Below are positions 1 to 64,000 of a stretch of 64,000 nt of DNA, piece by piece. The notes beneath the pieces are model-generated. The model had not been told where the DNA came from, made no database searches, and saw nothing but the letters and a program-made list of their open reading frames with translations. Location of the stretch: contig JBHJGM010000003.1 in NCBI GenBank assembly GCA_050331815.1, forward strand, positions 231,855 to 295,854, read 5' to 3'. Source of the stretch: Opitutales bacterium. GTDB taxonomy: Bacteria; Verrucomicrobiota; Verrucomicrobiia; Opitutales; JBHJGM01. Position numbers and translations under genes: made by a program. The first letter of the stretch is position 1; each line of letters begins with the position of its first letter.

Positions 1-1
1 G

Positions 2-3000
2 CCCACCCATGCCGCCGTCACCGGCGCAACTCTCAACGCCAACAACGGCCAAATCCAATCCGTTACGGCCAACGGCTACACCACCCAGGTGGCTTCCCTC
101 GTCACGGGAACCTCGACCGGAGCCGTTCTGGACAACGCCTTCCCGATCACACAGGCCGACAACTTCAACGTCTTCAGCTACTTCGCGCGCAACGGCACCG
201 CACCCGGCTGGACCATCGACCTGGGCGCCTGGTCCGACGCCAACGGCGACAACCCGGACTTTTTTCTCTACGAATACGGCGCCAATGACTCCCTGACCGT
301 GGCGCCCATTCTACCCGGAAACGTGGTGGGCCAGGCTATCAACATCAGTGCATCCACCTGGACCACGATCGGCATCACGGCACCTGGCGGCTCCAACAAT
401 GGTCAGAGCCTGGCCGGCATCGCCTGGTCCATCACGGATCTCTTGGACGCCTCCGGCCTCGCCCTGGACAACTCCACGGAGATCACCGGCATCCAGATCG
501 AATCGGCCACCATCGACGCTGCCTCGTTTATGGCGGCGGTGGTTGAAGGTACGGGTGGAGGACCGCCTCCTGTCGACTTCGGCCCCTCTGCCGCGCTTGA
601 TACCTCGACCGATGGCGTTTTCGGCGATCTGAAGCAGTGGCACCGCGTGACCGTGGCCTTTGCCGGGCCCGACACCAGCGAGGATGCCTCGGTCAACCCC
701 TTCACCGATTATCGGCTCAACGTCACCTTTACCCACACCGAAACCGGCAAGACGTATCAGATTCCCGGATACTACGCCGCCGACGGCCATGCCGGCGAGA
801 CAGGTGCCACCGCGGGTAACATCTGGCGCGCGCACCTCTCCCCGGATTTTACCGGCGAGTGGACCTACCTGGCCTCATTCCGCACCGGCTCGAACATCGC
901 CGTCGATGATAATCCCGACGCTGGGACCGCGACTGCTTTCGATGGGGCCAGCGGCGCTTTCATGATTGCCCCGACTGATAAGGCAGCGCCCGATTTCCGC
1001 GGGCGCGGGCGGTTGGAGTACGTCGGCCAGCGCTACCTGCGGTTTGCCGGCACTGGTGAATACTTTGTCAAAGCCGGCGCGGATTCGCCCGAAAACTTCC
1101 TGGCCAATCCCGACATCGACGGCACTTCCAACCACGGCGGTGCGAACTTCCTGCGCACCTGGACTCCTCACCTGGGCGACTGGAACACAGGCGACCCGCA
1201 TTGGAAAAACGGCCTCGGGCGCGGGCACATCGGTGCGCTCAACTACCTCGCCAGCGAGGGCCAGAACGTCTTTTCCTTCCTCACTTACAACTCAGGTGGC
1301 GATGGCAAGGATGTCTGGCCCTTCATCGCGCACGACAATCCGCTGCGTTACGATTGCTCCAAGCTCGACCAGTGGGCCATCGTCATGCGCCACGCCCAGA
1401 GCCTCGGCATCTACCTGCATTTCAAGACGCAGGAGCAAGAGATGGACAACGACCCGCCGTTTGCCCTGGACGGCGGCAACGTCGGCTTGGAGCGCAAACT
1501 CTACTACCGCGAGTTGATCGCGCGCTTTGGACACAACCTCGCTCTTAATTGGAACCTCGGTGAGGAAAACACCCAGAACAACACTCAACGCCGTGACATG
1601 GCGCAGTACTTTTTCGACAACGATCCATACGGCCACAACGTCGTCATCCACACCTTCCCCGGACAGACCGACAGTGTGTACGGCGCGCTTGTCGGCGCGC
1701 AGTCGAAGCTGACGGGGGCTTCCATTCAAAAGGGCTGGGAACAGGTCCATAGAACCAGCTTGAAGTGGGTGGAGGAGTCGGTCGCCGAGAACCGTCCCTG
1801 GATTGTCGCCAACGACGAGATCGGCCCCGCCCAACGCGGCGTCCCCCCGGATACCGGCTACAGCGGCTTCAACGGCTCGGGCACGCCAACGCAGGCGGAT
1901 GTGCGTCAGGCGGTGTTGTGGGGCAACCTCATGGCCGGAGGTGCGGGCGTGGAGTATTACTTTGGCTACAGTCTGCCCGAGGACGATCTGGATTGCGACG
2001 ATTGGCGCAGCCGTGACCGCATGTGGGACTACAACCGCCACGCCCTGAACTTCTTCAACACCTGGCTGCCGTTTTGGGAGATGAGTAGCGACAATTCGCT
2101 CGTGGGTAATGCCTCCGACGCGAACACCAACTACTGCTTCGCCAAGCCGGGTGAGATCTATGCGATTTACCTCTCCGATGGCGGCACCGTCAGCCTCGAC
2201 CTCGAGTCCAGCACCGCCACGTATCAGGTTCGTTGGTACGATCCGCGTGACGGCGGCCCGTTGCAGGAAGGCACCGTGACAGAGATAACCGGACCCGGCC
2301 TGCAATCGATCGGGCAGGCGCCCAGCGCCACCTCCAGCGACTGGGCTGTGCTGGTTTCCCTGGAAGCGATGCTGCCGAATACCCCACCCACACTGACCTC
2401 GGCCACCTTTCGCGTCATTGAGGGCAGCGCCGTGGGCACAGGCGTTGGCTCACTGCCCGCAGCCGACTCCGACCCCGGCCAACAACTCACCTTTGCCATT
2501 ACCAGTGGTAACGAGAGCGGGACCTTTTCTATTGATGCGGCCACCGGGTTGATCGAAGTGGCCGACCCAACCGACCTTATCAAGCTCAACAACCCGTTCT
2601 TCCGTCTCGGCATTACCGCGACCGATAACGGCTTGCCGCCCGAAGAAGCGACCGCCGACGCCACCATTATCCTCGAGCACACCGTCGTTGGAAAGCGGAT
2701 ATTGTTCATCCGTGGTGGCGAGGACACCGGCGGCTTCCTGGAAGGGGGCAGCGATGAGCAGCTGGCCGATATCTCCAACGAGCTGACCTTCAACGGCAAT
2801 CACGGATGGGGCTCGCTGCGTGACACGCTCCTAGCCGAGGGATACCTGATCGAGCAGCGGATCGAAGGTCCTCTGTCCAACAACACGCCCATCGATCTGG
2901 CAGGCATAGACCTTTCCATCTACGACGTCATCGTTTTTGGCTCAAACAACGCCGACTACACGCCCGATGGCAGCTCCGATCTGGTCGATGCCTTGGAGGC

Positions 3001-3931
3001 ATGGGTGCGCTCTGGCGGGGGTGCGCTGTTCATCAGTGATGCGAATTTCGGCACCAATTGGGGTGACGCGCCGGACTCCGACCAGGACTTCCTCGACCGA
3101 TTTGGACTCACCGTCTACCAGGACCAGGGCACCTACAGCATCTTTGAGAACGAATTTCTCGCGCCGGAACACCCCATCTTCAAGGGCTTCCCCGACACCT
3201 CTGCCGACGACGTCACGCGCTTCGATGGGGAAGGCGTGTCACCCTTCACGTTCAACCCCGTGCCGATCCCCGGCGCGCGCATCACGCTGCTGGCGCCCGC
3301 CAAAGGCAACGTCCGCGTCAACGATGCCTTCGGCCAGGGAACCAGCCGCCCATCCACCGCCAACGATGCCTCGGTTGTGGCTGTAGAAATCGGGGTGGGG
3401 CGCGTCGTCGGCCACTTCGACCGCAACACCTTTTTCAATTTGAACGGCGCGGGCACGAATATCTTCCGCTTCAGCAACCAGCAGTACGCCCGCAACCTCT
3501 TCCGCTGGCTTTCCGGCGGCGGGCAGGTTGCTCTCGACAACTGGGCCGAGGAAAATTTCTCCAGCGACTTCGGCGTGCCGGCGCTCGAGGATTCCGTTTG
3601 GGGCCTCCTGGCCAACCCCGACCACGATCCGTACGTCAATCTGCTGGAATACTTCCTTAAGCTAGACCCGAACAGCCCGGAATTTGGCAGAGTCGCCTTC
3701 ACGGTCGAATCCGGCTTGGGTGTCGTCTCCTTTCCGCAGGCCGATTTCGCGCCCGGCGCAGCCGGCCAGGTCGAGTGGACGGAGAACTTCACCGATTGGT
3801 TCACCGAATCGGTCACACTGGAAACCAGCGAGGACCTGGGCGATGCGACCGTCATGCGCGCGATGCTGCCCGAACCGGCCACTGGCAACATCTTCGGACG
3901 GCTGCGCGTGAACTACGAAACTGCCGAATGA
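2..3931 (+). CDS. Large secreted multidomain glycoside-hydrolase-like protein, 5' end outside the window. Domains: DUF5060-like beta-sandwich, GH5/DUF4038-like barrel, cadherin-like repeat, ThuA/GATase1-like domain, C-terminal sorting-type region.
   Basis: The frame is open from base 2 with no stop before the listed GTG at 89, so the gene is truncated by the window edge. Motifs seen: [30 protein letters not shown] (DUF5060-like); [35 protein letters not shown] (GH-A barrel-like); [25 protein letters not shown] (cadherin-like); [19 protein letters not shown] (ThuA-like). Confidence 0.7.
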
Positions 3932-3958
3932 CGCCGCCAGTTTTTTAATTCACCACGG

Positions 3959-4816
3959 TTAAGGACTCAGCGCCTCCTTCAAAAAGGCCAGCCCTTCGCG
4001 CATAAAGGCGTCTTCACTCGGGTAAAACGAGCGCCAGCACGAAACCGCCGTCCGGATGGCCTCGTTTTCCTGATTGAACGTTTCCAAGACGACCCAGCCC
4101 GCGTAATCGACGGCCTTGAGCGCCTCGCCCACGCCTTGCCAGCTAACCTGCCCGGTGCCGGCAATACCGCGGTCGCTCTCGCTGGCGTGGAAGTGTGCCA
4201 GCCGACCGACCTGGGCGGCTGTGCGGAGCGCCTGCGCACTGTCTTTCTCCTCGATGTGCATGTGAAAGGTGTCCAGCAGCAGCCCTGCAGCCGGGCTGGC
4301 GCAGGTCGTGCAAAAATCGACGCCATCGGAGGCCAGATTCAGAAAGCCTGTTTCGAAACGATTCAGCGGCTCAAAGGCGAGGGTGATGCCCAGCTTCTGC
4401 GCCCGCTCCAGGACCGGAACCAGTGCCCGCGCCGCCTCTACCCGCTGCTGCGCCAGGGGGATTGAAAGATCGTGATCGCCCACCGCCTTGGCCAGGGGCC
4501 CGCAAAACACCTTCGCCCCCAGCAGTGCCACGATCTCCAGCGACCCAAGCAGGTAATCCAGCGCCCGCTGCCGCGCCTCGATGTCGTTACCATAGAGTTT
4601 TGCCCCTGGTGGCAGCGCGCCGGATGCCGTCACGTCCAGGCCTGCGGCCTGCGCCGCATCACGGATCGCCAGCGCCGGCACCGCACCAGGGTCAAACACC
4701 GGCACTTCCACACCTTCAAAACCGAGGTCTCGGATGCGTGGAAACCGGTCCATCTCCGCGGCTCCGATGGTATCCGAAAACAGCATCAGGTTGATCCCGT
4801 AGCGTATGCACATCAC
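3959..4816 (-). CDS. Sugar phosphate isomerase/epimerase (xylose-isomerase-like TIM barrel)
   Basis: 285-aa ORF with motifs typical of the AP-endonuclease-2/xylose-isomerase-like barrel family: GFEGVEVPVF, LAFEPLNRFE, LDTFHMHIEE and HFHASESDRG. Confidence 0.75.
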   Translation of the reverse strand: MMCIRYGINLMLFSDTIGAAEMDRFPRIRDLGFEGVEVPVFDPGAVPALAIRDAAQAAGLDVTASGALPPGAKLYGNDIEARQRALDYLLGSLEIVALLGAKVFCGPLAKAVGDHDLSIPLAQQRVEAARALVPVLERAQKLGITLAFEPLNRFETGFLNLASDGVDFCTTCASPAAGLLLDTFHMHIEEKDSAQALRTAAQVGRLAHFHASESDRGIAGTGQVSWQGVGEALKAVDYAGWVVLETFNQENEAIRTAVSCWRSFYPSEDAFMREGLAFLKEALSP

Positions 4817-4914
4817 TCCAAACCAACCGGCCCGCTGCCCTCAGGCAAGGTTGCAACCGCACGCACGACCCTAGCGTTGACTCCCAGGCTGCTGTGTATT
4901 TGTTCAGTGGTGTT

Positions 4915-6090
4915 GTGCGCCTCATCGCTCATTTTGACGCAGACGCCTTCTTCGCTTCGGTGGAGCAGGCACGCCGCCCCGAGCTTCGCGGCAAAGTCAT
5001 GGCAGTCGGGGGAGGGGAGCGTGGCATCATTTCCGCCGCCAGCTACGAGGCACGCGCACGTGGCGTCTACACGCCCATGCCGACCGCTCAGGCCAAACGC
5101 CTCTGCCCGGAACTCATACTCGTCAGTTCCAACTTTTCGGATTATCGCGCTTATTCGGCCCGCCTGTTCAAAATCATCCGCGCTTTCAGCCCAACGGTGG
5201 AGGCCTCGTCTATCGATGAAGGTTACATGGACTTGTCACATACAAAGTCGCAAAGCGCTGCAACTGATGTGCTTCAAGAAATAAACCGTTTGGTCAAAAA
5301 AGAGCTGGAAATCTCTGTCAGTTGGGGGCTGGCCTCCAACCGGCGGGTTGCGGCCATCGCCAGCAAGCTCGAAAAGCCCAATGGCTTCGTGGTCGTACCC
5401 ATGGGCGAGGAAGAAGCCTTTCTGGCCCCGTTGCCGGTCGACCGTCTGCCCGGTCTCGGCAGCAAAACCGGGGTGGCCCTCAAGGCGCTGGGCGTTCACA
5501 CCCTGGCCGATCTCGTGCAAACCCGTCCCGAGAGTCTCCGCCGCCTCTTGGGCTCGCGAGTGGAGTCGGTGCAGCAGGCCGCGCGCGGCATCGACGAGAC
5601 GCCCCTGGCAACGGAACGCGGTCAGGCAAAATCCCATTCGCATCAGCGTACCTTCAGCGAGGACACGCGTGACCTTGGGTATCTTGTCCAAACCGTCAAG
5701 GCGATGATCGACGACCTGACCGCCGGATTGCGGCGCGACCAGCTTCGAGCACGCGCTCTCACCGTGAAGCTTCGCTACGACAACTTTCAGACGCGCTCGC
5801 GGTCCACTACGCTTTCCGAGGCCAGCGACTGCGCGGAATCCTTTTTCCCGCTGATCATTCCCATGTTAAAAGCGCTCATGCGCGAAGGCGGTGGCCGCGG
5901 AGTGCGTCTGGCCGGGGCGGGGCTTTCCGATTTTGACGCGGGCCCCCGCTCCCAGCCATTGTTCGAGGACGAGCCCGGCAGTGCACGTCACCGCCGCCTC
6001 ATGAGCGCGGCCGATCAGGTGCGCGCCTCCTTTGGCGATGCCGGGCTCACCCGTGCCTCGTTGCTCGGCTCGGGCAAGCCGCGCCACTGA
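4915..6090 (+). CDS. dinB: DNA polymerase IV (Y-family)
   Basis: N-terminus IAHFDADAFFASVEQ..KVMAVGG and SIDEGYMDL are canonical DinB motifs. The ORF opens at GTG 4894, but GTG 4915 gives the usual MR-IAHFD start. Confidence 0.88.
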   Translation: MRLIAHFDADAFFASVEQARRPELRGKVMAVGGGERGIISAASYEARARGVYTPMPTAQAKRLCPELILVSSNFSDYRAYSARLFKIIRAFSPTVEASSIDEGYMDLSHTKSQSAATDVLQEINRLVKKELEISVSWGLASNRRVAAIASKLEKPNGFVVVPMGEEEAFLAPLPVDRLPGLGSKTGVALKALGVHTLADLVQTRPESLRRLLGSRVESVQQAARGIDETPLATERGQAKSHSHQRTFSEDTRDLGYLVQTVKAMIDDLTAGLRRDQLRARALTVKLRYDNFQTRSRSTTLSEASDCAESFFPLIIPMLKALMREGGGRGVRLAGAGLSDFDAGPRSQPLFEDEPGSARHRRLMSAADQVRASFGDAGLTRASLLGSGKPRH

Positions 6091-6126
6091 CTGGACAAAC
6101 CTGTAACCGGACGTCAGCTTTGCTGT

Positions 6127-6534
6127 ATGAGTAAACGAGATATTGGTCTGTTGGTCATGCGTGTCGGCCTGGGCATCATGTTTGTGCTGCACGGCATTCC
6201 CAAGATCGTGGGCGGCTCCGATGCCTGGAAAGGCCTGGCTCAAATGGTGGTCCCCGGTGTCGATGGCTTTGCTGCCAGCGCCCTCGGCTTGAGCGCCGCC
6301 ATCGCGGAGATCCTCGGCGGCATCCTTTTGGCCACCGGTTGCTTCTATCCCATCGGTATGGTAATGCTGATCGGCGTTATGGCGGGAGCAACCCTGGCCA
6401 AACTCACGGGTGGCGGTTACGACTTTCTGTCGTTTGCCCAGACCGTCGGGTGGCCGCTCGAGCTGATGATCGTCTTCATCGGCCTCCTGCTGACGGGCCC
6501 CGGGCGTCTGGTCTTGCGGATGAAGTCCGGCTGA
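6127..6534 (+). CDS. DoxX family membrane protein
   Basis: 135-aa ORF with four predicted TM helices. GLLVMRVGLGIMFVLHGIPKI is DoxX-like. Confidence 0.7.
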   Translation: MSKRDIGLLVMRVGLGIMFVLHGIPKIVGGSDAWKGLAQMVVPGVDGFAASALGLSAAIAEILGGILLATGCFYPIGMVMLIGVMAGATLAKLTGGGYDFLSFAQTVGWPLELMIVFIGLLLTGPGRLVLRMKSG

Positions 6535-6546
6535 GGCAAACCACGC

Positions 6547-7398
6547 ATGTCAGGCCAACGCCCCCGGTCACGCCGGCGCGGACCTCCACAACCCGGTTCC
6601 AAGGCTTTCGAGACGGCCTTGCGTCACCGTGTCAACGCCGGTCGCCACGCCGTGCTTGAGCAGGTGCCGTTCTTTCAGCAGCAGTTTGCCAACGTTCCCA
6701 GCGAATGGAAGGCCGATGACACCCGTGTAACCTTCGCGGACTTCGCCATCTCCGAAAAAATCTTCGATGAGCTCCGGCGCAGCTTCCCCGAAGATGATTT
6801 CTGCAGCGAGGAATCCAATCCGCAGGACGAACTGCGCCCGCTGCACGCGCCTTTCACCTGGGTGCTCGACCCGATTGACGGCACCAACAACTACTTCCTG
6901 GGCATCCCGTACTGTGCGATCTCGCTCGCGCTCCTGCACGAGGGCGTGCCCATCCACGGCATCGTTTACGATTACTCGCGGGACACCCTCCTCCAGGGTG
7001 GACCCACGAGCTCGCTCCTGGACGGCAAGCGCAAGCGGCGCAGTCTCGACCAGCCGCTGGGGCGCGACACGATCATCGGCCTGCATTTCAAGATGGAGCC
7101 CGCGCTCTTTCGCCGCCTGGAGCCATTGATGACGACTTACCGCGCGCGCTGTCTGGGCAGCGCTGCGCTCATGCTGGCTTACGCGGCTGCCGGCCTCATC
7201 GACGGCGTCATCGACCACCGCGTCAAGGTCTGGGATATTGCCGCTGGCCACGCCCTGATGGCCGCCGGGGGCGGTGAATTCCACTTCATGAGCGAGCCCT
7301 GCTTCCCGCTGAAGGACTTCCACGTCGAGCAGCCCCGCACGCCCTACTACGCCGGATCGCCAGCCTTCTGCGCCTACGTTCGCGAGCTGCTGGCTTAG
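6547..7398 (+). CDS. Inositol monophosphatase family protein
   Basis: Carries the IMPase metal-binding signature WVLDPIDGTNNY and a later W-D-x-AAG motif (VWDIAAGHAL). Confidence 0.8.
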   Translation: MSGQRPRSRRRGPPQPGSKAFETALRHRVNAGRHAVLEQVPFFQQQFANVPSEWKADDTRVTFADFAISEKIFDELRRSFPEDDFCSEESNPQDELRPLHAPFTWVLDPIDGTNNYFLGIPYCAISLALLHEGVPIHGIVYDYSRDTLLQGGPTSSLLDGKRKRRSLDQPLGRDTIIGLHFKMEPALFRRLEPLMTTYRARCLGSAALMLAYAAAGLIDGVIDHRVKVWDIAAGHALMAAGGGEFHFMSEPCFPLKDFHVEQPRTPYYAGSPAFCAYVRELLA

Positions 7399-7410
7399 CC
7401 CGCCGTCTCC

Positions 7411-8769
7411 TCAGACCTGGTAGACGGTGCCGACCTCCGGATCGAGCACCTGCATCTCCGGGGCGGCCATCGCCAATTCCTCGTCGAACCAGGTCCGCGA
7501 TTCCGGGTCGCCGTGTGTGAGTACGCAGGCGCGCGCTCGTGTCTGCAGTGCGAAGTTCAGCAACTCTTCCCGGTCCGCATGGCCACTCAGGTCGAAGCGC
7601 TCCACCTGCGCCCGCAAGGGGCCTGAGTGACGAATCTTCTCAAACACAATAACGTCGTCGCGGTGCGCATGCAGAATCTGCCCGCCGACGGTTTCCGGAT
7701 CGCAGTAGCCCACGAAGCAGATGGCGTTGTGCGTGTGATTCACCATGGCCGCCGCGGCGGCGTAGGAGGGCGTGTGGTCCACGATCATCCCGCTGCTTAG
7801 AACATAGATCGCCTGTTCACCCACATCGCGTCCGGGCCGCAGCTCCGCTTTGAGGGGCTTCACACCCAGCTCGCGCAAAACGCTCTTGCGAAAGTCCACC
7901 AGGCCGGTCTTGCGGCAAATCTGATCCAGGTGATCCACCAGATCGAGGCCAAGGCCCGACGCATACACCGGTACCGGGGGCAGCTTCCCCTGCTTGCGCG
8001 CATCGTTGAGGATCGAGAAGATCTCTTGCATGCGTCCCAGCGCAAAGGCCGGGATCAGCACCGAGCCACCATGCCCCAAAGTACGGCGGACGGTTTCCAA
8101 AAGCCGCTCGCGTTCATCCAACCGGTCGGAGGCTGCGGTGGTTTCGGTGCGTCCGCGCGTGGTTTCCAGCACCAGCGTATCGAACTCCTTCTCCGGAAAC
8201 CGCGCGCCTTCGAGAATCCGCTGGTCCCGGAACAGCACATCTCCGGTGAAGAAAATTTCGCGGTGTTTGTACACGATCTCGATCCCCGCGGCCCCGGCGA
8301 CATGGCCCGCCGCGAAATACGTGATCTGGATTTCATCCTCCTTCTCGTAAAAGGTGCGCGGCTGCCCGTACAGCATGGGCATGAGCACCCCCTCCAGCCG
8401 CGAAATCTCGCCAAATGTGTACAGCGGGTAGGCGCTGATTTTGTGCTCCTCGCGCTGCCGGCTCATCACGTTGCAGGAGTTGCGTAACATGCGCGGCACC
8501 AACGTCCGCGAGGGAATACTCACCAGCACCCGAGCGTTTGGGTGCCGTCGCAGGGCTAGCGGCAGCGAGCCGATGTGGTCCAGGTGCGCGTGCGTGACGA
8601 GGATGAAATCGACCGAATCGTCGGGCACCGCGTCGTATCTGGGCACCGCCTCCAGGCCGAGTTTCTTGGGATGCATCCCGGCGTCGATCAGCAGGCGGAA
8701 AGGCCCGATTTCGACCAGCATCGAGTTGGCTCCGATGCCTCGTTCGCAGTTCAAATCCGTGATGCGCAT
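7411..8769 (-). CDS. MBL-fold metallo-hydrolase with beta-CASP domain (RNase J/CPSF-like RNA-processing nuclease)
   Basis: Has HxHxDH (VTHAHLDHIGSLP), the beta-CASP segment GGSVLIPAFALGRMQE, and the C-terminal LSGHADREEL motif. Confidence 0.8.
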   Translation of the reverse strand: MRITDLNCERGIGANSMLVEIGPFRLLIDAGMHPKKLGLEAVPRYDAVPDDSVDFILVTHAHLDHIGSLPLALRRHPNARVLVSIPSRTLVPRMLRNSCNVMSRQREEHKISAYPLYTFGEISRLEGVLMPMLYGQPRTFYEKEDEIQITYFAAGHVAGAAGIEIVYKHREIFFTGDVLFRDQRILEGARFPEKEFDTLVLETTRGRTETTAASDRLDERERLLETVRRTLGHGGSVLIPAFALGRMQEIFSILNDARKQGKLPPVPVYASGLGLDLVDHLDQICRKTGLVDFRKSVLRELGVKPLKAELRPGRDVGEQAIYVLSSGMIVDHTPSYAAAAAMVNHTHNAICFVGYCDPETVGGQILHAHRDDVIVFEKIRHSGPLRAQVERFDLSGHADREELLNFALQTRARACVLTHGDPESRTWFDEELAMAAPEMQVLDPEVGTVYQV

Positions 8770-8788
8770 GCCCTGACGTGGTCCCCGG

Positions 8789-9220
8789 TTACGCGCCCTG
8801 CGCGCCGTCCCCGTCCGGCGCTCTCATCTCAAAGGGCGGTATGGCCACGTGAACAGATTGTCCCTGCGAGTCAACCCCATGAAATGAACCGCTCGCCGAA
8901 GCGTTGCAGCGCAGCAGGTGGTAGCTGTTGTACGAAAAGTGCTCGCCGGGCCGCAGGGTGGGGCTCTGCCCCACGATGCCACCGCCCTCAATTACCTGCG
9001 TGGTGCCGTCTTCAAGCCGGAGCACCCACTTTCGTCCCTTTAAGGTGACTTTCGTCTTCGACTGGTTGTGGATCGTCAGGAAGTAAATGAAGGCATGCAT
9101 CTGGGGTATCTCCACCCCATAAGTGATGGCGGTCTCGGTATGTGGCTCGGAGTAGACCAAACGGTCTAACACTACGGCGAGCCCATTCACTTCACGACTC
9201 TCTCCGGGAAAAGCACTCAT
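8789..9220 (-). CDS. apaG: ApaG (DUF525) domain protein
   Basis: FYFLTIHNQS..VTLKGRKWVLRLEDGTTQVIEGGGIVGQSPTLRPGEHFSYNS matches the ApaG pattern. ATG 9220 was chosen because the longer ORF to 9292 would overlap thiS. Confidence 0.7.
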   Translation of the reverse strand: MSAFPGESREVNGLAVVLDRLVYSEPHTETAITYGVEIPQMHAFIYFLTIHNQSKTKVTLKGRKWVLRLEDGTTQVIEGGGIVGQSPTLRPGEHFSYNSYHLLRCNASASGSFHGVDSQGQSVHVAIPPFEMRAPDGDGAQGA

Positions 9221-9230
9221 GGCTGCCGGC

Positions 9231-9440
9231 TCAACCTCCTGCGACCACGCGAACGATCTCCAGCCGATCTCCCTCCGAAAGAACCACCTCACGGGCTTCG
9301 GCGCGGGTCAGCGCGGCGCCATTGAGCTCGACAACCACCCGGTCCATTTCAAGTCCGTGGCTTTGGATAAAGTGCGGTAGCTGAGTTCCCATATCGATGG
9401 CGTGCCTCTCGCCATTGGCGACGATGCGTATGGTTTGCAT
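9231..9440 (-). CDS. thiS: Sulfur carrier protein ThiS
   Basis: 69-aa ubiquitin-like ORF ending in ..VRVVAGG (C-terminal Gly-Gly), sitting directly after thiH. Confidence 0.85.
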   Translation of the reverse strand: MQTIRIVANGERHAIDMGTQLPHFIQSHGLEMDRVVVELNGAALTRAEAREVVLSEGDRLEIVRVVAGG

Positions 9441-9443
9441 CGG

Positions 9444-10619
9444 CTAGGCCGTTTCCAGGTTAACCGAGTCGCTGGCCAGGACCTGGTCGTGGTCCTTCCA
9501 CACGGGCTCGTAGCCCTTGTCGCGAATCATCTGTGCGATCGCTTGCGGGGGGCGTTCGTCGGCGATGTGGAATTGCTCGCCGGGCTGTTCGCGGGTGGGC
9601 GTCCAGGCAGCTTCGTCGAAGTGATCGTAGCCGCCGGGTTCGGTGCTGGAGCCTGCGCTCATCAGGGTGACGCCCAGCGTGGTCAAGCCATCGCGCAACT
9701 GAGGTGATTCCCGCGTTGAGAGCGTGATCCCCAGGTGCGGCAGAAACAGGCGCAGTGCGCAGATCGTTTGCAACAACTGCAAGTCACCGGCCACGTGCCG
9801 CGGGTCGGGACTGAAGCCCCCGGCGGCCGGGCGCAAGCGCGGCAGACTGACGGCCACCTGCGCCTTCCAACAATGCCTGAGGAGATAGTGCGAATGCATG
9901 GCCACGGAGAGCACCTCGAAACGCCAGTCGTGCAAGCCCAACAGGGCACCGATTCCCAGCCGACGAAAGCCCGCCGCGTACGCTCGTTCGGGCGTATCCA
10001 TGCGCCAATGGTAGTGCTTTTTGGGGCCTGCTGTGTGCATCGCGCGGTAGGTCGCCTCGTGATAGGTTTCCTGATAAAGGATCAGGCTTTCGGCCCCGGC
10101 GCGCACCAGCGGGATGTACTCTTGCGTCTCCATTGGCCCGAGTTCGATGGCGATGCTGGGCATGTAGGCCAGGCAGCGTCGTACACAGTCCTCGACGTAG
10201 CCGTTGGAAACATACTTGGGATGCTCGCCCGCCACGATCAGCAGGTGCCGGAAGCCCCGCGAGGCCAGCTTCTGCGTCTGCGCCTCTACCTGTTCGCGTG
10301 GGATAGTGATGCGCGGAATGGGATTGTTGCGCGAAAACCCGCAGTATTTGCAGATATTAATGCACTCGTTGGAAAGGTACAGCGGCGCAAAGAGGCGGAT
10401 GGCTTTGCCAAAGTGCCGCTGCGTGGTCGCCTGCGACAATCGCGCGAGAGTCTCTATGCGCTGGCCCGCCGCCGGAGACAACAAGGCCGCCACCGCTTCC
10501 AGCGAGCGCGCGCGGCCCTCCCGCAAAATGGCCTCTACAGCATCCCCGGAAGCGTTTTGAGAAGCCGCGACGAGGGCCTCAATGTGCGCTGCGTCGAATT
10601 CCTTGGAAAATGTACTCAT
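9444..10619 (-). CDS. thiH: 2-iminoacetate synthase ThiH (radical SAM)
   Basis: Radical-SAM cluster motif NECINICKYCGF, ThiH/BioB-like length, and position between thiG and thiS. Confidence 0.85.
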   Translation of the reverse strand: MSTFSKEFDAAHIEALVAASQNASGDAVEAILREGRARSLEAVAALLSPAAGQRIETLARLSQATTQRHFGKAIRLFAPLYLSNECINICKYCGFSRNNPIPRITIPREQVEAQTQKLASRGFRHLLIVAGEHPKYVSNGYVEDCVRRCLAYMPSIAIELGPMETQEYIPLVRAGAESLILYQETYHEATYRAMHTAGPKKHYHWRMDTPERAYAAGFRRLGIGALLGLHDWRFEVLSVAMHSHYLLRHCWKAQVAVSLPRLRPAAGGFSPDPRHVAGDLQLLQTICALRLFLPHLGITLSTRESPQLRDGLTTLGVTLMSAGSSTEPGGYDHFDEAAWTPTREQPGEQFHIADERPPQAIAQMIRDKGYEPVWKDHDQVLASDSVNLETA

Positions 10620-10679
10620 CGAATCTGTGGACGGGCTGCTGACAGCGGTTCAAGCGCCGAACCAAGCCCGTGCTCACAA

Positions 10680-11477
10680 TCAACCCGTGCCCAGGAACGC
10701 CGTCAAGGGGCTGGTCGCTTCCGCCTGCACCGAGGGTCCTTCAAGACCGATGTGATAGGCCTCGCGTCCGGCTTCAACGGCCTTGGCAAAGGCCTGACCC
10801 ATGGCGCTGGGATCGCTGGCTACTGCGACAGCTGTGTTAATAAGCACCGCATCCGCCCCCAGTTCCATGGCCTCCGCAGCGTGCGACGGTCGCCCCAGCC
10901 CGGCATCGACAATGACCGGTACGCGCGCCTGCTCGATGATGATCGAAATCTGGGCGCGGGTCTCCAGGCCACGGTTGGAGCCGATCGGCGAGCCCAGGGG
11001 CATCACAGTTGCGCAGCCCACATCCTGCAGCCGGAGCGCCAGGACGGGATCCGCGTTGATGTAGGGCAGCACGGTAAAGCCTTCCTTCACGAGGATCTCC
11101 GCCGCCTTGAGCGTCTCGATGGGGTCCGGCAGCAGGTAATTGGGGTCGGGATGGATCTCGAGTTTGACCCAGTTGGGCAGCCCGGCGGCCACGGCGAGGC
11201 GGGCCAGGCGCACGGCTTCGTCTGCGTCCATGGCCCCGGCCGTGTTGGGCAGCAGCAGGTAACGATCGGTCTCAAAATAATCGAGAATGTCCGCAAAGGG
11301 GTCTTTCGTAGTGCCCAGGCTGGCTCGCTTGAGCGCCACGGTGACCAGCTCGGTGCCACAGGCGGCGAGCGCTTCGCGCATCAGGGCGTGACTGGAAAAT
11401 TTCCCGGTACCGACCAGCAGGCGCGAGTTGAACGCGCGCCCGGCGATGGTCAGGGGAGTGTCGTTTCTCTGCGACAT
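10680..11477 (-). CDS. thiG: Thiazole synthase ThiG
   Basis: [19 protein letters not shown].., VLPYINADP and [13 protein letters not shown] are canonical ThiG motifs. Confidence 0.9.
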
Positions 11478-11487
11478 AATGGTGCAA

Positions 11488-11605
11488 AATAAACCGCATC
11501 GCCTGCGGGGCTAGTCAATAGACGCGATTTCTCAAAGTTGCCCGACAAACCACCTACCTCGGTCCCAAGCATACCGACCTGGCAACTGCGCGACAGCTGC
11601 AACCG
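11488..11605 (-). promoter_or_regulatory. Probable TPP (THI-box) riboswitch in the thiG leader
   Basis: The minus-strand RNA reads CGCG-CA-GUUGCC[~38-nt insert]GGCAAC-UU-UGAGAAAU-CGCG-UCUAU-UGACUAGCC-CCGCA-GGCGAUGCGG. This reproduces the P2/P3/UGAGA/P2' layout and the UGA..GCC..GGCGA P4-P5 layout of the E. coli thiM element. It lies ~10-125 nt upstream of the thiG ATG. Called by eye; no covariance model was run. Confidence 0.5.
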
Positions 11606-11627
11606 CCCGGGTGTTGGGCGCGATTTT

Positions 11628-11876
11628 TCAGAAGGGGTCGCGGGTGATGGAACCGCTTGAATCAAACTCGCTCATGCGTTCGACCAGCGATTCACGCTGC
11701 AGCCGGCGAATGTTGGCGATGGCCTCAGCATGCGACTTCGTGGCCGAACCGGGACGACGCGTGCTGGTGGACACGTCATTGAGGGTCATGTCGTTATGGA
11801 CCCATTGGAGCAGATGGATCTTTTCCGCGTTGGAAAGTCCCTCGATGGCTCCTTTGATCATGTCCAAATCGCTCAT
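11628..11876 (-). CDS. Small hypothetical helical protein (82 aa)
   Basis: The ORF has plausible helical composition (IKGAIEGLSNAEKIHLLQWV..) and weakly resembles small addiction-module components. A same-size ORF exists on the opposite strand, so the coding strand is uncertain. Confidence 0.4.
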   Translation of the reverse strand: MSDLDMIKGAIEGLSNAEKIHLLQWVHNDMTLNDVSTSTRRPGSATKSHAEAIANIRRLQRESLVERMSEFDSSGSITRDPF

Positions 11877-12104
11877 AAAAGCTTAGACTAGCTAAGTGTA
11901 AGGGTCAGTACAAGCTGCATTTACTCTGAGAACGGATTCTCTGGGGCCTGGCGCTTCCAAGCGGCAGATCGGATTCGCCCGAAGCACTCAGCTGGTCTCT
12001 TAGGAAAAAGCTTCTAGCGGAAGGCAGGAGAGAGGCGAACTTTGCCTCGGCATCCGCAAATAGACTTGCCAGTGGCCGATGCCGCCCACTGCACTGCATC
12101 GCTT

Positions 12105-13658
12105 ATGGAGAAGCGCGCGCTGCTGTCCGTCAGCGACAAAACCGGCCTGGTCGACTTTGCCCGGGCCCTCGTCGAGGACTTTCAATTCACCCTGCTTTCA
12201 ACCGGAGGCACCGCCCGAGCGCTCGTCGAAGCAGGGCTGCCCGTGACCGAAGTCAGCGATTATACGGGCTTTCCGGAGTTGATGGAAGGCCGTTTGAAAA
12301 CGCTTCATCCGAAGGTGCACGGCGGGTTGCTGGCCCGGCGAGATCAGCCCGAGCACCTCGAACAGGCGCAGGCTCATGACATCGGACTCATCGACCTGGT
12401 CTGCGTGAATTTGTACCCCTTTGAGCAAACCATTGCCCAACGCGGCGTCACCCTGGCCGACGCCATCGAGCAGATCGACATCGGCGGGCCTTCCATGCTG
12501 CGCTCGGCGGCCAAAAACCACGCTGCGGTCACGGTGGTGATCACTCCCGAGGATTACCCCAAAGTACTGGAAGCCCTCAAGGAGGGTGAGCCCGTGCTCG
12601 CCAGCTTGCGCCGCACGCTGGCCCAGAAAGTTTTCGCCCGCACCTCCGCCTACGACAAGGCCATTGCCGACTTCCTGGCCAGTCGCGACATGCCTCCCGA
12701 CCCCGGAGCGGCCCTGGGCTTGCCCGGCAGTGTCGATCTGCGCCTGAGCAAGGCCATGGACCTGCGCTACGGGGAAAACCCGCACCAACAGGCTGCGCTC
12801 TACGGCACCTTTCTCGAGCATTTTGAGCAGCTTCAGGGCAAGCAGCTTTCCTTCAATAACATCGTCGACATCACCGCCGCGGCCTACCTGATCGGCGAAT
12901 TCGAGAAACCCACCGTCGCCATCCTTAAGCACACAAACCCCTGCGGCGTGGCCTCCAGCATGGACGGGCTCAAGCCGGCCTGGGATCTGGCGTTTGAGAC
13001 CGACCGGCAGGCGCCCTTTGGCGGCATCATCGTGGTCAACCGCACCCTCGATCTCGAGCTGGCCGAGGCGATCGGAGAGCTCTTCACCGAGGTCATCATC
13101 GCTCCGGGCTACACCGACGAGGCCAGCGCCTTTTTTGCCAAAAAGAAGAATCTGCGCCTGATGCGCGCCAGCGCGACCATGCGGGCCGACAGCCTGCAGG
13201 AGGTCAAGTCCGTCATCGGTGGCCTGCTGCTGCATGACCGCGACCAGTCGCCCGTTAATACGCGCGATTTCAAAGTGGTCACCGAGCGCCAACCGACTGA
13301 GGAGGAAATGCGTTCGCTGCTCTTTGGCTGGAAAGTCTGCCGCCACGTCAAAAGCAACGCCATCGTGTACACGTGCGGTGAGCGTACCCTGGGGGTCGGG
13401 GCCGGGCAGATGTCACGGGTCGACAGCTCGCGGATCGCCGTGTGGAAAGCCGGTGAGGCCGGGCTCGATCTCAAGGGCAGCGCGATCGCATCCGAGGCGC
13501 TTTTCCCTTTTCCTGATGCCCTTGAGGCCGCCGTCGCCGCTGGAGCCACGGCCGCCATCCAACCCGGCGGGGCCAAACGTGACGAAGCCGTCATCGACGC
13601 CGCCAACCAGGCCGGGATGACGATGATCTTCACCGGTCGTCGACATTTCAAGCACTAG
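12105..13658 (+). CDS. purH: Bifunctional AICAR transformylase / IMP cyclohydrolase
   Basis: MEKRALLSVSDKTGLVDFAR, LLSTGGTA, HPKVHGG, IDLVCVNLYPF and a C-terminal ..FTGRRHFKH are canonical PurH. The ATG at 12105 was preferred over the upstream alternative start at 12042. Confidence 0.92.
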   Translation: MEKRALLSVSDKTGLVDFARALVEDFQFTLLSTGGTARALVEAGLPVTEVSDYTGFPELMEGRLKTLHPKVHGGLLARRDQPEHLEQAQAHDIGLIDLVCVNLYPFEQTIAQRGVTLADAIEQIDIGGPSMLRSAAKNHAAVTVVITPEDYPKVLEALKEGEPVLASLRRTLAQKVFARTSAYDKAIADFLASRDMPPDPGAALGLPGSVDLRLSKAMDLRYGENPHQQAALYGTFLEHFEQLQGKQLSFNNIVDITAAAYLIGEFEKPTVAILKHTNPCGVASSMDGLKPAWDLAFETDRQAPFGGIIVVNRTLDLELAEAIGELFTEVIIAPGYTDEASAFFAKKKNLRLMRASATMRADSLQEVKSVIGGLLLHDRDQSPVNTRDFKVVTERQPTEEEMRSLLFGWKVCRHVKSNAIVYTCGERTLGVGAGQMSRVDSSRIAVWKAGEAGLDLKGSAIASEALFPFPDALEAAVAAGATAAIQPGGAKRDEAVIDAANQAGMTMIFTGRRHFKH

Positions 13659-13928
13659 CACACGCTCGAAAGATTCTGCGATGCCTACTGGATGGGTGCG
13701 CTTTTACTTCGTATTTGAGAAATAAGTCTCGATTCTCAGGTGTCGAGCGTTTTAACGATCTTCGTCACCGATTGTTTCACTTCTGTAACAATACGTGCAT
13801 GTTCCTTACAATCATTTGCTTGATGCCGGCTACTCCACAATATTTACTCTGTTAATACGCTACTGATCGTTGGCTTGGACCCTGAAGGTGTACCCCAAGA
13901 GCACCTTCCCCTAAATTCCCAAGCTGCT

Positions 13929-14249
13929 ATGCAATCTATCCTTTTCCTGACCTGCCTACTGGTTGCGTCTGACACAGTCCTTGCTTCGAGCGAGGAACCT
14001 GTGGCGGCGACGCATTTGGTTGCTCTGAGTGAACCTGCCGAAGCTATCGTCGTCAGCTCAAACATCGGTGACACGGCGTCGACACCTACGGGTGCTGTCG
14101 CCGAAGACTCGGTGGGCCTTGCCAGCTTACTTGGCGCGCTGCCCGGAGTGGACGACAACCTCGAGCCCTCGATATACGCACTGGCTTCGGCGTTTATCTT
14201 TCTGGGGCTGGTAGCGGTGCGTCGCCTGCGTCGGCCCAAAATGTTCTAG
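13929..14249 (+). CDS. Small secreted PEP-CTERM-tailed protein (106 aa)
   Basis: Signal peptide MQSILFLTCLLVASDTVLASS, then an acidic Ser/Thr/Ala-rich middle region. The C-terminus LEPSIYALASAFIFLGLVAVRRLRRPK has the (P)EP-S motif + TM helix + Arg cluster of a PEP-CTERM signal. Confidence 0.65.
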   Translation: MQSILFLTCLLVASDTVLASSEEPVAATHLVALSEPAEAIVVSSNIGDTASTPTGAVAEDSVGLASLLGALPGVDDNLEPSIYALASAFIFLGLVAVRRLRRPKMF

Positions 14250-15439
14250 GTCAGCCCGACTGCGACGGGCTCGCTGTATTCGTGTCGGCACGCCTGCTGT
14301 CGCAAGGGTTGCTGGGTAACCGCAGCTGCGTCTGCGTTCGTTTGATTGCCCCGGGCGTCCAAGTACTCGGGAAACGCTTCCAACGCCTGCTCGAAGCAAT
14401 GCAGGGCCTCGGTTTCCCGGCCAAGGTTTCTCAGAGAGACTCCGAGGTTGTTCAGGGTCTCTGGGGTGGGTAGACGCTCCTGCGCGGATTGGAATCGATG
14501 GTGCGCTTCTGCCCAATCGCGTAGGCTTAGCGCCAGCACCCCGAGCATAAAATCAATTCGCCAACCCTCCGGGCGTGGCATTGGGCCCTCCGGCTCCAGA
14601 ATGTGGTTGCGTTCGGATTCGGGCAGCCTGTCGAGCTCTTCGAGCATCCTCCGAAGCATAGGAAAGTCCTCTCGAAAGGAGGCCATGGAAAGCAGCGCCC
14701 ATTGTGCAACCCGCTCCGAATACCCGGCTTCGCGGTAAAGTGTTTGGACGGCTTCATAATCGAAACTGCGCAGGGATTCCGCCGTGGTTCGACGCATGCG
14801 GTCGAGATTGCGGGAAACGCTGCCGGGGTAGGCGCACATGCGGTAGCCAATTTCCGGCAGCAGCGCCACGGGTACTCGCGCCACGGCTGCCCGCAGCAGC
14901 AGATCGCTGTCCTCGGCGGATTCCAGGTTCAGTCGGTAACCCAGTTCCTTGGCCACCTCGCGGCGAATTGCGATCTGACCGGCTCCGGGCAGGTAATTGC
15001 GCTCAAACTGGCGCACCAGCCAGCGGTCGCGAAACATAAATGGCGGGATCTGTGCCTCGCGCAGAAAGCGGTCCGAAGGCCCGTCGAAAAGCGCCACGCC
15101 GTCGCTGGCGATGCCTGCTTCGTGAGTCTCCAGAGCGCTAAGGAGACGACGGGTGCGGCCCGGCAAAAAGGCATCGTCTGCGTCGAGCCAAATGCCGCAA
15201 TCGGTTTCCAGCGCCTCGAAACCCGCCTGACGGGTCAGCGCCAGCGTGCGGTGGGCTGGCGGCTGAACCACTCGAAGGGGCCGCGTACCGGCGGCTGCTC
15301 GGGCGTTGGCCACGGTGGCATCCGAAGAAAAATCATCGATCAGGATGATCTCGGCGATCGGTTCCTCCACCACGGAGCGTACCGCACGGCCAATGGTTGG
15401 GGCCGCATTGCGGGCGGCTATGAGTACGGTCGCCTCCAT
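14246..15439 (-). CDS. Family 2 glycosyltransferase with C-terminal TPR-like region
   Basis: VLIAARNAAPTIGRAVRSV..IILIDDFSSDAT plus a DADD (DxD) motif. The C-terminal LNNLGVSLRNLGRETEALHCFEQALEAFPEY is TPR-like. Confidence 0.8.
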   Translation of the reverse strand: MEATVLIAARNAAPTIGRAVRSVVEEPIAEIILIDDFSSDATVANARAAAGTRPLRVVQPPAHRTLALTRQAGFEALETDCGIWLDADDAFLPGRTRRLLSALETHEAGIASDGVALFDGPSDRFLREAQIPPFMFRDRWLVRQFERNYLPGAGQIAIRREVAKELGYRLNLESAEDSDLLLRAAVARVPVALLPEIGYRMCAYPGSVSRNLDRMRRTTAESLRSFDYEAVQTLYREAGYSERVAQWALLSMASFREDFPMLRRMLEELDRLPESERNHILEPEGPMPRPEGWRIDFMLGVLALSLRDWAEAHHRFQSAQERLPTPETLNNLGVSLRNLGRETEALHCFEQALEAFPEYLDARGNQTNADAAAVTQQPLRQQACRHEYSEPVAVGLT

Positions 15440-15452
15440 GCGTGGGTGTGGT

Positions 15453-16919
15453 TCAATCCTGGTCCAATCCGATTACGGTAGGCATCGGACAGCGCGCGGA
15501 TCGATAAATCGAAGCCAGGCGCGCCCGCATTTGAGCACCAAATTCGCGCGAACCCAGCAGGATGCTTTCAGGCCGCAGGGAGTTGGGCAGTGCGCTGGGC
15601 TCGTGAATGTACAGGCCGGAGTACGCACGCCCTTGCTGCAGTGGATCCGCGTCCACAAAACCATCGATACTCAACCCCCCGGAGGCGCAGCGATCCGCCA
15701 GCGAGCGCCCAAAATTACCGGCCCCGTAGATAAAGGTAGGCGTTTCTGGCGAGACGGTGAGGACGCGCTGCAACAACGTTTCTACCGCTGCTTCCTGCGG
15801 GGAAAGCTCCGGGATTTGAAAGGCCTTGGGCAACGGCTGCGCAAAACAGGCGCTGGCGATTCGCTGGAAAGCCTCACGATGGGCTGCCTCGCCGCGCTGA
15901 GATAAAATTCGCGCCCGGGCTGCCGTTTTCAGCCGCTCGAGTCTGGGGCGGTTGCGGTGAAGATCTGCAAGCACTTCGGCCATCGCTGTCGTATCGCCCT
16001 GGGGAACCAGACAGCCGGTTTCGTCCTCGATGACCACTTCATCCACACCCGAGTCGATTTTCATGACGACCGGGCACACACGTGCGGCCATGGCTTCGGC
16101 GAGGGCCAGAGGGTTGCCTTCGTAGGCCGAGGTCAACAGGCAGACATCGGCCCGGGCCAAGTGTTCGGCAACCGCCTCTGGAGGCACGCGCCCGATGAAG
16201 CGTACGTGTCCCGATTCCAGCAAGCCGGCAGTGACAAAGGCCTGGGGCAAGCGGTGCTCCTCGGGTCCGGCCCCAACCACTTGCAGTGTGAAAGGTACGT
16301 CCATTGCTTTCAGGCGGTGCGCAACCTCCACCAGACGGCTGACCCGCTTCTGCGTTTCCTCCAGCCGCCCCACGTAAACCAGGCGCAGGGGCTGAGTTGA
16401 ATCGAGGCCCGCGGCAGAGCTATGCGCGGACTCGGGCTGGGGGTAGGGCAGCGTGTGCAAGCGCCGGCGAGCTTCCGCGCTGAATTTCTGGGAAAGTCGT
16501 TCGGTCAGGTGCTCGCTGACGGCGATGATGCCCGCAAAGAGCGCTTCGTAATGTTTGAGGATGAGCCCGGTGTTGGGGTCGTCGTTGTGCGCAAAGCCCA
16601 GGAAGCGCACGCTTGGGTGGTCAGGGTGGGCCAGCAGCCAGAGCCGTGCCGCTTCGTGAGCGGTCTGGCCTGCGTTGGGCAGGATCAGCGCCGGCGTATC
16701 GGGGGCTTCGTTCACCCAGTTTTCGATGGCCTCGACGATTTTCTCCGGCTGGTGCGCCTGGCCTTCCGGCAGTCGACGGCAACGTGTATCCAAGGGCAAC
16801 GCGGCGCCCCCCAGTTGCAGGATCTCGACCGTGGGAAACGTGCGATGCAGCCAGCGCCCGTAGGTGGTGACCCCGCTGACTTGCCAATCGGCTTGGTCGA
16901 TAAAAAGGGTACGCATCAA
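15453..16919 (-). CDS. GT-B (GT4-like) glycosyltransferase with C-terminal PglD_N-like Rossmann half-domain
   Basis: GT1/GT4 C-terminal signature RLVYVGRLEETQKR..FIGRV..LLTSAYEGNPLALAEAMAA. The tail is FIYGAGNFGRSLADRCASGGLSIDGFVDADPLQQGRAYSGLYIHEPSAL. Confidence 0.8.
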   Translation of the reverse strand: MMRTLFIDQADWQVSGVTTYGRWLHRTFPTVEILQLGGAALPLDTRCRRLPEGQAHQPEKIVEAIENWVNEAPDTPALILPNAGQTAHEAARLWLLAHPDHPSVRFLGFAHNDDPNTGLILKHYEALFAGIIAVSEHLTERLSQKFSAEARRRLHTLPYPQPESAHSSAAGLDSTQPLRLVYVGRLEETQKRVSRLVEVAHRLKAMDVPFTLQVVGAGPEEHRLPQAFVTAGLLESGHVRFIGRVPPEAVAEHLARADVCLLTSAYEGNPLALAEAMAARVCPVVMKIDSGVDEVVIEDETGCLVPQGDTTAMAEVLADLHRNRPRLERLKTAARARILSQRGEAAHREAFQRIASACFAQPLPKAFQIPELSPQEAAVETLLQRVLTVSPETPTFIYGAGNFGRSLADRCASGGLSIDGFVDADPLQQGRAYSGLYIHEPSALPNSLRPESILLGSREFGAQMRARLASIYRSARCPMPTVIGLDQD

Positions 16920-17008
16920 GGCGTCTACTCGGCGTTTTGCCGCAACGATAAATAGCTCGCCGTTACGGGGTTACTTAACTGGTTGCCAGCGCCGACGATC
17001 AGGCGGGG

Positions 17009-19153
17009 GTGACGGTAGAGACCATCGCATCGCTGCCCGCAGCACATACGCGACACTCTCCGGAGCCAGGTTGCCGTATCGACAAGGCGCGCATTTCGCC
17101 TGCCGCGTTTGCGGGCTTCCTGGCCTCTGGGTGTGGGGCTGCGCTGCGCCATCTTTTCTCCGAGCCTGCGCTAGTTTCTGAACAGCCGCTAAACGCTGCC
17201 ATGCAGGAGGCCTGGGAAGCGCTGTTTGGCTGCCTGCCGCAATTTTCGCCCACCGATGCGCAAGGCCCCCGCGTGCTCAGCTTGGAGGCATTTGCCGCAG
17301 ACGCGCCGACAGACCGGTGCGTACTCAGCCTGCTGGGCGCAAATCGGGAAGCGGCTGGACGCGCCCTGCTGCGTTGGGGTCCGCAGCCGCAAATCCATTT
17401 TCTGAGCGAATTCACGCCCGATGAATTGAGTACTTGCCTGACGGCGCCCTGGGCCGAGACGCTGCCCGCTCGCTGGCTCCGCATGGACGTGGATCTGCCC
17501 GGCGAAATCTGCGCACGAGGGCAACCCGCCGATACGCTCTGGCTGCACGATACAGTAAACCCCAGGGCGCTGGAGCTGCTGTTTGAGACTCTGGATGCGT
17601 CTGGTGGAGATGGGCAGATCCCTTTGCGTGGACGATCACTTCGCCCGGAGGCAAACGCGCTCCACGAAGCCGCCCAAGGAATCGCCGCGGCCGAACGAGT
17701 GGTGATTGACTGTAAGCTTCCGGCTTTGGAGTTCTGGACCATCCGGGTCTGCGTGCAGTTGCAAAAGCCCTTTTTACTTCGGGAGGGACTGCAAGCATCG
17801 CCCACGCGCTACGCCGCTTTCGAACAAGGACCAGAGCTTTTGCAGCAGGATTGCCTGAAGCTGCGTGCCTTACTGGCGCGTTTGGAATCCAGTGACAGCG
17901 ATTTCATGCGCATGTGTGGCGAGTCCGCTCCGTCGCCTGAAGCGATCGAGCTTGGAGCGGACTTCGAAAAAGAGGTACCCATCGATTGGTTTTTGCGCCG
18001 GGCACGCCTGCGCAAGGAACTGCCCGGCAGCACGGTCCACTGGCTTTCCAACGCGTATACGCGGAGGCAACTGCTCGGTCTGGCGGCGGCCTCGACCACG
18101 TGGCGTCACTGGCTGTGCGAGCTCGAATTCACGATGGAGCGCTGCGTGCACGGCATCCTCCCGGAGTCGTACTTGAGGCGTATCTTCAATCAGGATACGC
18201 AGGGCTGTCTGGCGACCCTGCGAGCACTTTGTCCGGCGGGTTCAGGCAGGGTGCAGGACGAAGCCAGTTGGCCCTATCGCGTTTTCGATCTGGCTTTCAT
18301 CACAAGCGCCCAAAGGCAATCCCTGGGTGACTGGGAAACCTTCGGAGCCCTCGCGGGAGAGTTGCTCGTCAGTCGATCCGAGCCGGAGACCAACTCCCGT
18401 GCCCAGCAGGCGCTTCTGGCTTCCGCGTACCTGGCCGGTGCCGGGGTATCCGTCGACGGCCTTGAGCCTCAACTTGTTTTGGAGCGCTTCACCGGACCTT
18501 GGCTGCCTGCGTTATACGATGCCAGTGTGCGAACGATAGCGCGTCCAGTGGCCAAACGGTTGAGGACGTTTTTCGAAGCGCACGGCTATCCCGGCAAGGA
18601 TGGGCTGGAGCAGTCCTTCCGCCGTGCCTGGCTGGAGCTGTGGGAGGGGGCCTGGGATCGGGTGGTCGCAGGTGGCCTGGCCCTGAGCGAAGAATCCACC
18701 GAGGCTGCAGCGGCCTTTCAATTGAAGCTGGCGGACAGTCTGCTCTTGTGCGGACAGGTCGACCCGGCGCAGCGGCTGACGCAGGCCATCGCGCTTGAGA
18801 CCGTACAAGGCAGCCTGGATGCGCTGCGGCTGGCGGTCATCCGTCTGGCTGCGGGGGATCCCGAACGAACCCGCACGTGTCTTGCACAACTGCTCGAAGC
18901 ACTCGGCCCTGGTGATGAAAACATCGGGCTCAACGCGGGTTTTGCGCGGTTTTTCTGGCTGCTGTTCGAAGGCGTCGAAGCAGGCCTGGGCGCGACCTGG
19001 AGTCCGAGCTACGCCGCGCACGAACCAGAGTTGCTTGAACGCATACGGCTTAACCTTGGGTCACATTGGCCGAACGAGATCGCTGCTCCACATCGAAACG
19101 AAATCGACGCGCTCAGCCAGCGGCTGGTCTTTGTGCCACCCGCGGCAAATTGA
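17009..19153 (+). CDS. Large hypothetical protein (714 aa), no recognisable domain
   Basis: 2.1-kb ORF with GC-rich third positions, divergent from the GT4 gene. Its TGA overlaps the ATG of the next gene (TGATG). The start at GTG 17009 is uncertain. Confidence 0.6.
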   Translation: MTVETIASLPAAHTRHSPEPGCRIDKARISPAAFAGFLASGCGAALRHLFSEPALVSEQPLNAAMQEAWEALFGCLPQFSPTDAQGPRVLSLEAFAADAPTDRCVLSLLGANREAAGRALLRWGPQPQIHFLSEFTPDELSTCLTAPWAETLPARWLRMDVDLPGEICARGQPADTLWLHDTVNPRALELLFETLDASGGDGQIPLRGRSLRPEANALHEAAQGIAAAERVVIDCKLPALEFWTIRVCVQLQKPFLLREGLQASPTRYAAFEQGPELLQQDCLKLRALLARLESSDSDFMRMCGESAPSPEAIELGADFEKEVPIDWFLRRARLRKELPGSTVHWLSNAYTRRQLLGLAAASTTWRHWLCELEFTMERCVHGILPESYLRRIFNQDTQGCLATLRALCPAGSGRVQDEASWPYRVFDLAFITSAQRQSLGDWETFGALAGELLVSRSEPETNSRAQQALLASAYLAGAGVSVDGLEPQLVLERFTGPWLPALYDASVRTIARPVAKRLRTFFEAHGYPGKDGLEQSFRRAWLELWEGAWDRVVAGGLALSEESTEAAAAFQLKLADSLLLCGQVDPAQRLTQAIALETVQGSLDALRLAVIRLAAGDPERTRTCLAQLLEALGPGDENIGLNAGFARFFWLLFEGVEAGLGATWSPSYAAHEPELLERIRLNLGSHWPNEIAAPHRNEIDALSQRLVFVPPAAN

Positions 19154-20376
19154 TGGAGCGCGGCACCACACCCGACGTCATGCCCAGCGTTTATCTGCAT
19201 CTGGAAAACATCTGTAACCGTGTCCTGCTGGACGTGGAAAAAATCCGCAGCTACCTCATCAGCAACGGCTGCACGCTGACGCAGGATCGGGCCCGCGCCG
19301 ACAAGGTGCTGCTGGTGGGTTGCGCCTTTAACAACTACACCGAAACCGAATCAAAAAAGCGCCTGGATGAGTTTCTCGCCGAGAAAGCGCCAGCTCAGGA
19401 TATTTTTGTGCTCGAAGGGCTCGCCGACACCATGGGCCAGCGTCTGGCCAAGGAGGGCGTGCTGGATAAAAGCCGGATTATCCGGACCGGGCGCTACGGG
19501 GACCTAGACCCGGTCTTTGCGAAAAATCAGGCATTTTCAGAAACCCCCGAGGCCAACTTCTGGGGGCAGTACGCCACCGGCGCGGGCAACGCTACGGGCA
19601 CCTGCTGCTCGCACCGCAAGGGCGTTGGAACTTTCGACCGCTACGCCGTTCAGGTGGGCCACGGGTGCAACGATCGTTGCGCATTTTGCGGCGACAAAGT
19701 CGTGGTGAAGCACATTCGCAGCAAGCCGCTGGAAGATTGCCTGCGCGAGGTGCAACAGGGACTGGCGCTGGGCTATCAGCACATCGACCTGATCGGGGAT
19801 GATGTGGGTGCCTGGGGCATCGACCGCGATAAGTGCATTCTCGATTTGTTACGGCCCATCGTGGCGCTGGAGGGCGAATTCCAGCTCTGGATGGAGGAAC
19901 TCAATTTGAAGTACCTAGTGCGGCACCGCGCGGATTGGCCAGCTCTCCTGGAGACCGGACGCTTTCGGCGCATGGCGGTGGCCTTTCAGAGCGGGAACAC
20001 CCGAGTGCTGGAACTGATGCGGCGCGGCTACACACGCGAGGAGTTGCTGGATGTGGTTGCGCTGCTGCGCACCTACGACATCGAGCTGCATGGTCACGTC
20101 ATCATTGGCTTTCCCACCGAAACGCGCGAGGAGTTCGAGGAGTCCTTTGCAGTGATCGAAGCGGGCGGCTTTGCTAGCGTGAGCTTCTTTTTGTACCAGG
20201 ACCGCACGAACGCACCGGCCCACCGGATCGAGCCGAAAGTAGCGGAAGACGAAAAGCTCGAGCGCCTGGGTATCGCTGAAAAGCACTTTCGCGAGTTGGG
20301 CTACGGGGTGACGCGCCGGCCCGACAAGTTGCAAATTCTGCGCACGGAGGCCGCCCATGTCCCAAGCCCTGTGTGA
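19153..20376 (+). CDS. MiaB/RimO-like radical-SAM methylthiotransferase-family protein lacking a TRAM domain
   Basis: N-terminal UPF0004-like segment LENICNRVLLDVEKIRSYL..ADKVLLVGCAF. Radical-SAM motif GHGCNDRCAFCG, followed by RSKPLEDCLREV and IIGFPTETREEFEES. Only ~40 aa follow the core. ATG 19153 was chosen over the longer ORF from 19066. Confidence 0.75.
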   Translation: MERGTTPDVMPSVYLHLENICNRVLLDVEKIRSYLISNGCTLTQDRARADKVLLVGCAFNNYTETESKKRLDEFLAEKAPAQDIFVLEGLADTMGQRLAKEGVLDKSRIIRTGRYGDLDPVFAKNQAFSETPEANFWGQYATGAGNATGTCCSHRKGVGTFDRYAVQVGHGCNDRCAFCGDKVVVKHIRSKPLEDCLREVQQGLALGYQHIDLIGDDVGAWGIDRDKCILDLLRPIVALEGEFQLWMEELNLKYLVRHRADWPALLETGRFRRMAVAFQSGNTRVLELMRRGYTREELLDVVALLRTYDIELHGHVIIGFPTETREEFEESFAVIEAGGFASVSFFLYQDRTNAPAHRIEPKVAEDEKLERLGIAEKHFRELGYGVTRRPDKLQILRTEAAHVPSPV

Positions 20377-22714
20377 GCCTACCGACCCTGCCTTTTACGA
20401 GGCGGAGTATCGCGAATACTGGAACCGTCCCGACCGCTGGAACACAGATTCCTTCGAAGACGCCGACACCATCGCGGCGACGATCCTGCGCACCTGCGGG
20501 CCGGGTGCGGTGCTGGATGTCGGGTGCGGGATGGGATCACTGGTCAAGGCGCTGCTCAAACTGGGACTCGATACCCACGGGCTCGACGTCACCGAACGCA
20601 CGGTCGCCCACGGCAACACGTTTTCTCCGGGCCGCTTTCACCTGGGCTCAGCCCTGAAGCTGCCTTTCGAGGACGGGGCCTTCGATACACTGGTTTCGAC
20701 CGACTGCCTCGAGCACATCGCCGCCGAGCATCTACCGCAGGTCTTGCGGGAGTTCCGGCGCGTGGCCAGGCGAAACGTTTACGTCCGCGTGGCGACTACC
20801 CCCGACCGTGACCGCCGCTGGCACCTGACTGTGCAGCCGCGGGCCTGGTGGGAGCAGCAGTTCATCGATGCCGGCTTCCTGCGCCATCCGCGCCTGTTGC
20901 AAGTGCGCAACTTCTGCGATCTCGGCGCGGATGACTGGAATGTTTCCATGCTCTGGCAAAAGACGGGCACCCAGTTGGCGGCTTCGACGGGTAATGGCTT
21001 TTTGGACGTCGTCGGCGGCGAGGCCGAAGCTGCCCTTGCCCGACTGGTGCAAGCCGCCGAGACCCTGCGACCGAACGACCGTGCGCTGGTGGTCGGTCCG
21101 CGGGCAGCGCACGCGGCAATTGTACTGAGCGAACTGGCTCAGGTTGACACCGTCAGCGCGTACCACACGCCTGATAGCATCGATGCTGACGGCGTCTGGG
21201 ACTGGATTTTTCTGGAGGTAGCTCAAGCGGATCTCCCGTTGTATCAGAATCTATGTACGCGCCTGGTGCCAGGGGGACGTCTGGTGCTAAGTCTGGCCGA
21301 AGCCGAACACTCTGGCCAGACCCCCGGCAGCGTGCTGGAGTCATTTCCAGACCTGCACGGCGAAAAGGCTTGGCGTATCGCTTTGGCGGATACGGCGCAC
21401 CAGCCTCCGTTGCCCCGGCGGCAGGATCGTATCGATCTGCAATCGAAGCTCACTTCCAGCGTGCAAAGCTGGGTTGTCGCCATTGGTCTGAAAGACCCCT
21501 TCGCGGGCTCTCCCGAGGCCTACACACAGCGCATCTATCCGCAGCTGAATTTGACTGGGTTGAACCTCAAAGCTTTCGAGCGCGACTACGAAAACCCCTG
21601 GCTGGTTAATGCCCTGGTTGTCTGGGGGCAACGGGCCGATAACGACGCGTTGCTCAAGTCCCTGGCCGAACGTACGCTGGCGGACGCATCGGCAGCCGGC
21701 GCTGCGGACCGTGGCGCGGCTTTGTGCGTACTGCTATATCGCGAGCTGGAAAACGTTTCAGCGGATGAAAAAGCCGCGCGTAAGCGACTTGCGGAAGTCG
21801 AAAATTATCTGACCACGCCCGCCCAAAATCCACACCAACTGCGCTGGCGCATTTCGCTGGAGTTTGCCTCCGCCTGTCTGCTGCAAGCCCTCGGCGAACT
21901 CGCAGAAGCCGAGAACCGCTTTTTCACCTGCAGCCAACGGGATGCCGGCGCGTTCAGCCCGCTGCTGGGGACCAAGACCGTCGCCGCCGCCTTCAAGGCC
22001 GGTTGGCTGGCAGCATGTCAGGGAAATCTGGATACAGCTCGCGAGCGCTGGCAGTGGGGGATCGAATCGGCGCAGGGTCTCTGCCAGGGCTCGTGGTTTG
22101 AGATTCTTGGGAAAGCCTGCGACCCGTATCCCTGGGGTTTGATGGAACTGCAGGAAGTCCTTGGCTGGGCTCAGCGCTGTGCGCAGGCGCTGGAGGGCAG
22201 CAAGCAGTTTGAGCGTAGCCCCGCGCGGTTGGCGGCTTGCGTGGAGTTTTCGCTGGCCCAGCGAGAGAAAGCCCAGCTGACGACCCTGCGCGAGTTGCAG
22301 CTTGGTGCAAGCCAGGCCGGGCAGCGTATCCACGAGTTGGAGACAGAGGTGCGCGATCAGGTGCGGCAGCTACGCCAGCTCTGGCAACAGCGTATCCTTC
22401 GGGAATCGGCGCAGCGCGAGGTGCTCTTCTGGGGGGCGAGTGTCTGCGGCACGCACGCATTGGATTACTTAGAGCAGGCCTCCGGGCAGGTGAGCGGCTT
22501 TATCGACAAGGACCCCGCCAAAATCGGCACCGCTTTTCAGAAGCGCCCGGTCAACGCTCCGGACGTGTTGCAGGCCCTGGCTGTGAAACCATTTGTGGCG
22601 ATCACCTCTGTTCACGCGCCCGCCATCGCACGTGAACTGACCGAGGCGGGCTGGGTCGAGGAAACGGATTTTGCCAACCTCTTCGCGCCGGTCATGCGCT
22701 GGAAGCACATCTAG
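20357..22714 (+). CDS. Multidomain class I SAM-dependent methyltransferase (785 aa) with helical/coiled-coil region and C-terminal PglD_N-like module
   Basis: Motif I VLDVGCGMGSLVKALLKLGLDTHGLDV plus FDTLVSTDCLEHI. A second, degenerate Rossmann-like segment (RALVVGPRAAHAAIVL..PGGRLVLSL). Coiled coil (LQLGASQAGQRIHELETEVRDQVRQLRQL). Tail VLFWGASVCGTHALDYLEQASGQVSGFIDKDPAKIGTAFQKRPVNAPDVL. Confidence 0.75.
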   Translation: MSQALCEPTDPAFYEAEYREYWNRPDRWNTDSFEDADTIAATILRTCGPGAVLDVGCGMGSLVKALLKLGLDTHGLDVTERTVAHGNTFSPGRFHLGSALKLPFEDGAFDTLVSTDCLEHIAAEHLPQVLREFRRVARRNVYVRVATTPDRDRRWHLTVQPRAWWEQQFIDAGFLRHPRLLQVRNFCDLGADDWNVSMLWQKTGTQLAASTGNGFLDVVGGEAEAALARLVQAAETLRPNDRALVVGPRAAHAAIVLSELAQVDTVSAYHTPDSIDADGVWDWIFLEVAQADLPLYQNLCTRLVPGGRLVLSLAEAEHSGQTPGSVLESFPDLHGEKAWRIALADTAHQPPLPRRQDRIDLQSKLTSSVQSWVVAIGLKDPFAGSPEAYTQRIYPQLNLTGLNLKAFERDYENPWLVNALVVWGQRADNDALLKSLAERTLADASAAGAADRGAALCVLLYRELENVSADEKAARKRLAEVENYLTTPAQNPHQLRWRISLEFASACLLQALGELAEAENRFFTCSQRDAGAFSPLLGTKTVAAAFKAGWLAACQGNLDTARERWQWGIESAQGLCQGSWFEILGKACDPYPWGLMELQEVLGWAQRCAQALEGSKQFERSPARLAACVEFSLAQREKAQLTTLRELQLGASQAGQRIHELETEVRDQVRQLRQLWQQRILRESAQREVLFWGASVCGTHALDYLEQASGQVSGFIDKDPAKIGTAFQKRPVNAPDVLQALAVKPFVAITSVHAPAIARELTEAGWVEETDFANLFAPVMRWKHI

Positions 22715-22731
22715 TCGAAGCGATTTGCCAC

Positions 22732-24078
22732 ATGATTTACGATCCAGCCGAAACTGAAATTCGCCTGAACCCGAGCGGCGAAGGCACCGGTGTCGCGCGC
22801 GCCGCGTACGATGCGGGTCGCCCGGAAAAAGCTCTGGGTGCGCTCTGCCATGCGCCGTTCGTGGGGCTGGATTTTTCGCCTACGGGCCACGTCACGGTCT
22901 GCAACCACTTCCATCAATCGCTGGCTCAAGTGGATGAAGACTTTTCCATTCTGGAGTTCTGGCGCGGTCCGGCGCTGAAGGCACTGCGGCAATCGATGCG
23001 GCAGTATCGGATCAATCCCGAGCACTGTCGCCACTGCGCCTATCAGATTCAGGCCCGTAGTTTTACGGAAACCTTCGCGCGTGCGCAGTACGATGTTTCA
23101 GCAACGGGCGATTTCGACCCGCCGTATCCGCGCCGGATGATCTTTCGCCTCAACAACACCTGCAACCAGGCCTGCGTGATGTGCAGTGCGTCGACGTCCT
23201 CGCGATTCCGCAAGGAGGTCGAGGGTCTGCCGCTGGAGGCCTCGCGCTACGGCCCCAGGTTTTTCGCTGAGCTTGAGGAAATCCTGCCGCACCTGGAGCA
23301 CATCGAATTTTACGGCGGCGAGCCGTTTCTGGTGCGTGAACACCTGCGCATTTTCGAGCTGCTGGAGTCTACCCAGTCCCCTGCCACGCTTTACGTTAAC
23401 ACCAACGCCACGGCCCTCAACGCCCGCTCGAAGGGCTTTCTTGAGCGGCTCAACTTTACCTGCATCGCGGTCTCCATGGACGCCGTCAGCGCTCAGGTGC
23501 ATGAGACCGTACGCTTTGGCCTGAAGCAGGAGCGCTTCCTGGCCAACCTGGATTGGCTGCAAAAGCTGGCGCAGCGCCGGGGCATCTACCTGGTGCTCAA
23601 CGTAACCGAACACCGCAAGAACTGGTTCGAGCTACCACAGATTTTTGAGTTCGCCGTAACGCGCGATTTGCCCATCCACATCAACACCTGTGTGCACCCG
23701 GCCAACGTTACCCTCTACACCCTCGACGACGGGCACCTGCGCTATCTCGATGACTTTTTCACCCGCCATTTTGAGCGGTTGAGCGAGGCCTGGTCCGACT
23801 TCCGCAACCGCCCGGCCTACCAGCATTTGCTCAGCCTGGTGCGCGGGGAGCTCGACAAGCGAAACGCGGGTGAGCGAACGACTTCGTTTGGCCACTCCAA
23901 GCTCAGCGATGGTCTGCTGGCGGTCCCGCTGCCCGGCGAAGGCACCTTTGCCGAGCCGGCGGTCATCGACTTCGAACTGAGTCGGATGCGTGAGTTTTTG
24001 GACGAAGCGGAGTTCGAACGGATGGAACGCGGCCTGCGCGCGCGGGCGACCGCAGCGACTGAAACTTCAGTTGTATAG
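22732..24078 (+). CDS. Radical-SAM protein with N-terminal SPASM/twitch-like Cys motif
   Basis: The N-terminus CHAPFVGLDFSPTGHVTVCNHF..EFWRGPALKALR..EHCRHCAYQ has the C-x2-P..G-x4-C..C-x2-C SPASM/twitch pattern. It precedes the core motif LNNTCNQACVMC (CxxxCxxC) and FYGGEPFL. Confidence 0.75.
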   Translation: MIYDPAETEIRLNPSGEGTGVARAAYDAGRPEKALGALCHAPFVGLDFSPTGHVTVCNHFHQSLAQVDEDFSILEFWRGPALKALRQSMRQYRINPEHCRHCAYQIQARSFTETFARAQYDVSATGDFDPPYPRRMIFRLNNTCNQACVMCSASTSSRFRKEVEGLPLEASRYGPRFFAELEEILPHLEHIEFYGGEPFLVREHLRIFELLESTQSPATLYVNTNATALNARSKGFLERLNFTCIAVSMDAVSAQVHETVRFGLKQERFLANLDWLQKLAQRRGIYLVLNVTEHRKNWFELPQIFEFAVTRDLPIHINTCVHPANVTLYTLDDGHLRYLDDFFTRHFERLSEAWSDFRNRPAYQHLLSLVRGELDKRNAGERTTSFGHSKLSDGLLAVPLPGEGTFAEPAVIDFELSRMREFLDEAEFERMERGLRARATAATETSVV

Positions 24079-26154
24079 CAGCACGTGCTCGAGCTTAAGG
24101 TGCTGCAAGCGCTGGTGCATCTGCGTTTCCGCCGCGCGCGAGGAGTAGATCACGGTGTCGATGGATGCCGCGGGCAGGCACTCCGGGCTCCAGCAGGGCT
24201 TGCCTAGGAAGGTGCCGCCTGAACGGCGGTCGACAAAGCCCGCCAGTCCGTCGGCCAACCACGGGCACAGCAGCAGAAGTACCCGCGTGTGCTCGCCGAT
24301 GCCGTAGATGGCGATGCGCGCCTTGTGCGCCCCCCAGTCAGCCTTGCGTGCCAGCAAGCGATCGCGTGCGCCGAGCAATTCCCGAGAGAGCGGGACTGCC
24401 CCGTCTGCCGGGCACAAGGCAGCCAGCAGGTGGTAAATCGAGGACGGTGCTTTCACTTGCGAGAGCACCTGGATCAGCGGCGACAAATCGGGGCGACGGC
24501 CTGCCGGCAGGGCTCCGAGCGCTTTGACCTGATTGAGATCGAGCTTGGGTGTACCGCCCTGAGTACCGCGTTCAGTGCGAGCGGCAACGATCGGTGCGAC
24601 CGCAACCGTCTCGCCACGTAGCAGCAAACTGGATACGATCTCAGCGGGTATGGCGATTTCGCCAAAGCTGTCTTTCGAATCCGCGACGGCCACGGGTACA
24701 GCATACGCTTCCTTATCCAGCAGGAGCGTTTCCAAGTCGCAGGTCGTCGGCGCGCGCAGCAGGCCGTCTCCGCCGCCCGGCGCATCTTCCAGCACGAAGC
24801 CTAGCACGGCTTTTGCCTTCGATAAGGCGAGGGCATCTTTCAAATTTGCCTCAGCGGTTTCATCCAGGCAGACCGACCGGGGTAGGTGGACACGGGCAGA
24901 CGCGGAGGCGTCTCCGGGTTGGGCCGTTTGGATTGGCGGCTGCAGCCCGCGCATGAAAGATAACTGGCGGTCGTTCGCCTGATCCGCCTGAAAGCCCGTG
25001 CTGAAATCGACTTCCAGCCGGTCCTCGCGAAACACGGTTTCCAATTTCTCCTGGATGCCGCGCGTTGTCGGCATGCAAAGGAGGTGCGCGTTGGCCTCGC
25101 CAACGATCTCGGGGATGCCGCCCGCGCGCGTGGTCAGAAACGCCCGGCGGTTTTCAAAAAGCTCGATAACGGTAAAGGGGAGGTTGTCGAGGAGGCTTGG
25201 GGCAACGATGAGGCAGTTTTCGCGGGTTCGTAAAAGTTCCCAGACCTGCTGCGAGTCGAGGTTGCTTCGAATTTCCCAACGATTTGAAAAATGCGGTTCC
25301 AGGCTTGCTTGAATCACTTGGTCCGCCGGTCGACCGAGGACGGTCTCGGGTTTTCCCAGAAAGGTGATCTGGCGCACCTTTTCCTGAAGCAGCGTCGAGC
25401 GTTCCAGCGCCTGCAGAAAAAAGTGCAGCCCCTTGCGGGTTTCCAGCCGCCCGAAAAAAATCAGATCGCGAAACCCGCTGAAGCACGTCTTTGCACCTGG
25501 AGTTTGTGTAGGCTCGAAGGCGTAGGGAACCACGGTGATGCGCTCGCGTGGATGCTTCCAATGTGCGGCCATCCAGTCGGCCATGTGCGCCGAGGGCGCG
25601 GTCACGTTTTCACATAGCAGCGCCGAATGCCGCTCCATGTGGTGAATCTGCAGCGCACGGGCACCGGAAAAAGACTGCCGCATGCCCTGATAAGTCCAGC
25701 GCAGCGGACCATGCGCGGTCAGGGCGCAGCGCGTGTTCTCGAGCCCGAGCCCGGCCGCACGGTACTGCAGGCTACGCAGGCCGTGACCCAGAAACTCCTG
25801 AAAAAGCAGCGTGCGAAAAGGCTGTTTTTTTAGAAATTCCAGCACCTTGAGCGACTGGCGCATCTCGTCGCCGTCGGGCTGAAGCGCGTATCGATCGAGC
25901 TCGGGAGCATGCTTCGCGCACCATTCGTTGAGGTCTACGTACTTCAGGCCGTGCGCGCGCAAAAAATGACCCTGCCAGTAAGCCGGCATCTCTACGTTGG
26001 TGCGCCCGGTGTACAGGACGGTGATGTCTTCTCCGGCGCGTGCCAACAGGAGCGCTTGCCAGTAGCAGGCGGTTCCGACGCCGCCATTACGGTAAGGCCC
26101 GACAAATTCCGGCGCGATCAGGCAAACCGGCGAGATCCCCCTCGTGTCCTCCAA
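24067..26154 (-). CDS. GT-B glycosyltransferase, paralog 1, with long C-terminal extension ending in a PglD_N-like module
   Basis: CLIAPEFVGPYRNGGVGTACYWQA.., LIFFGRLETRKGLHFFLQAL, APSLLDNLPFTVIELFE..RAGGIPEIV. Tail IAIYGIGEHTRVLL..GFVDRRSGGTFLGKPCWSPECL. The ORF runs to 26379, but an in-frame TTG at 26154 gives M-EDTRGISPVCLIAPEF. That parallels the paralog start MEAGTCIVAPEF and avoids overlap with the divergent gene. Confidence 0.72.
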   Translation of the reverse strand: MEDTRGISPVCLIAPEFVGPYRNGGVGTACYWQALLLARAGEDITVLYTGRTNVEMPAYWQGHFLRAHGLKYVDLNEWCAKHAPELDRYALQPDGDEMRQSLKVLEFLKKQPFRTLLFQEFLGHGLRSLQYRAAGLGLENTRCALTAHGPLRWTYQGMRQSFSGARALQIHHMERHSALLCENVTAPSAHMADWMAAHWKHPRERITVVPYAFEPTQTPGAKTCFSGFRDLIFFGRLETRKGLHFFLQALERSTLLQEKVRQITFLGKPETVLGRPADQVIQASLEPHFSNRWEIRSNLDSQQVWELLRTRENCLIVAPSLLDNLPFTVIELFENRRAFLTTRAGGIPEIVGEANAHLLCMPTTRGIQEKLETVFREDRLEVDFSTGFQADQANDRQLSFMRGLQPPIQTAQPGDASASARVHLPRSVCLDETAEANLKDALALSKAKAVLGFVLEDAPGGGDGLLRAPTTCDLETLLLDKEAYAVPVAVADSKDSFGEIAIPAEIVSSLLLRGETVAVAPIVAARTERGTQGGTPKLDLNQVKALGALPAGRRPDLSPLIQVLSQVKAPSSIYHLLAALCPADGAVPLSRELLGARDRLLARKADWGAHKARIAIYGIGEHTRVLLLLCPWLADGLAGFVDRRSGGTFLGKPCWSPECLPAASIDTVIYSSRAAETQMHQRLQHLKLEHVLLYN

Positions 26155-26248
26155 GATGTGCGCATGACAGAACAGCGCCCGCCCGCCTGGCAAGCGAATT
26201 TGCCGACAGACCCTAAGCAGTTGCCCACGCGGGTCGATTCTCGCTGCT

Positions 26249-27757
26249 ATGGCTTTTGGCGCGCGCAGCGAACTCACTCGGGCTTTGTACCTTTGCGGGG
26301 AGCCCATCGCCGTTGGTAAAACCGGGCAATTGCTGCGCGAAGCCGGCATCGACTTTGAAGGCTGGCTGAGCCTGCCCAATCCCGGGGACGCAGCCAGCAG
26401 CGCGCGTCACCTTGAGGCCCGCCTCGCGGCCAACCCAGACCGCTACAATGGTGTGCAATGGATGCCGTGTTTCAGCGAGGCGGCGGATTTCATCCGTTTT
26501 CATGACGCGGTGCGAGCGTCGGATGTCTTGGCCGGATTGCGCTTGCTGCATCCGGCCTGGCTGCTGCGCTGGAATCCGGCAGCCAAAGCCTCGGGCATAC
26601 TTTTCACCGGCTTTTGGAGTTCGGGAAACACGATTCAGGGCGTGTTGCTGGATCAGCTTTGGCGCCAACGCGAAGCGCAGACCCGTCCTACGCCAGCAGT
26701 ACTGCAGTGTCGCCAATTGGCCCAGCAGTTTCAGGAGTGCCTGCGGATTTTTCAGGAACGCGCTTTCGTCGACAGTGGCCTGACCGACTTGCGCATCCGC
26801 AGTCACGAGCATTTTTGGCTGGGCAGTCTCTACGGTTTCGATGGTAACCACGGAGTCGTTGTGGGCCCGTTTGAGCATCGCCGTCCCTTCTGCGGCGAGT
26901 TTCTTTCCGGTCACTTTTGCGAGGAAGACGTCAGCGCCGATTCGCTACAGGCCTTGGGCTTGGAGCCCTGGCTGGCACTGAGGCACCCTCTCGACGTACT
27001 GTGCTCGCTGGCGGCGAAAACCACCTTCGAGAGCGATCGCCTGCCCAACCCGCCCGACCGCCTTAAGTTGCGCCAGGCCCGTCTGTCCTCGGTGGATTGG
27101 TTCCAGGCGCAATGCCGGCGTCTGGCCGATTATCTGGCAGGCTTTGCGCACCAGAATGCCGCCTGGAACCTGGCGCGTTTTGAAGCGCTCAATGCCAATC
27201 CCGAGCGCTGGATTTTTGCGGCGGCACGGCGGCTGGGCAGTGACTGCTCGGTGGCGGGCGCACGCGAGCTTTGGAACCGCTTTGGCTCGCGTCCGCTGTA
27301 CCCGGCCTGGCAATCCCACCACACGCCCCAGGCCCAGCGCCGTTCCTGGCAGGGCCTGCTGACCGAAGCGCATTTGGATTGTGCACGTGAGCACGGGCTG
27401 GAGTCCATGGCGTGTACCCTGGGTTATGGGGCCTTTAAGGAAACGCCGCTGCAACCCATGTGCGAAGCGCCAAAACTCGGTGAAGCCACCCCTGCAGACC
27501 GCGCGCAGATGGAACAGGTGGATCTCGATAAGCGCTCGGTACCGATTCGCGTGGGTAACCGTTCACTACGCCTGGAGTTCTGGGGTGGGGGCCCACGACC
27601 GTTGCTGGAAAAACGACTGCGCACGCCGGAACGCTGGCGCTTTATCGGGCTACTCGACCCGGATTTCGACATGGCCGCCGCGCCGGTCGAGTTGAGGGCG
27701 AATTCACGCCCAACGCAAAGTGTTCAGGAGTCAGCCTCGAATCCTTCGTCTGTGTAA
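26249..27757 (+). CDS. Hypothetical Trp/Arg-rich protein (502 aa), no recognisable domain
   Basis: 1.5-kb ATG-initiated ORF with GC-biased third positions. It is divergent from GT paralog 1 and its 3' end overlaps GT paralog 2 by 34 nt. The competing antisense ORF 26213-26914 degenerates into Arg-rich sequence. Confidence 0.55.
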   Translation: MAFGARSELTRALYLCGEPIAVGKTGQLLREAGIDFEGWLSLPNPGDAASSARHLEARLAANPDRYNGVQWMPCFSEAADFIRFHDAVRASDVLAGLRLLHPAWLLRWNPAAKASGILFTGFWSSGNTIQGVLLDQLWRQREAQTRPTPAVLQCRQLAQQFQECLRIFQERAFVDSGLTDLRIRSHEHFWLGSLYGFDGNHGVVVGPFEHRRPFCGEFLSGHFCEEDVSADSLQALGLEPWLALRHPLDVLCSLAAKTTFESDRLPNPPDRLKLRQARLSSVDWFQAQCRRLADYLAGFAHQNAAWNLARFEALNANPERWIFAAARRLGSDCSVAGARELWNRFGSRPLYPAWQSHHTPQAQRRSWQGLLTEAHLDCAREHGLESMACTLGYGAFKETPLQPMCEAPKLGEATPADRAQMEQVDLDKRSVPIRVGNRSLRLEFWGGGPRPLLEKRLRTPERWRFIGLLDPDFDMAAAPVELRANSRPTQSVQESASNPSSV

Positions 27758-30006
27758 AGCAGCACGTGGTGCCCGTCCGCTGTGGCCAGGCGTTTGCGCA
27801 TCTCGCGTTCGCGCCCGATGGACGAATAGATCACGCGATCGTCTGGCGTCAGGTGTAGATCCTCAGGCGCGACGATCGGCCTGCCCAGGAAATCGCCTGC
27901 ACCGCGTTGATCGACGAAAGCGGTCACCCGCTTGAGCAGTTCGGGCTGGGCCCCTAAGAGCGCGCGGGAATGTTCGCCCGCTCCGTAGATATACAGACGG
28001 CCTTCGCCCTGGCCTGGCTCTGACAGTGCGGCCTCCAACCGCCGACAGGCACGCCCAAAGGTGGCGTTCAATCCCCCCGGGCCATCCATCGAGCCCTGGC
28101 CGGGCTCCGCGGTGGGCGGGAACAGAAAATCCTGCAGGTCCTCCTCCGAAACCGAGGCCAGCTGGCGATAAAGTCCTTCGCCTCCGGAGCCGCCGCCAGC
28201 GGCGGTCAGTTGCGCCCGCGCCGCCAGAAACGACAGCAGCCAGTCCGGAAAAGCCGCGGGCGGACCATTTTCGGAACGCCCCAGCCATTCGCACAGGCGC
28301 AGGCGTTGTTCATTAAGTGCTTCGGGCGAACGGTTGAGCGCGCTCGCCTCGACCGAAGCGCAGACCTCCGGCAGGACTATCCAGCGCAGCCCGTGCAGCG
28401 CAGCGGCCAGGGCCAGTTCCCAAAGCGATTGCATTTGGGCCACATCCGGCCCGAGTGCTTCAACAAGGCGTGTGCGTTTGAGCAGCAGGAGTGGTCCACA
28501 CAGTGCGTGTTCAAACCAGCCAGCCTCCACACCCGGACCCAGTGGGGCAATCGTGTGCGGCGTCGCGCCCTTAGGATGGGTGACACGCACGTAGGCCGTG
28601 GCCCCAGCCAGCCCCGACGCCGTGGCCGCCTCAATGAGCGTCTCCACCGCTTGCGGATCCAGCGTCAACGCGGTGTCCTGCAGGAGCACCCAATCGTCGG
28701 TCGACGCCTGCAGCATTTCAGCGAGGACTTCCGGCTCCTGCTCCATGATCTGCGTGCAAGCGCTTGGATTGGAAGCTGCATTGCTGGCTGCTTGTTCCGG
28801 CGATGGCCGTAGCGAGTTGTGAAACTCCAAAAACCGTACATGTGCTTGCGGCGTATGGTAGCCGCCTTCATAACGCACCGTGACCGTACCGTCCTTCAGG
28901 ATACGCTCCAGGACTCTGCGCAGGTCTTCAGCTTCGGGAGCGCAGAGCAGGTGCGCGTTGTTTGGGCCCACGATTTCGGGAATACCGCCAACGCGCGTGC
29001 TCACAAATGGCAAGTTGCGCGTATACAATTCAACCAGCGTGTAGGGCAAATTATCCTGTATGCTGGGAGCCACCACCAAAATACCTTCCTGAGCCTGCAG
29101 CCACGCCCAGGCCTGGTGCGCGTCCTTGTCGCCCAGGATTTGCCACTCGTAGGGCAGGGGGGCCAAGCTTTCGGCGATGACCTCGGCGGCATCGCGACCA
29201 TTCAAATCGCTAGGGCGTCCCAGAAACGTGATTCGTGGTGCCCGCTGCTGCAACGGTTCAGAGTCCGCCAAGGCCTCGAGAAAGAGGTGCAGGCCTTTGC
29301 GGGTTTCCAGCCGTCCGAAAAACACCAGGTGGTTGAGTCCGGAAAAAGTCCGTTCGTTTTCGTCCGTTTCACCGGAAACACCCGACGGATCGAAGCAGTT
29401 GAAGAGGACATCCACTTCGCGCGTAAAGCCCCAACGGGTGCGAACCCAGTCAGCCATGTGCCGCGATGGCGCCACCAGCCGGTCGCAAAGCCGGGCCGTT
29501 TCTTTTTCCATGAAGTCGCGGTCGAGCTCGCCTTCGTGGCGCGGCACCATGTGCATACCTTCGTAAATCCAGTCCATGGGCGAGTGCAGGGTGGCGACGG
29601 TCACCGGTCGATAGCCGAGACGGTCACTGCACGCGGCCTGCAGCACCCGCAGTCCCTGGCCCAAAAATTCCTGCACATAAACCACCGCAAAACGCGCTTC
29701 GCGTGCAAAGGCCAGCACTTGCTCGGCTATGAAAAGCGGCTCGGCCTCCGGGAGCAGGTTGGGGGTGGCGCGGTTGTTTGCTTCCGCCCAACGGGCGAGA
29801 TCGACGTAGCGGATGCCCAATTCAGCTTGGAAGCGCTGGGCCCAGGTGGCGGCGTCGGCAGACATCGTCTGGCCGGTGTAAAGCACGGTCACGTCGTGGC
29901 CAGCCTGAGCCAAAACCACGGCCTGCCAGTAACAAGCCGTGCCAACCCCGCCATTTCTGAAAGGCCCCACAAACTCGGGTGCCACGATGCACGTCCCCGC
30001 CTCCAC
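27724..30006 (-). CDS. GT-B glycosyltransferase, paralog 2, with long C-terminal extension ending in a PglD_N-like module
   Basis: MEAGTCIVAPEFVGPFRNGGVGTACYWQA.., LVFFGRLETRKGLHLFLEAL, APSIQDNLPYTLVELYT..RVGGIPEIV. Tail LYIYGAGEHSRALLGAQPELLKRVTAFVDQRGAGDFLGRPIVAPEDL. Confidence 0.8.
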   Translation of the reverse strand: MEAGTCIVAPEFVGPFRNGGVGTACYWQAVVLAQAGHDVTVLYTGQTMSADAATWAQRFQAELGIRYVDLARWAEANNRATPNLLPEAEPLFIAEQVLAFAREARFAVVYVQEFLGQGLRVLQAACSDRLGYRPVTVATLHSPMDWIYEGMHMVPRHEGELDRDFMEKETARLCDRLVAPSRHMADWVRTRWGFTREVDVLFNCFDPSGVSGETDENERTFSGLNHLVFFGRLETRKGLHLFLEALADSEPLQQRAPRITFLGRPSDLNGRDAAEVIAESLAPLPYEWQILGDKDAHQAWAWLQAQEGILVVAPSIQDNLPYTLVELYTRNLPFVSTRVGGIPEIVGPNNAHLLCAPEAEDLRRVLERILKDGTVTVRYEGGYHTPQAHVRFLEFHNSLRPSPEQAASNAASNPSACTQIMEQEPEVLAEMLQASTDDWVLLQDTALTLDPQAVETLIEAATASGLAGATAYVRVTHPKGATPHTIAPLGPGVEAGWFEHALCGPLLLLKRTRLVEALGPDVAQMQSLWELALAAALHGLRWIVLPEVCASVEASALNRSPEALNEQRLRLCEWLGRSENGPPAAFPDWLLSFLAARAQLTAAGGGSGGEGLYRQLASVSEEDLQDFLFPPTAEPGQGSMDGPGGLNATFGRACRRLEAALSEPGQGEGRLYIYGAGEHSRALLGAQPELLKRVTAFVDQRGAGDFLGRPIVAPEDLHLTPDDRVIYSSIGREREMRKRLATADGHHVLLYTDEGFEADS

Positions 30007-30074
30007 GCCGGTAGGCTTACGGCTGCCCGGTCACATGGGTCAAGTACGGCGGAGCCCGAACAGGCTAATTTTAT

Positions 30075-30149
<75 letters not shown>

Positions 30150-30220
30150 CGGCTGTGCCGTGGGTCTCTCCTAACGAGAAGCCCTTAGCACCTATCGCCC
30201 AGCATGCGTATCGATTAAAG

Positions 30221-30297
<77 letters not shown>

Positions 30298-30378
30298 TCG
30301 CATTAGGAGCGAAATTTCGAGACTACGCTTCGGCAGGTCGATGTCAAGCGCCTCGCCACCACCGATTCCGCAGCGCGC

Positions 30379-30915
30379 TCAGCCCTCCAGAACGCGTTGC
30401 CAGCAGGCGGCCTCGCCGTCCAGACCATGCTGCCCTAGTGCGGCCTCTATCTGAGCGAACGTGGGCTCTACAACACGGTGACGCAGGTCGGGGGACAGCT
30501 CCGGACAAATGTGCCGCGTAATGGCCCAGGCTGCCCAGACGCGCCAACGCCGTTGCTCACGCCGCGCACCTTGCAGGCGATCAGCCAAATGTTGAAAATG
30601 TACACGCGGATTGCCCACCAAAGAGCCCTCGGGGTGGTTTTCGAGAATCCAGCGAAGCGCCGCATACGGGCAGGGGGCCTGGGGCGCTGACCAGCCAGAG
30701 GGGCGACTTTCTGCAAAGAGCGCGCGGTCCAGCAGCAGGATGGCCCGCCCGGGGAGCCCGTCCAGCCAGAGACTGTGCGCGTACTCCAGGGCCGCGTTGT
30801 AAAAACCGGCACCGTCTGCCCCGCGAAACCGATGCACATGCCGCCAATCTTTCCGGCCCGTGATTTCCGGAAGGTGTGGACAAGGCGGAAACTTTTCTGC
30901 GATAGCCAAGCTCAT
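30379..30915 (-). CDS. Hypothetical protein (178 aa from ATG 30915)
   Basis: The ORF has plausible globular composition (FYNAALEYAHSLWLDGLPGRAILLLDRALF..) but no motif I recognise. The longer form to 30969 would start at TTG. Confidence 0.5.
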   Translation of the reverse strand: MSLAIAEKFPPCPHLPEITGRKDWRHVHRFRGADGAGFYNAALEYAHSLWLDGLPGRAILLLDRALFAESRPSGWSAPQAPCPYAALRWILENHPEGSLVGNPRVHFQHLADRLQGARREQRRWRVWAAWAITRHICPELSPDLRHRVVEPTFAQIEAALGQHGLDGEAACWQRVLEG

Positions 30916-31019
30916 TACTAATCGCCGCGTGCACCCAGCCTGTTGCGGATGCGTGCGCCCAATAGCCAAGTGCCATCAACTGCGCACTGTCAACGCACCG
31001 CGTGAGCTCAACTGTTTGA

Positions 31020-31766
31020 ATGCCCTCCCCGGAAACCAAGAAACCCGCCACCGCAGAGCGGGACGCTTCGGGCTCCTCGCGCGGTCGCAACACCCGCGTG
31101 CGCGAAGTGCCCTGGTGGGGCTCGGTGGTCATTTTCCTGGTTTCCGTTTTGCTGAAGATATGGGGACGGACGCTGCGATTTACCGGTGAGGGCAACTCCA
31201 TTGAAGTCGGTAGCGCCACTGATACGCGCTTCATTTTCATAACCTGGCACAACCGGCTTTTTGTGCTGCCCGAACTGCAGCGCCGCTACCGCCCAGGCTT
31301 GCCGATGACCGGATTGATCAGCGCGAGCAAGGACGGGGCCTGGTTGGCCGCTCTGTTTCGGCGCATGAAGATTCGCTACGTGCGCGGCTCCACCAGCTTC
31401 CGGGGCAGGGAGGCGCTCAATGAGCTACGTACCGCGCTCCAACTGGACACCGATGTTTTGATCACGCCAGACGGTCCGCGCGGCCCCTGTTATTCAATGA
31501 AGAAAAGTCCAGCGACCCTCGCGGAAGTGACCGGCCATCCCCTGATGTTGCTCAGTCTGCGCTTCGAAAAGGCCTGGCGCTTGAACAGCTGGGACGGTTT
31601 TTACCTGCCCAGACCGTTTTCCAGTGTGGAAATTCGCTGCCGGCGTCACGACAGCGTGAAGGCACTTCATGCGGCCTTTCCCGGGCTCACAACTGAAGAT
31701 GCCCTCAAGCAGGCGATGGAAGCCATCACCGAGGATACGCCCGAGCGGCGAAGGCCGAAAGCTTAG
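31020..31766 (+). CDS. DUF374 / lysophospholipid-acyltransferase-like protein
   Basis: ITWHNRLF..GLISASKDGAWLAALFRRMKIRYVRGSTS..GREAL..DVLITPDGPRGP matches the DUF374 family pattern. Confidence 0.7.
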   Translation: MPSPETKKPATAERDASGSSRGRNTRVREVPWWGSVVIFLVSVLLKIWGRTLRFTGEGNSIEVGSATDTRFIFITWHNRLFVLPELQRRYRPGLPMTGLISASKDGAWLAALFRRMKIRYVRGSTSFRGREALNELRTALQLDTDVLITPDGPRGPCYSMKKSPATLAEVTGHPLMLLSLRFEKAWRLNSWDGFYLPRPFSSVEIRCRRHDSVKALHAAFPGLTTEDALKQAMEAITEDTPERRRPKA

Positions 31767-32146
31767 GGAAAACCGGGCGAGGAGACGGAGGTACCCCCAG
31801 CCAGCACGGTCAGGTCTTCACCATCTGACCAGGTTTCATCGTTGCGCAGGAATTTGAAAGTGATCGAGCCTGTCACGCTCTGCGACGACCAGATCCAGCC
31901 TTCGTCGGTATGCTCCATGGGTACGCCTTTTTCCCAACTCAGGCCACCGCCCTCGCCACGCAGGTAAACCGCATTGCCCCAGCCCACGTCACACTGGGCA
32001 ATCACCGTGGTGACCGGTGCTTTTTTGGCCACGGCGGCGGGCGCGGTCTTCTTGACCGCAACCTTCTTCGGGACCGTTTGCTTGACGGCGGTTTTCTTGG
32101 GCGCAGCCTTTTTCTTGGCTGCTTTTTTGGACGCTTTCTTGGCCAT
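31763..32146 (-). CDS. Histone-H1-like Lys/Ala-rich N-terminal tail fused to a CBM20-like beta-sandwich domain
   Basis: N-terminus MAKKASKKAAKKKAAPKKTAVKQTVPKKVAVKKTAPAAVAKKAP. This is followed by GNAVYLRGEGGGLSWEKGVPM..EGWIWS..ITFKFLRNDETWSDGEDLTV, which is the starch-binding-module-like spacing. Confidence 0.6.
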   Translation of the reverse strand: MAKKASKKAAKKKAAPKKTAVKQTVPKKVAVKKTAPAAVAKKAPVTTVIAQCDVGWGNAVYLRGEGGGLSWEKGVPMEHTDEGWIWSSQSVTGSITFKFLRNDETWSDGEDLTVLAGGTSVSSPGFP

Positions 32147-32394
32147 GGCGAACGTGTGGTTATGTCTCAGTGAACGGGGCAGCAGCTGATTTGAGAGCTA
32201 GCAGATAAAAAGCCATTTTCAATGCAAATCCGAGGCTCAGCGCCAAAGATTAGCTGGCTGTCTCTGCGTCCGGCTTACAGTTGAGCCTGGACCCGACTTA
32301 AGCCTTGCTCCAGCCGTCCCGAAATTTCATCTTCGTCTTGTACACGGACGGCATTTGGGCACCCTAAGCAGGCCCGCCTTTTGCCAGCCGCCAT

Positions 32395-32470
32395 GGGGCC
32401 GTAGCTCAGTTGGAAGAGCGCGTCGTTCGCAATGACGAGGTCGTCGGTTCGATCCCGATCGGCTCCACCA
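32395..32470 (+). tRNA. tRNA-Ala (anticodon CGC), CCA encoded
   Basis: GGGGCCGTAGCTCAGTTGGAAGAGCGCGTCGTTCGCAATGACGAGGTCGTCGGTTCGATCCCGATCGGCTCCACCA has a G3:U70 wobble in the acceptor stem (the Ala identity element) and anticodon loop TTCGCAA. Confidence 0.95.
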
Positions 32471-32619
32471 TCCTGCCCAAGGCGAAGCGGAATCGCAGGA
32501 CTTCAACGTTGATGGGAGGGGAAGGATGCCCTGCTTCGCTACATCTATCTCTTGGGAAAGGCTGCGTGAAGCGAAACACGGTCCCGAGACGCCGACAATC
32601 GCTGTCCTCTACGACGCGC

Positions 32620-33639
32620 TCAGTTGTCGCTGGAGTCCATCCAGCGCCCGGTGACCAGCGTGGAGTCTGGGGTATCCGGTAGGCCGATACGATTGTTTTG
32701 CAACTCCAGGATGAGGCGTTGGATCGCAAGCCGGCCAATCTCTTCCAGATCGATGGCGTAGCCGCTGAAACGGCCCTCGGGCATCCCGATGGCATAACGC
32801 TGCAGACCGGATTCGACAGGGAAGGGCGCCACGCTGAATCCTTTCAGGCGAAACGGCGTGTCCGCTAAAATAGCGTCGGGACGCCAGGAGGTGACCGTGC
32901 GAAAATAGTCCTCGGTAGCGTCGGGATTAAACTCCTCGAAGATTTGGATCGTTACGCCACGCCGCTTGGCCGCAAGCAGGCTGGCCGCCTGGTAACGGGC
33001 CGAAGCACACCAGAACGGTATGCCCGAAAGCACGAGAGCCACCCGTTCGTGGCCGCGCCTGGACAACTCGTGCAGGCATTCGTCCATGCACAAAAAGGCG
33101 TCAAAGCAGACGCGGTGCAGCGGCAAGGTCCGCAGGGTGTCGAGGCCAATGGCCACCGTGGCGAAGTGGTCGAAGTTGAGCTGCGGCTGGTAGGTTTCGT
33201 CATCGGGAGGCATCACAATCAACCCGCGCACTCCCCGGTGGTACAGCACCTGACTGATGCGGTGACCGCTGGGGCCTTCGGCTTTTTCGTGATGTACTTC
33301 CAGGGTGAAGCCGTTGCTTTCGGCCTCGGCCTCCATGCCCCGCTGAACGTACGCAATCAGCTTCGCGCGGTGCGGATTGAGCTCGAGTGAGGACGGCAAA
33401 AAGATGGCGAGGGTTTCTTGCGGCTCGGTGGATTCGCGGCTCTTGCGCACCTGGTGCATCAGCTCGCGAATTTTGGGATCAGGCCGGTAGCCGACCTCCG
33501 CCGCCGTTTCCCATACGCGCTTGCGCGTTTTCTCGCTGATCGAGGGGTCGTTGCGCAGCGCCCGACTGATCGTCGAATGGTGCAGGTTCAAGCGCTTGGC
33601 AAGTGAAGTGATGGTTTCGCGTGGAGAGGTGTCGGGCAT
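32620..33639 (-). CDS. LacI family transcriptional regulator
   Basis: N-terminal HTH ITSLAKRLNLHHSTISRALRNDPSISEKTRKRVWETAAEVGYRPD, followed by a periplasmic-binding-protein-like sugar-binding core of the expected length. Confidence 0.85.
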   Translation of the reverse strand: MPDTSPRETITSLAKRLNLHHSTISRALRNDPSISEKTRKRVWETAAEVGYRPDPKIRELMHQVRKSRESTEPQETLAIFLPSSLELNPHRAKLIAYVQRGMEAEAESNGFTLEVHHEKAEGPSGHRISQVLYHRGVRGLIVMPPDDETYQPQLNFDHFATVAIGLDTLRTLPLHRVCFDAFLCMDECLHELSRRGHERVALVLSGIPFWCASARYQAASLLAAKRRGVTIQIFEEFNPDATEDYFRTVTSWRPDAILADTPFRLKGFSVAPFPVESGLQRYAIGMPEGRFSGYAIDLEEIGRLAIQRLILELQNNRIGLPDTPDSTLVTGRWMDSSDN

Positions 33640-33919
33640 GGGTCGCAGCGAAATTCAGTATTAAAGCGTAATCTGGGGAAACATCCTTCCCCGTTTCGCA
33701 GTGTCAAATCGTGCCTTACGGCTACAGGGCGAGCTGGCTGTCATCAGACGATGCGAGGGCCGCATTATCATTTGTTTTGAACGCTATGCACCGTGTGCAC
33801 AACGCCTGTGCGCACCGTGTGCGGATTCTGGCATTTGAGAACGGCTAAAGGCCTGCGGATGGTCACGACGTTGCAGCCATCCTGGCTCACGCTACTCACA
33901 ACACTCACCTACGTGACTC

Positions 33920-34561
33920 ATGAAAATGCCAAGACCTGTACTCCACGCTGTTCTGATCGGAGCCTTGTCGGCCTTGCCGTTCGCCTCAGCCCACGCGCAA
34001 TCCCTGACGATTTTCACCCTTCCCGAGGGTGCGGAAATCCTGCAAGTCACCGGAGCTGTACCTAACCTGAATCCCGGTGGTCAGGCCACCGCCGATACCC
34101 GCACGCTCTACGTGTTCGAGCCCGACATCGGGGACGCCTTCCCGAACGTTCCGGACTTTCCCTCAACGCCGCCTGCGCAGGGCGTGGTCAACCCCTGGGC
34201 GTGGGTTTACGCCACTTCCGATGCCGAGGTTTCCGACCTCGACATCGACCTGGGCATCTCTGCCGAAGTCGACCTCGTGCTCAACCCCAACTCGGGCGCG
34301 GGCCTGCAGTGGATCACAATTGACGGGAACCCGCTCTATCAGTTCGCCGGCGACAGCAGCGAACTCGATGCCAACGGAAATTTTGGACCTTGGAACTATG
34401 TTTTGGCGGATGGATCCGTGAGCCAGAGCGTGTTTGGCCCGACGATTCCGGAGCCCTCGACCTACGGAATGATTGGTGTCGTAGCCTTGGGCTCGGCGAT
34501 TCTCGGTAAACGAGCCCGGAGCAAAGACCGGGAGAAAAAAGCACAAGCAGCAGCCGTCTAG
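33920..34561 (+). CDS. Secreted PEP-CTERM protein with a Yx(F/W/Y)xxD lipoprotein-repeat-like segment
   Basis: Signal peptide MKMPRPVLHAVLIGALSALPFASAHAQ, internal GNPLYQFAGDSSELDANGNFGPWNYV, and C-terminus IPEPSTYGMIGVVALGSAILGKRARSK. Confidence 0.75.
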   Translation: MKMPRPVLHAVLIGALSALPFASAHAQSLTIFTLPEGAEILQVTGAVPNLNPGGQATADTRTLYVFEPDIGDAFPNVPDFPSTPPAQGVVNPWAWVYATSDAEVSDLDIDLGISAEVDLVLNPNSGAGLQWITIDGNPLYQFAGDSSELDANGNFGPWNYVLADGSVSQSVFGPTIPEPSTYGMIGVVALGSAILGKRARSKDREKKAQAAAV

Positions 34562-34583
34562 CAATCAGCCTAGACCCTAAAAG

Positions 34584-34626
34584 GAGAGCCGGCTCATCCG
34601 TGTGGAGGGCCGGCTCTCTGTTTGGT
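34584..34626 (+). terminator. Rho-independent terminator after the PEP-CTERM gene
   Basis: Perfect 10-bp stem GAGAGCCGGC / GCCGGCTCTC with a 15-nt loop, followed by TGTTTGG. Confidence 0.7.
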
Positions 34627-34689
34627 TACGTTACGCGCCCTGGAATAAGCAGAGCCCGCAGGACCTCCGCCCTGAAACCATCTGTTTCG

Positions 34690-35580
34690 ATGAATGACCT
34701 GCGTTTCGTGATTCTGGCCCTGGCTCTGTGCTCGCTCATGCTGCTGGCCGGCTGCGGCACGACGTTGAAACCACCGGAACAGACCCAGTCGGCGGCCCTG
34801 GCTGACTCCGTCGACGCACGGCAGCAGGTCGAGAGCTTTTTCAGCGACTTCGATCGGTTCCTGGCTGACAATGTCGACGCGCAGGGCCGCCTCGATTACG
34901 GAGTCTTGAAGCGTGACCCGCGCGCGATCAATGCGCTCTACACCACGGTCGCCGCCATCAGTCCGGATTCGCACCCCGAGGCGTTTCCGACCGAGGCGCA
35001 TCGGCTGGCCTGGTGGATTAACGCCTACAACGCGGCCACCATCTATGCGGTCGTTCAGGCCTACCCGATTGAGACGGTCCTGGAGGTGCGTCCGGCCTCA
35101 ATCTTTACCGTCATCGACAAGCGCGGCGGCTTTTTTGCCGGTCAACGGCTCGTCTTCGGCGGCGAGGCAATCTCGCTCTACAAGCTTGAGAATGACGTGA
35201 TTCGCAAACGCTTCATCGATCCGCGCTACCACTTCGCAGTGAACTGCGCGTCCATCGGCTGCCCCATCTTGCCAGCCGAAGCCTTCCTGCCCGACACACT
35301 CGATGCTCAGCTGGAGCGCGAGACCCTCGCTTTTCTCAAGCGCGCGCAAAATTACCGTATCGATCACGACGCCCAGGTCATCCGTCTGTCCTCAATTTAC
35401 GGCTGGTATGACAAAGATTACCTGAAGTGGCTTGAAGAGGTGCGCGGCTTTGACGATCCCGAACTACTCGACTACGTGACGCTCTACCTCGAAGAAGCGG
35501 AAGCGGCCAAGCTCGCCCAGGTGCGTGACACCTATGCGTTGGAGTTCATCGACTACGACTGGGGCCTGAACGACCGCTAA
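34690..35580 (+). CDS. DUF547 domain lipoprotein
   Basis: Lipobox signal MNDLRFVILALALCSLMLLAGCG at ATG 34690; the listed ORF start at 34600 lies inside the upstream terminator hairpin. DUF547 motifs WINAYNAATIYAVV and RYHFAVNCASIGCPIL are present. Confidence 0.75.
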   Translation: MNDLRFVILALALCSLMLLAGCGTTLKPPEQTQSAALADSVDARQQVESFFSDFDRFLADNVDAQGRLDYGVLKRDPRAINALYTTVAAISPDSHPEAFPTEAHRLAWWINAYNAATIYAVVQAYPIETVLEVRPASIFTVIDKRGGFFAGQRLVFGGEAISLYKLENDVIRKRFIDPRYHFAVNCASIGCPILPAEAFLPDTLDAQLERETLAFLKRAQNYRIDHDAQVIRLSSIYGWYDKDYLKWLEEVRGFDDPELLDYVTLYLEEAEAAKLAQVRDTYALEFIDYDWGLNDR

Positions 35581-36932
35581 CGCGCCGCCGCTGTGGGAAC
35601 GCTTTCACCGCGCAGGCGGGCTCCGATACGTTCGCGCACGCCCTCGGCGTTCATCGTGCACATGGGAATCATCTCGCCGTCCACCGGCACCTTGAAGATG
35701 CACGCCTCCAGCCGTTCAAGCCCTTCGGACGTCTGCATTTGGTTGGGGCTCATGAAACGGTGCGCTGATAGCATGAAGGGGCGGACCCGAAAACGCTTTC
35801 CCTTTCGCAGGGAACGCCCCGTTGCCCGCAGCAGAGCGGGCAGCAGGCAGAGACCTCGCCAGGCTCCGTAGCCCACCGCCTCAACCAGCAGGGCAGGACG
35901 TTTCAAAAGGCAGCCTGCGATCGTCGGCAGGTTACGCGACAGGCCGCGGGTCCAGTCGATCCTGGCCCCGACGCCATCGAGCATGCGGGCCAAAAAGCGG
36001 GCGTCCCAGGGATAGGCATCGCGCACACCTTCAAGGACGATGGGCGCCCGGTCGTCCTGGCAGTCGATCACGACCAGGGGCAACAGCAAGTTGCAGGCGG
36101 GGTGGCCAAAATGCAGCGGCGTGCGGTTGAGCCGAAAGCCTACGCCCAGATCGAAAGCCAGCCGCAACGATTCCTCGGAGAGGCGTTGCGTGTCATTGGC
36201 GCGGGTGCGCCCGACCGTCGCCACCGGCAAAAAGTTGACCAGCCGAAAAGCGTCCGCGTTTTTGAGAAACCACTGGATGACCGGTCCCATCTGATCGATG
36301 TTGTCCGTGGTCACGGTCACCGTCGAGGCAGCGGTCAGGAGGCAGCCAGTTTCCGAACGTATCCGGCGAATCAGAGCAGCGAAGCGGTCACGCAGCAGGT
36401 TGAGATCGGACTCGGTTTGCGGTCGGTCGAAAGGCGCGTCACGGCCTTTTTGCGTGATGTCGATGTGGATGCTGACCCGTTGCAGGCCATAGTCCTTGAC
36501 GAGTGTCCGCAGGTACGCAGGCTCGCGCAAAAAGCGCTGCCCATGCGTCATGACCATCGGGTCAAGGCCGATAGAGCGGGCATAAGCGACGATGCGTCCG
36601 AGTTCATCGACGGGCAATAGCGTGACTTCGCCAGCGGTGATCTGCGTCTTGCCACCGGGGCCCAGGTGTGCGCGTATCGCATCCAGTTGTGCTTTGACCT
36701 CAGCGAAAGGGAGGGGCGGGGTCCGGTTGGCTCCCTTGCTCAAGTAGCAGCAGGTACAGCCAAAATCACAACGTTCCATCACATGGTGCGTTGCCGCGCA
36801 ACCCACGCCGGTGCGACCGCAGATCTGGTTCTCTGTACGCAGTGACTCGGGCAGGCGCGTCCATTGGGCACGCAGGCGCGCGGTGTGTACCTCCACGGGC
36901 TCGGAGGAAGTCGAAAGGGAAGGATTGGGCAT
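35577..36932 (-). CDS. Radical-SAM domain protein (451 aa), subfamily unassigned
   Basis: HVMERCDFGCTCCYL (CxxxCxxC), ITAGEVTLLP (GGEPTL-like) and MVMTHGQRF (TNG-like). Confidence 0.75.
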   Translation of the reverse strand: MPNPSLSTSSEPVEVHTARLRAQWTRLPESLRTENQICGRTGVGCAATHHVMERCDFGCTCCYLSKGANRTPPLPFAEVKAQLDAIRAHLGPGGKTQITAGEVTLLPVDELGRIVAYARSIGLDPMVMTHGQRFLREPAYLRTLVKDYGLQRVSIHIDITQKGRDAPFDRPQTESDLNLLRDRFAALIRRIRSETGCLLTAASTVTVTTDNIDQMGPVIQWFLKNADAFRLVNFLPVATVGRTRANDTQRLSEESLRLAFDLGVGFRLNRTPLHFGHPACNLLLPLVVIDCQDDRAPIVLEGVRDAYPWDARFLARMLDGVGARIDWTRGLSRNLPTIAGCLLKRPALLVEAVGYGAWRGLCLLPALLRATGRSLRKGKRFRVRPFMLSAHRFMSPNQMQTSEGLERLEACIFKVPVDGEMIPMCTMNAEGVRERIGARLRGESVPTAAAR

Positions 36933-37060
36933 GAAGCGGTCGCAAGGTAACGCCGCGTCAGGGTCGGGAAGCAGCCAGATGCCACCGAGGCACCTGCAGG
37001 AGAAGACTCCGCATCAATCAATCACAAGGCAAGCCTCGAAGCCACCGATTCACAGATGCG

Positions 37061-37336
37061 TCAATAAGTTGTCGAAGCGCGACTACTGCGCGTGTTTGCT
37101 TCTTCGCGCACATTGCGCCCGTGATGTATCGGCGTGGTCTCGCGCAAGGTCTTCAGTCGTTCCTCAGTCTGCGCCTCACGCGCCTCGAAATCGTAAAGCG
37201 GGTCGGGACGTTTCCCCTGCTGCGTGCCTCCCAACTGCAACCCGCTGGAACCGCTCTGGCAGCCCGTCAGCAGGGCAGCCACCAGACAAGTCAAGCTGAC
37301 AGATAGTGCCCTCAGCCAGCGTCGGGGTCTGAGCAC
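37061..37336 (-). CDS. Small lipoprotein (91 aa)
   Basis: MLRPRRWLRALSVSLTCLVAALLTGCQSG has a positive n-region, a hydrophobic core and an L-T-G-C lipobox. It overlaps the ferredoxin 3' end by 25 nt. Confidence 0.5.
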   Translation of the reverse strand: MLRPRRWLRALSVSLTCLVAALLTGCQSGSSGLQLGGTQQGKRPDPLYDFEAREAQTEERLKTLRETTPIHHGRNVREEANTRSSRASTTY

Positions 37337-37614
37337 TTGGGGCCTTTCAAAGGTTCTTTAGTACCGTCGATCACGGGAAATTTTTCGGCCTCCTTGGCGT
37401 TGAGGTCGATCCATGATTCCTGATCGGCAGGCACATCGCTGTCGGCGAAAATGGCGTCCACCGGGCATTCCTCCACGCAGGCGTTGCAGTCGATGCAGGT
37501 GTCCGGGTTGATGTAGAGCCGGTCCGGGGCATCGTGAAACGCCTCCACCGGGCAGACCGCGGCGCAGTAGGTGAACTTGCAGTCCACGCAAGGTTCGGTG
37601 ACGACATAAGCCAT
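37312..37614 (-). CDS. fdxA: 7Fe-type ferredoxin
   Basis: MAYVVTEPCVDCKFTYCAAVCPVEAF..INPDTCIDCNACVEECPVDAI has canonical [3Fe-4S][4Fe-4S] ferredoxin Cys spacing. Confidence 0.9.
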   Translation of the reverse strand: MAYVVTEPCVDCKFTYCAAVCPVEAFHDAPDRLYINPDTCIDCNACVEECPVDAIFADSDVPADQESWIDLNAKEAEKFPVIDGTKEPLKGPKCSDPDAG

Positions 37615-37669
37615 AATTTAGCAAACAATGCCAAAGCTGTGCCAACTGCAACCGCAAGCGCGCCCTTGG

Positions 37670-38527
37670 CTAGAGGCCCGCGGTGTCCATCAGCTTTCGC
37701 ATAACCTGGCCGACTTCGGCGAAGGCAGCCGCCGGCTCCAGGGCGCTGAGGCGATTGGCTGTCGGCTGAAAGGGCTCGGTGGTGACAGGCCCTTCGTAGC
37801 CGATTTCCGCCAACACCTTCAGCATCCCCGGGGTGTCGATAACGCCGGTCTCCAGGGGCAGGGCGCGCTCGCCGTCGATTTGTTCCTGCGGGGTTCGATC
37901 TGCGCGAGCGTCGTTGACGTGGACGTAAGTAATGTGGATGCCTTCGAGTTCGTGCCGGAGCGTCTCCAGAGTGCCTCCCGAGCAGTACCAGTGAAAGGAA
38001 TCCAGCAGAATGCCCACGCCGCCGCCGGCAGCCTCGATCAACTTTTTGGCGCCGGCCAGGTCGTCGATGAACGGGTGGGTGAACTTCGACTGCAGGGTTT
38101 TCGGGCCAATGAACTCAAAGCCGTAATCAATGCCCGCTTTCGCAGCGGCGGCGGTCAACTGCTGGAGCCGTTCCGCCATCCAGACCATCTGCGCGTCCTG
38201 GGTGCGCGCATTGGAGCCGTTCAACACCCAGTTGTAGGTGCGTGCCCAACCCGCTTCAACCAGCCTCGGGCCGAAGACCTCAAGGTAGCCAACGGCTTCC
38301 TCGAAGTTTACTTCGTCCGCGTCGATGTTGTGCGGCAGGGGAAAAGCCCCTCCGACCAGGCCGTGATCGGCCAGGATTCGACCTGCTTCCTTAATGTCGG
38401 CGGCCGAGCCGCCCTGTATCGCGGGCAGGTCAATGCCCTTGAAGCCATTGGCCGCGGCCAATGCGCACTGCTGCGCAAAAGGAACGTCACCGAGCTTCAG
38501 GACGCCGGCGTTAAAATTGAGATACAT
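37670..38527 (-). CDS. Sugar phosphate isomerase/epimerase (xylose-isomerase-like TIM barrel)
   Basis: GFEFIGPKT.., LLDSFHWY and HVNDAR motifs, 285 aa. Same family and same length as the ORF at 3959-4816. Confidence 0.75.
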   Translation of the reverse strand: MYLNFNAGVLKLGDVPFAQQCALAAANGFKGIDLPAIQGGSAADIKEAGRILADHGLVGGAFPLPHNIDADEVNFEEAVGYLEVFGPRLVEAGWARTYNWVLNGSNARTQDAQMVWMAERLQQLTAAAAKAGIDYGFEFIGPKTLQSKFTHPFIDDLAGAKKLIEAAGGGVGILLDSFHWYCSGGTLETLRHELEGIHITYVHVNDARADRTPQEQIDGERALPLETGVIDTPGMLKVLAEIGYEGPVTTEPFQPTANRLSALEPAAAFAEVGQVMRKLMDTAGL

Positions 38528-38697
38528 GGTTTTTATTTCGTTGGCAGGTCGGGATGTCCGTAAGGGTGCTTTGGTGCTTCGTGCTTAGTACTTTGGAGCG
38601 CGCGGGGGGGGTCGGAGCGGGAAGCACTGCTGGCGAGATTTGGTTTCAGTACACTAGCTTGTAGATTCTAGCTCTTAGATTCCAAATCGTGCCCACC

Positions 38698-40008
38698 TTA
38701 CACCGCTGCCAGCGCCTGGTCGAGGTCGGCCAGGATGTCACCACTGTCCTCAATGCCCACGGATAAGCGGACAAAGTCGTCGGTGACGCCAGTGGTGGCC
38801 AGGTCGGCGGCTTCAAGCTGCTGGTGGGTGGTGGTTGCCGGGTGGATCGCCAGACTCTTGGCATCGCCGATGTTGGCCAGATGGCTGAAGAGCTTGAGTG
38901 CCTCGATGAAACGACTGCCCGCTGCCTTGCCGCCGTCGACCCCAAAGCCGACCAGTGCACCGTACATCCCCGAGTCGTGGTATTTCTTAGCTTTGGCGTG
39001 CTCTGAGTTGTCGGGCAGCCCGGGGAAGTTCACCCAGCTGACTTTGGGATGCGTCTTGAGAAACTCGGCGACCCGAAGCGCGTTTTCGCAGTGACGCTGC
39101 ATGCGCAGGTGCAGCGTTTCCAGGCCCAGCAGGTGCACCCACGAATTGAAAGGGGAGGGGCAGTTGCCCGTGTCACGCATAAGTTGCAGGCGCATTTTCA
39201 TAACGTAGGCGATGTTGGCACCGCCGAAGGGCTCAAACGACTGAAAGGCGTCCCAGTGGACGAGTCCGTGGTAACTGGGGTCGGGTTCGGTGAACATCGG
39301 GAATTTCCCGCTGCCCCAGTCAAAGTTCCCCGCATCCACCACGATTCCGCCGATGGCCGCCCCGTGCCCCCCGATGTACTTCGTCAGGCTATTGATGACA
39401 ACATTGGCCCCGTGCTCGATCGGGCGGCATACCGCCGGAGAAAGCGCCGTATTATCGATGATGAGCGGGATTTTCGCCTCACGGGCCGCCTGGGCCGCTT
39501 CCTCGTAGGTGAAAATGTTCATACGAGGGTTGCCCTGGGAGTCGCCGTAGATGGCTTTTGTCTTTGCGTCGATAGCCTCGGCAAATTGCGTGGGTTGCTC
39601 CCCGTCGACGAACTTCACCGAGATGCCCATCTTGGGCAGCGTGTATTTAAAGAGGTTGTAGGTCCCTCCGTAGAGTTGCGACTGCGAGACGATGTTGTCG
39701 CCGGGCTGGCAGATATTCAATATGGCGCTGGTGATCGCCGCCTGGCCGCTGGAGTGGGCAAGCGCCCAGACGCCGCCCTCGAGCGAGGCTACGCGCGCCT
39801 CAACCACGTCGGTCGTCGGATTGTGAATGCGCGTGTAGATGTTCCCCAATTCTTCCAGCGCGAAGAGCTTGGCCGCATGCTCGGTATCGCGGAAGACGAA
39901 GCTGGTGGTCTGGTAAATGGGAACGGCCCGGGAGCCGGTGGTGGGGTCGGGCGTCTGGCCGGCGTGGACCGCGCGGGTCCCGAATGAAGCTATGGCGGAT
40001 TCTGGCAT
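38698..40008 (-). CDS. metY: O-acetylhomoserine (thiol)-lyase / sulfhydrylase
   Basis: [42 protein letters not shown] and the PLP-lysine motif [11 protein letters not shown]. The second in-frame ATG (40008) matches the usual N-terminal length; the ORF extends to 40077. Confidence 0.88.
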
Positions 40009-40103
40009 CGGGCCATACCGCCGCAGACGCCAGTTGCGGTCAAGTGCGCGCGGCTGCTTTGCGCTGGATTCAGGCACCGGCGTAGCCTACATTCAAGGAT
40101 ACC

Positions 40104-40772
40104 ATGCTGCGCTACGCCGAAGAAATCCTGTTGCTGGCGCTGGACGACATTACCGGGCGCTTTCACAGCTTGCCACCGCGCGCGCTGGAATTTGCCATCG
40201 CCGGGGCTCTGCTGGGCGAACTTGCGCTCATGGGTCAGGTGCGCGCCGAGGCGGATGCGCTCAGGCTGCTCGATACCGACCCCACAAATCGCCCGAAGCT
40301 CGATGAAACCCTGGCAACCCTGCGCGAGGTGCAACCCAAGCCCGAATCGGCCCCGCTTTCCCTCGAGCGCGCTCTGGCTGTTCTGACGCTGAAAGCGCCG
40401 GAACTTCGCGATCGCCTGCTGCAGGATCTGGTCGCCAAAGGTATTCTGCGGCAGGAGGCCCATAAATTCTTTTTCTTCTTCGATGAACGGCGCTACCCGC
40501 TGGTTGACGACCGCGAGGAAAAAGAGGTGCGGGCACGAATTCGAGAAATCATTCTCAACAACCGCGCGCCCAACGAACGCGACAGTTTGCTAATCGCGCT
40601 CATGCGTGCCTGTGAGCTCTCTCGCAAAGTTTTTACCCAGGAAGAAGCCGAACGCTACCGGGATACCATTCGAGAGGTGGCTGAGCGCGATGCGATCGGT
40701 CGCGTACTCACCGCGACAGTGCGTCGCATCCAGGAGGCCGAGCTCGAATTGCTGGCTTATTCCGGCATGTGA
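40104..40772 (+). CDS. GPP34 (GOLPH3-like) family protein
   Basis: MLRYAEEILLLALDDITGRF..AIAGALLGELALMG..LQDLVAKGIL matches the GPP34 family pattern. Confidence 0.7.
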   Translation: MLRYAEEILLLALDDITGRFHSLPPRALEFAIAGALLGELALMGQVRAEADALRLLDTDPTNRPKLDETLATLREVQPKPESAPLSLERALAVLTLKAPELRDRLLQDLVAKGILRQEAHKFFFFFDERRYPLVDDREEKEVRARIREIILNNRAPNERDSLLIALMRACELSRKVFTQEEAERYRDTIREVAERDAIGRVLTATVRRIQEAELELLAYSGM

Positions 40773-40910
40773 GTGTCGGGTCAACTTGTCTTATCACTAC
40801 GGTAAGTCCCGATAAGTGTGACAGGAATGTGAGAAGAAAGTGACGTGCACAGTTTTTCGTTGCTCGGTGAATGCACACACTTGTATTTTGCACTTACAAT
40901 CATCCAACCC

Positions 40911-41759
40911 ATGCAGCATCATCATCTAAAAACTACTTTCGGAATCCTCCTGCTTAGTGGAGTGGCGGCTTCTGCGCAAACACCTACCTTTGGCGTTGGC
41001 CAGGAAATCCAAGCCGCCATGAATGGCGTCATGGATTCAGCCAGCGTCAACTCAATCGGGTACACGCTCGAGACATCGGCTGGCGTCGTCACTACTTTCG
41101 GAGACACTGTTCCCGAAGGCTGGACCGCTCAGAGCTGGAGTTCTGGCGACTCCGTTACGGTCGGCGACAAACGCTTTTCCAACATTGATGTTGTCGGTGC
41201 CGTTGGATTTTCTAATGCCGACATCCTCGCCAACCTTTCTTACGCTGGCGTGACCGACCTGGCAGGAAACTTCGGTCTTATCTTCGGTCTTGGCGGCTTC
41301 TTTGACGCGGACGAAGCTGCACCAGCGCCGACCTTCACCCTAGTCTTCGATGTTGAAGTGCTCGACCCCTCGCAAGTTGCCGTAGGTGCCAACATGATTT
41401 TGACTGGCTCAGGCACCAACAACGAGGGGGGTGCTGCTATAATTGGTGAAACCATTTTCGATGGACCGACCGGCTTCCTCAATCCCACTGCGGATGTTTT
41501 GGCCAATCTGGCTGTGAGCAACCTGGGGCAGGACCCGGGCGGCAGCAGCTTCGTCGACAACGAGGCATTTTCGGAGGCCACCGTTTCTTTCTCGGTCAGC
41601 AAGAACATCGGTGTGGACGCCGAGACAGAAGATGGTTTCGCCGAAATCAGCTCGTTCGTGCAGACCTTCGATCAGGTTCCCGAGCCTTCAACCTACGCGG
41701 CCATCTTCGGAGTCGTTGTTCTGGGCTTCGCCTTCGCGCGTCGTCGCCTGCGTGGCTAA
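40911..41759 (+). CDS. Secreted PEP-CTERM protein
   Basis: Signal peptide MQHHHLKTTFGILLLSGVAASAQ and C-terminus VPEPSTYAAIFGVVVLGFAFARRRLRG. Confidence 0.75.
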   Translation: MQHHHLKTTFGILLLSGVAASAQTPTFGVGQEIQAAMNGVMDSASVNSIGYTLETSAGVVTTFGDTVPEGWTAQSWSSGDSVTVGDKRFSNIDVVGAVGFSNADILANLSYAGVTDLAGNFGLIFGLGGFFDADEAAPAPTFTLVFDVEVLDPSQVAVGANMILTGSGTNNEGGAAIIGETIFDGPTGFLNPTADVLANLAVSNLGQDPGGSSFVDNEAFSEATVSFSVSKNIGVDAETEDGFAEISSFVQTFDQVPEPSTYAAIFGVVVLGFAFARRRLRG

Positions 41760-41798
41760 GCCTTCGCGCTTCCTCCGGTCAGCAGCACTTTTTCAAAG

Positions 41799-41830
41799 CC
41801 TCCGCCACCACGGCGGAGGTTTTTGTTTGG
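41799..41830 (+). terminator. Rho-independent terminator
   Basis: Stem CCTCCGCC / GGCGGAGG with loop ACCAC, followed by TTTTTGTTTGG. Confidence 0.8.
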
Positions 41831-41945
41831 TTCGGTCAGGGTGGAGCGCACTTGAGTACAGGGATTGCTTGGCTACTAGGGAATGCGATTTCACACGGCG
41901 TAGCGTCTAAGGTTGCGTTCCACGGTGACGAATTTCGATAGCGGC

Positions 41946-43829
41946 ATGAAGTGCTTTTGCCAGTTTACCCGCCTCTGCCTGGTGCTCTTGTTGGGTGCCA
42001 GCAGCCTACAGGGTACCAATATTATCAGTGACCAGCTTCCGGAAGGAGTGACGCTCGCCGATATTGGCCTGGGCGTTCGCCCTTTCGCGGGTCCAGAGCG
42101 CGCGGTGCGGGCCGTGCCTTTTTCCGGTACACTGGGCGGGAACGATAACGTCCAGCAAATCACGCATACCGATAATCACCTGTACGTCGCCACACGCGAG
42201 GGCCGGGTCATCGGTTTCGAACCGGATGGCACGCGCATTTTTCCCGCACTGTTAAACCTCGCTGTGCTGCGCGGCTCGAATTTCATCCATGACATCCCGG
42301 GCCGACCGCAGCGAATCGATACGGGCCTGCGTGGTTTGGCCTTTCATCCGCAGTACGCCAGCAATGGACTGGTTTACACCCTGCATCGCGAAGCCGACGA
42401 CCCAGCCAACCCGCCGGATTTCGGAGAGGCGGCCCCCGATGCGCCAAACACGATTTACAGCGTGCTTGGAGAGTGGCGCTTCGCAACGCCGGGGGTGGGC
42501 ACACCCAGCTATCGCGAAGTGCTGCGCATCGTTCTGCCGACCTATATTCACCCGGCGCAAAACATTGGCTTCAACCCCTACGCCATTCCGGGAGACCCAG
42601 ACTACGGGCTGCTTTACGGCTGCGTGGGCGATGCGGGCAATCCGAATCCGGGCACCCCAGAGCCGGTCGACCCGTTCAACGTTTCGCAGGACTTCAACTC
42701 GATTTGGGCCAGCGTTTACAGGATAGACCCTCGTGATCCCTCGGGTTTGACCGACGCGCAGCTGCTGGCCATGGGTCTGGAGCGCAGCGTGAACGGGCGT
42801 TATGGCATCCCGTTGGACAATCCCGGTGTGGGTGACCCGGCCTGGTTGGACGAAGTTTACGCGAAAGGCTTGCGCCATCCGCAGACCCTTCAGTTCGTTC
42901 CGCCCGGACGCCCCCTAGTTGGCGACATCGGCAGCACCACCATTGACGAGATCAATCTGGTCGAGGCCGGTGGCAACTACGGCTACCCGCTGCGCGAAGG
43001 CACGCTGATCTTCCCCTGGGTGAACCCTGAAACCGGCGCGCCCCTGGAGGATACCTTTGAAGCTCCATTCGATGCGATGCGCTATGTGCCCGTCGGCATC
43101 AGCGGGGATCCTTCAGTTCAATACCACGTACGTGATCCGGATGGCTCCAATCCGCGCGTGGAATCGGTCGCCCGGCTTGGTTCGGATGCCGATGCTTTTA
43201 TCTATCCTGTGGCTCAACTCAGCCATGAACCCCGCGAGGGCTTCAACGCGATCGCCGCCGGTCCAGCGTACGAGGGCACTCTGGCTGAAGAACTCAGGGG
43301 CACTGTCATCTTCGGTGACTTTGCCGAAGGTGATGTGTGTTTCATCGAGATGGCGGACCTGACCAATGACGGCACCCCCGGCCTGGTGCGACAACTGCCG
43401 CTCGTCGACGCGCAGGGCAACTCCACCGACATGACGCTGATCGTCGGCGATGATCGACCGGATTTCCGGTTTGGGCGCGGTCCCTTTGGCAACGTTTTCA
43501 TCGCCTGCAAGGCCAACGACCAAATCTATCGACTGGAAGGCACGCCTTTCACGCGCTTGCGCGGGGAGCGGGTCGAGGAAGCCGGCCAGACCTATTTTGA
43601 GCTCTTGCTGACGCGCCCTGTCCACACCAGCGGCTACGCGTACACGGCAATGATGTCTGAGAATCTGGACATCCCGATGGAGCCGGTGCCCCCGACGGAC
43701 CTTTCGGAAGTCTCGGTGACGGACCACGGTGATGGGCTCGAAACGGTACGCTACCGCTACGCTGTGCCCATGAGTCCGGATGCCGCGGCGCGCTACTTCC
43801 GCTTTGTCATCACGCTATCGGAAAATTGA
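41946..43829 (+). CDS. PQQ-dependent (soluble glucose/sorbosone) dehydrogenase-like beta-propeller protein with C-terminal extension
   Basis: Signal peptide MKCFCQFTRLCLVLLLGASSLQG. GLRGLAFHPQYASNGLVYT, RHPQTLQF and GGNYGYPLREG are SGDH-family motifs. Confidence 0.7.
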   Translation: MKCFCQFTRLCLVLLLGASSLQGTNIISDQLPEGVTLADIGLGVRPFAGPERAVRAVPFSGTLGGNDNVQQITHTDNHLYVATREGRVIGFEPDGTRIFPALLNLAVLRGSNFIHDIPGRPQRIDTGLRGLAFHPQYASNGLVYTLHREADDPANPPDFGEAAPDAPNTIYSVLGEWRFATPGVGTPSYREVLRIVLPTYIHPAQNIGFNPYAIPGDPDYGLLYGCVGDAGNPNPGTPEPVDPFNVSQDFNSIWASVYRIDPRDPSGLTDAQLLAMGLERSVNGRYGIPLDNPGVGDPAWLDEVYAKGLRHPQTLQFVPPGRPLVGDIGSTTIDEINLVEAGGNYGYPLREGTLIFPWVNPETGAPLEDTFEAPFDAMRYVPVGISGDPSVQYHVRDPDGSNPRVESVARLGSDADAFIYPVAQLSHEPREGFNAIAAGPAYEGTLAEELRGTVIFGDFAEGDVCFIEMADLTNDGTPGLVRQLPLVDAQGNSTDMTLIVGDDRPDFRFGRGPFGNVFIACKANDQIYRLEGTPFTRLRGERVEEAGQTYFELLLTRPVHTSGYAYTAMMSENLDIPMEPVPPTDLSEVSVTDHGDGLETVRYRYAVPMSPDAAARYFRFVITLSEN

Positions 43830-43919
43830 AGCGGAGGGATTTTGCTTGCCTGCGGGCGGCAAAAATCTATTTTTCTCCGTTTCTGCCACACGTTTGGTGT
43901 GCAGCTCTCAATTTTTCCG

Positions 43920-44561
43920 ATGAAGCAGTTCCGTCTCAACGTACAAAACCGCAGCGAAACCGGTCGTGGCCCGATGCGCCGGTTGCGTGCGTCCGGTCGT
44001 ATCCCCGCTGTTATATATGGCGAATCCGGCAGCCGAGCGCTGTCCATGGACGAGCCCGAGTTTCGCATGATGATGCGCAAAGCAGCCGGTTCGGCGGCCC
44101 TGATCGAGGTCAGCGACGACGCCGGGGCGCAGACGCTTTCGGTGATTCAGACCATCGAGCGCGACCCGGTGACTGACAAATTCGTGCACGTGGATTTTCA
44201 TGAGGTCAGCGCGAGTAAGCCAATGCACGCGCACATCCCGGTTCACGTCGAAGGAACGGCGTACGGCGTGAAGAATGAAAACGCGGTGCTGGAAACGCAG
44301 CTGCACGAGGTCGATGTTGAGTGCCTGCCCAAAAACCTTCCTGAATTCATCCGCGTGGACGTGACCGATTTGCATGCTGGCGACAGCGTCCACATCCGCG
44401 ACCTCGAGGCCATCGACGGCGTCAGCTACCTTGGCGAATCCGATGCGGTTGTCGTGGCCTGTGCGGGCAAGTCGACCAAAACGGACCGCGTCATGGACCT
44501 CGAAGACGAAAACGCCGAGGAAACCGAAGACACCGCCCAACCCGCCGCAGCCGAGGGTTGA
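43920..44561 (+). CDS. rplY: 50S ribosomal protein L25 / general stress protein Ctc
   Basis: MKQFRLNVQNRSETGRGPMRRLRASGRIPAVIYG.. with an acidic C-terminal tail. ATG 43920 was preferred over the upstream alternative start. Confidence 0.85.
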   Translation: MKQFRLNVQNRSETGRGPMRRLRASGRIPAVIYGESGSRALSMDEPEFRMMMRKAAGSAALIEVSDDAGAQTLSVIQTIERDPVTDKFVHVDFHEVSASKPMHAHIPVHVEGTAYGVKNENAVLETQLHEVDVECLPKNLPEFIRVDVTDLHAGDSVHIRDLEAIDGVSYLGESDAVVVACAGKSTKTDRVMDLEDENAEETEDTAQPAAAEG

Positions 44562-44608
44562 CCCACTTTTCGCTGCTTCTTTTTTGAGGCGGCCACGTTC
44601 TTTGAATC

Positions 44609-45205
44609 ATGTCCATTGCCGTGCTGGCAGGCTTGGGAAACCCGGGCCGCGAGTACACCGACACGCGTCACAATGTCGGCTTCCGGCTGATCGATACCCT
44701 GGCCACGCGCCACGGCGGCCTCTGGAAGCTGGAGCCTCGCTTCAAAAGCGAAATCGCGCAGGTGTTGCTCGATGGTCGCAAAGCCTGGCTGGTCAAGCCG
44801 CAGACCTTCATGAACGACTCCGGGATGAGCCTCGGGCCGTTTCTGAAGTTCCATAAGCTGCCCTCGGCTTCGCTCGTCGCCATCTACGATGACATCACAC
44901 TGAATCCGGGCCGGCTCAAAATCAGCCTGACCGGCAGCGATGGCGGTCACAACGGCGTCAAAAGCCTGCTTTCGCACGTCGGCGAGGGCTTTGTGCGTTT
45001 CCGTATCGGCATCGGCCCGAAAGCCGTCAAGGCGATGGACTTGAAGGATCACGTGTTGGGAAAATTCAGCCACCGCGACCAAGCCACCATCGATGGCCTG
45101 CTGCCTGAACTCACCGACGCGCTCGAATTGCTTTTTGCCCGCGGCGCGGACGCCGCCATGAACGAACTTAATCCCAAATTTAAGCAAACTCCCTCCTCGA
45201 TATGA
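44609..45205 (+). CDS. pth: Peptidyl-tRNA hydrolase
   Basis: VLAGLGNPGREYTDTRHNVGF, KPQTFMNDSG and GGHNGVKS are canonical Pth motifs. Confidence 0.92.
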   Translation: MSIAVLAGLGNPGREYTDTRHNVGFRLIDTLATRHGGLWKLEPRFKSEIAQVLLDGRKAWLVKPQTFMNDSGMSLGPFLKFHKLPSASLVAIYDDITLNPGRLKISLTGSDGGHNGVKSLLSHVGEGFVRFRIGIGPKAVKAMDLKDHVLGKFSHRDQATIDGLLPELTDALELLFARGADAAMNELNPKFKQTPSSI

Positions 45206-45516
45206 GCGAAACCGCCACCGAACCGCGCCATACCTACCGCGCCAACTTCATCCTCGACACCCGAAACCACAAGGACTCGGTCGAGAGTCTCATCTCGCGC
45301 CTGAGCGATGTCATCACAAGCCTCGGCGGCGAGGTGAAGAAGGTCGACGACCTGGGTCAGAAAGACTTTACACGCATCACCGACCGCCGCTTTCCCGCCG
45401 GCATGTACGTGCAGTACACCTTCGAGGGGCCGACCACCGCACCTTCGCAGCTGCAGGAGCGCATCCGTTTGGACCGCACTGTCGACCGTGTGATGGTCCA
45501 GCGCCTGGGCGACTGA
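45202..45516 (+). CDS. rpsF: 30S ribosomal protein S6
   Basis: YRANFILDT..VKKVDDLGQKDF..GMYVQYTFEG. The start overlaps the pth stop by 4 nt. Confidence 0.88.
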   Translation: MSETATEPRHTYRANFILDTRNHKDSVESLISRLSDVITSLGGEVKKVDDLGQKDFTRITDRRFPAGMYVQYTFEGPTTAPSQLQERIRLDRTVDRVMVQRLGD

Positions 45517-45605
45517 GGTGACGATTTGTGAATAACATTTAACAAACGCAATAACACGAACAACGATTCGTTGCAGTTCCCGCCGCGCGCCGACAGCCTT
45601 CCAAC

Positions 45606-46055
45606 ATGGCTTCATTCAACAAAGTAATCTTGATGGGCAACCTGACCCGTGATCCTGAAATGGTCATGGCCGGGAGCGGAAACCCCATCTGCAAGCTGGG
45701 GCTTGCGGTCAGCCGGCGGTTTTCCACCCGCGACGGCGAGCAGCGCGAGGAAACCACGTTTGTCGATGTCGACGCCTTTGGGCGGCAGGCCGAAACGCTC
45801 AACCGCTACATGTCCAAGGGGCGGCCCATCCTGATCGAAGGGCGTCTCAAGCTCGACGAGTGGGAAGACAAATCCAGCGGGCAGAAGCGGACCAAGCTCA
45901 AGGTGGTCTGCGAGAATTTTCAGTTCGTGGGCAGCCGCGAGGAGAATTCCAACGGCGATGGCGGTTACGAGCGCTCTTCGCCCCCGCGCCGCGCGACGAC
46001 CGGCAATGCCCGCGAGCCGGTGGGCTCGGTCGAAGACGACGACGTGCCTTTTTAA
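45606..46055 (+). CDS. ssb: Single-stranded DNA-binding protein
   Basis: MASFNKVILMGNLTRDPE.., an OB fold, a Gly-rich linker and the acidic tip DDDVPF. Confidence 0.92.
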   Translation: MASFNKVILMGNLTRDPEMVMAGSGNPICKLGLAVSRRFSTRDGEQREETTFVDVDAFGRQAETLNRYMSKGRPILIEGRLKLDEWEDKSSGQKRTKLKVVCENFQFVGSREENSNGDGGYERSSPPRRATTGNAREPVGSVEDDDVPF

Positions 46056-46097
46056 GCTATTTATCGCGAATCCAACTTTCAGAAACCACCACGACCG

Positions 46098-46622
46098 ATG
46101 GCCACGACCGAAATTTTGCTCCTCAAACCGATCGACGGACTGGGTGCCGAAGGCGACCAGGTAAAAGTCCGCGCCGGCTTTGCCCGCAACTACCTGCTGC
46201 CCCAAAAGATCGCCCTGCCGATCAGCCGGGCCAACCGCAAGCAGATCGAAGCCCTGCGCAAGGCCCGCTCCGAACGCGAGATCCGCGAGAAGTCCGACGC
46301 CGAAGCCGTTGCCGAGCGCCTCAACGCGCTGTCGGTGGCCTTTCCGGTCAAGACGGGCGAGGGCGGCAAGATGTTTGGTTCGGTTACGCAACTGGACCTG
46401 CACCGGCGTTTGGAGGAAGAAGGCTTCAAGCTGGAGCGCAAAAAGATCCACCTGGAAGCCATCAAGGAGCTCGGCCGTCACTCGGCGGAGATCAAGCTCC
46501 ACCCGGAGGTGACCGTGACGCTCAGTTTCGACGTGGTCAGCGAAAACCCGATCGAAGAGACTGCCAGCGAGGAGACCGAAGACGGAGCCGATTCGGAAGA
46601 AAAGGTGGCGTCCAAGGCCTGA
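46098..46622 (+). CDS. rplI: 50S ribosomal protein L9
   Basis: ILLLKPIDGLGAEGDQVKVRAGFARNYLLPQKIALP is canonical L9. Confidence 0.92.
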   Translation: MATTEILLLKPIDGLGAEGDQVKVRAGFARNYLLPQKIALPISRANRKQIEALRKARSEREIREKSDAEAVAERLNALSVAFPVKTGEGGKMFGSVTQLDLHRRLEEEGFKLERKKIHLEAIKELGRHSAEIKLHPEVTVTLSFDVVSENPIEETASEETEDGADSEEKVASKA

Positions 46623-46733
46623 GCGCCGCAGACTTTGCAACGAAGAGGGCCGGGTGGCTGCGCGTTGAGGGACGCGCCGCATTACTCACCTTGTGCGCAA
46701 TCATAAACTCAAGGAGGAGAGGGGAGTATTCAG

Positions 46734-48134
46734 ATGGCTGCCGCCGGTGGCACCGCCACAGCTTTTGCGCCCGCGCAATCGGGTGCGCGCGACCGCGTCG
46801 CACCGTACAGCCTTGATGCCGAGCAGGCCCTGCTGGGCTGTTGCATCTTGGAAGGCGGGCAGGAAAGCGTCACGGCCTGCATCGAGGAAAAGCTCCGCGT
46901 CGAGCATTTCTACAAGCCGGGCCACCAGGTGCTCTTTCAGGCCATTTTGGACCTGTACAACAAGGGTCAGGCCATCGATGAAATCCTGCTGATCGACAAG
47001 CTGCGCGTGCAGGGCCAGCTGGAGGAGGTGGGCGGTCAGGCCTATCTGCTCGAGGTGACCAACCGCATCGAGACCACGGTCAACCTGCTCCATTACCTGC
47101 GGATTGTTCGCGACTCCGCCATCTTGCGGCAATTGATCCGCACCTGTGGCGAAACTGTCGAGCGTGCTTACGAGGATCCGCCGGACATCGGGGAGTTTCT
47201 CGAAGACGTTGAACAGTCCATCTTTGGGCTCAGTGGCGACCGCATTTCGGAGTCAGCGCAGCTGGTGCGCGAAAGCGTCGACCCGGCGATCGCGCTAATT
47301 CACCAGATGCTTCACAACAAGGGCGAGCTGACGGGCATCTCCACGGGCTTTCGCGATTTGGACAAGCTGCTGTTCGGGATGCACCCGGCTGAGATGCTCG
47401 TGGTGGCTGCCCGCCCCTCGATGGGGAAAACCTCCATCGCGCTCAACATGGCCGAGGCGGCGGTCCTGCCGAAGTCAGCCAAGGGCGTGCCCACGCTGCT
47501 CTTCAGCCTGGAAATGCCTTCGCAGCAGCTGGCCATGCGACTGCTCTGCAGTCACGCGCGCGTGGACATGCAGCTCCTCAAAGACGGGCTCTTGCAGGGC
47601 AAGGACAAGGAGCTGATCGATTCGGCCAAGGCCCTTAAAAATGCGCCCTTGTGGATTGACGACAGCTCTTCGCTGACTATTGCCGAGCTGCGGGCGAAAG
47701 CGCGGCGCCTGCATGCAAAAAATCATCTGGGCCTCATCGTTGTCGACTACCTGCAGCTGATTTACGGCACCGACACCCGCGTCCCGCGCGAGCAGCAAAT
47801 TGCCGAGATTTCCCGTGGTCTGAAAGGCATGGCCAAGGAACTCAACGTGCCGGTGGTTGTCCTTGCTCAGCTCAACCGCGAGTCTGAACGCGAAAAGCGC
47901 CAGCCCCGAATGAGTGACTTACGTGAATCCGGCTCCATCGAACAGGATGCCGACGTGGTGCTGCTGCTGTCGAAATGTGCCCGCGCCAACGAGGAGGAAG
48001 AAGAAATAAAGCCCGCCCCGCGCCGCGATTTGATTATTGCCAAGCAACGCAACGGGCCCGTAGGAACCATAACTTTGACCTTCAACAAGCGCTTGACGCG
48101 CTTCGAGAATTACACCGCCCGGGACGATGAGTAA
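46734..48134 (+). CDS. dnaB: Replicative DNA helicase
   Basis: PYSLDAEQALLGC, Walker A ARPSMGKTS, VVDYLQL and ELNVPVVVLAQLNRE are present. Length is normal, so no intein. Confidence 0.95.
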   Translation: MAAAGGTATAFAPAQSGARDRVAPYSLDAEQALLGCCILEGGQESVTACIEEKLRVEHFYKPGHQVLFQAILDLYNKGQAIDEILLIDKLRVQGQLEEVGGQAYLLEVTNRIETTVNLLHYLRIVRDSAILRQLIRTCGETVERAYEDPPDIGEFLEDVEQSIFGLSGDRISESAQLVRESVDPAIALIHQMLHNKGELTGISTGFRDLDKLLFGMHPAEMLVVAARPSMGKTSIALNMAEAAVLPKSAKGVPTLLFSLEMPSQQLAMRLLCSHARVDMQLLKDGLLQGKDKELIDSAKALKNAPLWIDDSSSLTIAELRAKARRLHAKNHLGLIVVDYLQLIYGTDTRVPREQQIAEISRGLKGMAKELNVPVVVLAQLNRESEREKRQPRMSDLRESGSIEQDADVVLLLSKCARANEEEEEIKPAPRRDLIIAKQRNGPVGTITLTFNKRLTRFENYTARDDE

Positions 48135-48221
48135 CCACTCGTTCCCGATGCCCAGCAAGCCCTGCCTCCGCTAGATGAGTGTATTCTAACCGCGCCCCAC
48201 TGACGCGGTTCCCTAATAGCC

Positions 48222-50564
48222 ATGCCGGTAGCCCACCTGCGCCCAACCCACTGGATCGCCTTTTTGCTGGCGCTCCTCGCGTCCCTGCCGCTGGAGCCGC
48301 TTCATGCCCAGCAACCCACTCGCGAGGCGCCCCTTATCGATAACATCCGCGTCGAGTTTCGCGGTCCACGCACGGTGAGCACCGAGGCGGTCATGGCGCA
48401 CATCCGTGTGCGCGTGGGCCTGCCTTACAGCCGCATCCTGGTCGACCAGTCGATTCGCTCGCTCTACGCCACCGGGCTCTTCGAGTACATCAACGTCATT
48501 GAGGACACCGAATACGCCGAGGGGCTGGGGCTGCTCTTCATCGTGGTGCCCAACTACAAAATCGAGACCATCGAGTACGTCGGCAACGATGACATCTCCG
48601 CCCGCCGTCTGCGCAAGGAGGTCGCCTCGCAGGTTGGACGCCCGATGGACGAGGTGCAGGTCAAGCGCGACGCCGCCGCCATTTTTGAGTACTACCAGCG
48701 CAAGGGCTTCTCCGAAGCGACCGTTGATTACCAGATTGAACGCGACCGCCAGACCGGCTTCGCGGTCGTGCGCTTCACCATCAACGAAGGCAAGCGCCTG
48801 AAGCTCGTCGATGTCGATTTTGAAGGCAACGAGGCCTTTGACGAAGGCGATCTGGAGGACGTGCTCGTCACCGCGGAGTACTTCTTCCTGTGGTCCTGGC
48901 TGACGGGTTCGGGGCGTTTCAAGGAAGACGAGTTTGAGGACGACCTCGATCTGCTGCGCGAATTTTACAAGGAAGAGGGCTACCTCGACATTGAGATTCG
49001 CGAGGACGACATCCGCTTTGAGCGCGTGGGCAAAAAGAAGCTCCGGGTCATCATCCCGCTGGAGGAAGGTCGCCAGTACCGGATCGGCCAGATCGCCCTG
49101 GACGGGAACACCCTCTACGAGGACGATCTGCTCTTCCGTGCCGTCACCATTCGCGAGGGGGACATCTTTGTGCCCTCCAGAGTCGATGAGGTCGCCGAAA
49201 ACCTGCGCGATGTCTACGGGCGCGAGGGCTACCTCGATACTTTTGTGCGCGCCGAGCGCATCCCCAACATCGAGACCGGGGCCATCGACCTGGTTTACCG
49301 CATTCGCGAGAGCGAGCAGTTCCTGCTCGAAAGCATCAATCTGATCGGCAACACCAAGACTAAGAGCATCGTCGTGATACGCGAGTTGGCCCTCGAGCCT
49401 GGTCAGCCCTTTGACCTGGTGCGGATGAAAGTTAGCGAGGCGCGCCTGCGCAACACGCGCTACTTCGATGCGGTCAACCTTTCCCCCGAGCCGATCAACA
49501 TTCCCAATCGCCGCAACCTGCGCATTTCCCTGCGCGAAGGCCAGACCGGCAAGGTGACCTTTGGCGCGGGCTTTAGTTCGGTGGAGCGGGTGGTGGCCTT
49601 TGCCGAGCTCACGCAGAGTAACTTCGACCTCTTCAACTACCGCTCCTTCTTTCAGGGCGACGGGCAGAAATTCCGGCTGCGCCTGTCGATTGGTTCGCGC
49701 TCCAACCAGATTTTGCTGACGTTCGAGGAACCCTGGCTCTTCGAGCGCCGTCTGGCCTTTGGGTTCGAGGCCTTCCGAACCGAGACGGATTTCAACAGTG
49801 CGGTCTTCGACGAATTGCGCACGGGCTTTGAAGTCTATTTTCGCAAGCGCCTTTTCGAGCTGGTGGAAGGCCGTCTGAGCTACCGCCTCGAGGAGGTTGA
49901 GATTTTCGACGTTTCGCCGCTCGCGCCGTCGCCGATTCTGGATGAAGAAGGCTCGCGAACGGTTTCCAAGTTCGGCTTTGCGCTGACCCGCGATACGCGC
50001 GACGACCTGATTTTCCCGTCCCGGGGCAGCCGTTTGCAGTTCCTCACCGAGTTGGCGGGCGGCCCGGCCTTGGGCGAAACTGACTACATCCGGCTGGAAG
50101 GCCGCAGCGGATTCTGGTTCCCGACTTTTGATTTTGCCGACCAGGTGCTTCAGGTGGTGGGCCGCATCGGCACGCTCTGGGAGTATTCCGACGAGCCGAC
50201 GCCGTTTTTTGACCGCTTCTTCCTGGGTGGTCCGTTCTCGTTGCGTGGCTTTGATTTCCGCGAGGTCGGGCCGACGGATGCCTTTGGCGAGCCGCTCGGG
50301 GGCAACTCCTTTGCCTTTGGTTCGATTGAGTACATCTTCAAAATTGCTGACCCCGTCCGGCTGGCCTTCTTCTACGACATCGGCTTCGTCAACTCAGGCG
50401 ACTTCGACTGGGACCCCGCCGACTACAACGACAACTGGGGCGTGGGCCTGCGCGTGCTGCTGCTGGGTGCGCCGCTGCGGCTGGATTTGGGCTTCCCGCT
50501 CACGACCTCCGACACAAACGATGATGGCACCCAGTTCCAATTTTCATTCGGCACCGTATTCTAA
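48222..50564 (+). CDS. bamA: Outer membrane protein assembly factor BamA (POTRA repeats + Omp85 barrel)
   Basis: Signal peptide, repeated POTRA-like units (I..I.V.G......I....) and a C-terminal barrel ending in ..FQFSFGTVF. The bamA-skp-lpxD order is conserved. Confidence 0.9.
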   Translation: MPVAHLRPTHWIAFLLALLASLPLEPLHAQQPTREAPLIDNIRVEFRGPRTVSTEAVMAHIRVRVGLPYSRILVDQSIRSLYATGLFEYINVIEDTEYAEGLGLLFIVVPNYKIETIEYVGNDDISARRLRKEVASQVGRPMDEVQVKRDAAAIFEYYQRKGFSEATVDYQIERDRQTGFAVVRFTINEGKRLKLVDVDFEGNEAFDEGDLEDVLVTAEYFFLWSWLTGSGRFKEDEFEDDLDLLREFYKEEGYLDIEIREDDIRFERVGKKKLRVIIPLEEGRQYRIGQIALDGNTLYEDDLLFRAVTIREGDIFVPSRVDEVAENLRDVYGREGYLDTFVRAERIPNIETGAIDLVYRIRESEQFLLESINLIGNTKTKSIVVIRELALEPGQPFDLVRMKVSEARLRNTRYFDAVNLSPEPINIPNRRNLRISLREGQTGKVTFGAGFSSVERVVAFAELTQSNFDLFNYRSFFQGDGQKFRLRLSIGSRSNQILLTFEEPWLFERRLAFGFEAFRTETDFNSAVFDELRTGFEVYFRKRLFELVEGRLSYRLEEVEIFDVSPLAPSPILDEEGSRTVSKFGFALTRDTRDDLIFPSRGSRLQFLTELAGGPALGETDYIRLEGRSGFWFPTFDFADQVLQVVGRIGTLWEYSDEPTPFFDRFFLGGPFSLRGFDFREVGPTDAFGEPLGGNSFAFGSIEYIFKIADPVRLAFFYDIGFVNSGDFDWDPADYNDNWGVGLRVLLLGAPLRLDLGFPLTTSDTNDDGTQFQFSFGTVF

Positions 50565-50642
50565 AGCCGCTGTCTCAAAAATGGGCTTGGCCTTCACGGA
50601 GCCGCCCGCCAAACTCTATCTTTTTAATTCATCCGAACGGAT

Positions 50643-51206
50643 ATGAAACGACTCATTCTGATTGTATCGACACTCTGCGTATTGGGCTCTCTGGCCCAGG
50701 CACAAAACACCGTCCTGACGGTGGACATGGGCGCCGTCTTTGAAGGCATCGACGAAGCCAAGGCCAAACGCAACGAACTGGAGGACGCCCGCCAGAAGCT
50801 CGAGGACGAGGTCCTTGAAATGCAGGCCAGTGGCCAGGAAAAGGTCGATGAATACCAGACGCTCCAGGAGCAGCTGAACAACCCGATGCTCGCGCCTGAG
50901 CGCAAGCTTGAGATTGAGGAGGAAGCCAGCCAGCTCGAGCAGGACATCCTTACCCGCCGTCAGGAACTTCAGGATTTCGTCCAGACCAACCGCGAGGAAC
51001 TCACCCAGCGCGGTCGCCTGCTTCTGGAAACCTACTATAAGAAGATCCAGATTGCGGTGGCCGACATCGCTAAGGAGAAGGGTGCCCTCATCGTGCTCAA
51101 CTCCACTGGGGAGTTCAATGCGGCGGTGATTTACCACACCGACACGGTCGACATCACCAGCACGGTGATCGATACGATCAACCGCGAGACCGCTGCTGCC
51201 AACTAG
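50643..51206 (+). CDS. skp: OmpH/Skp family periplasmic chaperone
   Basis: Signal peptide and a Glu/Gln/Leu-rich coiled-coil body. Positioned between bamA and lpxD. Confidence 0.75.
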   Translation: MKRLILIVSTLCVLGSLAQAQNTVLTVDMGAVFEGIDEAKAKRNELEDARQKLEDEVLEMQASGQEKVDEYQTLQEQLNNPMLAPERKLEIEEEASQLEQDILTRRQELQDFVQTNREELTQRGRLLLETYYKKIQIAVADIAKEKGALIVLNSTGEFNAAVIYHTDTVDITSTVIDTINRETAAAN

Positions 51207-51269
51207 GGCAATTTACCTCTAAGCCGATTTGTCGGCCACAGTCATCCTCGGTTCTGTACCGCCGCGCCC

Positions 51270-52325
51270 ATGCGTTTTGAGTTTTCTCCCGAACTGATCC
51301 GGGAGCGCGTCGAGCCGACGGAGGTCATCGGTGACTTCGCTCAGAGCGTGACGGGTGTTCGAGGGCTGTCGGAAGCCGAACCCGGCGATCTTACCTTTCT
51401 GGGCAACGACAAGTACCGCGCCGATGTCGCTGAAACGCAGGCCTCGGTAGTGCTGCTGCCAGCGGACTGGAAGGGCGACGGTCCCAAGTCCGGCCAGGCT
51501 TTTCTGCTGGTTGAGAATCCTTCACTGGCGCTGGCCAAGGTTTGCGCCTTGATCGAGCAGGCGCTTTGGCCGGAAGTTCAACCGGGCGTTCACCCGACCG
51601 CGGTGGTCGATGCAGAGGCCACGGTCGATCCGACGGCACACATCGGCCCTCTGTGCATCGTTGAGGCGGGCGCGGTCATCGGCCCAGGCGTTTATCTGCA
51701 GGCTGGCGTCTACGTGGGACGTGAGGCCGAGATTGGCGAGGCGAGCCGCTTGCTGGCCAAGGTGGTGCTGCAGGATTACTGCCGCGTCGGTAAGCGTGTG
51801 CGCATTCAGCCCGGGGCGATCATCGGCGGCGACGGCTTCGGCTTCGAGCCGGGTCCGGAAGGCATTTTGCGCATCCCGCAGGTGGGCACGGTGGTCCTGG
51901 AGGACGATGTCGATGTCGGCGCAAACACCACGATCGACCGGGCTCGTTTTGGCGTCACCCGGGTCGGCACCTGCACCAAAATCGACAATTTGGTGATGAT
52001 CGCGCACAACGTGGTCATCGGCAAAGCCTCCTTCATCATCTCACAGGTCGGGATATCGGGCAGTTGCGTGATCGGGGACGGCGTAATCCTGGCGGGCCAG
52101 GTGGGGTTGACGGGCCACTTGAACATCGGCGACGGCGCCCGCATTGGCGCGCAAAGCGGCATCAATTACGACGTCAAGCCCAAGGCCTACGTACGGGGCT
52201 CGCCAGCGCGGCCCTATCATATGGAGATGCGCCTGGAGGTTTTGAAGCAGCGCCTGCCCGATCTCTTCAAAAGGGTTGAAAAACTGGAACGCGTTCTTGA
52301 GAACAAGGATACGGATTCCGCCTGA
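51270..52325 (+). CDS. lpxD: UDP-3-O-acylglucosamine N-acyltransferase
   Basis: Uridine-binding domain DLTFLGNDKY, then left-handed beta-helix hexapeptide repeats (IGPGVYLQAGVYVG.., IGDGVILAGQVGLTGHLNIGDGARIGAQSGI). Confidence 0.92.
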   Translation: MRFEFSPELIRERVEPTEVIGDFAQSVTGVRGLSEAEPGDLTFLGNDKYRADVAETQASVVLLPADWKGDGPKSGQAFLLVENPSLALAKVCALIEQALWPEVQPGVHPTAVVDAEATVDPTAHIGPLCIVEAGAVIGPGVYLQAGVYVGREAEIGEASRLLAKVVLQDYCRVGKRVRIQPGAIIGGDGFGFEPGPEGILRIPQVGTVVLEDDVDVGANTTIDRARFGVTRVGTCTKIDNLVMIAHNVVIGKASFIISQVGISGSCVIGDGVILAGQVGLTGHLNIGDGARIGAQSGINYDVKPKAYVRGSPARPYHMEMRLEVLKQRLPDLFKRVEKLERVLENKDTDSA

Positions 52326-52376
52326 GTTTTCGCCGTCTCCTTTCGGCGCTGCCCAGAGCGGATTCGTGGTCGAGGT

Positions 52377-53324
52377 ATGAGTGGAGAGCTGAAAATTTTC
52401 TCAGGTGGAGCGCACCCCGAACTGGCGCGGGAGATCTGTGCATCGGTCGATCTGGATGTCGGCCAGTGCCAGGTCGAGTGCTTCCCCGATGGCGAGACCT
52501 TCGTCAAAATCAACGAGAACGTACGCGGCATGGATGTGTTCATCATCCAGCCAACTTGCCAGCCGGCCAACCATCACCTGATGGAGCTGTTCATCATGAT
52601 CGATGCGGCGCGGCGGGCCTCGGCGGCGCGCATCACGGCGGTGCTGCCCTTTTACGGCTACGCGCGGCAGGACCGCAAGGACCAGCCACGCGTGCCCATC
52701 ACCTCCAAGCTGGTGGCGAACCTGCTCGTTTCGGCGGGTGCGAACCGCGTCCTTACCATGGACCTGCACGCCCAGCAGATCATGGGCTTTTTCGATATTC
52801 CGGTCGACCATCTCTACGCCTCGCCGGTCTTCTTCAAGCACCTGGAAAGCCGCAAGGCCGAGTGGAACTTGAGCGTGTTTTCGCCGGATGTTGGCGGGAT
52901 GAAAATGGCGGCCGCTTACGCCGACATGTTGGGCGCACCGCTGGGCTTCGTGGGCAAGCGCCGTACCAGCGCCACGACCGTGGAGGCCTTCGATCTGGTT
53001 GGCGAGGTCAAGGACCGCGATGTCCTGCTGGTCGACGACATGACCGAAACCGCCGGCACCCTCACCGCGGCTGCCAAGCTGATCAAGGACAACGGAGCCC
53101 TCAGCGTGCGCGCGTCGGTCAGTCACGGCGTCCTGAACGAGATTGGCTACCAGCGACTGGGCCAGGGCCTACTTGATGAGTTGATCACCACCGACAGCAC
53201 GCCCGTTGACAAGCGCGGGCTGCCGATTACCACACTTAGTGTGGCATCACTGCTGGGTGAGGCGATCGTTCGCATTCACCGCAACCAGAGCGTTTCCGGC
53301 CTGTTCAAGGTGAAGGGCTATTAG
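52377..53324 (+). CDS. prs: Ribose-phosphate pyrophosphokinase
   Basis: LKIFSGGAHPELA, YARQDRK, DLHAQQIMGFFDIPVDHL and VLLVDDMTETAGTL are canonical Prs motifs. Confidence 0.95.
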   Translation: MSGELKIFSGGAHPELAREICASVDLDVGQCQVECFPDGETFVKINENVRGMDVFIIQPTCQPANHHLMELFIMIDAARRASAARITAVLPFYGYARQDRKDQPRVPITSKLVANLLVSAGANRVLTMDLHAQQIMGFFDIPVDHLYASPVFFKHLESRKAEWNLSVFSPDVGGMKMAAAYADMLGAPLGFVGKRRTSATTVEAFDLVGEVKDRDVLLVDDMTETAGTLTAAAKLIKDNGALSVRASVSHGVLNEIGYQRLGQGLLDELITTDSTPVDKRGLPITTLSVASLLGEAIVRIHRNQSVSGLFKVKGY

Positions 53325-53414
53325 GGCGCCTGCGGAACATTTGCAGCGTGGCGAAAGTCAGCTAGTTTACCCGATGACATTAACCACAAAAACCCACTTC
53401 CTGTTTTCAATCCG

Positions 53415-54923
53415 ATGAGAAGCCGAATCTGGTTATTTCTTGCGCTGGCGGTGGCAGCCGGCGCGATCCTCATGGGCTATCGCGAGCACGCGCCTTCGGC
53501 CGTCGCCAATGAGCTGACCCTGCGGATCGACAACACGCCACTGGAACGCTCCGATGGCGAGTACCGCACCAGTTATGCGGACATGCTCGAAAATGTGACG
53601 CCGGCGGTGGTCAGCATCACGACCTCGAACGTGATTCAAATCCCGAACAACCCCGGCTTTAACTCTCCGCTGGAAGACTTTCTGCGCCGCTTTTACGGCA
53701 TGCCCGAAGGTCGCAATTCCCGACCGCAGCAGCAACCGCAGCGGCAGCGGCAGCGGGAGGTGCAAGGAGTTGGCTCCGGGCTAGTGGTGACGCCCGACGG
53801 TTACATCCTGACCAATCACCACGTTATCTCTTTCCGCGATGGCGACCTGGTGGACGAAGTTGTGGTCAAGCTGACCGACGGGCGCGAGTTTGAAGCGGAA
53901 ATTGTCGGTTCGGACCCCGACACCGACGTGGCGGTGCTCAAGGTGGCGATCGACGGTGAGATGCCCTATCTGACCCTGGCCGACAGCGACAACCTCCGCG
54001 TGGGCGACGTTGTTTTCGCGGTGGGCAATCCGTTGCGGGTGGGGCTTACTGTGACCCAGGGAATCATCTCGGGGGTAGGCCGCACCGATTTGGGTATCCT
54101 CGGGCTGAGCGGCTACGAGAATTTCATTCAGACTGACGCCTCGATCAACATGGGCAACTCCGGGGGACCGCTGGTCGATGCTTACGGGCGCGTCATCGGC
54201 ATCAACACCGCGATCCTTTCACGCTCGGGCGGCAACATCGGCATCGGCTTTGCCATCCCGATCAACCTGGCTCGGCGCATCATGGAGGGCATCGTGACGG
54301 GCGAGGGCATCCGGCGCGGTTTCCTGGGCATTCGCATCAGCGATTTGAACCGTGATCTGGCCCGCTCCTTTGGTTTGGAGTCCAGCCGCGGGGCGCTGGT
54401 GACCGAGATTACGGAAGATTCGCCCGCGCAAAAAGCTGGCTTGGAGCATGGCGAGATCATCCTTGAGGTAAACGGACAGGCCGTCGAATCCGCATCCGAT
54501 CTGCGTTTCAAAATTTCGCGAATCCCGCCAGGTTCGGAGGTTGAATTGAAAGTCTTCCGCGATGGCGAGCCCGAGACCATTCGCGTCACGTTGACCGACC
54601 GTGACGGCATGCTGGTGGCCGAAAGCGAAGCCGAGGAGATGGACTCCATTCTCGAAGGCGTCCAGTTGAAAACCTTGAACGCCAGCCTGCGCGAATCGTT
54701 CGGTATCGATGACACCGTCGAAGGCGTGGTCGTCAGTGCGGTCGAAGAGAGTTCACCTTTCGCTCGGGCAATGCGTCCGGGGATGGTGCTGCTGGAGATC
54801 AACGGACAAAGCGTGGAAAACCCGCAGACGGTCGATAAGGCGCTGCGTCGCCCCGGCTACAATCGCCTGTACGTGCTCTTCGAAGGACAGCGCAGTTACT
54901 TCGCTCTGCGACTGCGCGAGTAA
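53415..54923 (+). CDS. htrA: Do/DegP/HtrA family serine protease with two PDZ domains
   Basis: Catalytic-triad context TNHHV, DVAVLK and GNSGGPL. Two PDZ-like segments (GALVTEITEDSPAQKAGL.., GVVVSAVEESSPFARA..). Confidence 0.9.
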   Translation: MRSRIWLFLALAVAAGAILMGYREHAPSAVANELTLRIDNTPLERSDGEYRTSYADMLENVTPAVVSITTSNVIQIPNNPGFNSPLEDFLRRFYGMPEGRNSRPQQQPQRQRQREVQGVGSGLVVTPDGYILTNHHVISFRDGDLVDEVVVKLTDGREFEAEIVGSDPDTDVAVLKVAIDGEMPYLTLADSDNLRVGDVVFAVGNPLRVGLTVTQGIISGVGRTDLGILGLSGYENFIQTDASINMGNSGGPLVDAYGRVIGINTAILSRSGGNIGIGFAIPINLARRIMEGIVTGEGIRRGFLGIRISDLNRDLARSFGLESSRGALVTEITEDSPAQKAGLEHGEIILEVNGQAVESASDLRFKISRIPPGSEVELKVFRDGEPETIRVTLTDRDGMLVAESEAEEMDSILEGVQLKTLNASLRESFGIDDTVEGVVVSAVEESSPFARAMRPGMVLLEINGQSVENPQTVDKALRRPGYNRLYVLFEGQRSYFALRLRE

Positions 54924-54949
54924 CCAGCCGCTCAGCAGCAAATTTTTCC

Positions 54950-54983
54950 AACCGGCCTTCTTTGATGAGGGCCGGTTTTTTGT
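54950..54983 (+). terminator. Rho-independent terminator between the convergent htrA and pyrE genes
   Basis: Stem AACCGGCC / GGCCGGTT with a 12-nt loop, followed by TTTTGT. Confidence 0.8.
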
Positions 54984-54999
54984 CTGGCAGAGATGTGGG

Positions 55000-55602
55000 T
55001 CAGCTTCCCGGCTTGGTAGCCGGCAGCGCGGCCAGTTCCGGGGGCAGCGCTTCGGGGGAATAGGTGGGGAAGTTCATCCGCATCAACGGGTATAGCGGTA
55101 CTTTGCCGAAATTAGTTTCGCCGTTGCTGCGGTCGACCAGCACCGCCACTGCGCGCGCTTCGGCCTCCTGGGCTGAGACGATGTCGAGCGCTTCGCGTAC
55201 ACGCCCACCACGGGTGATCACGTCCTCGACAACGAGTACGCTTTCTCCGTTACCAAGCCGGAAGTTTCTCCGCATTTCCAGAACATCGTTTACCTTTTCC
55301 ACGAAGATGAAGCGTTTGCCGGCTTGCCGCGCCACCTCCTGGCCGATCACCAGCCCGCCCATCGCCGGGGCGAGGACCGTCTCGACCGCTTCAAGCAGTG
55401 GGACGGGAAGCTGCTCGATCAGCAACGTGGCAAGCCGCGTAACCTTGTCCAGGTATTGGCACACTTGCGCGCATTGAAAAAAATGTCCGCTGCGCAAGCC
55501 GGAGCGTAAAATGAAGTGACCCTCCAGGAGCGCGCCGCTTTCACGAAAAATGCGCAGGACTTCTTCATCGTGGGGCGAGGCCGTCATGGGGGAGTGGGTC
55601 AT
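55000..55602 (-). CDS. pyrE: Orotate phosphoribosyltransferase
   Basis: FILRSGLRSGHFFQ and the PRPP-binding loop VLVVEDVITRGGRV. Confidence 0.9.
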   Translation of the reverse strand: MTHSPMTASPHDEEVLRIFRESGALLEGHFILRSGLRSGHFFQCAQVCQYLDKVTRLATLLIEQLPVPLLEAVETVLAPAMGGLVIGQEVARQAGKRFIFVEKVNDVLEMRRNFRLGNGESVLVVEDVITRGGRVREALDIVSAQEAEARAVAVLVDRSNGETNFGKVPLYPLMRMNFPTYSPEALPPELAALPATKPGS

Positions 55603-55696
55603 GTTTCTGCAAAAGCTTAGGCGGGCTACCTCGGGCGAAAAGACTAAACCGCGCGGCGCTTGACTGCGCCAGGGTGGACTCGGAAAATTAGCCGCG

Positions 55697-56899
55697 TTGA
55701 ATCTGCTGCACCGCTACGTGTTCAAGCAAGTGCTGCTGGCCGGATTGTTTTCGGTGGCATTGCTGGTGTTTGTGATGGTCACGGTCAATGCCCTGCGCGA
55801 CATCATCGAGCCTCTCGCCGCGGGCCAGCTCACCTGGTGGGCGGCTTCGCAGATTATGGTGCGCATCATCCCGTACATGGTTTCTTTCGCCCTGCCGCTG
55901 GGGCTTTTGACCGGCGTGCTGCTGGTCTACGGGAGGCTCTCAGCCAATCGCGAGATCACGGCCATGAAAGCCGCCGGACTGAGCCTGTATCAGATCGCCG
56001 CGCCCCCAGTGGTGGTGGCGATCCTCGGCGTCGTCTTCGCGACGGTGGTCAACTTCTTCTACTCGCCGCTGGCCAAAACCGCCTACAAAAGCGAGCTGGC
56101 CAACATCGCGCGCGAAAACCCGCTGCGGCTGATCCGCCCGGGCGTTTTCATCAAGGACTTTTCTGAGGCGATCTTCTTCGTCGAGGAGCGCACCGATGAG
56201 GCGCTCTTTGGCGTGCATGTCTGGCGCCTGGACGAGGCTGGCAAGTTGCAGGCTTATCTGGTCGGTCAGCGCGGCGAGATCGAATTATCGGAAGACGAGT
56301 CCAAGATTCTGTTGAGTCTGCACGATGTGGTGGCCGAGGCGCGCCTGGGCGATGAAGCCGAATTGCCAGACGCGCCGCCCGCCCCAGCGGCGGAAACCAC
56401 GCGCTCGCCTCCAGAAGAAGGCGCAAGCGAACCCGGCATGCTCATCCTGCTTGATGCCGAGACCGTGCCCTTTGCCCTGCCGCTGAGCGAATTGCTCGGG
56501 CTGGGAGAGGTCGAGCGCAAGCTCTCCATGCTGACTTTTGACGAGTTGATCTCGCGAGAGCGCGAACTCGGTGTGCAGGCTTCGCAACTGGGTACGGAAG
56601 CCGCCGAGCGCGACCACCTGCGCGTGCGCATGCGCATCCATGAGAACTTTTCGCTGTCGTTCGCGGTGCTTTCGATGACCCTGGTGGCCGTGCCGTTGGG
56701 CATCCGCGTCAGCCGCAAGGAAACCTACGCCAACCTCGCCATCGCCCTGGTCCTGGCCATGAGTTTTTACCTCTCGCTCTTCGCGATTAAACTGCTGGAA
56801 GAAAACCCGGCGCTGCGTCCGGACCTGCTCATCTGGCTGCCGAATTTGGTCTTTCAGGGGCTGGGGTTGTGGCTGCTCTGGCGAGCCTCGCGAAACTGA
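55697..56899 (+). CDS. LptF/LptG (YjgP/YjgQ) family LPS export permease
   Basis: N-terminus LLHRYVFKQVLLAGLFSVALLVF and a six-TM layout with a central periplasmic domain. TTG start. Confidence 0.75.
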   Translation: MNLLHRYVFKQVLLAGLFSVALLVFVMVTVNALRDIIEPLAAGQLTWWAASQIMVRIIPYMVSFALPLGLLTGVLLVYGRLSANREITAMKAAGLSLYQIAAPPVVVAILGVVFATVVNFFYSPLAKTAYKSELANIARENPLRLIRPGVFIKDFSEAIFFVEERTDEALFGVHVWRLDEAGKLQAYLVGQRGEIELSEDESKILLSLHDVVAEARLGDEAELPDAPPAPAAETTRSPPEEGASEPGMLILLDAETVPFALPLSELLGLGEVERKLSMLTFDELISRERELGVQASQLGTEAAERDHLRVRMRIHENFSLSFAVLSMTLVAVPLGIRVSRKETYANLAIALVLAMSFYLSLFAIKLLEENPALRPDLLIWLPNLVFQGLGLWLLWRASRN

Positions 56900-57043
56900 C
56901 AGGTAAGCCCCGTCAGCTTGTGAACAAGTTATTCGCAAAGGGGTTTTGGCGTTGCCGAACAGGGTTTGCGCTGGTGTTTTTGTAGGCTTAACCACGTCAT
57001 CCGTAGACCCTTTGCGGCAGCCTGCACCGCCGCCCCATCGCGC

Positions 57044-60000
57044 ATGTATCTGAAAGAAGTCGTCATCAATGGCTTCAAGAGCTTCGCAGACCGTACCGTC
57101 CTTCAACTGGACCGCGGTGTAACGACCATCGTCGGGCCAAACGGCTGCGGCAAAAGCAACATCGTCGACTGCATCCGCTGGGTCCTCGGCGAGCAGTCGG
57201 CCAAGGCCCTGCGCGGGGGTAAGATGCAGGATGTGATCTTTGAGGGGACCGACCGCCGCAAGCCGCTACCGCAGTGCGAGGTGTTCCTTCGCTTCACTGA
57301 TTGCGAGCAGCAACTGGGCACCGAATTCAACGAGGTGGAAATCGGTCGCCGGGTCAGCCGTGAGGGTTCTAGCGATTACTTCATTAACGGCAAGGCCTGC
57401 CGCCTGAAGGACATTCAACGCCTCTTCATGGACACCGGAGTTGGGCGCGTTTCGTACTCGTTCATGGTGCAGGGGCAGATCGACCAGATCCTTTCCTCCA
57501 ATCCGGCCGAGCGGCGTACCATTTTTGAGGAAGCCGCCGGCATCACCCGCTATAAAAGCCAGCGCCGGGAAGCCCTGAACAAGCTGGCCCTGGTCGACCA
57601 GAATTTGGCACGCGTGTCCGACGTGATGGAGGAGGTCGGCCGGCAGATCGGCTCACTCAAGCGACAGGCGGGCAAGGCGCTGCGCTACAAGCGCCTGAAG
57701 CACCGCTTGACCCACCTCGACCTCGCGCAGTTGGCCCACCAGCGGGCGCAACGCGGGCAATGCATCGAAGAATTCTCCGCCAAGGAAGACCAGTTGCGAA
57801 AACGCTTGGAGTCGGCGCAGGCAGCACTTTTGGCGGACGAAGCCGAGGCCGAGCGTCTGAAGACTCAGCGTAACACGGCTGCGGAAGCCCGGCAGCAGGC
57901 CCAGCAAGGTGTCTTTGACCTGCGTTCGCAAAAGGAGAATGCCGAGGGACAGGCCGAGATGGCTCGGGTGCGGGCCGAGGACCTGCGCGAGCGCATTACC
58001 CAGCTTGAGGACGAGCAGGCCGATTTGTCCAAGCAGCAGGCCGCCTTGCGGTTGCGTGAACAAGATCAGGCGGCTTCCAAGGAGGCCCAGCAAGCCTTGG
58101 TCAACGCCTCCGACGATGCCTTTCGCGAGCGCGAAGACGATTTGCGCGCCGCGGACACACGCTTGCAGGCGGCGGAAAAAGCACTGCGCGACCAGCGGCA
58201 GGCCCAGTTGATCGCCGATGGCAGTTTGACCCGCGCACGTTCACGGTGCACCTCGCTCGAGCTGGATCTGAAAACCCTCGAAGTCCGCCACGCAGGCCTG
58301 AAGGAACAGATGGCCCAGTTGGAGTCCGGGCTTGAACAGGCGCGGGCCGCGGGGGATGCGCAGACGAAAGCCCTCGATTATGCCCAGAGCGACGTGGCGG
58401 AGGCCGATGCGGCCCTGGCTCAGGCTCGCGAAGCTGAAGAGGCTCAGCGAATTCGCTTTCGTGCGCACCAGGAAACGATTGCCGAGGCCGACCGTGAAGT
58501 CGCGCGATTGGGTGCACGATTGGCAACCCTGGAAGACCTGCAGGCGCGTTTCGAGGGGTTCACTGATGGCGCAAAAGCCATTCTGCAGGGCAAGCTCGAT
58601 TCGGACTGCCTGCCTGGCGGCCTGGCCCGCGCCCTGGGCCAACACCTTAAAATCGAGGGACCCTGGGGCGACGCCGTGGAAGCACTGTTGGGAATGGCCG
58701 CTGGCGCGGTCAGCCTGGATTCACTGGAGCGGGCGCAATCGGTGACCCAGGCGCTGGCCGAGCAAAAGCACGGGCGCGCCGTCCTGCAGTTTCCCGCCCC
58801 AGGCGAAGCCACCGAGGAAACCAGCGCCACGCCCGCTGGAATCATTGGCGCGAGCGAACAGGTGCAAGCGCGCGATGCCGAACTCCAGCCCGCCGTCGAA
58901 CGGCTTTTGGATGGCTGCTTCTTTGGCGACTCGCTCGAAACGATCCTCACGACCTGGCAGGCGAATCCGCAGTGGCGTTTTCGGCTGGCCGCGGCGCAAG
59001 ATGGCACCGTTGTCGATGGGCGCGGGCTGATTTATACAAGCGGCGGCACCCGCTCGAAGGACGGCAGCTTTATTCAGCGCGCGGAGGCGATTCGTCAGGG
59101 CAAGGCGCAGATCGAAACCGCCAACGAGCGCCTGACCGAACTCACCGACACCATCCGCACGTTGGAGGCTGAATTGGAGGCGGCGGGCCAAGCGGTGGAA
59201 ACCGCCCGCGCGAGGCTTGGCCAGACCAGGGAAACCCTCAGCGCGGCTCAAGCCGAGGCCCGTCAGGTCACGCAGCGGCTGGAGCACCTGCAAGCCGAAC
59301 TCAATAAGGCCCGGGCCGAAAACGAGCGCATCGATGTGCAACGCCAAGAGGCGAATGCCGAGGTGGAAAAGTCACGTGCCGCCATGGTCGAGGCCGAAGC
59401 GCGGAGCGAGCTGATTCGCTCCGAGATTGCTGCCGGCGAGGAGGCCCTTGCCTCCTTGCGCGGGCAGGTGGAAGCCCGCCGGGAAGCCCTCGCCGAGGTG
59501 CGTCTCGACCTGGCCGAAAAACGGCAGCGCCTGCTTCTACTGGATCGGGGCATCTCCGAAGCCCAGGAACAGTTGGGCGATTTGGAACAGCGCACGCACC
59601 GCCGAGCCCTGGAGCAGGACTCCCTTTTGGAGCAAATAGCCGAACTGGAAACCGAGGCCGCCCGCGAAACCAATAAAGCGTCGCAGCTGGACGAAACGCT
59701 TAGTGTCACGCGCGCCTCACTTGAGAATCACCACGGCGAGGTGCAGGCGCTTGAAGGCAGGCTCGGCGCGCTGGAACAGGCGCTCAACGCCAAACGCTCC
59801 GCCCAGCGAAGCGAGGAGCACGCCCTCAACGAAACCAGCTTGGCCCTCGCCACCGAGCGCTCGCAATGTGCCTTCCTCGACGAAAAAGCCCAGGGTGATT
59901 ACGGGCTGGAGCTTTCCGGCGTGGACTGGAAGCAGTTCCTCTGGCAGGCGGATGAGACCATCCAAACCCGCGTCAACCTGGACGAGCTCGACGACGGCGC

Positions 60001-60802
60001 CTCCATCGATGCGCTGCCCACCAAGGATCGCGGCGAGCCCACCGAAGCCGATCTGAATGCGCTCGAGCAGACGGACTGGCCAGCCATCGAGGCCGAGGTG
60101 AAAGACTTGCGGCAACGCGTGCTCAGCCTGGGCGAGGTCAATCCGTCGGCCATCGAGGAGTACCAGGAGCTCAAGCAGCGTCACGACTTCCTGAAAAACC
60201 AGAGCGAGGACTTGTGGAAGTCCAAGGAGGAACTGCTGGCGGCCATCGAAGAGATCAACACCACCTCCCAGCAGCTCTTCGAAGACACCTTTCGGCAGGT
60301 CCGCGAAAATTTCCAGTTCACTTTCAAGCAGCTCTTTGGGGGCGGCGAAGCGGACCTCCAGCTGATCGCGGCCGAGGATGTGCTCGATAGCGGCATCGAC
60401 ATCATTGCCCGTCCACCCGGCACCAAGCTGAAAAACCTATCGCTGCTCTCCGGGGGCCAGAAGACGATGACCGCAGTCGCGCTGCTCTTTGCCATCTACA
60501 TGGTCAAGCCGAGTCCCTTCTGCGTGCTGGATGAGTTGGACGCACCGCTGGACGACGCGAATATCGGCCGCTTCATCGAGATGCTGCGCCAGTTTACGCG
60601 CTACTCGCAGTTTCTGGTCATCACTCACAGCAAGCGAACGATCGCCGCCGCCGACACCATCTACGGCGTTACAATGGAAGAGCGCGGCGTCACTCGCATG
60701 ATCTCGATGCGCTTCGATCGCACGCGCGGGGAAGCGGTTTCCCGGTTGGACTCAAACGAAGAGGCTACCCAGGCCGAGCAACCAGTCGAAGCCGGCGGTT
60801 AA
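57044..60802 (+). CDS. smc: Chromosome partition protein Smc
   Basis: [29 protein letters not shown] (Walker A), very long coiled coils with a central hinge, the signature LSGGQKTM and Walker [16 protein letters not shown] 57044 was preferred to the alternative start at 56966. Confidence 0.93.
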
Positions 60803-60925
60803 GCGGAGGCGCACCTAGGTGGCGTGCAGCGGACGCGCCCAAGTTATTGGCCAAATTTGGATGCAGCGCCTTCTTGGGCGGATGGGCCACTTAACGGCAT
60901 TTCTTGTGCTTAACAGTCAACGCTT

Positions 60926-61915
60926 ATGAACAAGGCATTGGTCACCGGAAGCAGTGGGCATTTGGGCGAAGCGATGATGCGGATACTGCGCGCTCGGGGC
61001 ATTGCCTGTGTGGGGCTCGACCGCAAGCCCGGCGCCTACACCGATCGCGTCGGTTCCATAGGCAAGCGTTCGTTGGTGGATACGTGCCTGAGCGGCGTAG
61101 ATGTGGTCTTTCACACGGCAACCCTACACAAGCCTCACGTGGCCACGCACTCGAAGCGGGACTTTGTCGACACGAACATCTCCGGCACGTTGACCCTGCT
61201 GGAAGCCGCGCGGGATCACCGGATTGACGCCTTTATCTACACCAGCACGACGAGCGTTTACGGTGACGCCCTGCGACCGGGTCCGGAGATGCCTGCAGCC
61301 TGGATCACCGAAGACGTGCGGCCCATCGCGCGCAACATTTACGGCGTCACAAAAGCGGCAGCTGAAGACATGTGCGAGCTCTTCGCCCGTAAGCACAAGT
61401 TGCCCTGCCTGGTCCTGAAAACCTCGCGTTTCTTTCCCGAAGCAGACGACAACCGCGAACGCCGCGAGGGTTTTGCAGACGCCAACCTGAAAGTTAACGA
61501 ACTGCTCTACCGGCGCGTCGACCTGGAAGATGTTGTCGAAGCCCACCTGCTCGCGGCGCAAAAAGCCAAGGAGCTCCCCTTCGGTCGCTACATCATCTCC
61601 GCGACCTCACCCCTGCACCGCCAAGACGTCCAGCGCGCACGCAGTGACTTGCCTGCTTTGGTTCGCGAGACTTTTCCGCATTATGAAAATATCTACGCGA
61701 AGCTGGGCTGGCGGATGCTGCCCGGCATTGACCGTATTTATGTTAACGCTGCCGCGCGCCGGGACCTCGGCTGGGAGCCGCGTTGGACCTTCGCTCACGC
61801 GCTTGAGCATCTGGCCGTCGGCGAATCTGCCTTCAGCGAGCTGTCCCGCGTTGTTGGAAAAAAAGGCTATCACGAAACCGTCTTCGCGGAGGGTCCGTAT
61901 CCTGTTGAGGAATGA
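60926..61915 (+). CDS. NAD-dependent epimerase/dehydratase family protein
   Basis: ALVTGSSGHLG (GxxGxxG), catalytic YGVTKAAAE (YxxxK), and SDR-extended length. Confidence 0.8.
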   Translation: MNKALVTGSSGHLGEAMMRILRARGIACVGLDRKPGAYTDRVGSIGKRSLVDTCLSGVDVVFHTATLHKPHVATHSKRDFVDTNISGTLTLLEAARDHRIDAFIYTSTTSVYGDALRPGPEMPAAWITEDVRPIARNIYGVTKAAAEDMCELFARKHKLPCLVLKTSRFFPEADDNRERREGFADANLKVNELLYRRVDLEDVVEAHLLAAQKAKELPFGRYIISATSPLHRQDVQRARSDLPALVRETFPHYENIYAKLGWRMLPGIDRIYVNAAARRDLGWEPRWTFAHALEHLAVGESAFSELSRVVGKKGYHETVFAEGPYPVEE

Positions 61916-61995
61916 TTCATGGCGCGCATTCAATCGCGGGGTGCTCGCGCGCGAAACAGCTTGTCGAACATCGGACGAGCGTATGGCTTGTTTCC

Positions 61996-62397
61996 ATGCT
62001 ACGCCTGGCCCGGTTTTTTCGCACGAACCTTTCGGCGGGCCAAGCCCGTGTGCGTACTGGCCAGAGCGGCGAGCAGCTAGCCGCGCGTTTTCTGCGTCGC
62101 AAAGGTATGCGGATCGTCACGCGCAACTGGCGTAGCGGTCGGCTTGAACTGGACCTGGTCTGCCGCGAGGACGCGGTGCTCGTTTTTGTCGAAGTGCGCA
62201 CGCGATCGGCTGCGGCGAAGGTCCCGGGCTTTCATTCGCTCACACGCGCCAAGAAAGAGGCCTTGAAGCGAGCGCGCTTGGCCTATTTACAAGCACTGCG
62301 GAATAAACCGGCGGCCTATCGTTTCGATCTGGTCGAGGTCACCCGCGCGAGCGACGGCTCCCACCGGCTCGAACACTACGAAAGCATCGACCTGTAG
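61996..62397 (+). CDS. yraN: YraN family (UPF0102) endonuclease-like protein
   Basis: GEQLAARFLRRKGMRIVTRNWRSGRLELDLVCREDAVLVFVEVRTR matches the YraN pattern. ATG 61996 was preferred over 61912. Confidence 0.7.
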   Translation: MLRLARFFRTNLSAGQARVRTGQSGEQLAARFLRRKGMRIVTRNWRSGRLELDLVCREDAVLVFVEVRTRSAAAKVPGFHSLTRAKKEALKRARLAYLQALRNKPAAYRFDLVEVTRASDGSHRLEHYESIDL

Positions 62398-62437
62398 CCA
62401 CGGACTTTCCTACGCACCTTTACCGATTCCCTTGACC

Positions 62438-63997
62438 ATGCCGCCGACCGATAGCGACTCGAATCGCCATCCTTTCCTCCAGGGCCTGAGCAAACACCGG
62501 GGCGCCGCGCCCACGATTCTGGTTATCTTCGGAGCGTCCGGCGATCTGACCAAGCGCAAGCTCATCCCCGCCTTGTACAACCTCAGCTACGACAACCTGC
62601 TGCCGGCGGACTTCACCCTGATCGGCTTTGGACGCAGCGACGTACCCGATAAGGCCTTTCGCAGCGGCAACCAGGGCGACATCAAGACCTTTTCCCGCCG
62701 CGAGCTGAATCAGGACATCTGGCAGCGTGTTGAGGATCAGACCTATTTTCATCAGGGCGGCTACGACGAGCAAGCCGCCTTCGAGAAACTCAAGAACCGT
62801 ATCGAAGCCTACGAGAAGGAACATGAGCGTCAGTTTCAGGTGGTGTTTTACATCTCCACGCCGCCGAGCGTGTTTAAGCCCATCCTCGAAAACCTCGGCG
62901 CGACGGGCCTGGCCTCGCGCCACCGCGGGGATCCGCTGGCCTCCAAGGTGATCATCGAAAAGCCCTTTGGGCACGACCTGGAATCGGCCCAGGAGCTCAA
63001 CCAGGTTATCCAGTCTCAATTCGATGAGGAGCAGGTCTATCGCATCGACCATTATCTGGGCAAGGAGACGGTCCAGGATCTCCTCGTCCAGCGTTTCGCC
63101 AACGCCATCTTTGAGCCCATCTGGAATCGTCGCTACGTCGACAACGTGCAGATCACCGTGGCCGAGAGCGTCGGCGTCGGCTCACGCGCCGGCTATTACG
63201 ACCGCTCGGGAGCGCTGCGGGACATGATTCAGAACCACACCATGCAGCTGATGGCGCTCGTTGCGATGGAGCCCCCCGTCTCGCTAGAGGCCGAGCAGAT
63301 TCGCGACGAGAAGGTCAAGCTGCTGAAGGCGATCGAATCCATCCGGGTTGAAGGCGAGCCAAGCGATGTTATTCGCGCGCGCTATACCGACGGCCTGATC
63401 AGCGGCGAAAAAGTTCGCGGCTACATGGAGGAGGACGACATCCCGAGCGATTCCTTTACCGAGACTTACTCCGCGTTACGCCTGCGGGTGAACAACTGGC
63501 GCTGGCAGGGCGTGCCCTTTTACCTGCGCTCAGGCAAACGCATGGCCCGGCGCGTTTCCGAGATCGCCGTCCAGTTCAAGCAACCACCTGGCAGTCTGTT
63601 CACCGACCGCCGCCGTTTCGACCTCGCGCCCAACACGCTGGTCATGCGCATCCAGCCCGACGAGGGCTCCACGCTGCTGGTCAACTCGAAGGTCCCGGGC
63701 CTGGAAACGCGAACCCAGCCGGTCAAGATGCACTTTCGCTACGCGACCACCTTTGGCTCGGACACACCGGAGGCCTACGAGCGACTGATTCTGGACGCCA
63801 TGGTGGGCGACAGCACGCTCTTCATCCGCGGCGATGAAACCGAAACCTCCTGGGCGCTGTACACGCCAGTCCTGGAAGCCTGGCAAGCCCTGGGCCAAAA
63901 GGGGCTCGCCGAATACCGCGCCGGCTCCTGGGGCCCCCTGGAAGCCGACAAGTTGCTCTGGGAAAGTGGCCATGAATGGCGTCGCGCCGGTCCCTGA
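62438..63997 (+). CDS. zwf: Glucose-6-phosphate 1-dehydrogenase
   Basis: ILVIFGASGDLTKRKLIPALY, the active-site motif RIDHYLGKE, and NHTMQLMALVAMEPP. Confidence 0.93.
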   Translation: MPPTDSDSNRHPFLQGLSKHRGAAPTILVIFGASGDLTKRKLIPALYNLSYDNLLPADFTLIGFGRSDVPDKAFRSGNQGDIKTFSRRELNQDIWQRVEDQTYFHQGGYDEQAAFEKLKNRIEAYEKEHERQFQVVFYISTPPSVFKPILENLGATGLASRHRGDPLASKVIIEKPFGHDLESAQELNQVIQSQFDEEQVYRIDHYLGKETVQDLLVQRFANAIFEPIWNRRYVDNVQITVAESVGVGSRAGYYDRSGALRDMIQNHTMQLMALVAMEPPVSLEAEQIRDEKVKLLKAIESIRVEGEPSDVIRARYTDGLISGEKVRGYMEEDDIPSDSFTETYSALRLRVNNWRWQGVPFYLRSGKRMARRVSEIAVQFKQPPGSLFTDRRRFDLAPNTLVMRIQPDEGSTLLVNSKVPGLETRTQPVKMHFRYATTFGSDTPEAYERLILDAMVGDSTLFIRGDETETSWALYTPVLEAWQALGQKGLAEYRAGSWGPLEADKLLWESGHEWRRAGP

Positions 63998-64000
63998 ATT

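Follow-up and report, generated by a model that had tools for sequence, protein, structure and literature searches.

Ten tightly packed genes, P1–P10, form a cluster for building and decorating a glycan in an uncultured Opitutales (Verrucomicrobiota) bacterium represented by a MAG. The cluster is probably a chromosomal, non-mobile, and fast-diverging locus for the assembly and tailoring of a surface glycan. It is broadly ordinary except for P5, a rare MiaB-like radical-SAM (rSAM) enzyme, which is accompanied by a methyltransferase (MTase) in glycan clusters of many phyla.

Gene content of the cluster

Within the window, the 64-kb stretch of DNA that was analysed, all ten consecutive reading frames of the initial annotation were recovered, with the same order and coordinates. 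The cluster is bounded by purH (12042-13658) on the left and by tRNA-Met (30075-30149), followed by tRNA-Asp (30221-30297), on the right. A coding-type GC1/GC2/GC3 pattern is present in every reading frame, including the orphans P4 and P9. The packing is as tight as had been described: the stop and start codons of P4 and P5 overlap in TGATG (19151-19155), as read directly in the sequence, and the ORF coordinates give a 20-nt overlap of P5 and P6 (20357-20376) and convergent overlaps of 4 nt (14246-14249), 12 nt (24067-24078), and 34 nt (27724-27757). Pfam and NCBIfam confirmed the earlier domain calls for P2, P3, P5–P8, and P10, while P4 and P9, listed before as proteins without known function, match no family.

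P1 (13929-14249, plus strand) translates into a small secreted protein of 106 amino acids (aa), with a signal peptide, a middle rich in Ala, Ser, Thr, and Pro, and a C-terminal tail of LEPS, a transmembrane (TM) helix, and RRLRR. No HMM supports its designation as a PEP-CTERM protein, with no match in Pfam (E≤10) or NCBIfam (E≤0.01), although the tail is PEP-CTERM-like. The syntenic relative L026 has an ortholog at this position, with 39% identity over a stretch of 67 aa (pairwise E=6e-6) and the same EP-TM-RRLR tail.

P3 and P2 form a leftward operon of glycosyltransferases (GTs). P2 (14246-15439, minus strand) joins a GT2 domain (aa 4-166; PF00535, E=4.6e-20) to C-terminal TPR repeats (aa ~297-360; TPR_2, E=2.9e-10) and is 57% identical to its L026 ortholog. 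P3 (15453-16919, minus strand) is a GT4 (GT-B) enzyme (PF00534, E=8.4e-30) with a C-terminal module, which is also present in the 52% identical L026 ortholog. A divergent intergenic region with putative promoter function (16920-17008) separates this operon from the rightward P4–P7 operon; the region reaches 17200 if P4 starts at ATG 17201 instead of GTG 17009.

P4 (17009-19153, plus strand) encodes a predicted soluble protein of 714 aa, or of 650 aa in an alternative call from a Logan assembly. P9 (26249-27757, plus strand) encodes one of 502 aa, predicted to be soluble and mostly helical, with a coding-type GC pattern that spans the whole ORF. Neither has a match in Pfam, NCBIfam, or PDB, and both are near-orphans against 1.8-5.8 billion proteins. 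Apart from itself, P4 has one weak relative among 1.84 billion representatives (P0123, E=1.9e-6, 33% over 164 aa), which occupies the position of P4 in L026. The sole match of P9 is itself ('MAG: hypothetical protein ACFBZ8_03435 [Opitutales bacterium]'), and its AF2 model, with a pLDDT of 39, is too low for use. Both are candidate participants in the pathway.

P8 (minus strand; PF00534, PF13439) and P10 (27724-30006, minus strand; PF13439 E=5.3e-16, PF00534 E=1.9e-14) are paralogous GT4 (GT-B) enzymes, each composed of a GT-B domain, a middle region, and a C-terminal module. They are 43% identical over 417 aa (E=2e-104), and their modules are 44% identical. The P8 ORF is open to 26379, but since its homology with P10 sets in only at residue 85, translation probably starts at TTG 26154 (24067-26154, ~695 aa), with which the apparent divergent overlap of P8 and P9 vanishes.

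P1 holds the only TM-like segment of the cluster. P2–P10 have none (maximum 19-residue Kyte-Doolittle mean <1.6), and the earlier claim that Wzx, Wzy, an ABC exporter, and an initiating transferase are absent therefore holds within the cluster. Genes for an initiating phosphoglycosyltransferase, a flippase, a polymerase, an ABC transporter, or sugar-nucleotide synthesis were found neither in the cluster nor among the annotated ORFs elsewhere in the window. The proposal of a glycan or glycoconjugate locus devoid of genes for initiation, flipping, and export is supported. In mixing GT2 and GT4 enzymes with MTases and rSAMs at a fixed chromosomal site that varies between relatives, the cluster resembles O-antigen, capsule, and S-layer-glycan loci, from which the lack of genes for sugar-nucleotide synthesis, an initiating transferase, Wzx/Wzy, and an ABC/Kps exporter sets it apart. 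In the capsule-associated cluster VII of Campylobacter jejuni HS:19, an MTase likewise lies beside a radical-SAM protein (PMC8743553); the genes of that cluster are uncharacterised.

The radical-SAM enzymes and the conserved P5/P6 pair

P5 (19153-20376, plus strand; PF04055 E=3.9e-18, PF00919 E=5.4e-7) has the same front end as the MiaB/RimO/MtaB enzymes (TIGR00089; PF00919, PF04055, and TRAM), with a UPF0004-like N-domain followed by an rSAM core with the CxxxCxxC motif (C172/C176/C179). The first two N-domain cysteines of these enzymes are kept as C21 and C57, the only two conserved cysteines of the N-domain in the alignment. The third cysteine of the auxiliary cluster is replaced, with LEG[LIV]A in its place in all 12 of the 12 subfamily members, and its loss argues against the sole reaction known for the closest relatives. 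Judged by sequence similarity, P5 falls into a rare clade that is distinct from the true MiaB and MtaB enzymes, as about 16 clusters match it at E≤1e-47 and the true MiaB/MtaB enzymes only at E~1e-15 to 1e-32. A pattern-based scan found the P5 type in 17 of 185,579 species genomes, with carriers in Acidobacteriota, Deferribacterota, Desulfobacterota, Planctomycetota, Bacteroidota, Gemmatimonadota, and Kiritimatiellales.

It is hardly credible that P5 is a housekeeping MiaB, MtaB, or RimO that happens to lie beside an ordinary GT cluster without any special tailoring unit. The best family matches of P5 are to this lineage, and some of its relatives are annotated as MiaB by JGI, but every score is far below the family cut-off (165.8 bits against 251 for TIGR00089, E=1.4e-48; RimO, E=1.6e-34, also below its cut-off). 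P5 has no TRAM RNA-binding domain, its clade has lost the third auxiliary-cluster cysteine throughout, and its gene overlaps those of both P4 and P6. Its context, across at least six phyla, is glycan biosynthesis and not translation, with a separate class I MTase as partner. No member of the MiaB/RimO/MtaB lineage is known to act on carbohydrates.

The MTase partner of P5 is P6 (20357-22714, plus strand; PF08241 E=8.2e-16), a multidomain SAM methyltransferase of 785 aa composed of a class I MTase (aa ~40-200), a conserved middle (aa ~205-670), and a C-terminal module (aa ~680-785). Its N-terminal MTase shares 41-52% identity with MTases beside P5-type rSAMs in other loci (L002, L008/L009, L013), the whole length is 28% identical over 787 aa to a protein of L003, and counterparts of the middle region occur in L003, L013, and L026. 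An MTase of the P6 N-terminal type is adjacent to, fused to, or less than 3 kb from the P5-type rSAM in 12 of the 14 close loci, from at least six phyla; the two without one are short contigs. The suggestion that the 714-aa protein, both rSAMs, and the MTase form a conserved cassette was not borne out, as only P5 and the N-terminal MTase of P6 recur, and homologs of P4, P7, and P9 are absent from every related P5-type locus.

Every P5-type neighbourhood examined is a glycan cluster with GTs and sugar genes. The neighbours include GT2, GT4, GT2-TPR, MptE/Maf-like proteins, sulfotransferases, FkbM and C-methyltransferases, dTDP/GDP-sugar and GDP-heptose genes, RgpF, WsaF, and WcbI. The association extends to fusions: a 754-aa protein of Seleniivibrio/Deferribacteraceae joins the rSAM to Sulfotransfer_3 and the module, and a 1442-aa polypeptide of a Desulfovibrio MAG combines an MTase, a GT4, a WsaF-like GT, and a P5-type rSAM. 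Since P5 relatives always lie among GTs, sugar-nucleotide genes, sulfotransferases, and Maf-like proteins, the earlier placement of both rSAMs and the MTase in a glycan pathway, and not among housekeeping functions, is upheld.

The second rSAM, P7 (22732-24078, plus strand; PF13186, PF04055), has a four-cysteine twitch/SPASM domain (aa 39-102) followed by an rSAM core whose CxxxCxxC motif lies within CNQACVMC. This is the layout of its best family, N_Twi_rSAM (NF033640, E=1.6e-45), but P7 scores 155.9 bits against a cut-off of 170, and its nearest relatives in the metagenome scan are distant (23-25% identity). No established function was found for N_Twi_rSAM. Most of the weaker matches of P7 are rSAM/SPASM peptide maturases (ScmE, WgkB, GggB, SkfB; E=1e-10 to 1e-3), which raises the prospect of a RiPP-like glycopeptide or small-molecule glycoside, in which the rSAMs would modify a peptide or aglycone before glycosylation and methylation. 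A small ORF, P1, adjoins, and peptide systems that combine a GT with an rSAM exist, with weak matches to TIGR04157. This product is nonetheless improbable. The matches of P7 to the maturases span the generic rSAM core only; P1, with its signal peptide and membrane anchor, does not show a leader/core architecture; protease, transporter, cyclase, and aminotransferase genes are absent; four large GTs would be excessive for a RiPP; and the loci of P5-type enzymes include pathways for sugar nucleotides and GTs for polysaccharides.

Locus variability, proposed pathway, and acceptor

In L026, the one syntenic relative on which the comparison is based, the same purH-adjacent site holds the left arm in common with the window and a different right arm. 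The flanking housekeeping genes are 86-90% identical, against 34-57% for the genes of the common left arm (small secreted protein, GT2-TPR, GT4, P4-like). In place of the right arm, L026 has a different set of genes, among them a sulfotransferase and a CMP-sugar synthetase. Conserved flanks, a diverged left arm, and a swapped right arm are together the signature of a hypervariable surface-glycan locus.

The differing right arms, the two tRNA genes that the cluster abuts, and the patchy distribution of the P5/P6 pair across phyla, which suggests horizontal transfer, could also be expected of a mobile island acquired horizontally and integrated beside tRNA-Met/tRNA-Asp. Such an origin is very improbable, given that the left arm and flanking genes are syntenic in L026. 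The initial annotation had called the region an island, a term that its composition does not bear out: GC is 0.59-0.65 throughout (about 0.61), with no skew break. Integrase, transposase, and recombinase genes were not found in the flanks, and there are no att-type repeats, nor any direct repeat of the tRNA 3' end within 13600-30320. With no sign of mobility, 'island' should be read as 'cluster', and cassette exchange via homologous recombination fits better than element mobility.

For a surface-glycan locus of this kind, the following pathway can be proposed. The four soluble GTs, P2, P3, P8, and P10, would extend an oligosaccharide at the cytoplasmic side, and the conserved P5/P6 two-gene unit would decorate at least one sugar, with P7 probably also participating in tailoring. 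The likely chemistry would be radical-initiated functionalisation of a sugar C-H bond, with methyl transfer afterwards or alongside. The pathway would depend on genes at other sites in the genome to start the chain on a carrier, flip it, polymerise or ligate it, and export it.

Because the nine enzymes have no TM segments, a cytoplasmic protein or a small-molecule acceptor fits equally well. Cytoplasmic protein glycosylation, in which the soluble GTs would glycosylate a protein directly and the rSAMs and MTase would tailor its glycan, is unlikely. The acceptor could be P1, which is kept at the same position in L026, or other PEP-CTERM or surface proteins, and a bona fide PEP-CTERM protein is encoded in the window (40845-41759). 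The absence of lipid-carrier initiation, flippase, and export genes is consistent with a direct route, as is the TPR, a protein-binding module, on P2, but a TPR-GT2 fusion is not a specific mark of a protein acceptor. MptE/Maf-like proteins lie beside P5-type rSAMs in L004, L007, and L008, and Maf proteins glycosylate flagellin; the window itself, however, has no Maf/MptE-like, OGT-like, or oligosaccharyltransferase domains. Glycosylation of P1 in the cytoplasm before export would be unusual given its Sec-type signal peptide, and classical polysaccharide genes (RgpF, WsaF, WcbI, and the GDP-heptose pathway) are present in several related loci.

A shared C-terminal module

P3, P6, P8, and P10 end in a common Rossmann-like module of ~90 aa, identified by alignment (P3: 15456-15752, minus strand, about aa 390-488; P6: 22394-22711, plus strand; P10: aa ~655-760). 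It has a beta-alpha-beta pattern and the motif (I/F)YGAGxxG...GF(V/I)D...G, both in common with the N-domain of NeuD, PglD, PerB, and VioB (PF17836). In those acetyltransferases the domain is N-terminal to a left-handed beta-helix acetyltransferase, whereas in the window it is C-terminal on GTs and an MTase. Matches of P3 (E=0.0044) and P10 (E=0.008) to PglD_N, as all family matches of the window copies, are below family thresholds. PDB 3nkl (E=1.5e-4) is a further weak match, as are the N-domains of PglD, VioB, and PerB; the AF2 model (pLDDT 65; best Foldseek E 0.037) is weak evidence of fold and function.

The four copies in the window were used to build an HMM, which matches proteins in L002, L003, L004, L008, L013, and L026 (E 3e-16 to 5e-5). 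These include proteins of L002 and L026 that bear PF22674 ('C2185-like_N'), a family with precomputed matches in L002, L006, and L026. In the related loci, the module is C-terminal on MTases, GT4s, and unassigned proteins and N-terminal on FkbM and MptE-like proteins, and the Deferribacteres loci have 4-5 copies of their own. Most likely, the module either recognises a nucleotide-linked ligand that the four enzymes have in common or joins these enzymes in a single assembly line.

Glycosyltransferase cluster between purH and a tRNA pair

Ten genes, P1 to P10 from left to right, occupy positions 13929-30006 of the window. They are bounded on the left by purH (12042-13658; PF01808, E=1e-111) and on the right by the minus-strand genes for tRNA-Met (30075-30149) and tRNA-Asp (30221-30297). 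The order and strands listed in the initial annotation are borne out by ORF calls and translations, as is the tight packing: P4 and P5 are joined by TGATG at 19151-19155, a 20-nt overlap links P5 to P6, and at three convergent gene ends the ORF coordinates give overlaps of 4, 12, and 34 nt. Codon-position GC is of the coding type in all ten ORFs, the orphans P4 and P9 included. The start of P4 is ambiguous (17009 or 17201). That of P8 is most likely TTG at 26154, because P8 resembles P10 only from residue 85 onward and the start segments of the two proteins run parallel, MEDTRGISPVCLIAPEF of P8 matching in pattern MEAGTCIVAPEF of P10. An identical 11.2-kb contig, corresponding to the left half of the cluster, is present in two Logan runs.

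Pfam and NCBIfam searches of the ten proteins reproduce the domains first assigned to them. P2 combines a GT2 domain (PF00535, 72.6 bits) with TPR, and GT4 domains are found in P3 (PF00534, 104 bits), P8 (PF00534, 35.7 bits; PF13439, 30.5 bits), and P10 (PF13439, 59.5 bits; PF00534, 54 bits), all above the gathering score. P5 contains UPF0004 and Radical_SAM domains, P6 an N-terminal class I methyltransferase, and P7 an N-terminal SPASM/twitch domain with Radical_SAM. P8 and P10 are paralogs, as proposed, with 43% identity over 417 aa.

The cluster as a whole is of an ordinary type. It works as O-antigen, capsule, or S-layer-glycan tailoring loci do, except that genes for initiation and export are absent here. 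In agreement with the initial annotation, the Pfam and NCBIfam searches identify no Wzx/Wzy, ABC exporter, initiating phosphoglycosyltransferase, or chain-length regulator family in the ten proteins, and none of P2 to P10 has a TM-like segment. The annotated ORFs in the rest of the window include no exporter, flippase, initiating transferase, or sugar-nucleotide gene; they are housekeeping or unrelated to glycan export (dinB, ApaG, thiG/H, a LacI-family regulator, DnaB, BamA, LpxD, Prs, DegP, LptF/G). Membership in a standard Wzx/Wzy or ABC locus fails because of these absences.

The TPR of P2, the conserved small protein P1, and the lack of lipid-carrier genes speak for a direct cytoplasmic protein glycosylation system, yet the cluster has no Maf, OGT, or OTase, and we regard such a system as rather unlikely. 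With respect to Maf-type islands, the MptE-like family (PF01973) has no Pfam match among the ten proteins; MptE-like genes are present in three related loci that hold a relative of P5 (P5-type loci).

The initial description of the region as an island stands in the sense of a cluster and does not stand in the sense of a mobile or compositional island. GC is flat, the flanks contain no integrase, and neither tRNA-derived nor att-like direct repeats occur within 13600-30320. These observations together do not support an island integrated at the tRNA genes. As both an integrase and tRNA-derived repeats are missing, the region is a cluster, and a mobile island is very improbable.

The same chromosomal place is occupied in GCA_964405825.1 (CAYOPI010000047.1), a syntenic relative, denoted L026, that holds the sole weak relative of P4. 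Its upstream order is an MBL-fold hydrolase (90% identity to the window), ApaG, ThiS/H/G, and purH (86%). The genes 3′ of purH encode a small secreted protein that has the same EP-TM-RRLR tail as P1 and 39% identity to it, then a GT2 (57%), a GT4 (52%), and a P4-like protein (34%, partial). The right arm (11857-21869) differs from that of the window and encodes Sulfotransfer_1, a CTP_transf_3 cytidylyltransferase of the CMP-sugar type, HMGL-like, and HAD proteins. Also encoded there are another radical-SAM (rSAM) enzyme, a GT2, a protein resembling the middle region of P6, and a C2185-like_N protein. The sulfotransferase, cytidylyltransferase, HMGL-like aldolase/synthase, and HAD phosphatase resemble a CMP-sugar pathway of the Kdo or nonulosonate kind that is built around an unusual aldolase.

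The combination of flanks that are kept, a shared arm that evolves fast, and an arm that has been exchanged is characteristic of surface-glycan loci under diversifying selection, such as O-antigen and capsule loci. Comparison of L026 with the window shows this variable-locus pattern: Opitutales have a glycan cluster that diverges rapidly while its site between purH and the tRNA genes stays fixed, like the O-antigen and capsule loci of better-known bacteria. To our knowledge, the surface glycans of Verrucomicrobia are almost unstudied.

A radical-SAM/methyltransferase pair in glycan clusters

P5 most closely resembles the methylthiotransferases MiaB, RimO, and MtaB. In an alignment of P5 with its relatives and true MiaB/MtaB, the cysteines of the rSAM motif CxxxCxxC (C172, C176, C179; PF04055, E=3.9e-18) are invariant. 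The N-terminal UPF0004 match is weak (PF00919, 30 bits), with C21 and C57 conserved. At the third cysteine of the auxiliary cluster, found in ‘GC(M/Y)(A/S)’ of true MiaB/MtaB, P5 and 11 of 11 subfamily relatives in the same alignment have ‘LEG(L/I/V)A’ instead; the Glu of this segment is not invariant in the clade. A TRAM domain is detected neither in P5 (PF01938, PF18693) nor in its close relatives, and P5 ends ~70 residues before the end of the TIGR00089 model, covering profile positions 9-357 of 429. Its NCBIfam scores all lie far below the cut-offs: 165.8 vs 251 bits for TIGR00089, 119.7 vs 357 for RimO, 118.5 vs 357 for MtaB, and 110.1 vs 355 for MiaB. Given the lost cysteine, the absent TRAM, and the low scores, P5 is therefore methylthiotransferase-like yet fails three defining features, and it does not belong to that family. 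With the site for the auxiliary cluster incomplete, P5 is unlikely to carry out canonical methylthiolation. The list of homologs splits sharply, with ~16 clusters at E=1e-127 to 1e-47 (30-51% identity to P5, nearly all 365-426 aa, without TRAM) followed by true MiaB/MtaB/RimO at E ~1e-32 to 1e-15.

When one genome of each species is scanned by pattern, the P5 clade turns up in only 17 of 185,579 species, a lower bound because the scan is pattern-limited. The carriers are dispersed among Acidobacteriota, Deferribacterota, Desulfobacterota, Planctomycetota, Bacteroidota, Gemmatimonadota, and Kiritimatiellales. All P5-type neighborhoods examined are glycan clusters. Among other genes they contain glycosyltransferases (GT2, GT4, GT2-TPR), MptE/Maf-like proteins, sulfotransferases, FkbM and C-methyltransferases, sugar genes of the RmlC/D and GDP-heptose types, and RgpF, WsaF, and WcbI; several have a second rSAM of the SPASM/twitch type. 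Alongside such neighborhoods, the reading that P5 is a housekeeping methylthiotransferase located here by coincidence is scarcely credible.

The initial annotation had suggested a cassette of the 714-aa protein, rSAM, methyltransferase, and second rSAM. Gene-neighborhood comparison dissolves this cassette, since only P5 and the N-terminal methyltransferase of P6 are kept. When the ten proteins are compared with 25 related loci by tblastn and phmmer, P5 is matched in all and the P6 methyltransferase in many; P2, P3, P8, and P10 give generic glycosyltransferase matches, P4 is matched in L026 only, and P1, P7, and P9 have no match. Homologs of P4, P7, and P9 are absent from all P5-type loci examined. 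A methyltransferase of the P6 N-terminal type is adjacent to, fused to, or <3 kb from the P5-type rSAM in 12 of 14 close loci, the other two being short contigs. Relatives of this domain share 41-52% identity in loci L002, L008/L009, and L013; in L003 the whole of P6 is matched, at 28% identity over 787 aa.

The linkage of the overlapping P5/P6 genes to glycan enzymes is conserved and sometimes covalent. A 754-aa protein (L010, 9998-12259) joins a P5-type rSAM, Sulfotransfer_3, and a module shared with the window cluster, and is found in Seleniivibrio woodruffii and a Deferribacteraceae MAG. A 1442-aa protein of a Desulfovibrio MAG (L016, 6779-11104) joins a methyltransferase, a GT4, a WsaF-like glycosyltransferase, and a P5-type rSAM. 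A third fusion may be present in locus L015, where an open frame of 928 aa includes the rSAM at residues 561-910 and is free of Pfam matches in its N-terminal half. A 714-aa fusion of Radical_SAM and GT2 also lies beside the P5-type rSAM of a Desulfosudis oleivorans MAG (JALMRV010000023.1; L006, 6959-9103); it is ringed by many short fragmentary ORFs, which may reflect frameshifts or MAG assembly errors.

No characterized counterpart of the pair was found in the searchable literature, including that on rSAM, methylthiotransferase, or sulfotransferase genes in glycan clusters, on ‘C2185’, and on N-terminal twitch rSAM enzymes. The only lead is an uncharacterized pairing of a methyltransferase with an rSAM protein, close to the HS:19 capsule locus of C. 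jejuni (PMC8743553). The P5/P6 unit and the appended module are apparently undescribed, specific, and testable. At least six phyla have the pair in glycan clusters, sometimes fused to glycosyltransferases or a sulfotransferase, and it is a specific candidate in which radical-SAM enzymologists can test for new sugar chemistry. The carriers include at least one named species, Seleniivibrio woodruffii, which may make experiments possible.

Shared module and proposed chemistry

P3, P6, P8, and P10 share a C-terminal segment of ~90 aa that follows the pattern (I/F)YGAGxxG ... GF(V/I)D ... G ... P. An HMM of the four window copies finds this module in related loci with E=3e-16 to 5e-5. There it lies at the C-termini of methyltransferases, GT4s, and uncharacterized proteins (L002, L003, L008, L013) and at the N-termini of an FkbM methyltransferase (L003) and an MptE-like protein (L004). 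Deferribacteres loci have 4-5 copies of their own, and a profile extended with these also detects the module in L026. Precomputed matches to PF22674 (‘C2185-like_N’) occur in proteins of L002, L006, and L026, and the module HMM also matches those of L002 and L026. The window copies have sub-threshold matches only, with E=0.004-0.008 against PglD_N and E=1.5e-4 against PDB 3nkl. An AF2 model from the four-sequence alignment (pLDDT 64.6) has beta-alpha-beta topology, and Foldseek against the PDB returns generic Rossmann matches only (E>=0.037), including the N-domains of VioB and PglB. The model is suggestive of a Rossmann-like fold, and such a module on many different tailoring enzymes may mark this class of cluster.

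The cluster contains four soluble glycosyltransferases, an additional twitch rSAM, and a module common to four enzymes, and has no membrane or export component. From these components a sequence of steps can be proposed. The glycosyltransferases would assemble an oligosaccharide, the carrier or acceptor having been primed by other genes. P5 would abstract a sugar hydrogen to start a modification, P6 would methylate the same residue or its product, and P7 would perform a second radical step. The shared module would co-localize the enzymes or bind a common nucleotide, and the glycan product would reach the cell surface.

A more novel reading, which we regard as unlikely, would make the P5/P6 pair the founding example of a carbohydrate-directed branch of the methylthiotransferase-like rSAM lineage, installing a not-yet-described bacterial glycan modification, with the module as a docking or ligand-binding tag. 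A TRAM-less enzyme with only two N-terminal cysteines left would then have a SAM methyltransferase as its dedicated partner, joined in some species by a fused sulfotransferase. The substituent may be, for example, a C-S-linked thio or methylthio group, or another radical-derived group that is later methylated. If this carbohydrate-directed branch exists, the module would organize a multi-enzyme glycan-tailoring complex. The same enzymes could instead belong to a RiPP or small-molecule glycoside cluster, which is clearly improbable.

Remaining cluster proteins and other features of the window

P1 was initially called a PEP-CTERM protein. Its tail, NLEPSIYALASAFIFLGLVAVRRLRRPK, is PEP-CTERM-like by eye, and the call (PF07589/TIGR02595) finds no Pfam match at E<=10 and no NCBIfam match at E<=0.01. 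A true PEP-CTERM protein is encoded at 40845-41759 (+; PF07589, E=1.2e-5), so an exosortase system is probably present in the organism; no exosortase is seen among the annotated ORFs of the window.

Judged from its profile scores, P7 is a near-threshold N_Twi_rSAM candidate: it reaches 155.9 bits against NF033640, just under the cut-off of 170, and PF13186 at aa 39-102 scores 24.0 bits vs a cut-off of 21.5, with PF04055 also present. A metagenome scan gives nearest relatives of only 23-25% identity, and a sequence search of the PDB returns only SkfB (E=1.2e-3). Distant kin (24%) occur in locus L030 (contig Ga0222712_10003964, 1041-11905), where nine consecutive same-strand genes encode products of 254-465 aa. 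Eight of the nine have a Radical_SAM match, three of the eight also score for N-terminal SPASM/twitch, and the genes appear to be N-twitch rSAM paralogs arrayed in tandem. A third rSAM protein of the window (35577-36932, -; 451 aa; weak PF04055, E=1.2e-6) lies 5.5 kb past the cluster and adjoins DUF547 and a putative lipoprotein.

P4 and P9 belong to no Pfam or NCBIfam family, have no PDB match by sequence at E<=10, and each retrieves only itself in a word-indexed search of 5.8 billion proteins. An exhaustive search of 1.84 billion representatives gives P4 one weak relative (P0123, E=1.9e-6, 33% identity over 164 aa). P9 corresponds to the NCBI entry ‘MAG: hypothetical protein ACFBZ8_03435 [Opitutales bacterium]’ on a 563-kb contig, and exact look-up of P7 and P9 in the contig collection returns no record. 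The single-sequence AF2 model of P9 is unusable (pLDDT 39). By eye, P9 has the sulfotransferase-like motifs ‘SSGNT’, ‘RHPLDVLCS’, and ‘RFEALNANPE’, and the idea of a divergent sulfotransferase (PF00685/PF13469) was prompted also by the sulfotransferases that adjoin or are fused to P5-type rSAMs. It is not supported: the hhalign probability is 0.3%, there is no Pfam match, and a local sulfotransferase HMM run with --max on 283 six-frame ORFs of the window does not report P9.

Outside the cluster, a 585-aa ORF at 9735-11492 (+) lacks a Pfam match, shows a lower GC3 (0.65), and is probably spurious, being antisense to thiH/thiG (-), with ThiG probably at 10680-11477 (-); its tblastn matches in L026 coincide with the ThiH and ThiG calls on the opposite strand. 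A bacterial Golgi phosphoprotein 3 homolog (GPP34, PF05719, E=9.4e-43) at 40104-40772 (+) adjoins a Cys/Met PLP enzyme. The 1280-aa protein encoded at 89-3931 (+) contains DUF5060, collagen-binding-like, and cadherin domains and is probably a large secreted glycan-binding protein or hydrolase.

What the first reader, a model, noticed from the sequence alone, without database searches (positions are those of the whole stretch)
19153..20376. Methylthiotransferase-like radical-SAM enzyme without a TRAM domain, embedded in a glycosyltransferase cluster
The protein has an MTTase-style N-terminal Cys domain (LENICNR.., ADKVLLVGCAF). It has the CxxxCxxC core (GCNDRCAFCG) and the IGFPTETREEFEES segment typical of MiaB, RimO and MtaB. 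It ends about 40 aa after the core, so it lacks the TRAM RNA-binding domain.

Characterised MTTases act on tRNA or on ribosomal protein S12. A TRAM-less member whose start codon overlaps the stop codon of a 714-aa unknown, inside a GT cluster, suggests a different substrate. That substrate could be a glycan, lipid or protein, but this is inference.
Basis: partly seen in the sequence, partly recalled or inferred. Interest (0 to 1): 0.6.

Follow-up and report, generated by a model that had tools for sequence, protein, structure and literature searches.

The report
TRAM-less MiaB-like radical SAM, methyltransferase-coupled
This gene encodes a radical SAM enzyme descended from the tRNA/ribosome methylthiotransferases that has lost the RNA-binding TRAM domain and one iron-sulfur cysteine, and it travels with a SAM methyltransferase in sugar-decoration gene islands, so it probably performs an uncharacterised modification of a surface glycan.

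Summary
ORF 19153-20376 (+) encodes a 407-aa protein with a MiaB/RimO-type fold, an intact CX3CX2C radical-SAM core and no TRAM domain, inside a GT2/GT4 island.

The interpretation needs two corrections.
- Only two of the three N-terminal cluster cysteines are present. The third is Gly here, and in 34 of 40 representatives carrying the same "CGDK" motif. It therefore fails the published MTTase definition and every curated MTTase HMM cutoff.
- The upstream 650/714-aa protein is an ORFan, not a conserved partner.

The conserved partner is the downstream class-I SAM methyltransferase. It is fused or within 800 bp in 12 of 17 related loci and within 2.6 kb in 15 of 17. The nearest relatives are natural MTase-rSAM fusions.

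The clade is rare (17 loci in about 185,000 species genomes), phyletically patchy and under purifying selection. It sits among GTs, Maf-like proteins, sulfotransferases and SPASM/twitch rSAMs.

Best reading: it is the radical half of a two-enzyme glycan-tailoring module. The chemistry is unknown, and canonical one-enzyme methylthiolation is unlikely. This is a new variant of a known kind with no characterised member.

The parts
19153..20376 (+). The MTTase-derived radical SAM enzyme, 407 aa, with no TRAM and no third auxiliary-cluster Cys. It is identical to an NCBI protein named 'MAG: radical SAM protein [Opitutales bacterium]'.
   Evidence: AF2 model pLDDT 89.4. Foldseek top hits are MtaB, MiaB and RimO, TMq 0.72-0.75.
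19186..19527 (+). N-terminal UPF0004-like flavodoxin-type domain (about aa 12-125). C21 lies at 19213-19215 and C57 at 19321-19323. E88-G89 (19414-19419) occupy the place of the canonical G-C (Cys3).
   Evidence: Pfam UPF0004 covers aa 21-101. Model secondary structure has beta3 at 83-87 and helix 88-100.
19666..19698 (+). Radical SAM cluster motif C172-x3-C176-x2-C179, followed by the clade-specific G-D-K (aa 180-182).
   Evidence: D181-K182 are present in 33 of 34 clade representatives; canonical MTTases have [IV][IV]P here.
20302..20343 (+). C-terminal beta-hairpin (aa 384-397) with the conserved D391-K392. It aligns with the first strands of the TRAM barrel; the rest of TRAM is absent.
   Evidence: D-K in 30 of 32.
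20357..22714 (+). The conserved partner: a 785-aa protein overlapping the rSAM gene by 20 nt. Domain order is an active class-I SAM methyltransferase (motif I VLDVGCGMG), a degenerate second MTase fold, a helical repeat region, a long helix and a small C-terminal alpha/beta module.
22732..24078 (+). Second radical SAM protein of the operon, with an N-terminal twitch/SPASM-type domain (448 aa), starting 17 nt after the methyltransferase gene.
   Evidence: Pfam Radical_SAM and SPASM. NF033640 N_Twi_rSAM scores 155.9 bits, cutoff 170. SPASM/twitch rSAMs recur in relatives' loci and one is fused in P0133.
17201..19153 (+). Upstream 650-aa ORFan (714 aa if started at 17009). Its stop overlaps the rSAM start by one base. 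It is lineage-specific and not a conserved partner.
   Evidence: Codon-position GC is like the neighbouring genes.
14246..16919 (-). Divergently oriented GT2+TPR (14246-15439) and GT4 (15453-16919) glycosyltransferases, forming the left part of the island.
24067..30006 (.). Right part of the island: GT4 770 aa (24067-26379, -), an unknown 502-aa ORF (26249-27757, +) and the paralogous GT4 760 aa (27724-30006, -).
30075..30297 (-). tRNA-Met (30075-30149) and tRNA-Asp (30221-30297) directly flank the island on the right. purH (12042-13658) lies on the left.

Best explanation
The gene encodes a functional radical SAM enzyme from a distinct, uncharacterised offshoot of the methylthiotransferase lineage. 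The clade is TRAM-less, carries the motif CxxxCxxCGDK, and has Gly in place of the third Cys of the N-terminal auxiliary-cluster site.

It is the radical half of a two-part tailoring module. The other half is a class-I SAM methyltransferase, which here is the next gene, overlapping it by 20 nt.

Shown:
- MTTase fold and an intact radical-SAM cluster motif.
- Loss of TRAM and of Cys3.
- Strict conservation of Cys1 and Cys2 and of many polar residues.
- Purifying selection.
- Near-universal adjacency or fusion to a methyltransferase.
- Embedding in glycan-decoration islands.

Inferred:
- The radical-SAM cluster cleaves SAM to a 5'-deoxyadenosyl radical.
- The radical abstracts hydrogen from an unactivated carbon of a sugar residue, probably on the glycan built or capped by the neighbouring GTs and the capping-type methyltransferase.
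- The remodelled two-Cys N-terminal site takes part in functionalising that radical.
- The partner methyltransferase methylates the same residue before or after that step.

Because the three-Cys site is broken, it is probably not a self-sufficient methylthiotransferase. Any methyl-transfer half-reaction is more likely handed to the partner.
For: Fold and core:
- AF2 model has pLDDT 89. Foldseek hits to MtaB, MiaB and RimO have E about 1e-21 and TMq 0.72-0.75.
- CX3CX2C and the GFPTET motif are invariant.

Distinct clade:
- TIGR00089 scores 165.8 bits against a cutoff of 251, and the four equivalogs score 102-120 against 315-357.
- In an NJ tree, TRAM-less proteins split from canonical MTTases with 80% bootstrap, and the Cys3-less clade is nested inside the TRAM-less proteins.

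Motif statistics:
- 40 representatives at 50% identity carry the D-K motif.
- 34 of these 40 have Gly at the Cys3 position; the other 6 keep Cys.
- In the 34, C1 is present in 31 of 31, C2 in 33 of 33 and D181-K182 in 33 of 34.

Partner methyltransferase:
- It is fused or within 800 bp in 12 of 17 close loci and within 2.6 kb in 15 of 17.
- Natural fusions are MTase+TPR+rSAM (P0121), MTase+rSAM (P0122) and MTase+GT4+WsaF+rSAM (P0129). P0121 and P0122 are the window protein's nearest tree neighbours.

Glycan context:
- Fusions to a sulfotransferase (P0128, L011) and to GT29 (P0141).
- Neighbours include GT2/GT4, Maf/MptE-like proteins, sulfotransferases, WcbI, GSCFA and dTDP-sugar genes.
- The partner family also occurs next to Wzm and Wzt(Wzt_C) and in MotAB/Maf islands.
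- The partner's fold resembles tandem MTases and the sugar MTases RebM and KijD1.

Not housekeeping and not decaying:
- 17 loci in 185,579 species genomes, across many phyla.
- dN/dS is 0.11 for L011 against L012.
Against: - No member has been characterised, and no substrate, product or cofactor content is known.
- Methyltransferases are common in glycan loci, and no formal background rate for adjacency was computed.
- The window island has no export, initiation or sugar-precursor genes, so the target glycan is unidentified, and a protein or lipid target is not excluded.
- Cys1 and Cys2 remain invariant, so some metal or cluster site may persist, and sulfur chemistry is not ruled out.
- Model coordinates could not be inspected, so the geometry of C21, C57 and E88 is inferred from alignment only.
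- Bootstrap support for the exact Cys3-less set is low (20%).
Confidence: 0.6

Rival explanations
1. It is a genuine methylthiotransferase, installing -SCH3 by the MiaB/RimO mechanism on a non-RNA, non-S12 substrate such as a glycan, lipid or protein.
For: - MTTase fold and a UPF0004 hit above the Pfam cutoff.
- Cys1 and Cys2 are invariant with the canonical X35 spacing.
- Glu88, in 27 of 34 representatives, could in principle supply a third ligand.
- Basal relatives with the same D-K motif still keep Cys3 (P0016, P0134, P0141, P0145).
Against: - The defining Cys-X35-36-Cys-X32-33-Cys motif is incomplete (PMC5352715). The Cys3 position is Gly in all 34 clade representatives, and Glu88 is Gly in 7 of them, so no conserved third ligand exists.
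- No other conserved Cys is present.
- A separate methyltransferase is almost always attached, which a self-methylating MTTase would not need.
Confidence: 0.15
2. The module modifies a protein residue (for example on flagellin, pilin or an S-layer protein) or a lipid, rather than a sugar.
For: - RimO shows that the scaffold can act on a protein.
- TPR domains occur in the neighbouring GT2 and in fusion P0121.
- Maf-like flagellin glycosyltransferase homologs and flagellar export or motor genes lie beside some loci.
- The window island lacks polysaccharide export and initiation genes.
Against: - Direct fusions are to sugar-acting domains: GT4, WsaF, GT29 and sulfotransferase.
- The partner family sits with Wzm and Wzt_C, a glycan-cap recognition system.
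- No candidate substrate protein or peptide gene is conserved next to it.
Confidence: 0.15
3. It is a truncated, mis-called or decaying copy of a housekeeping MiaB/RimO/MtaB gene.
For: The best database labels on some relatives are 'tRNA A37 methylthiotransferase MiaB'.
Against: - All equivalog scores are about one third of their cutoffs.
- Homologs from many phyla end at the same place.
- There is no room for a TRAM domain downstream.
- Clade-specific invariant motifs exist.
- dN/dS is 0.11.
- Distribution is patchy and rare.
Confidence: 0.02

Closest known systems
MiaB / MtaB / RimO radical SAM methylthiotransferases (TIGR00089; PDB 7MJV, 4JC0, 9A6D)
   Same: - Overall fold (Foldseek TMq 0.72-0.75).
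- N-terminal UPF0004-type domain followed by a radical SAM core with CX3CX2C.
- Cys1 and Cys2 with X35 spacing.
- GFP(G/T)ET motif.
   Different: - No TRAM domain.
- Cys3 is replaced by Gly.
- CGDK replaces C[IV][IV]P, and GDDVG replaces GQNV.
- Below every curated cutoff.
- Rare and patchy rather than near-universal.
- Glycan-island context with an obligate class-I methyltransferase partner.
- The known MTTase substrates are only tRNA A37 and S12 Asp (PMC10702137).
Uncharacterised TRAM-less, three-Cys MTTase-like proteins (the 'plateau' family, motif GCLPxI; e.g. P0147 Nanoarchaeota, P0200 Omnitrophota)
   Same: - About 400 aa and no TRAM.
- Same profile, scoring 250-290 bits.
- Below the TIGR00089 cutoff.
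- Some sit beside methyltransferases or polysaccharide genes (L019, L020, L024).
- They form one TRAM-less group with the window clade (80% bootstrap).
   Different: They keep all three auxiliary-cluster cysteines and lack the G-D-K and C-terminal D-K motifs. They are the better candidates for true non-RNA methylthiotransferases.
Terminal-capping methyltransferases of ABC-transporter-dependent glycan pathways (WbdD and WsaE type). This concerns the partner protein and is recalled from the literature, not tested against those sequences.
   Same: - Large multidomain class-I methyltransferase with a long helix.
- Encoded beside multidomain GTs.
- A family member lies immediately after Wzm and Wzt carrying the Wzt_C cap-binding domain.
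- P0129 combines MTase, GT4 and WsaF domains.
   Different: No kinase domain was detected. No direct sequence or structure match to WbdD or WsaE was obtained (one search returned generic MTases). The window has no Wzm/Wzt genes.
Sugar-acting radical SAM enzymes with an N-terminal Rossmann-like domain (AprD4 1,2-diol dehydratase, PDB 6FD2; B12-dependent class B methylases such as MgmA, PDB 9CCB)
   Same: - Second tier of fold matches (TMq 0.50-0.57).
- AprD4 is a precedent for this architecture acting on a sugar substrate.
- NCBIfam matches to B12-rSAM families cover the radical SAM core.
   Different: - Similarity is much weaker than to MTTases.
- No B12-binding domain hit.
- The N-terminal domain matches UPF0004 instead.

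Membership tests
Radical SAM methylthiotransferases (MiaB/RimO/MtaB/e-MtaB) | N-terminal UPF0004 domain with the Cys-X35-36-Cys-X32-33-Cys motif binding the auxiliary [4Fe-4S] cluster (PMC5352715) | tested here: not met
   C21-X35-C57 is present, but the third position is Gly89 (preceded by Glu88). The same holds in 34 of 40 D-K-motif representatives. No alternative conserved Cys exists.
Radical SAM methylthiotransferases (MiaB/RimO/MtaB/e-MtaB) | Central radical SAM domain with CX3CX2C | tested here: met
   C172, C176 and C179 are invariant. Pfam Radical_SAM scores 66.6 bits.
Radical SAM methylthiotransferases (MiaB/RimO/MtaB/e-MtaB) | C-terminal TRAM domain of about 60 residues | tested here: not met
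   No PF01938 or PF18693 hit. The TIGR00089 alignment stops at 357 of 429. The tail after R351 is 56 aa against 95-106 aa. Only a two-strand hairpin remains.
Radical SAM methylthiotransferases (MiaB/RimO/MtaB/e-MtaB) | Score at or above the curated family or equivalog cutoffs | tested here: not met
   TIGR00089 165.8 against 251; RimO 119.7 against 357; MtaB 118.5 against 357; MiaB 110.1 against 355; e-MtaB 101.7 against 315.
Radical SAM methylthiotransferases (MiaB/RimO/MtaB/e-MtaB) | MTTase three-dimensional fold | tested here: met
   Foldseek hits to 9A6D, 7MJW and 4JC0 with E about 1e-21 to 1e-22 and TMq 0.72-0.75.
Radical SAM methylthiotransferases (MiaB/RimO/MtaB/e-MtaB) | Catalyses methylthiolation (+SCH3) using two [4Fe-4S] clusters | not testable with these tools
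   This needs reconstitution, spectroscopy and product MS.
Cobalamin-dependent (class B) radical SAM methylases | N-terminal B12-binding domain (PF02310) | tested here: not met
   No PF02310 hit. NCBIfam B12-rSAM matches cover only the radical SAM core, aa 166-349.
TRAM-less 'CGDK' clade (defined here, uncharacterised) | CxxxCxxC-G-D-K; Gly at the Cys3 position; GDDVG; C-terminal P-D-K-L hairpin; adjacent or fused class-I methyltransferase | tested here: met
   All motifs are present in the window protein. The methyltransferase gene overlaps it by 20 nt. In the tree it is sister to the MTase-rSAM fusions P0121 and P0122.
Anti-phage defence systems (PADLOC) | Match to a defence-system protein model | tested here: not met
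   No hit for the rSAM. Neighbours give only generic MTase or rSAM domain matches.

The most novel reading that the evidence does not exclude
The clade and its methyltransferase form a split, two-enzyme system for a reaction not yet described on carbohydrates. The MTTase-derived radical SAM enzyme would use its remodelled two-Cys site, possibly holding a non-canonical Fe-S centre or a methyl- or thiol-carrying cysteine. With it, the enzyme would forge a C-S or C-C bond at an unactivated sugar carbon. The class-I methyltransferase would supply or complete the methyl transfer. The product would be a thio-, methylthio- or C-methyl-type cap on a surface glycan or glycoprotein.
Probability: 0.2. 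Interest if true: 0.8.

Novelty: new variant of a known kind. Interest (0 to 1): 0.55.

Why it matters
All characterised methylthiotransferases act on tRNA A37 or ribosomal protein S12 (PMC10702137).

This work defines a coherent, selected clade that has dropped both TRAM and one auxiliary-cluster ligand and is wired to a separate methyltransferase in glycan-decoration islands. It also reveals a much larger sister family of TRAM-less proteins that keep all three cysteines.

Together these give radical-SAM enzymologists concrete targets for new chemistry on carbohydrates. They also offer a natural experiment on how the MTTase auxiliary site evolves. In addition, they flag a likely unknown chemical modification on bacterial surface glycans or glycoproteins. 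No curated family model or paper covers the clade.

Tried and rejected
- **Housekeeping ortholog or truncated gene:** rejected.
- **The upstream 714/650-aa protein as functional partner:** rejected. It has no homologs, no Pfam or PDB match, and it is absent from relatives' loci.
- **Defence system:** PADLOC was negative.
- **Riboswitch or other RNA element controlling the operon:** Rfam found only three tRNAs. The promoter and terminator scans were no better than shuffles.
- **Nonulosonic-acid or flagellar genes in the window:** none. The rest of the window is housekeeping.
- **Literature:** searches for an 'MTL1' clade, MiaB-like enzymes in glycan or flagellin-glycosylation clusters, and thiosugar radical SAM enzymes gave nothing relevant.
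- **Tools unavailable:** the afdb50 fold library was not on the machine.
- **Method problem:** my greedy ORF caller lost the rSAM ORF in L005, L010 and L022. Those loci were scored instead.


Full report
**Observation.** Pfam detects Radical_SAM (66.6 bits) and UPF0004 (30 bits, just above the 27-bit cutoff) and no TRAM domain. The NCBIfam MiaB/RimO subfamily model aligns only to positions 9-357 of 429 and scores 165.8 bits, below the 251-bit cutoff. The four equivalog models (RimO, MtaB, MiaB, e-MtaB) score 102-120 bits against cutoffs of 315-357. The ATG shares one base with the upstream stop codon (TGATG). The next gene's ATG lies 20 nt inside the 3' end. That next gene is a methyltransferase from its N-terminus onward, and all homologs end at the same place, so no corrected gene model can supply a TRAM. 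The sequence is identical to an NCBI protein annotated 'MAG: radical SAM protein [Opitutales bacterium]'.

**Structure.** An AlphaFold2 model built on the clade alignment is confident (pLDDT 89.4, pTM 0.85). Its best PDB matches are MtaB, MiaB and RimO (E about 1e-21 to 1e-22, TMq 0.72-0.75). A second tier follows, made of B12-type radical SAM enzymes and the sugar diol-dehydratase AprD4 (TMq about 0.5-0.57). After the radical SAM core the model has one helix and a two-strand hairpin (aa 384-397), where canonical MTTases carry the TRAM barrel. The tail after invariant R351 is 56 aa, against 95-106 aa in TRAM-bearing relatives.

**The auxiliary-cluster cysteines.** A review defines MTTases by three features (PMC5352715):
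- a UPF0004 domain with Cys-X35-36-Cys-X32-33-Cys;
- a CX3CX2C radical SAM core;
- a TRAM domain of about 60 aa.

The window protein has C21-X35-C57, but the third position is Gly89, preceded by Glu88. A profile search of 1.84 billion representatives and motif tabulation show three tiers:
1. Canonical TRAM-bearing MTTases, with G-C at Cys3 and C[IV][IV]P after the SAM motif.
2. A large family of TRAM-less proteins of about 400 aa that keep Cys3 (GCLPxI). They score 206-235 bits on TIGR00089 and are unnamed in all sources.
3. A clade with CxxxCxxC-G-D-K and a C-terminal P-D-K-L.

In the third tier, 34 of 40 representatives have Gly at the Cys3 position and 6 keep Cys. In the 34, Cys1 is present in 31 of 31 and Cys2 in 33 of 33. 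Position 88 is Glu in 27 and Gly in 7, so no conserved third ligand exists.

A bootstrap NJ tree separates TRAM-less from canonical proteins (80%). It places the Cys3-retaining D-K proteins basal to the Cys3-less clade, whose exact boundary is weakly supported (20%). The window protein is sister to P0121 and P0122.

**Context in the window.** The island spans about 14.2-30.0 kb. In order it contains:
- GT2+TPR and GT4, on the minus strand;
- a plus-strand operon of the ORFan, the rSAM, a 785-aa methyltransferase fusion and an N-terminal-twitch radical SAM protein;
- GT4, an unknown ORF and a paralogous GT4.

It lies between purH and tRNA-Met/tRNA-Asp. The rest of the window is housekeeping: thiG/thiH, dinB, L25, dnaB, bamA, lpxD, prs, degP, lptFG and smc. 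No export, initiation, sugar-precursor or flagellar genes are present.

**Conserved partner.** The upstream 650/714-aa protein has no homolog other than itself, no Pfam or PDB match, and is absent beside relatives. Its codon-position GC looks coding.

The only protein that follows the rSAM is a class-I SAM methyltransferase. Among 17 close-clade loci it is fused or within 800 bp in 12 and within 2.6 kb in 15. Three independent fusion architectures join the two: MTase+TPR+rSAM, MTase+rSAM and MTase+GT4+WsaF+rSAM. More distant TRAM-less relatives also abut methyltransferases (L020, L025, and L024 with a TylF-type sugar O-MTase).

The relation is asymmetric. The partner's non-MTase region defines a small family of large MTase proteins, and this family also occurs without the rSAM. 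One member sits directly after Wzm and Wzt carrying the Wzt_C domain, next to a GT2+GT4 protein. Others sit in MotAB/Maf/sulfotransferase islands.

The partner's model (pLDDT 78) shows tandem MTase folds, helical repeats, a 50-residue helix and a small alpha/beta module. Its fold hits are di-domain N-methyltransferases and sugar O- and C-methyltransferases. In the window protein only the first MTase domain keeps motif I.

**Glycan theme.** Other fusions join the rSAM to a sulfotransferase (P0128, L011), a GT29 sialyltransferase-like domain (P0141) and a second rSAM/SPASM (P0133). Neighbours include Maf/MptE-like proteins, sulfotransferases, WcbI, GSCFA, C2185-like_N proteins, dTDP-sugar genes, a pyruvyl transferase and further SPASM/twitch radical SAM proteins.

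**Distribution and selection.** Only 17 loci were found among 185,579 species genomes. They are scattered over Acidobacteriota, Deferribacteres, Desulfobacterota, Planctomycetota, Bacteroidales, Gemmatimonadota and Kiritimatiellales, with one weak archaeal match. dN/dS is 0.11 for a 95%-identical pair. PADLOC is negative. Rfam finds only tRNAs.

**Interpretation.** The protein works like a radical SAM enzyme built on the MTTase scaffold, but it fails three of the defining membership tests: three-Cys motif, TRAM and curated score.

The best-supported model (confidence about 0.6) is the radical half of a two-enzyme module that tailors a sugar residue of a surface glycan or glycoprotein. Hydrogen abstraction by 5'-deoxyadenosyl radical, and methylation of the same residue by the partner, are inferred and not shown.

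The strict retention of Cys1 and Cys2 argues that the N-terminal site is still functional, but its nature is unknown. It could be a non-canonical Fe-S centre or redox or H-donor thiols.

| Reading | Probability |
|---|---|
| Canonical single-enzyme methylthiolation | about 0.15 |
| A protein or lipid target | about 0.15 |
| A decayed housekeeping gene | about 0.02 |

**Literature.** The held library has no paper on TRAM-less MTTase relatives in glycan loci. A 2023 study states that tRNA and S12 are the only known MTTase substrates (PMC10702137).

**Verdict.** This is a new variant of a known kind, and a good lead for enzymology, but its function is unproven.

Noticed in passing
window 15453-16919 (-), 20357-22714 (+), 24067-26379 (-), 27724-30006 (-): Four island proteins share a C-terminal module of about 80-100 aa: GT4_15453 aa 384-468, MTase fusion aa 678-777, GT4_770 aa 674-770 and GT4_760 aa 656-752. 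It weakly resembles the NeuD/PglD N-terminal domain. It could be a common docking or nucleotide-sugar-binding module.
   Followed up: partly
window 24067-26379 (-) and 27724-30006 (-): The two large GT4 proteins (770 and 760 aa) are paralogs, 43% identical over 417 aa plus the shared C-terminus.
   Followed up: no
window 30075-30149 (-), 30221-30297 (-); also 32395-32470 (+): tRNA-Met and tRNA-Asp abut the right end of the glycan island, and tRNA-Ala lies 2 kb further on. This placement is typical of a horizontally acquired island, although GC content does not differ from the flanks.
   Followed up: partly
window 17201-19153 (+): A 650-aa ORF with coding-like codon GC has no homolog other than itself among 5.8 billion proteins, and only a faint TPR signal at aa 542-575.
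   Followed up: yes
window 26249-27757 (+): A 502-aa ORF has no Pfam, NCBIfam or PADLOC match. Its first 130 nt overlap the 5' end of the divergent GT4 gene, so the true start is probably later.
   Followed up: no
window 20357-22714 (+); relatives P0268-P0284: The partner protein has tandem class-I MTase folds. In the window copy domain 1 keeps motif I and domain 2 has lost it. In several relatives (P0268, P0270, P0275-P0277) domain 2 is intact and domain 1 looks degenerate.
   Followed up: partly
P0147-P0262 (profile search hits); L020, L023, L024: A very large, unnamed family of TRAM-less MTTase-like proteins of about 400 aa keeps all three auxiliary-cluster cysteines (GCLPxI). Members include proteins from Nanoarchaeota and Omnitrophota MAGs. 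These are stronger candidates than the window protein for true non-RNA methylthiotransferases.
   Followed up: partly
L019 814-2031, L022 10001-11155: Bacteroidales and Prolixibacteraceae relatives keep Cys1 and Cys3 but have Ser at Cys2. This is a second, independent way of breaking the three-Cys site. They sit next to a pyruvyl transferase, a SPASM protein and sulfotransferases.
   Followed up: no
P0144 (1245 aa), P0161 (1019 aa): These proteins are multi-copy fusions. P0144 carries MurB_C plus two UPF0004 and radical SAM units. P0161 has three Radical_SAM stretches.
   Followed up: no
window 35577-36932 (-); 9444-10619 (-) and 10680-11477 (-): The window holds other radical SAM genes: a 451-aa protein with a marginal Radical_SAM hit (29.3 bits) and no UPF0004, and a ThiH-like BATS protein next to thiG. 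Neither is an MTTase.
   Followed up: no
L027 4802-9889; L028 1-16583: The partner-type large methyltransferase lies directly downstream of wzm and wzt (Wzt_C) in a Phycisphaerales contig. In another contig it lies between two motAB pairs with a Maf-like gene. The family therefore serves both polysaccharide capping and flagellar-glycan islands.
   Followed up: partly
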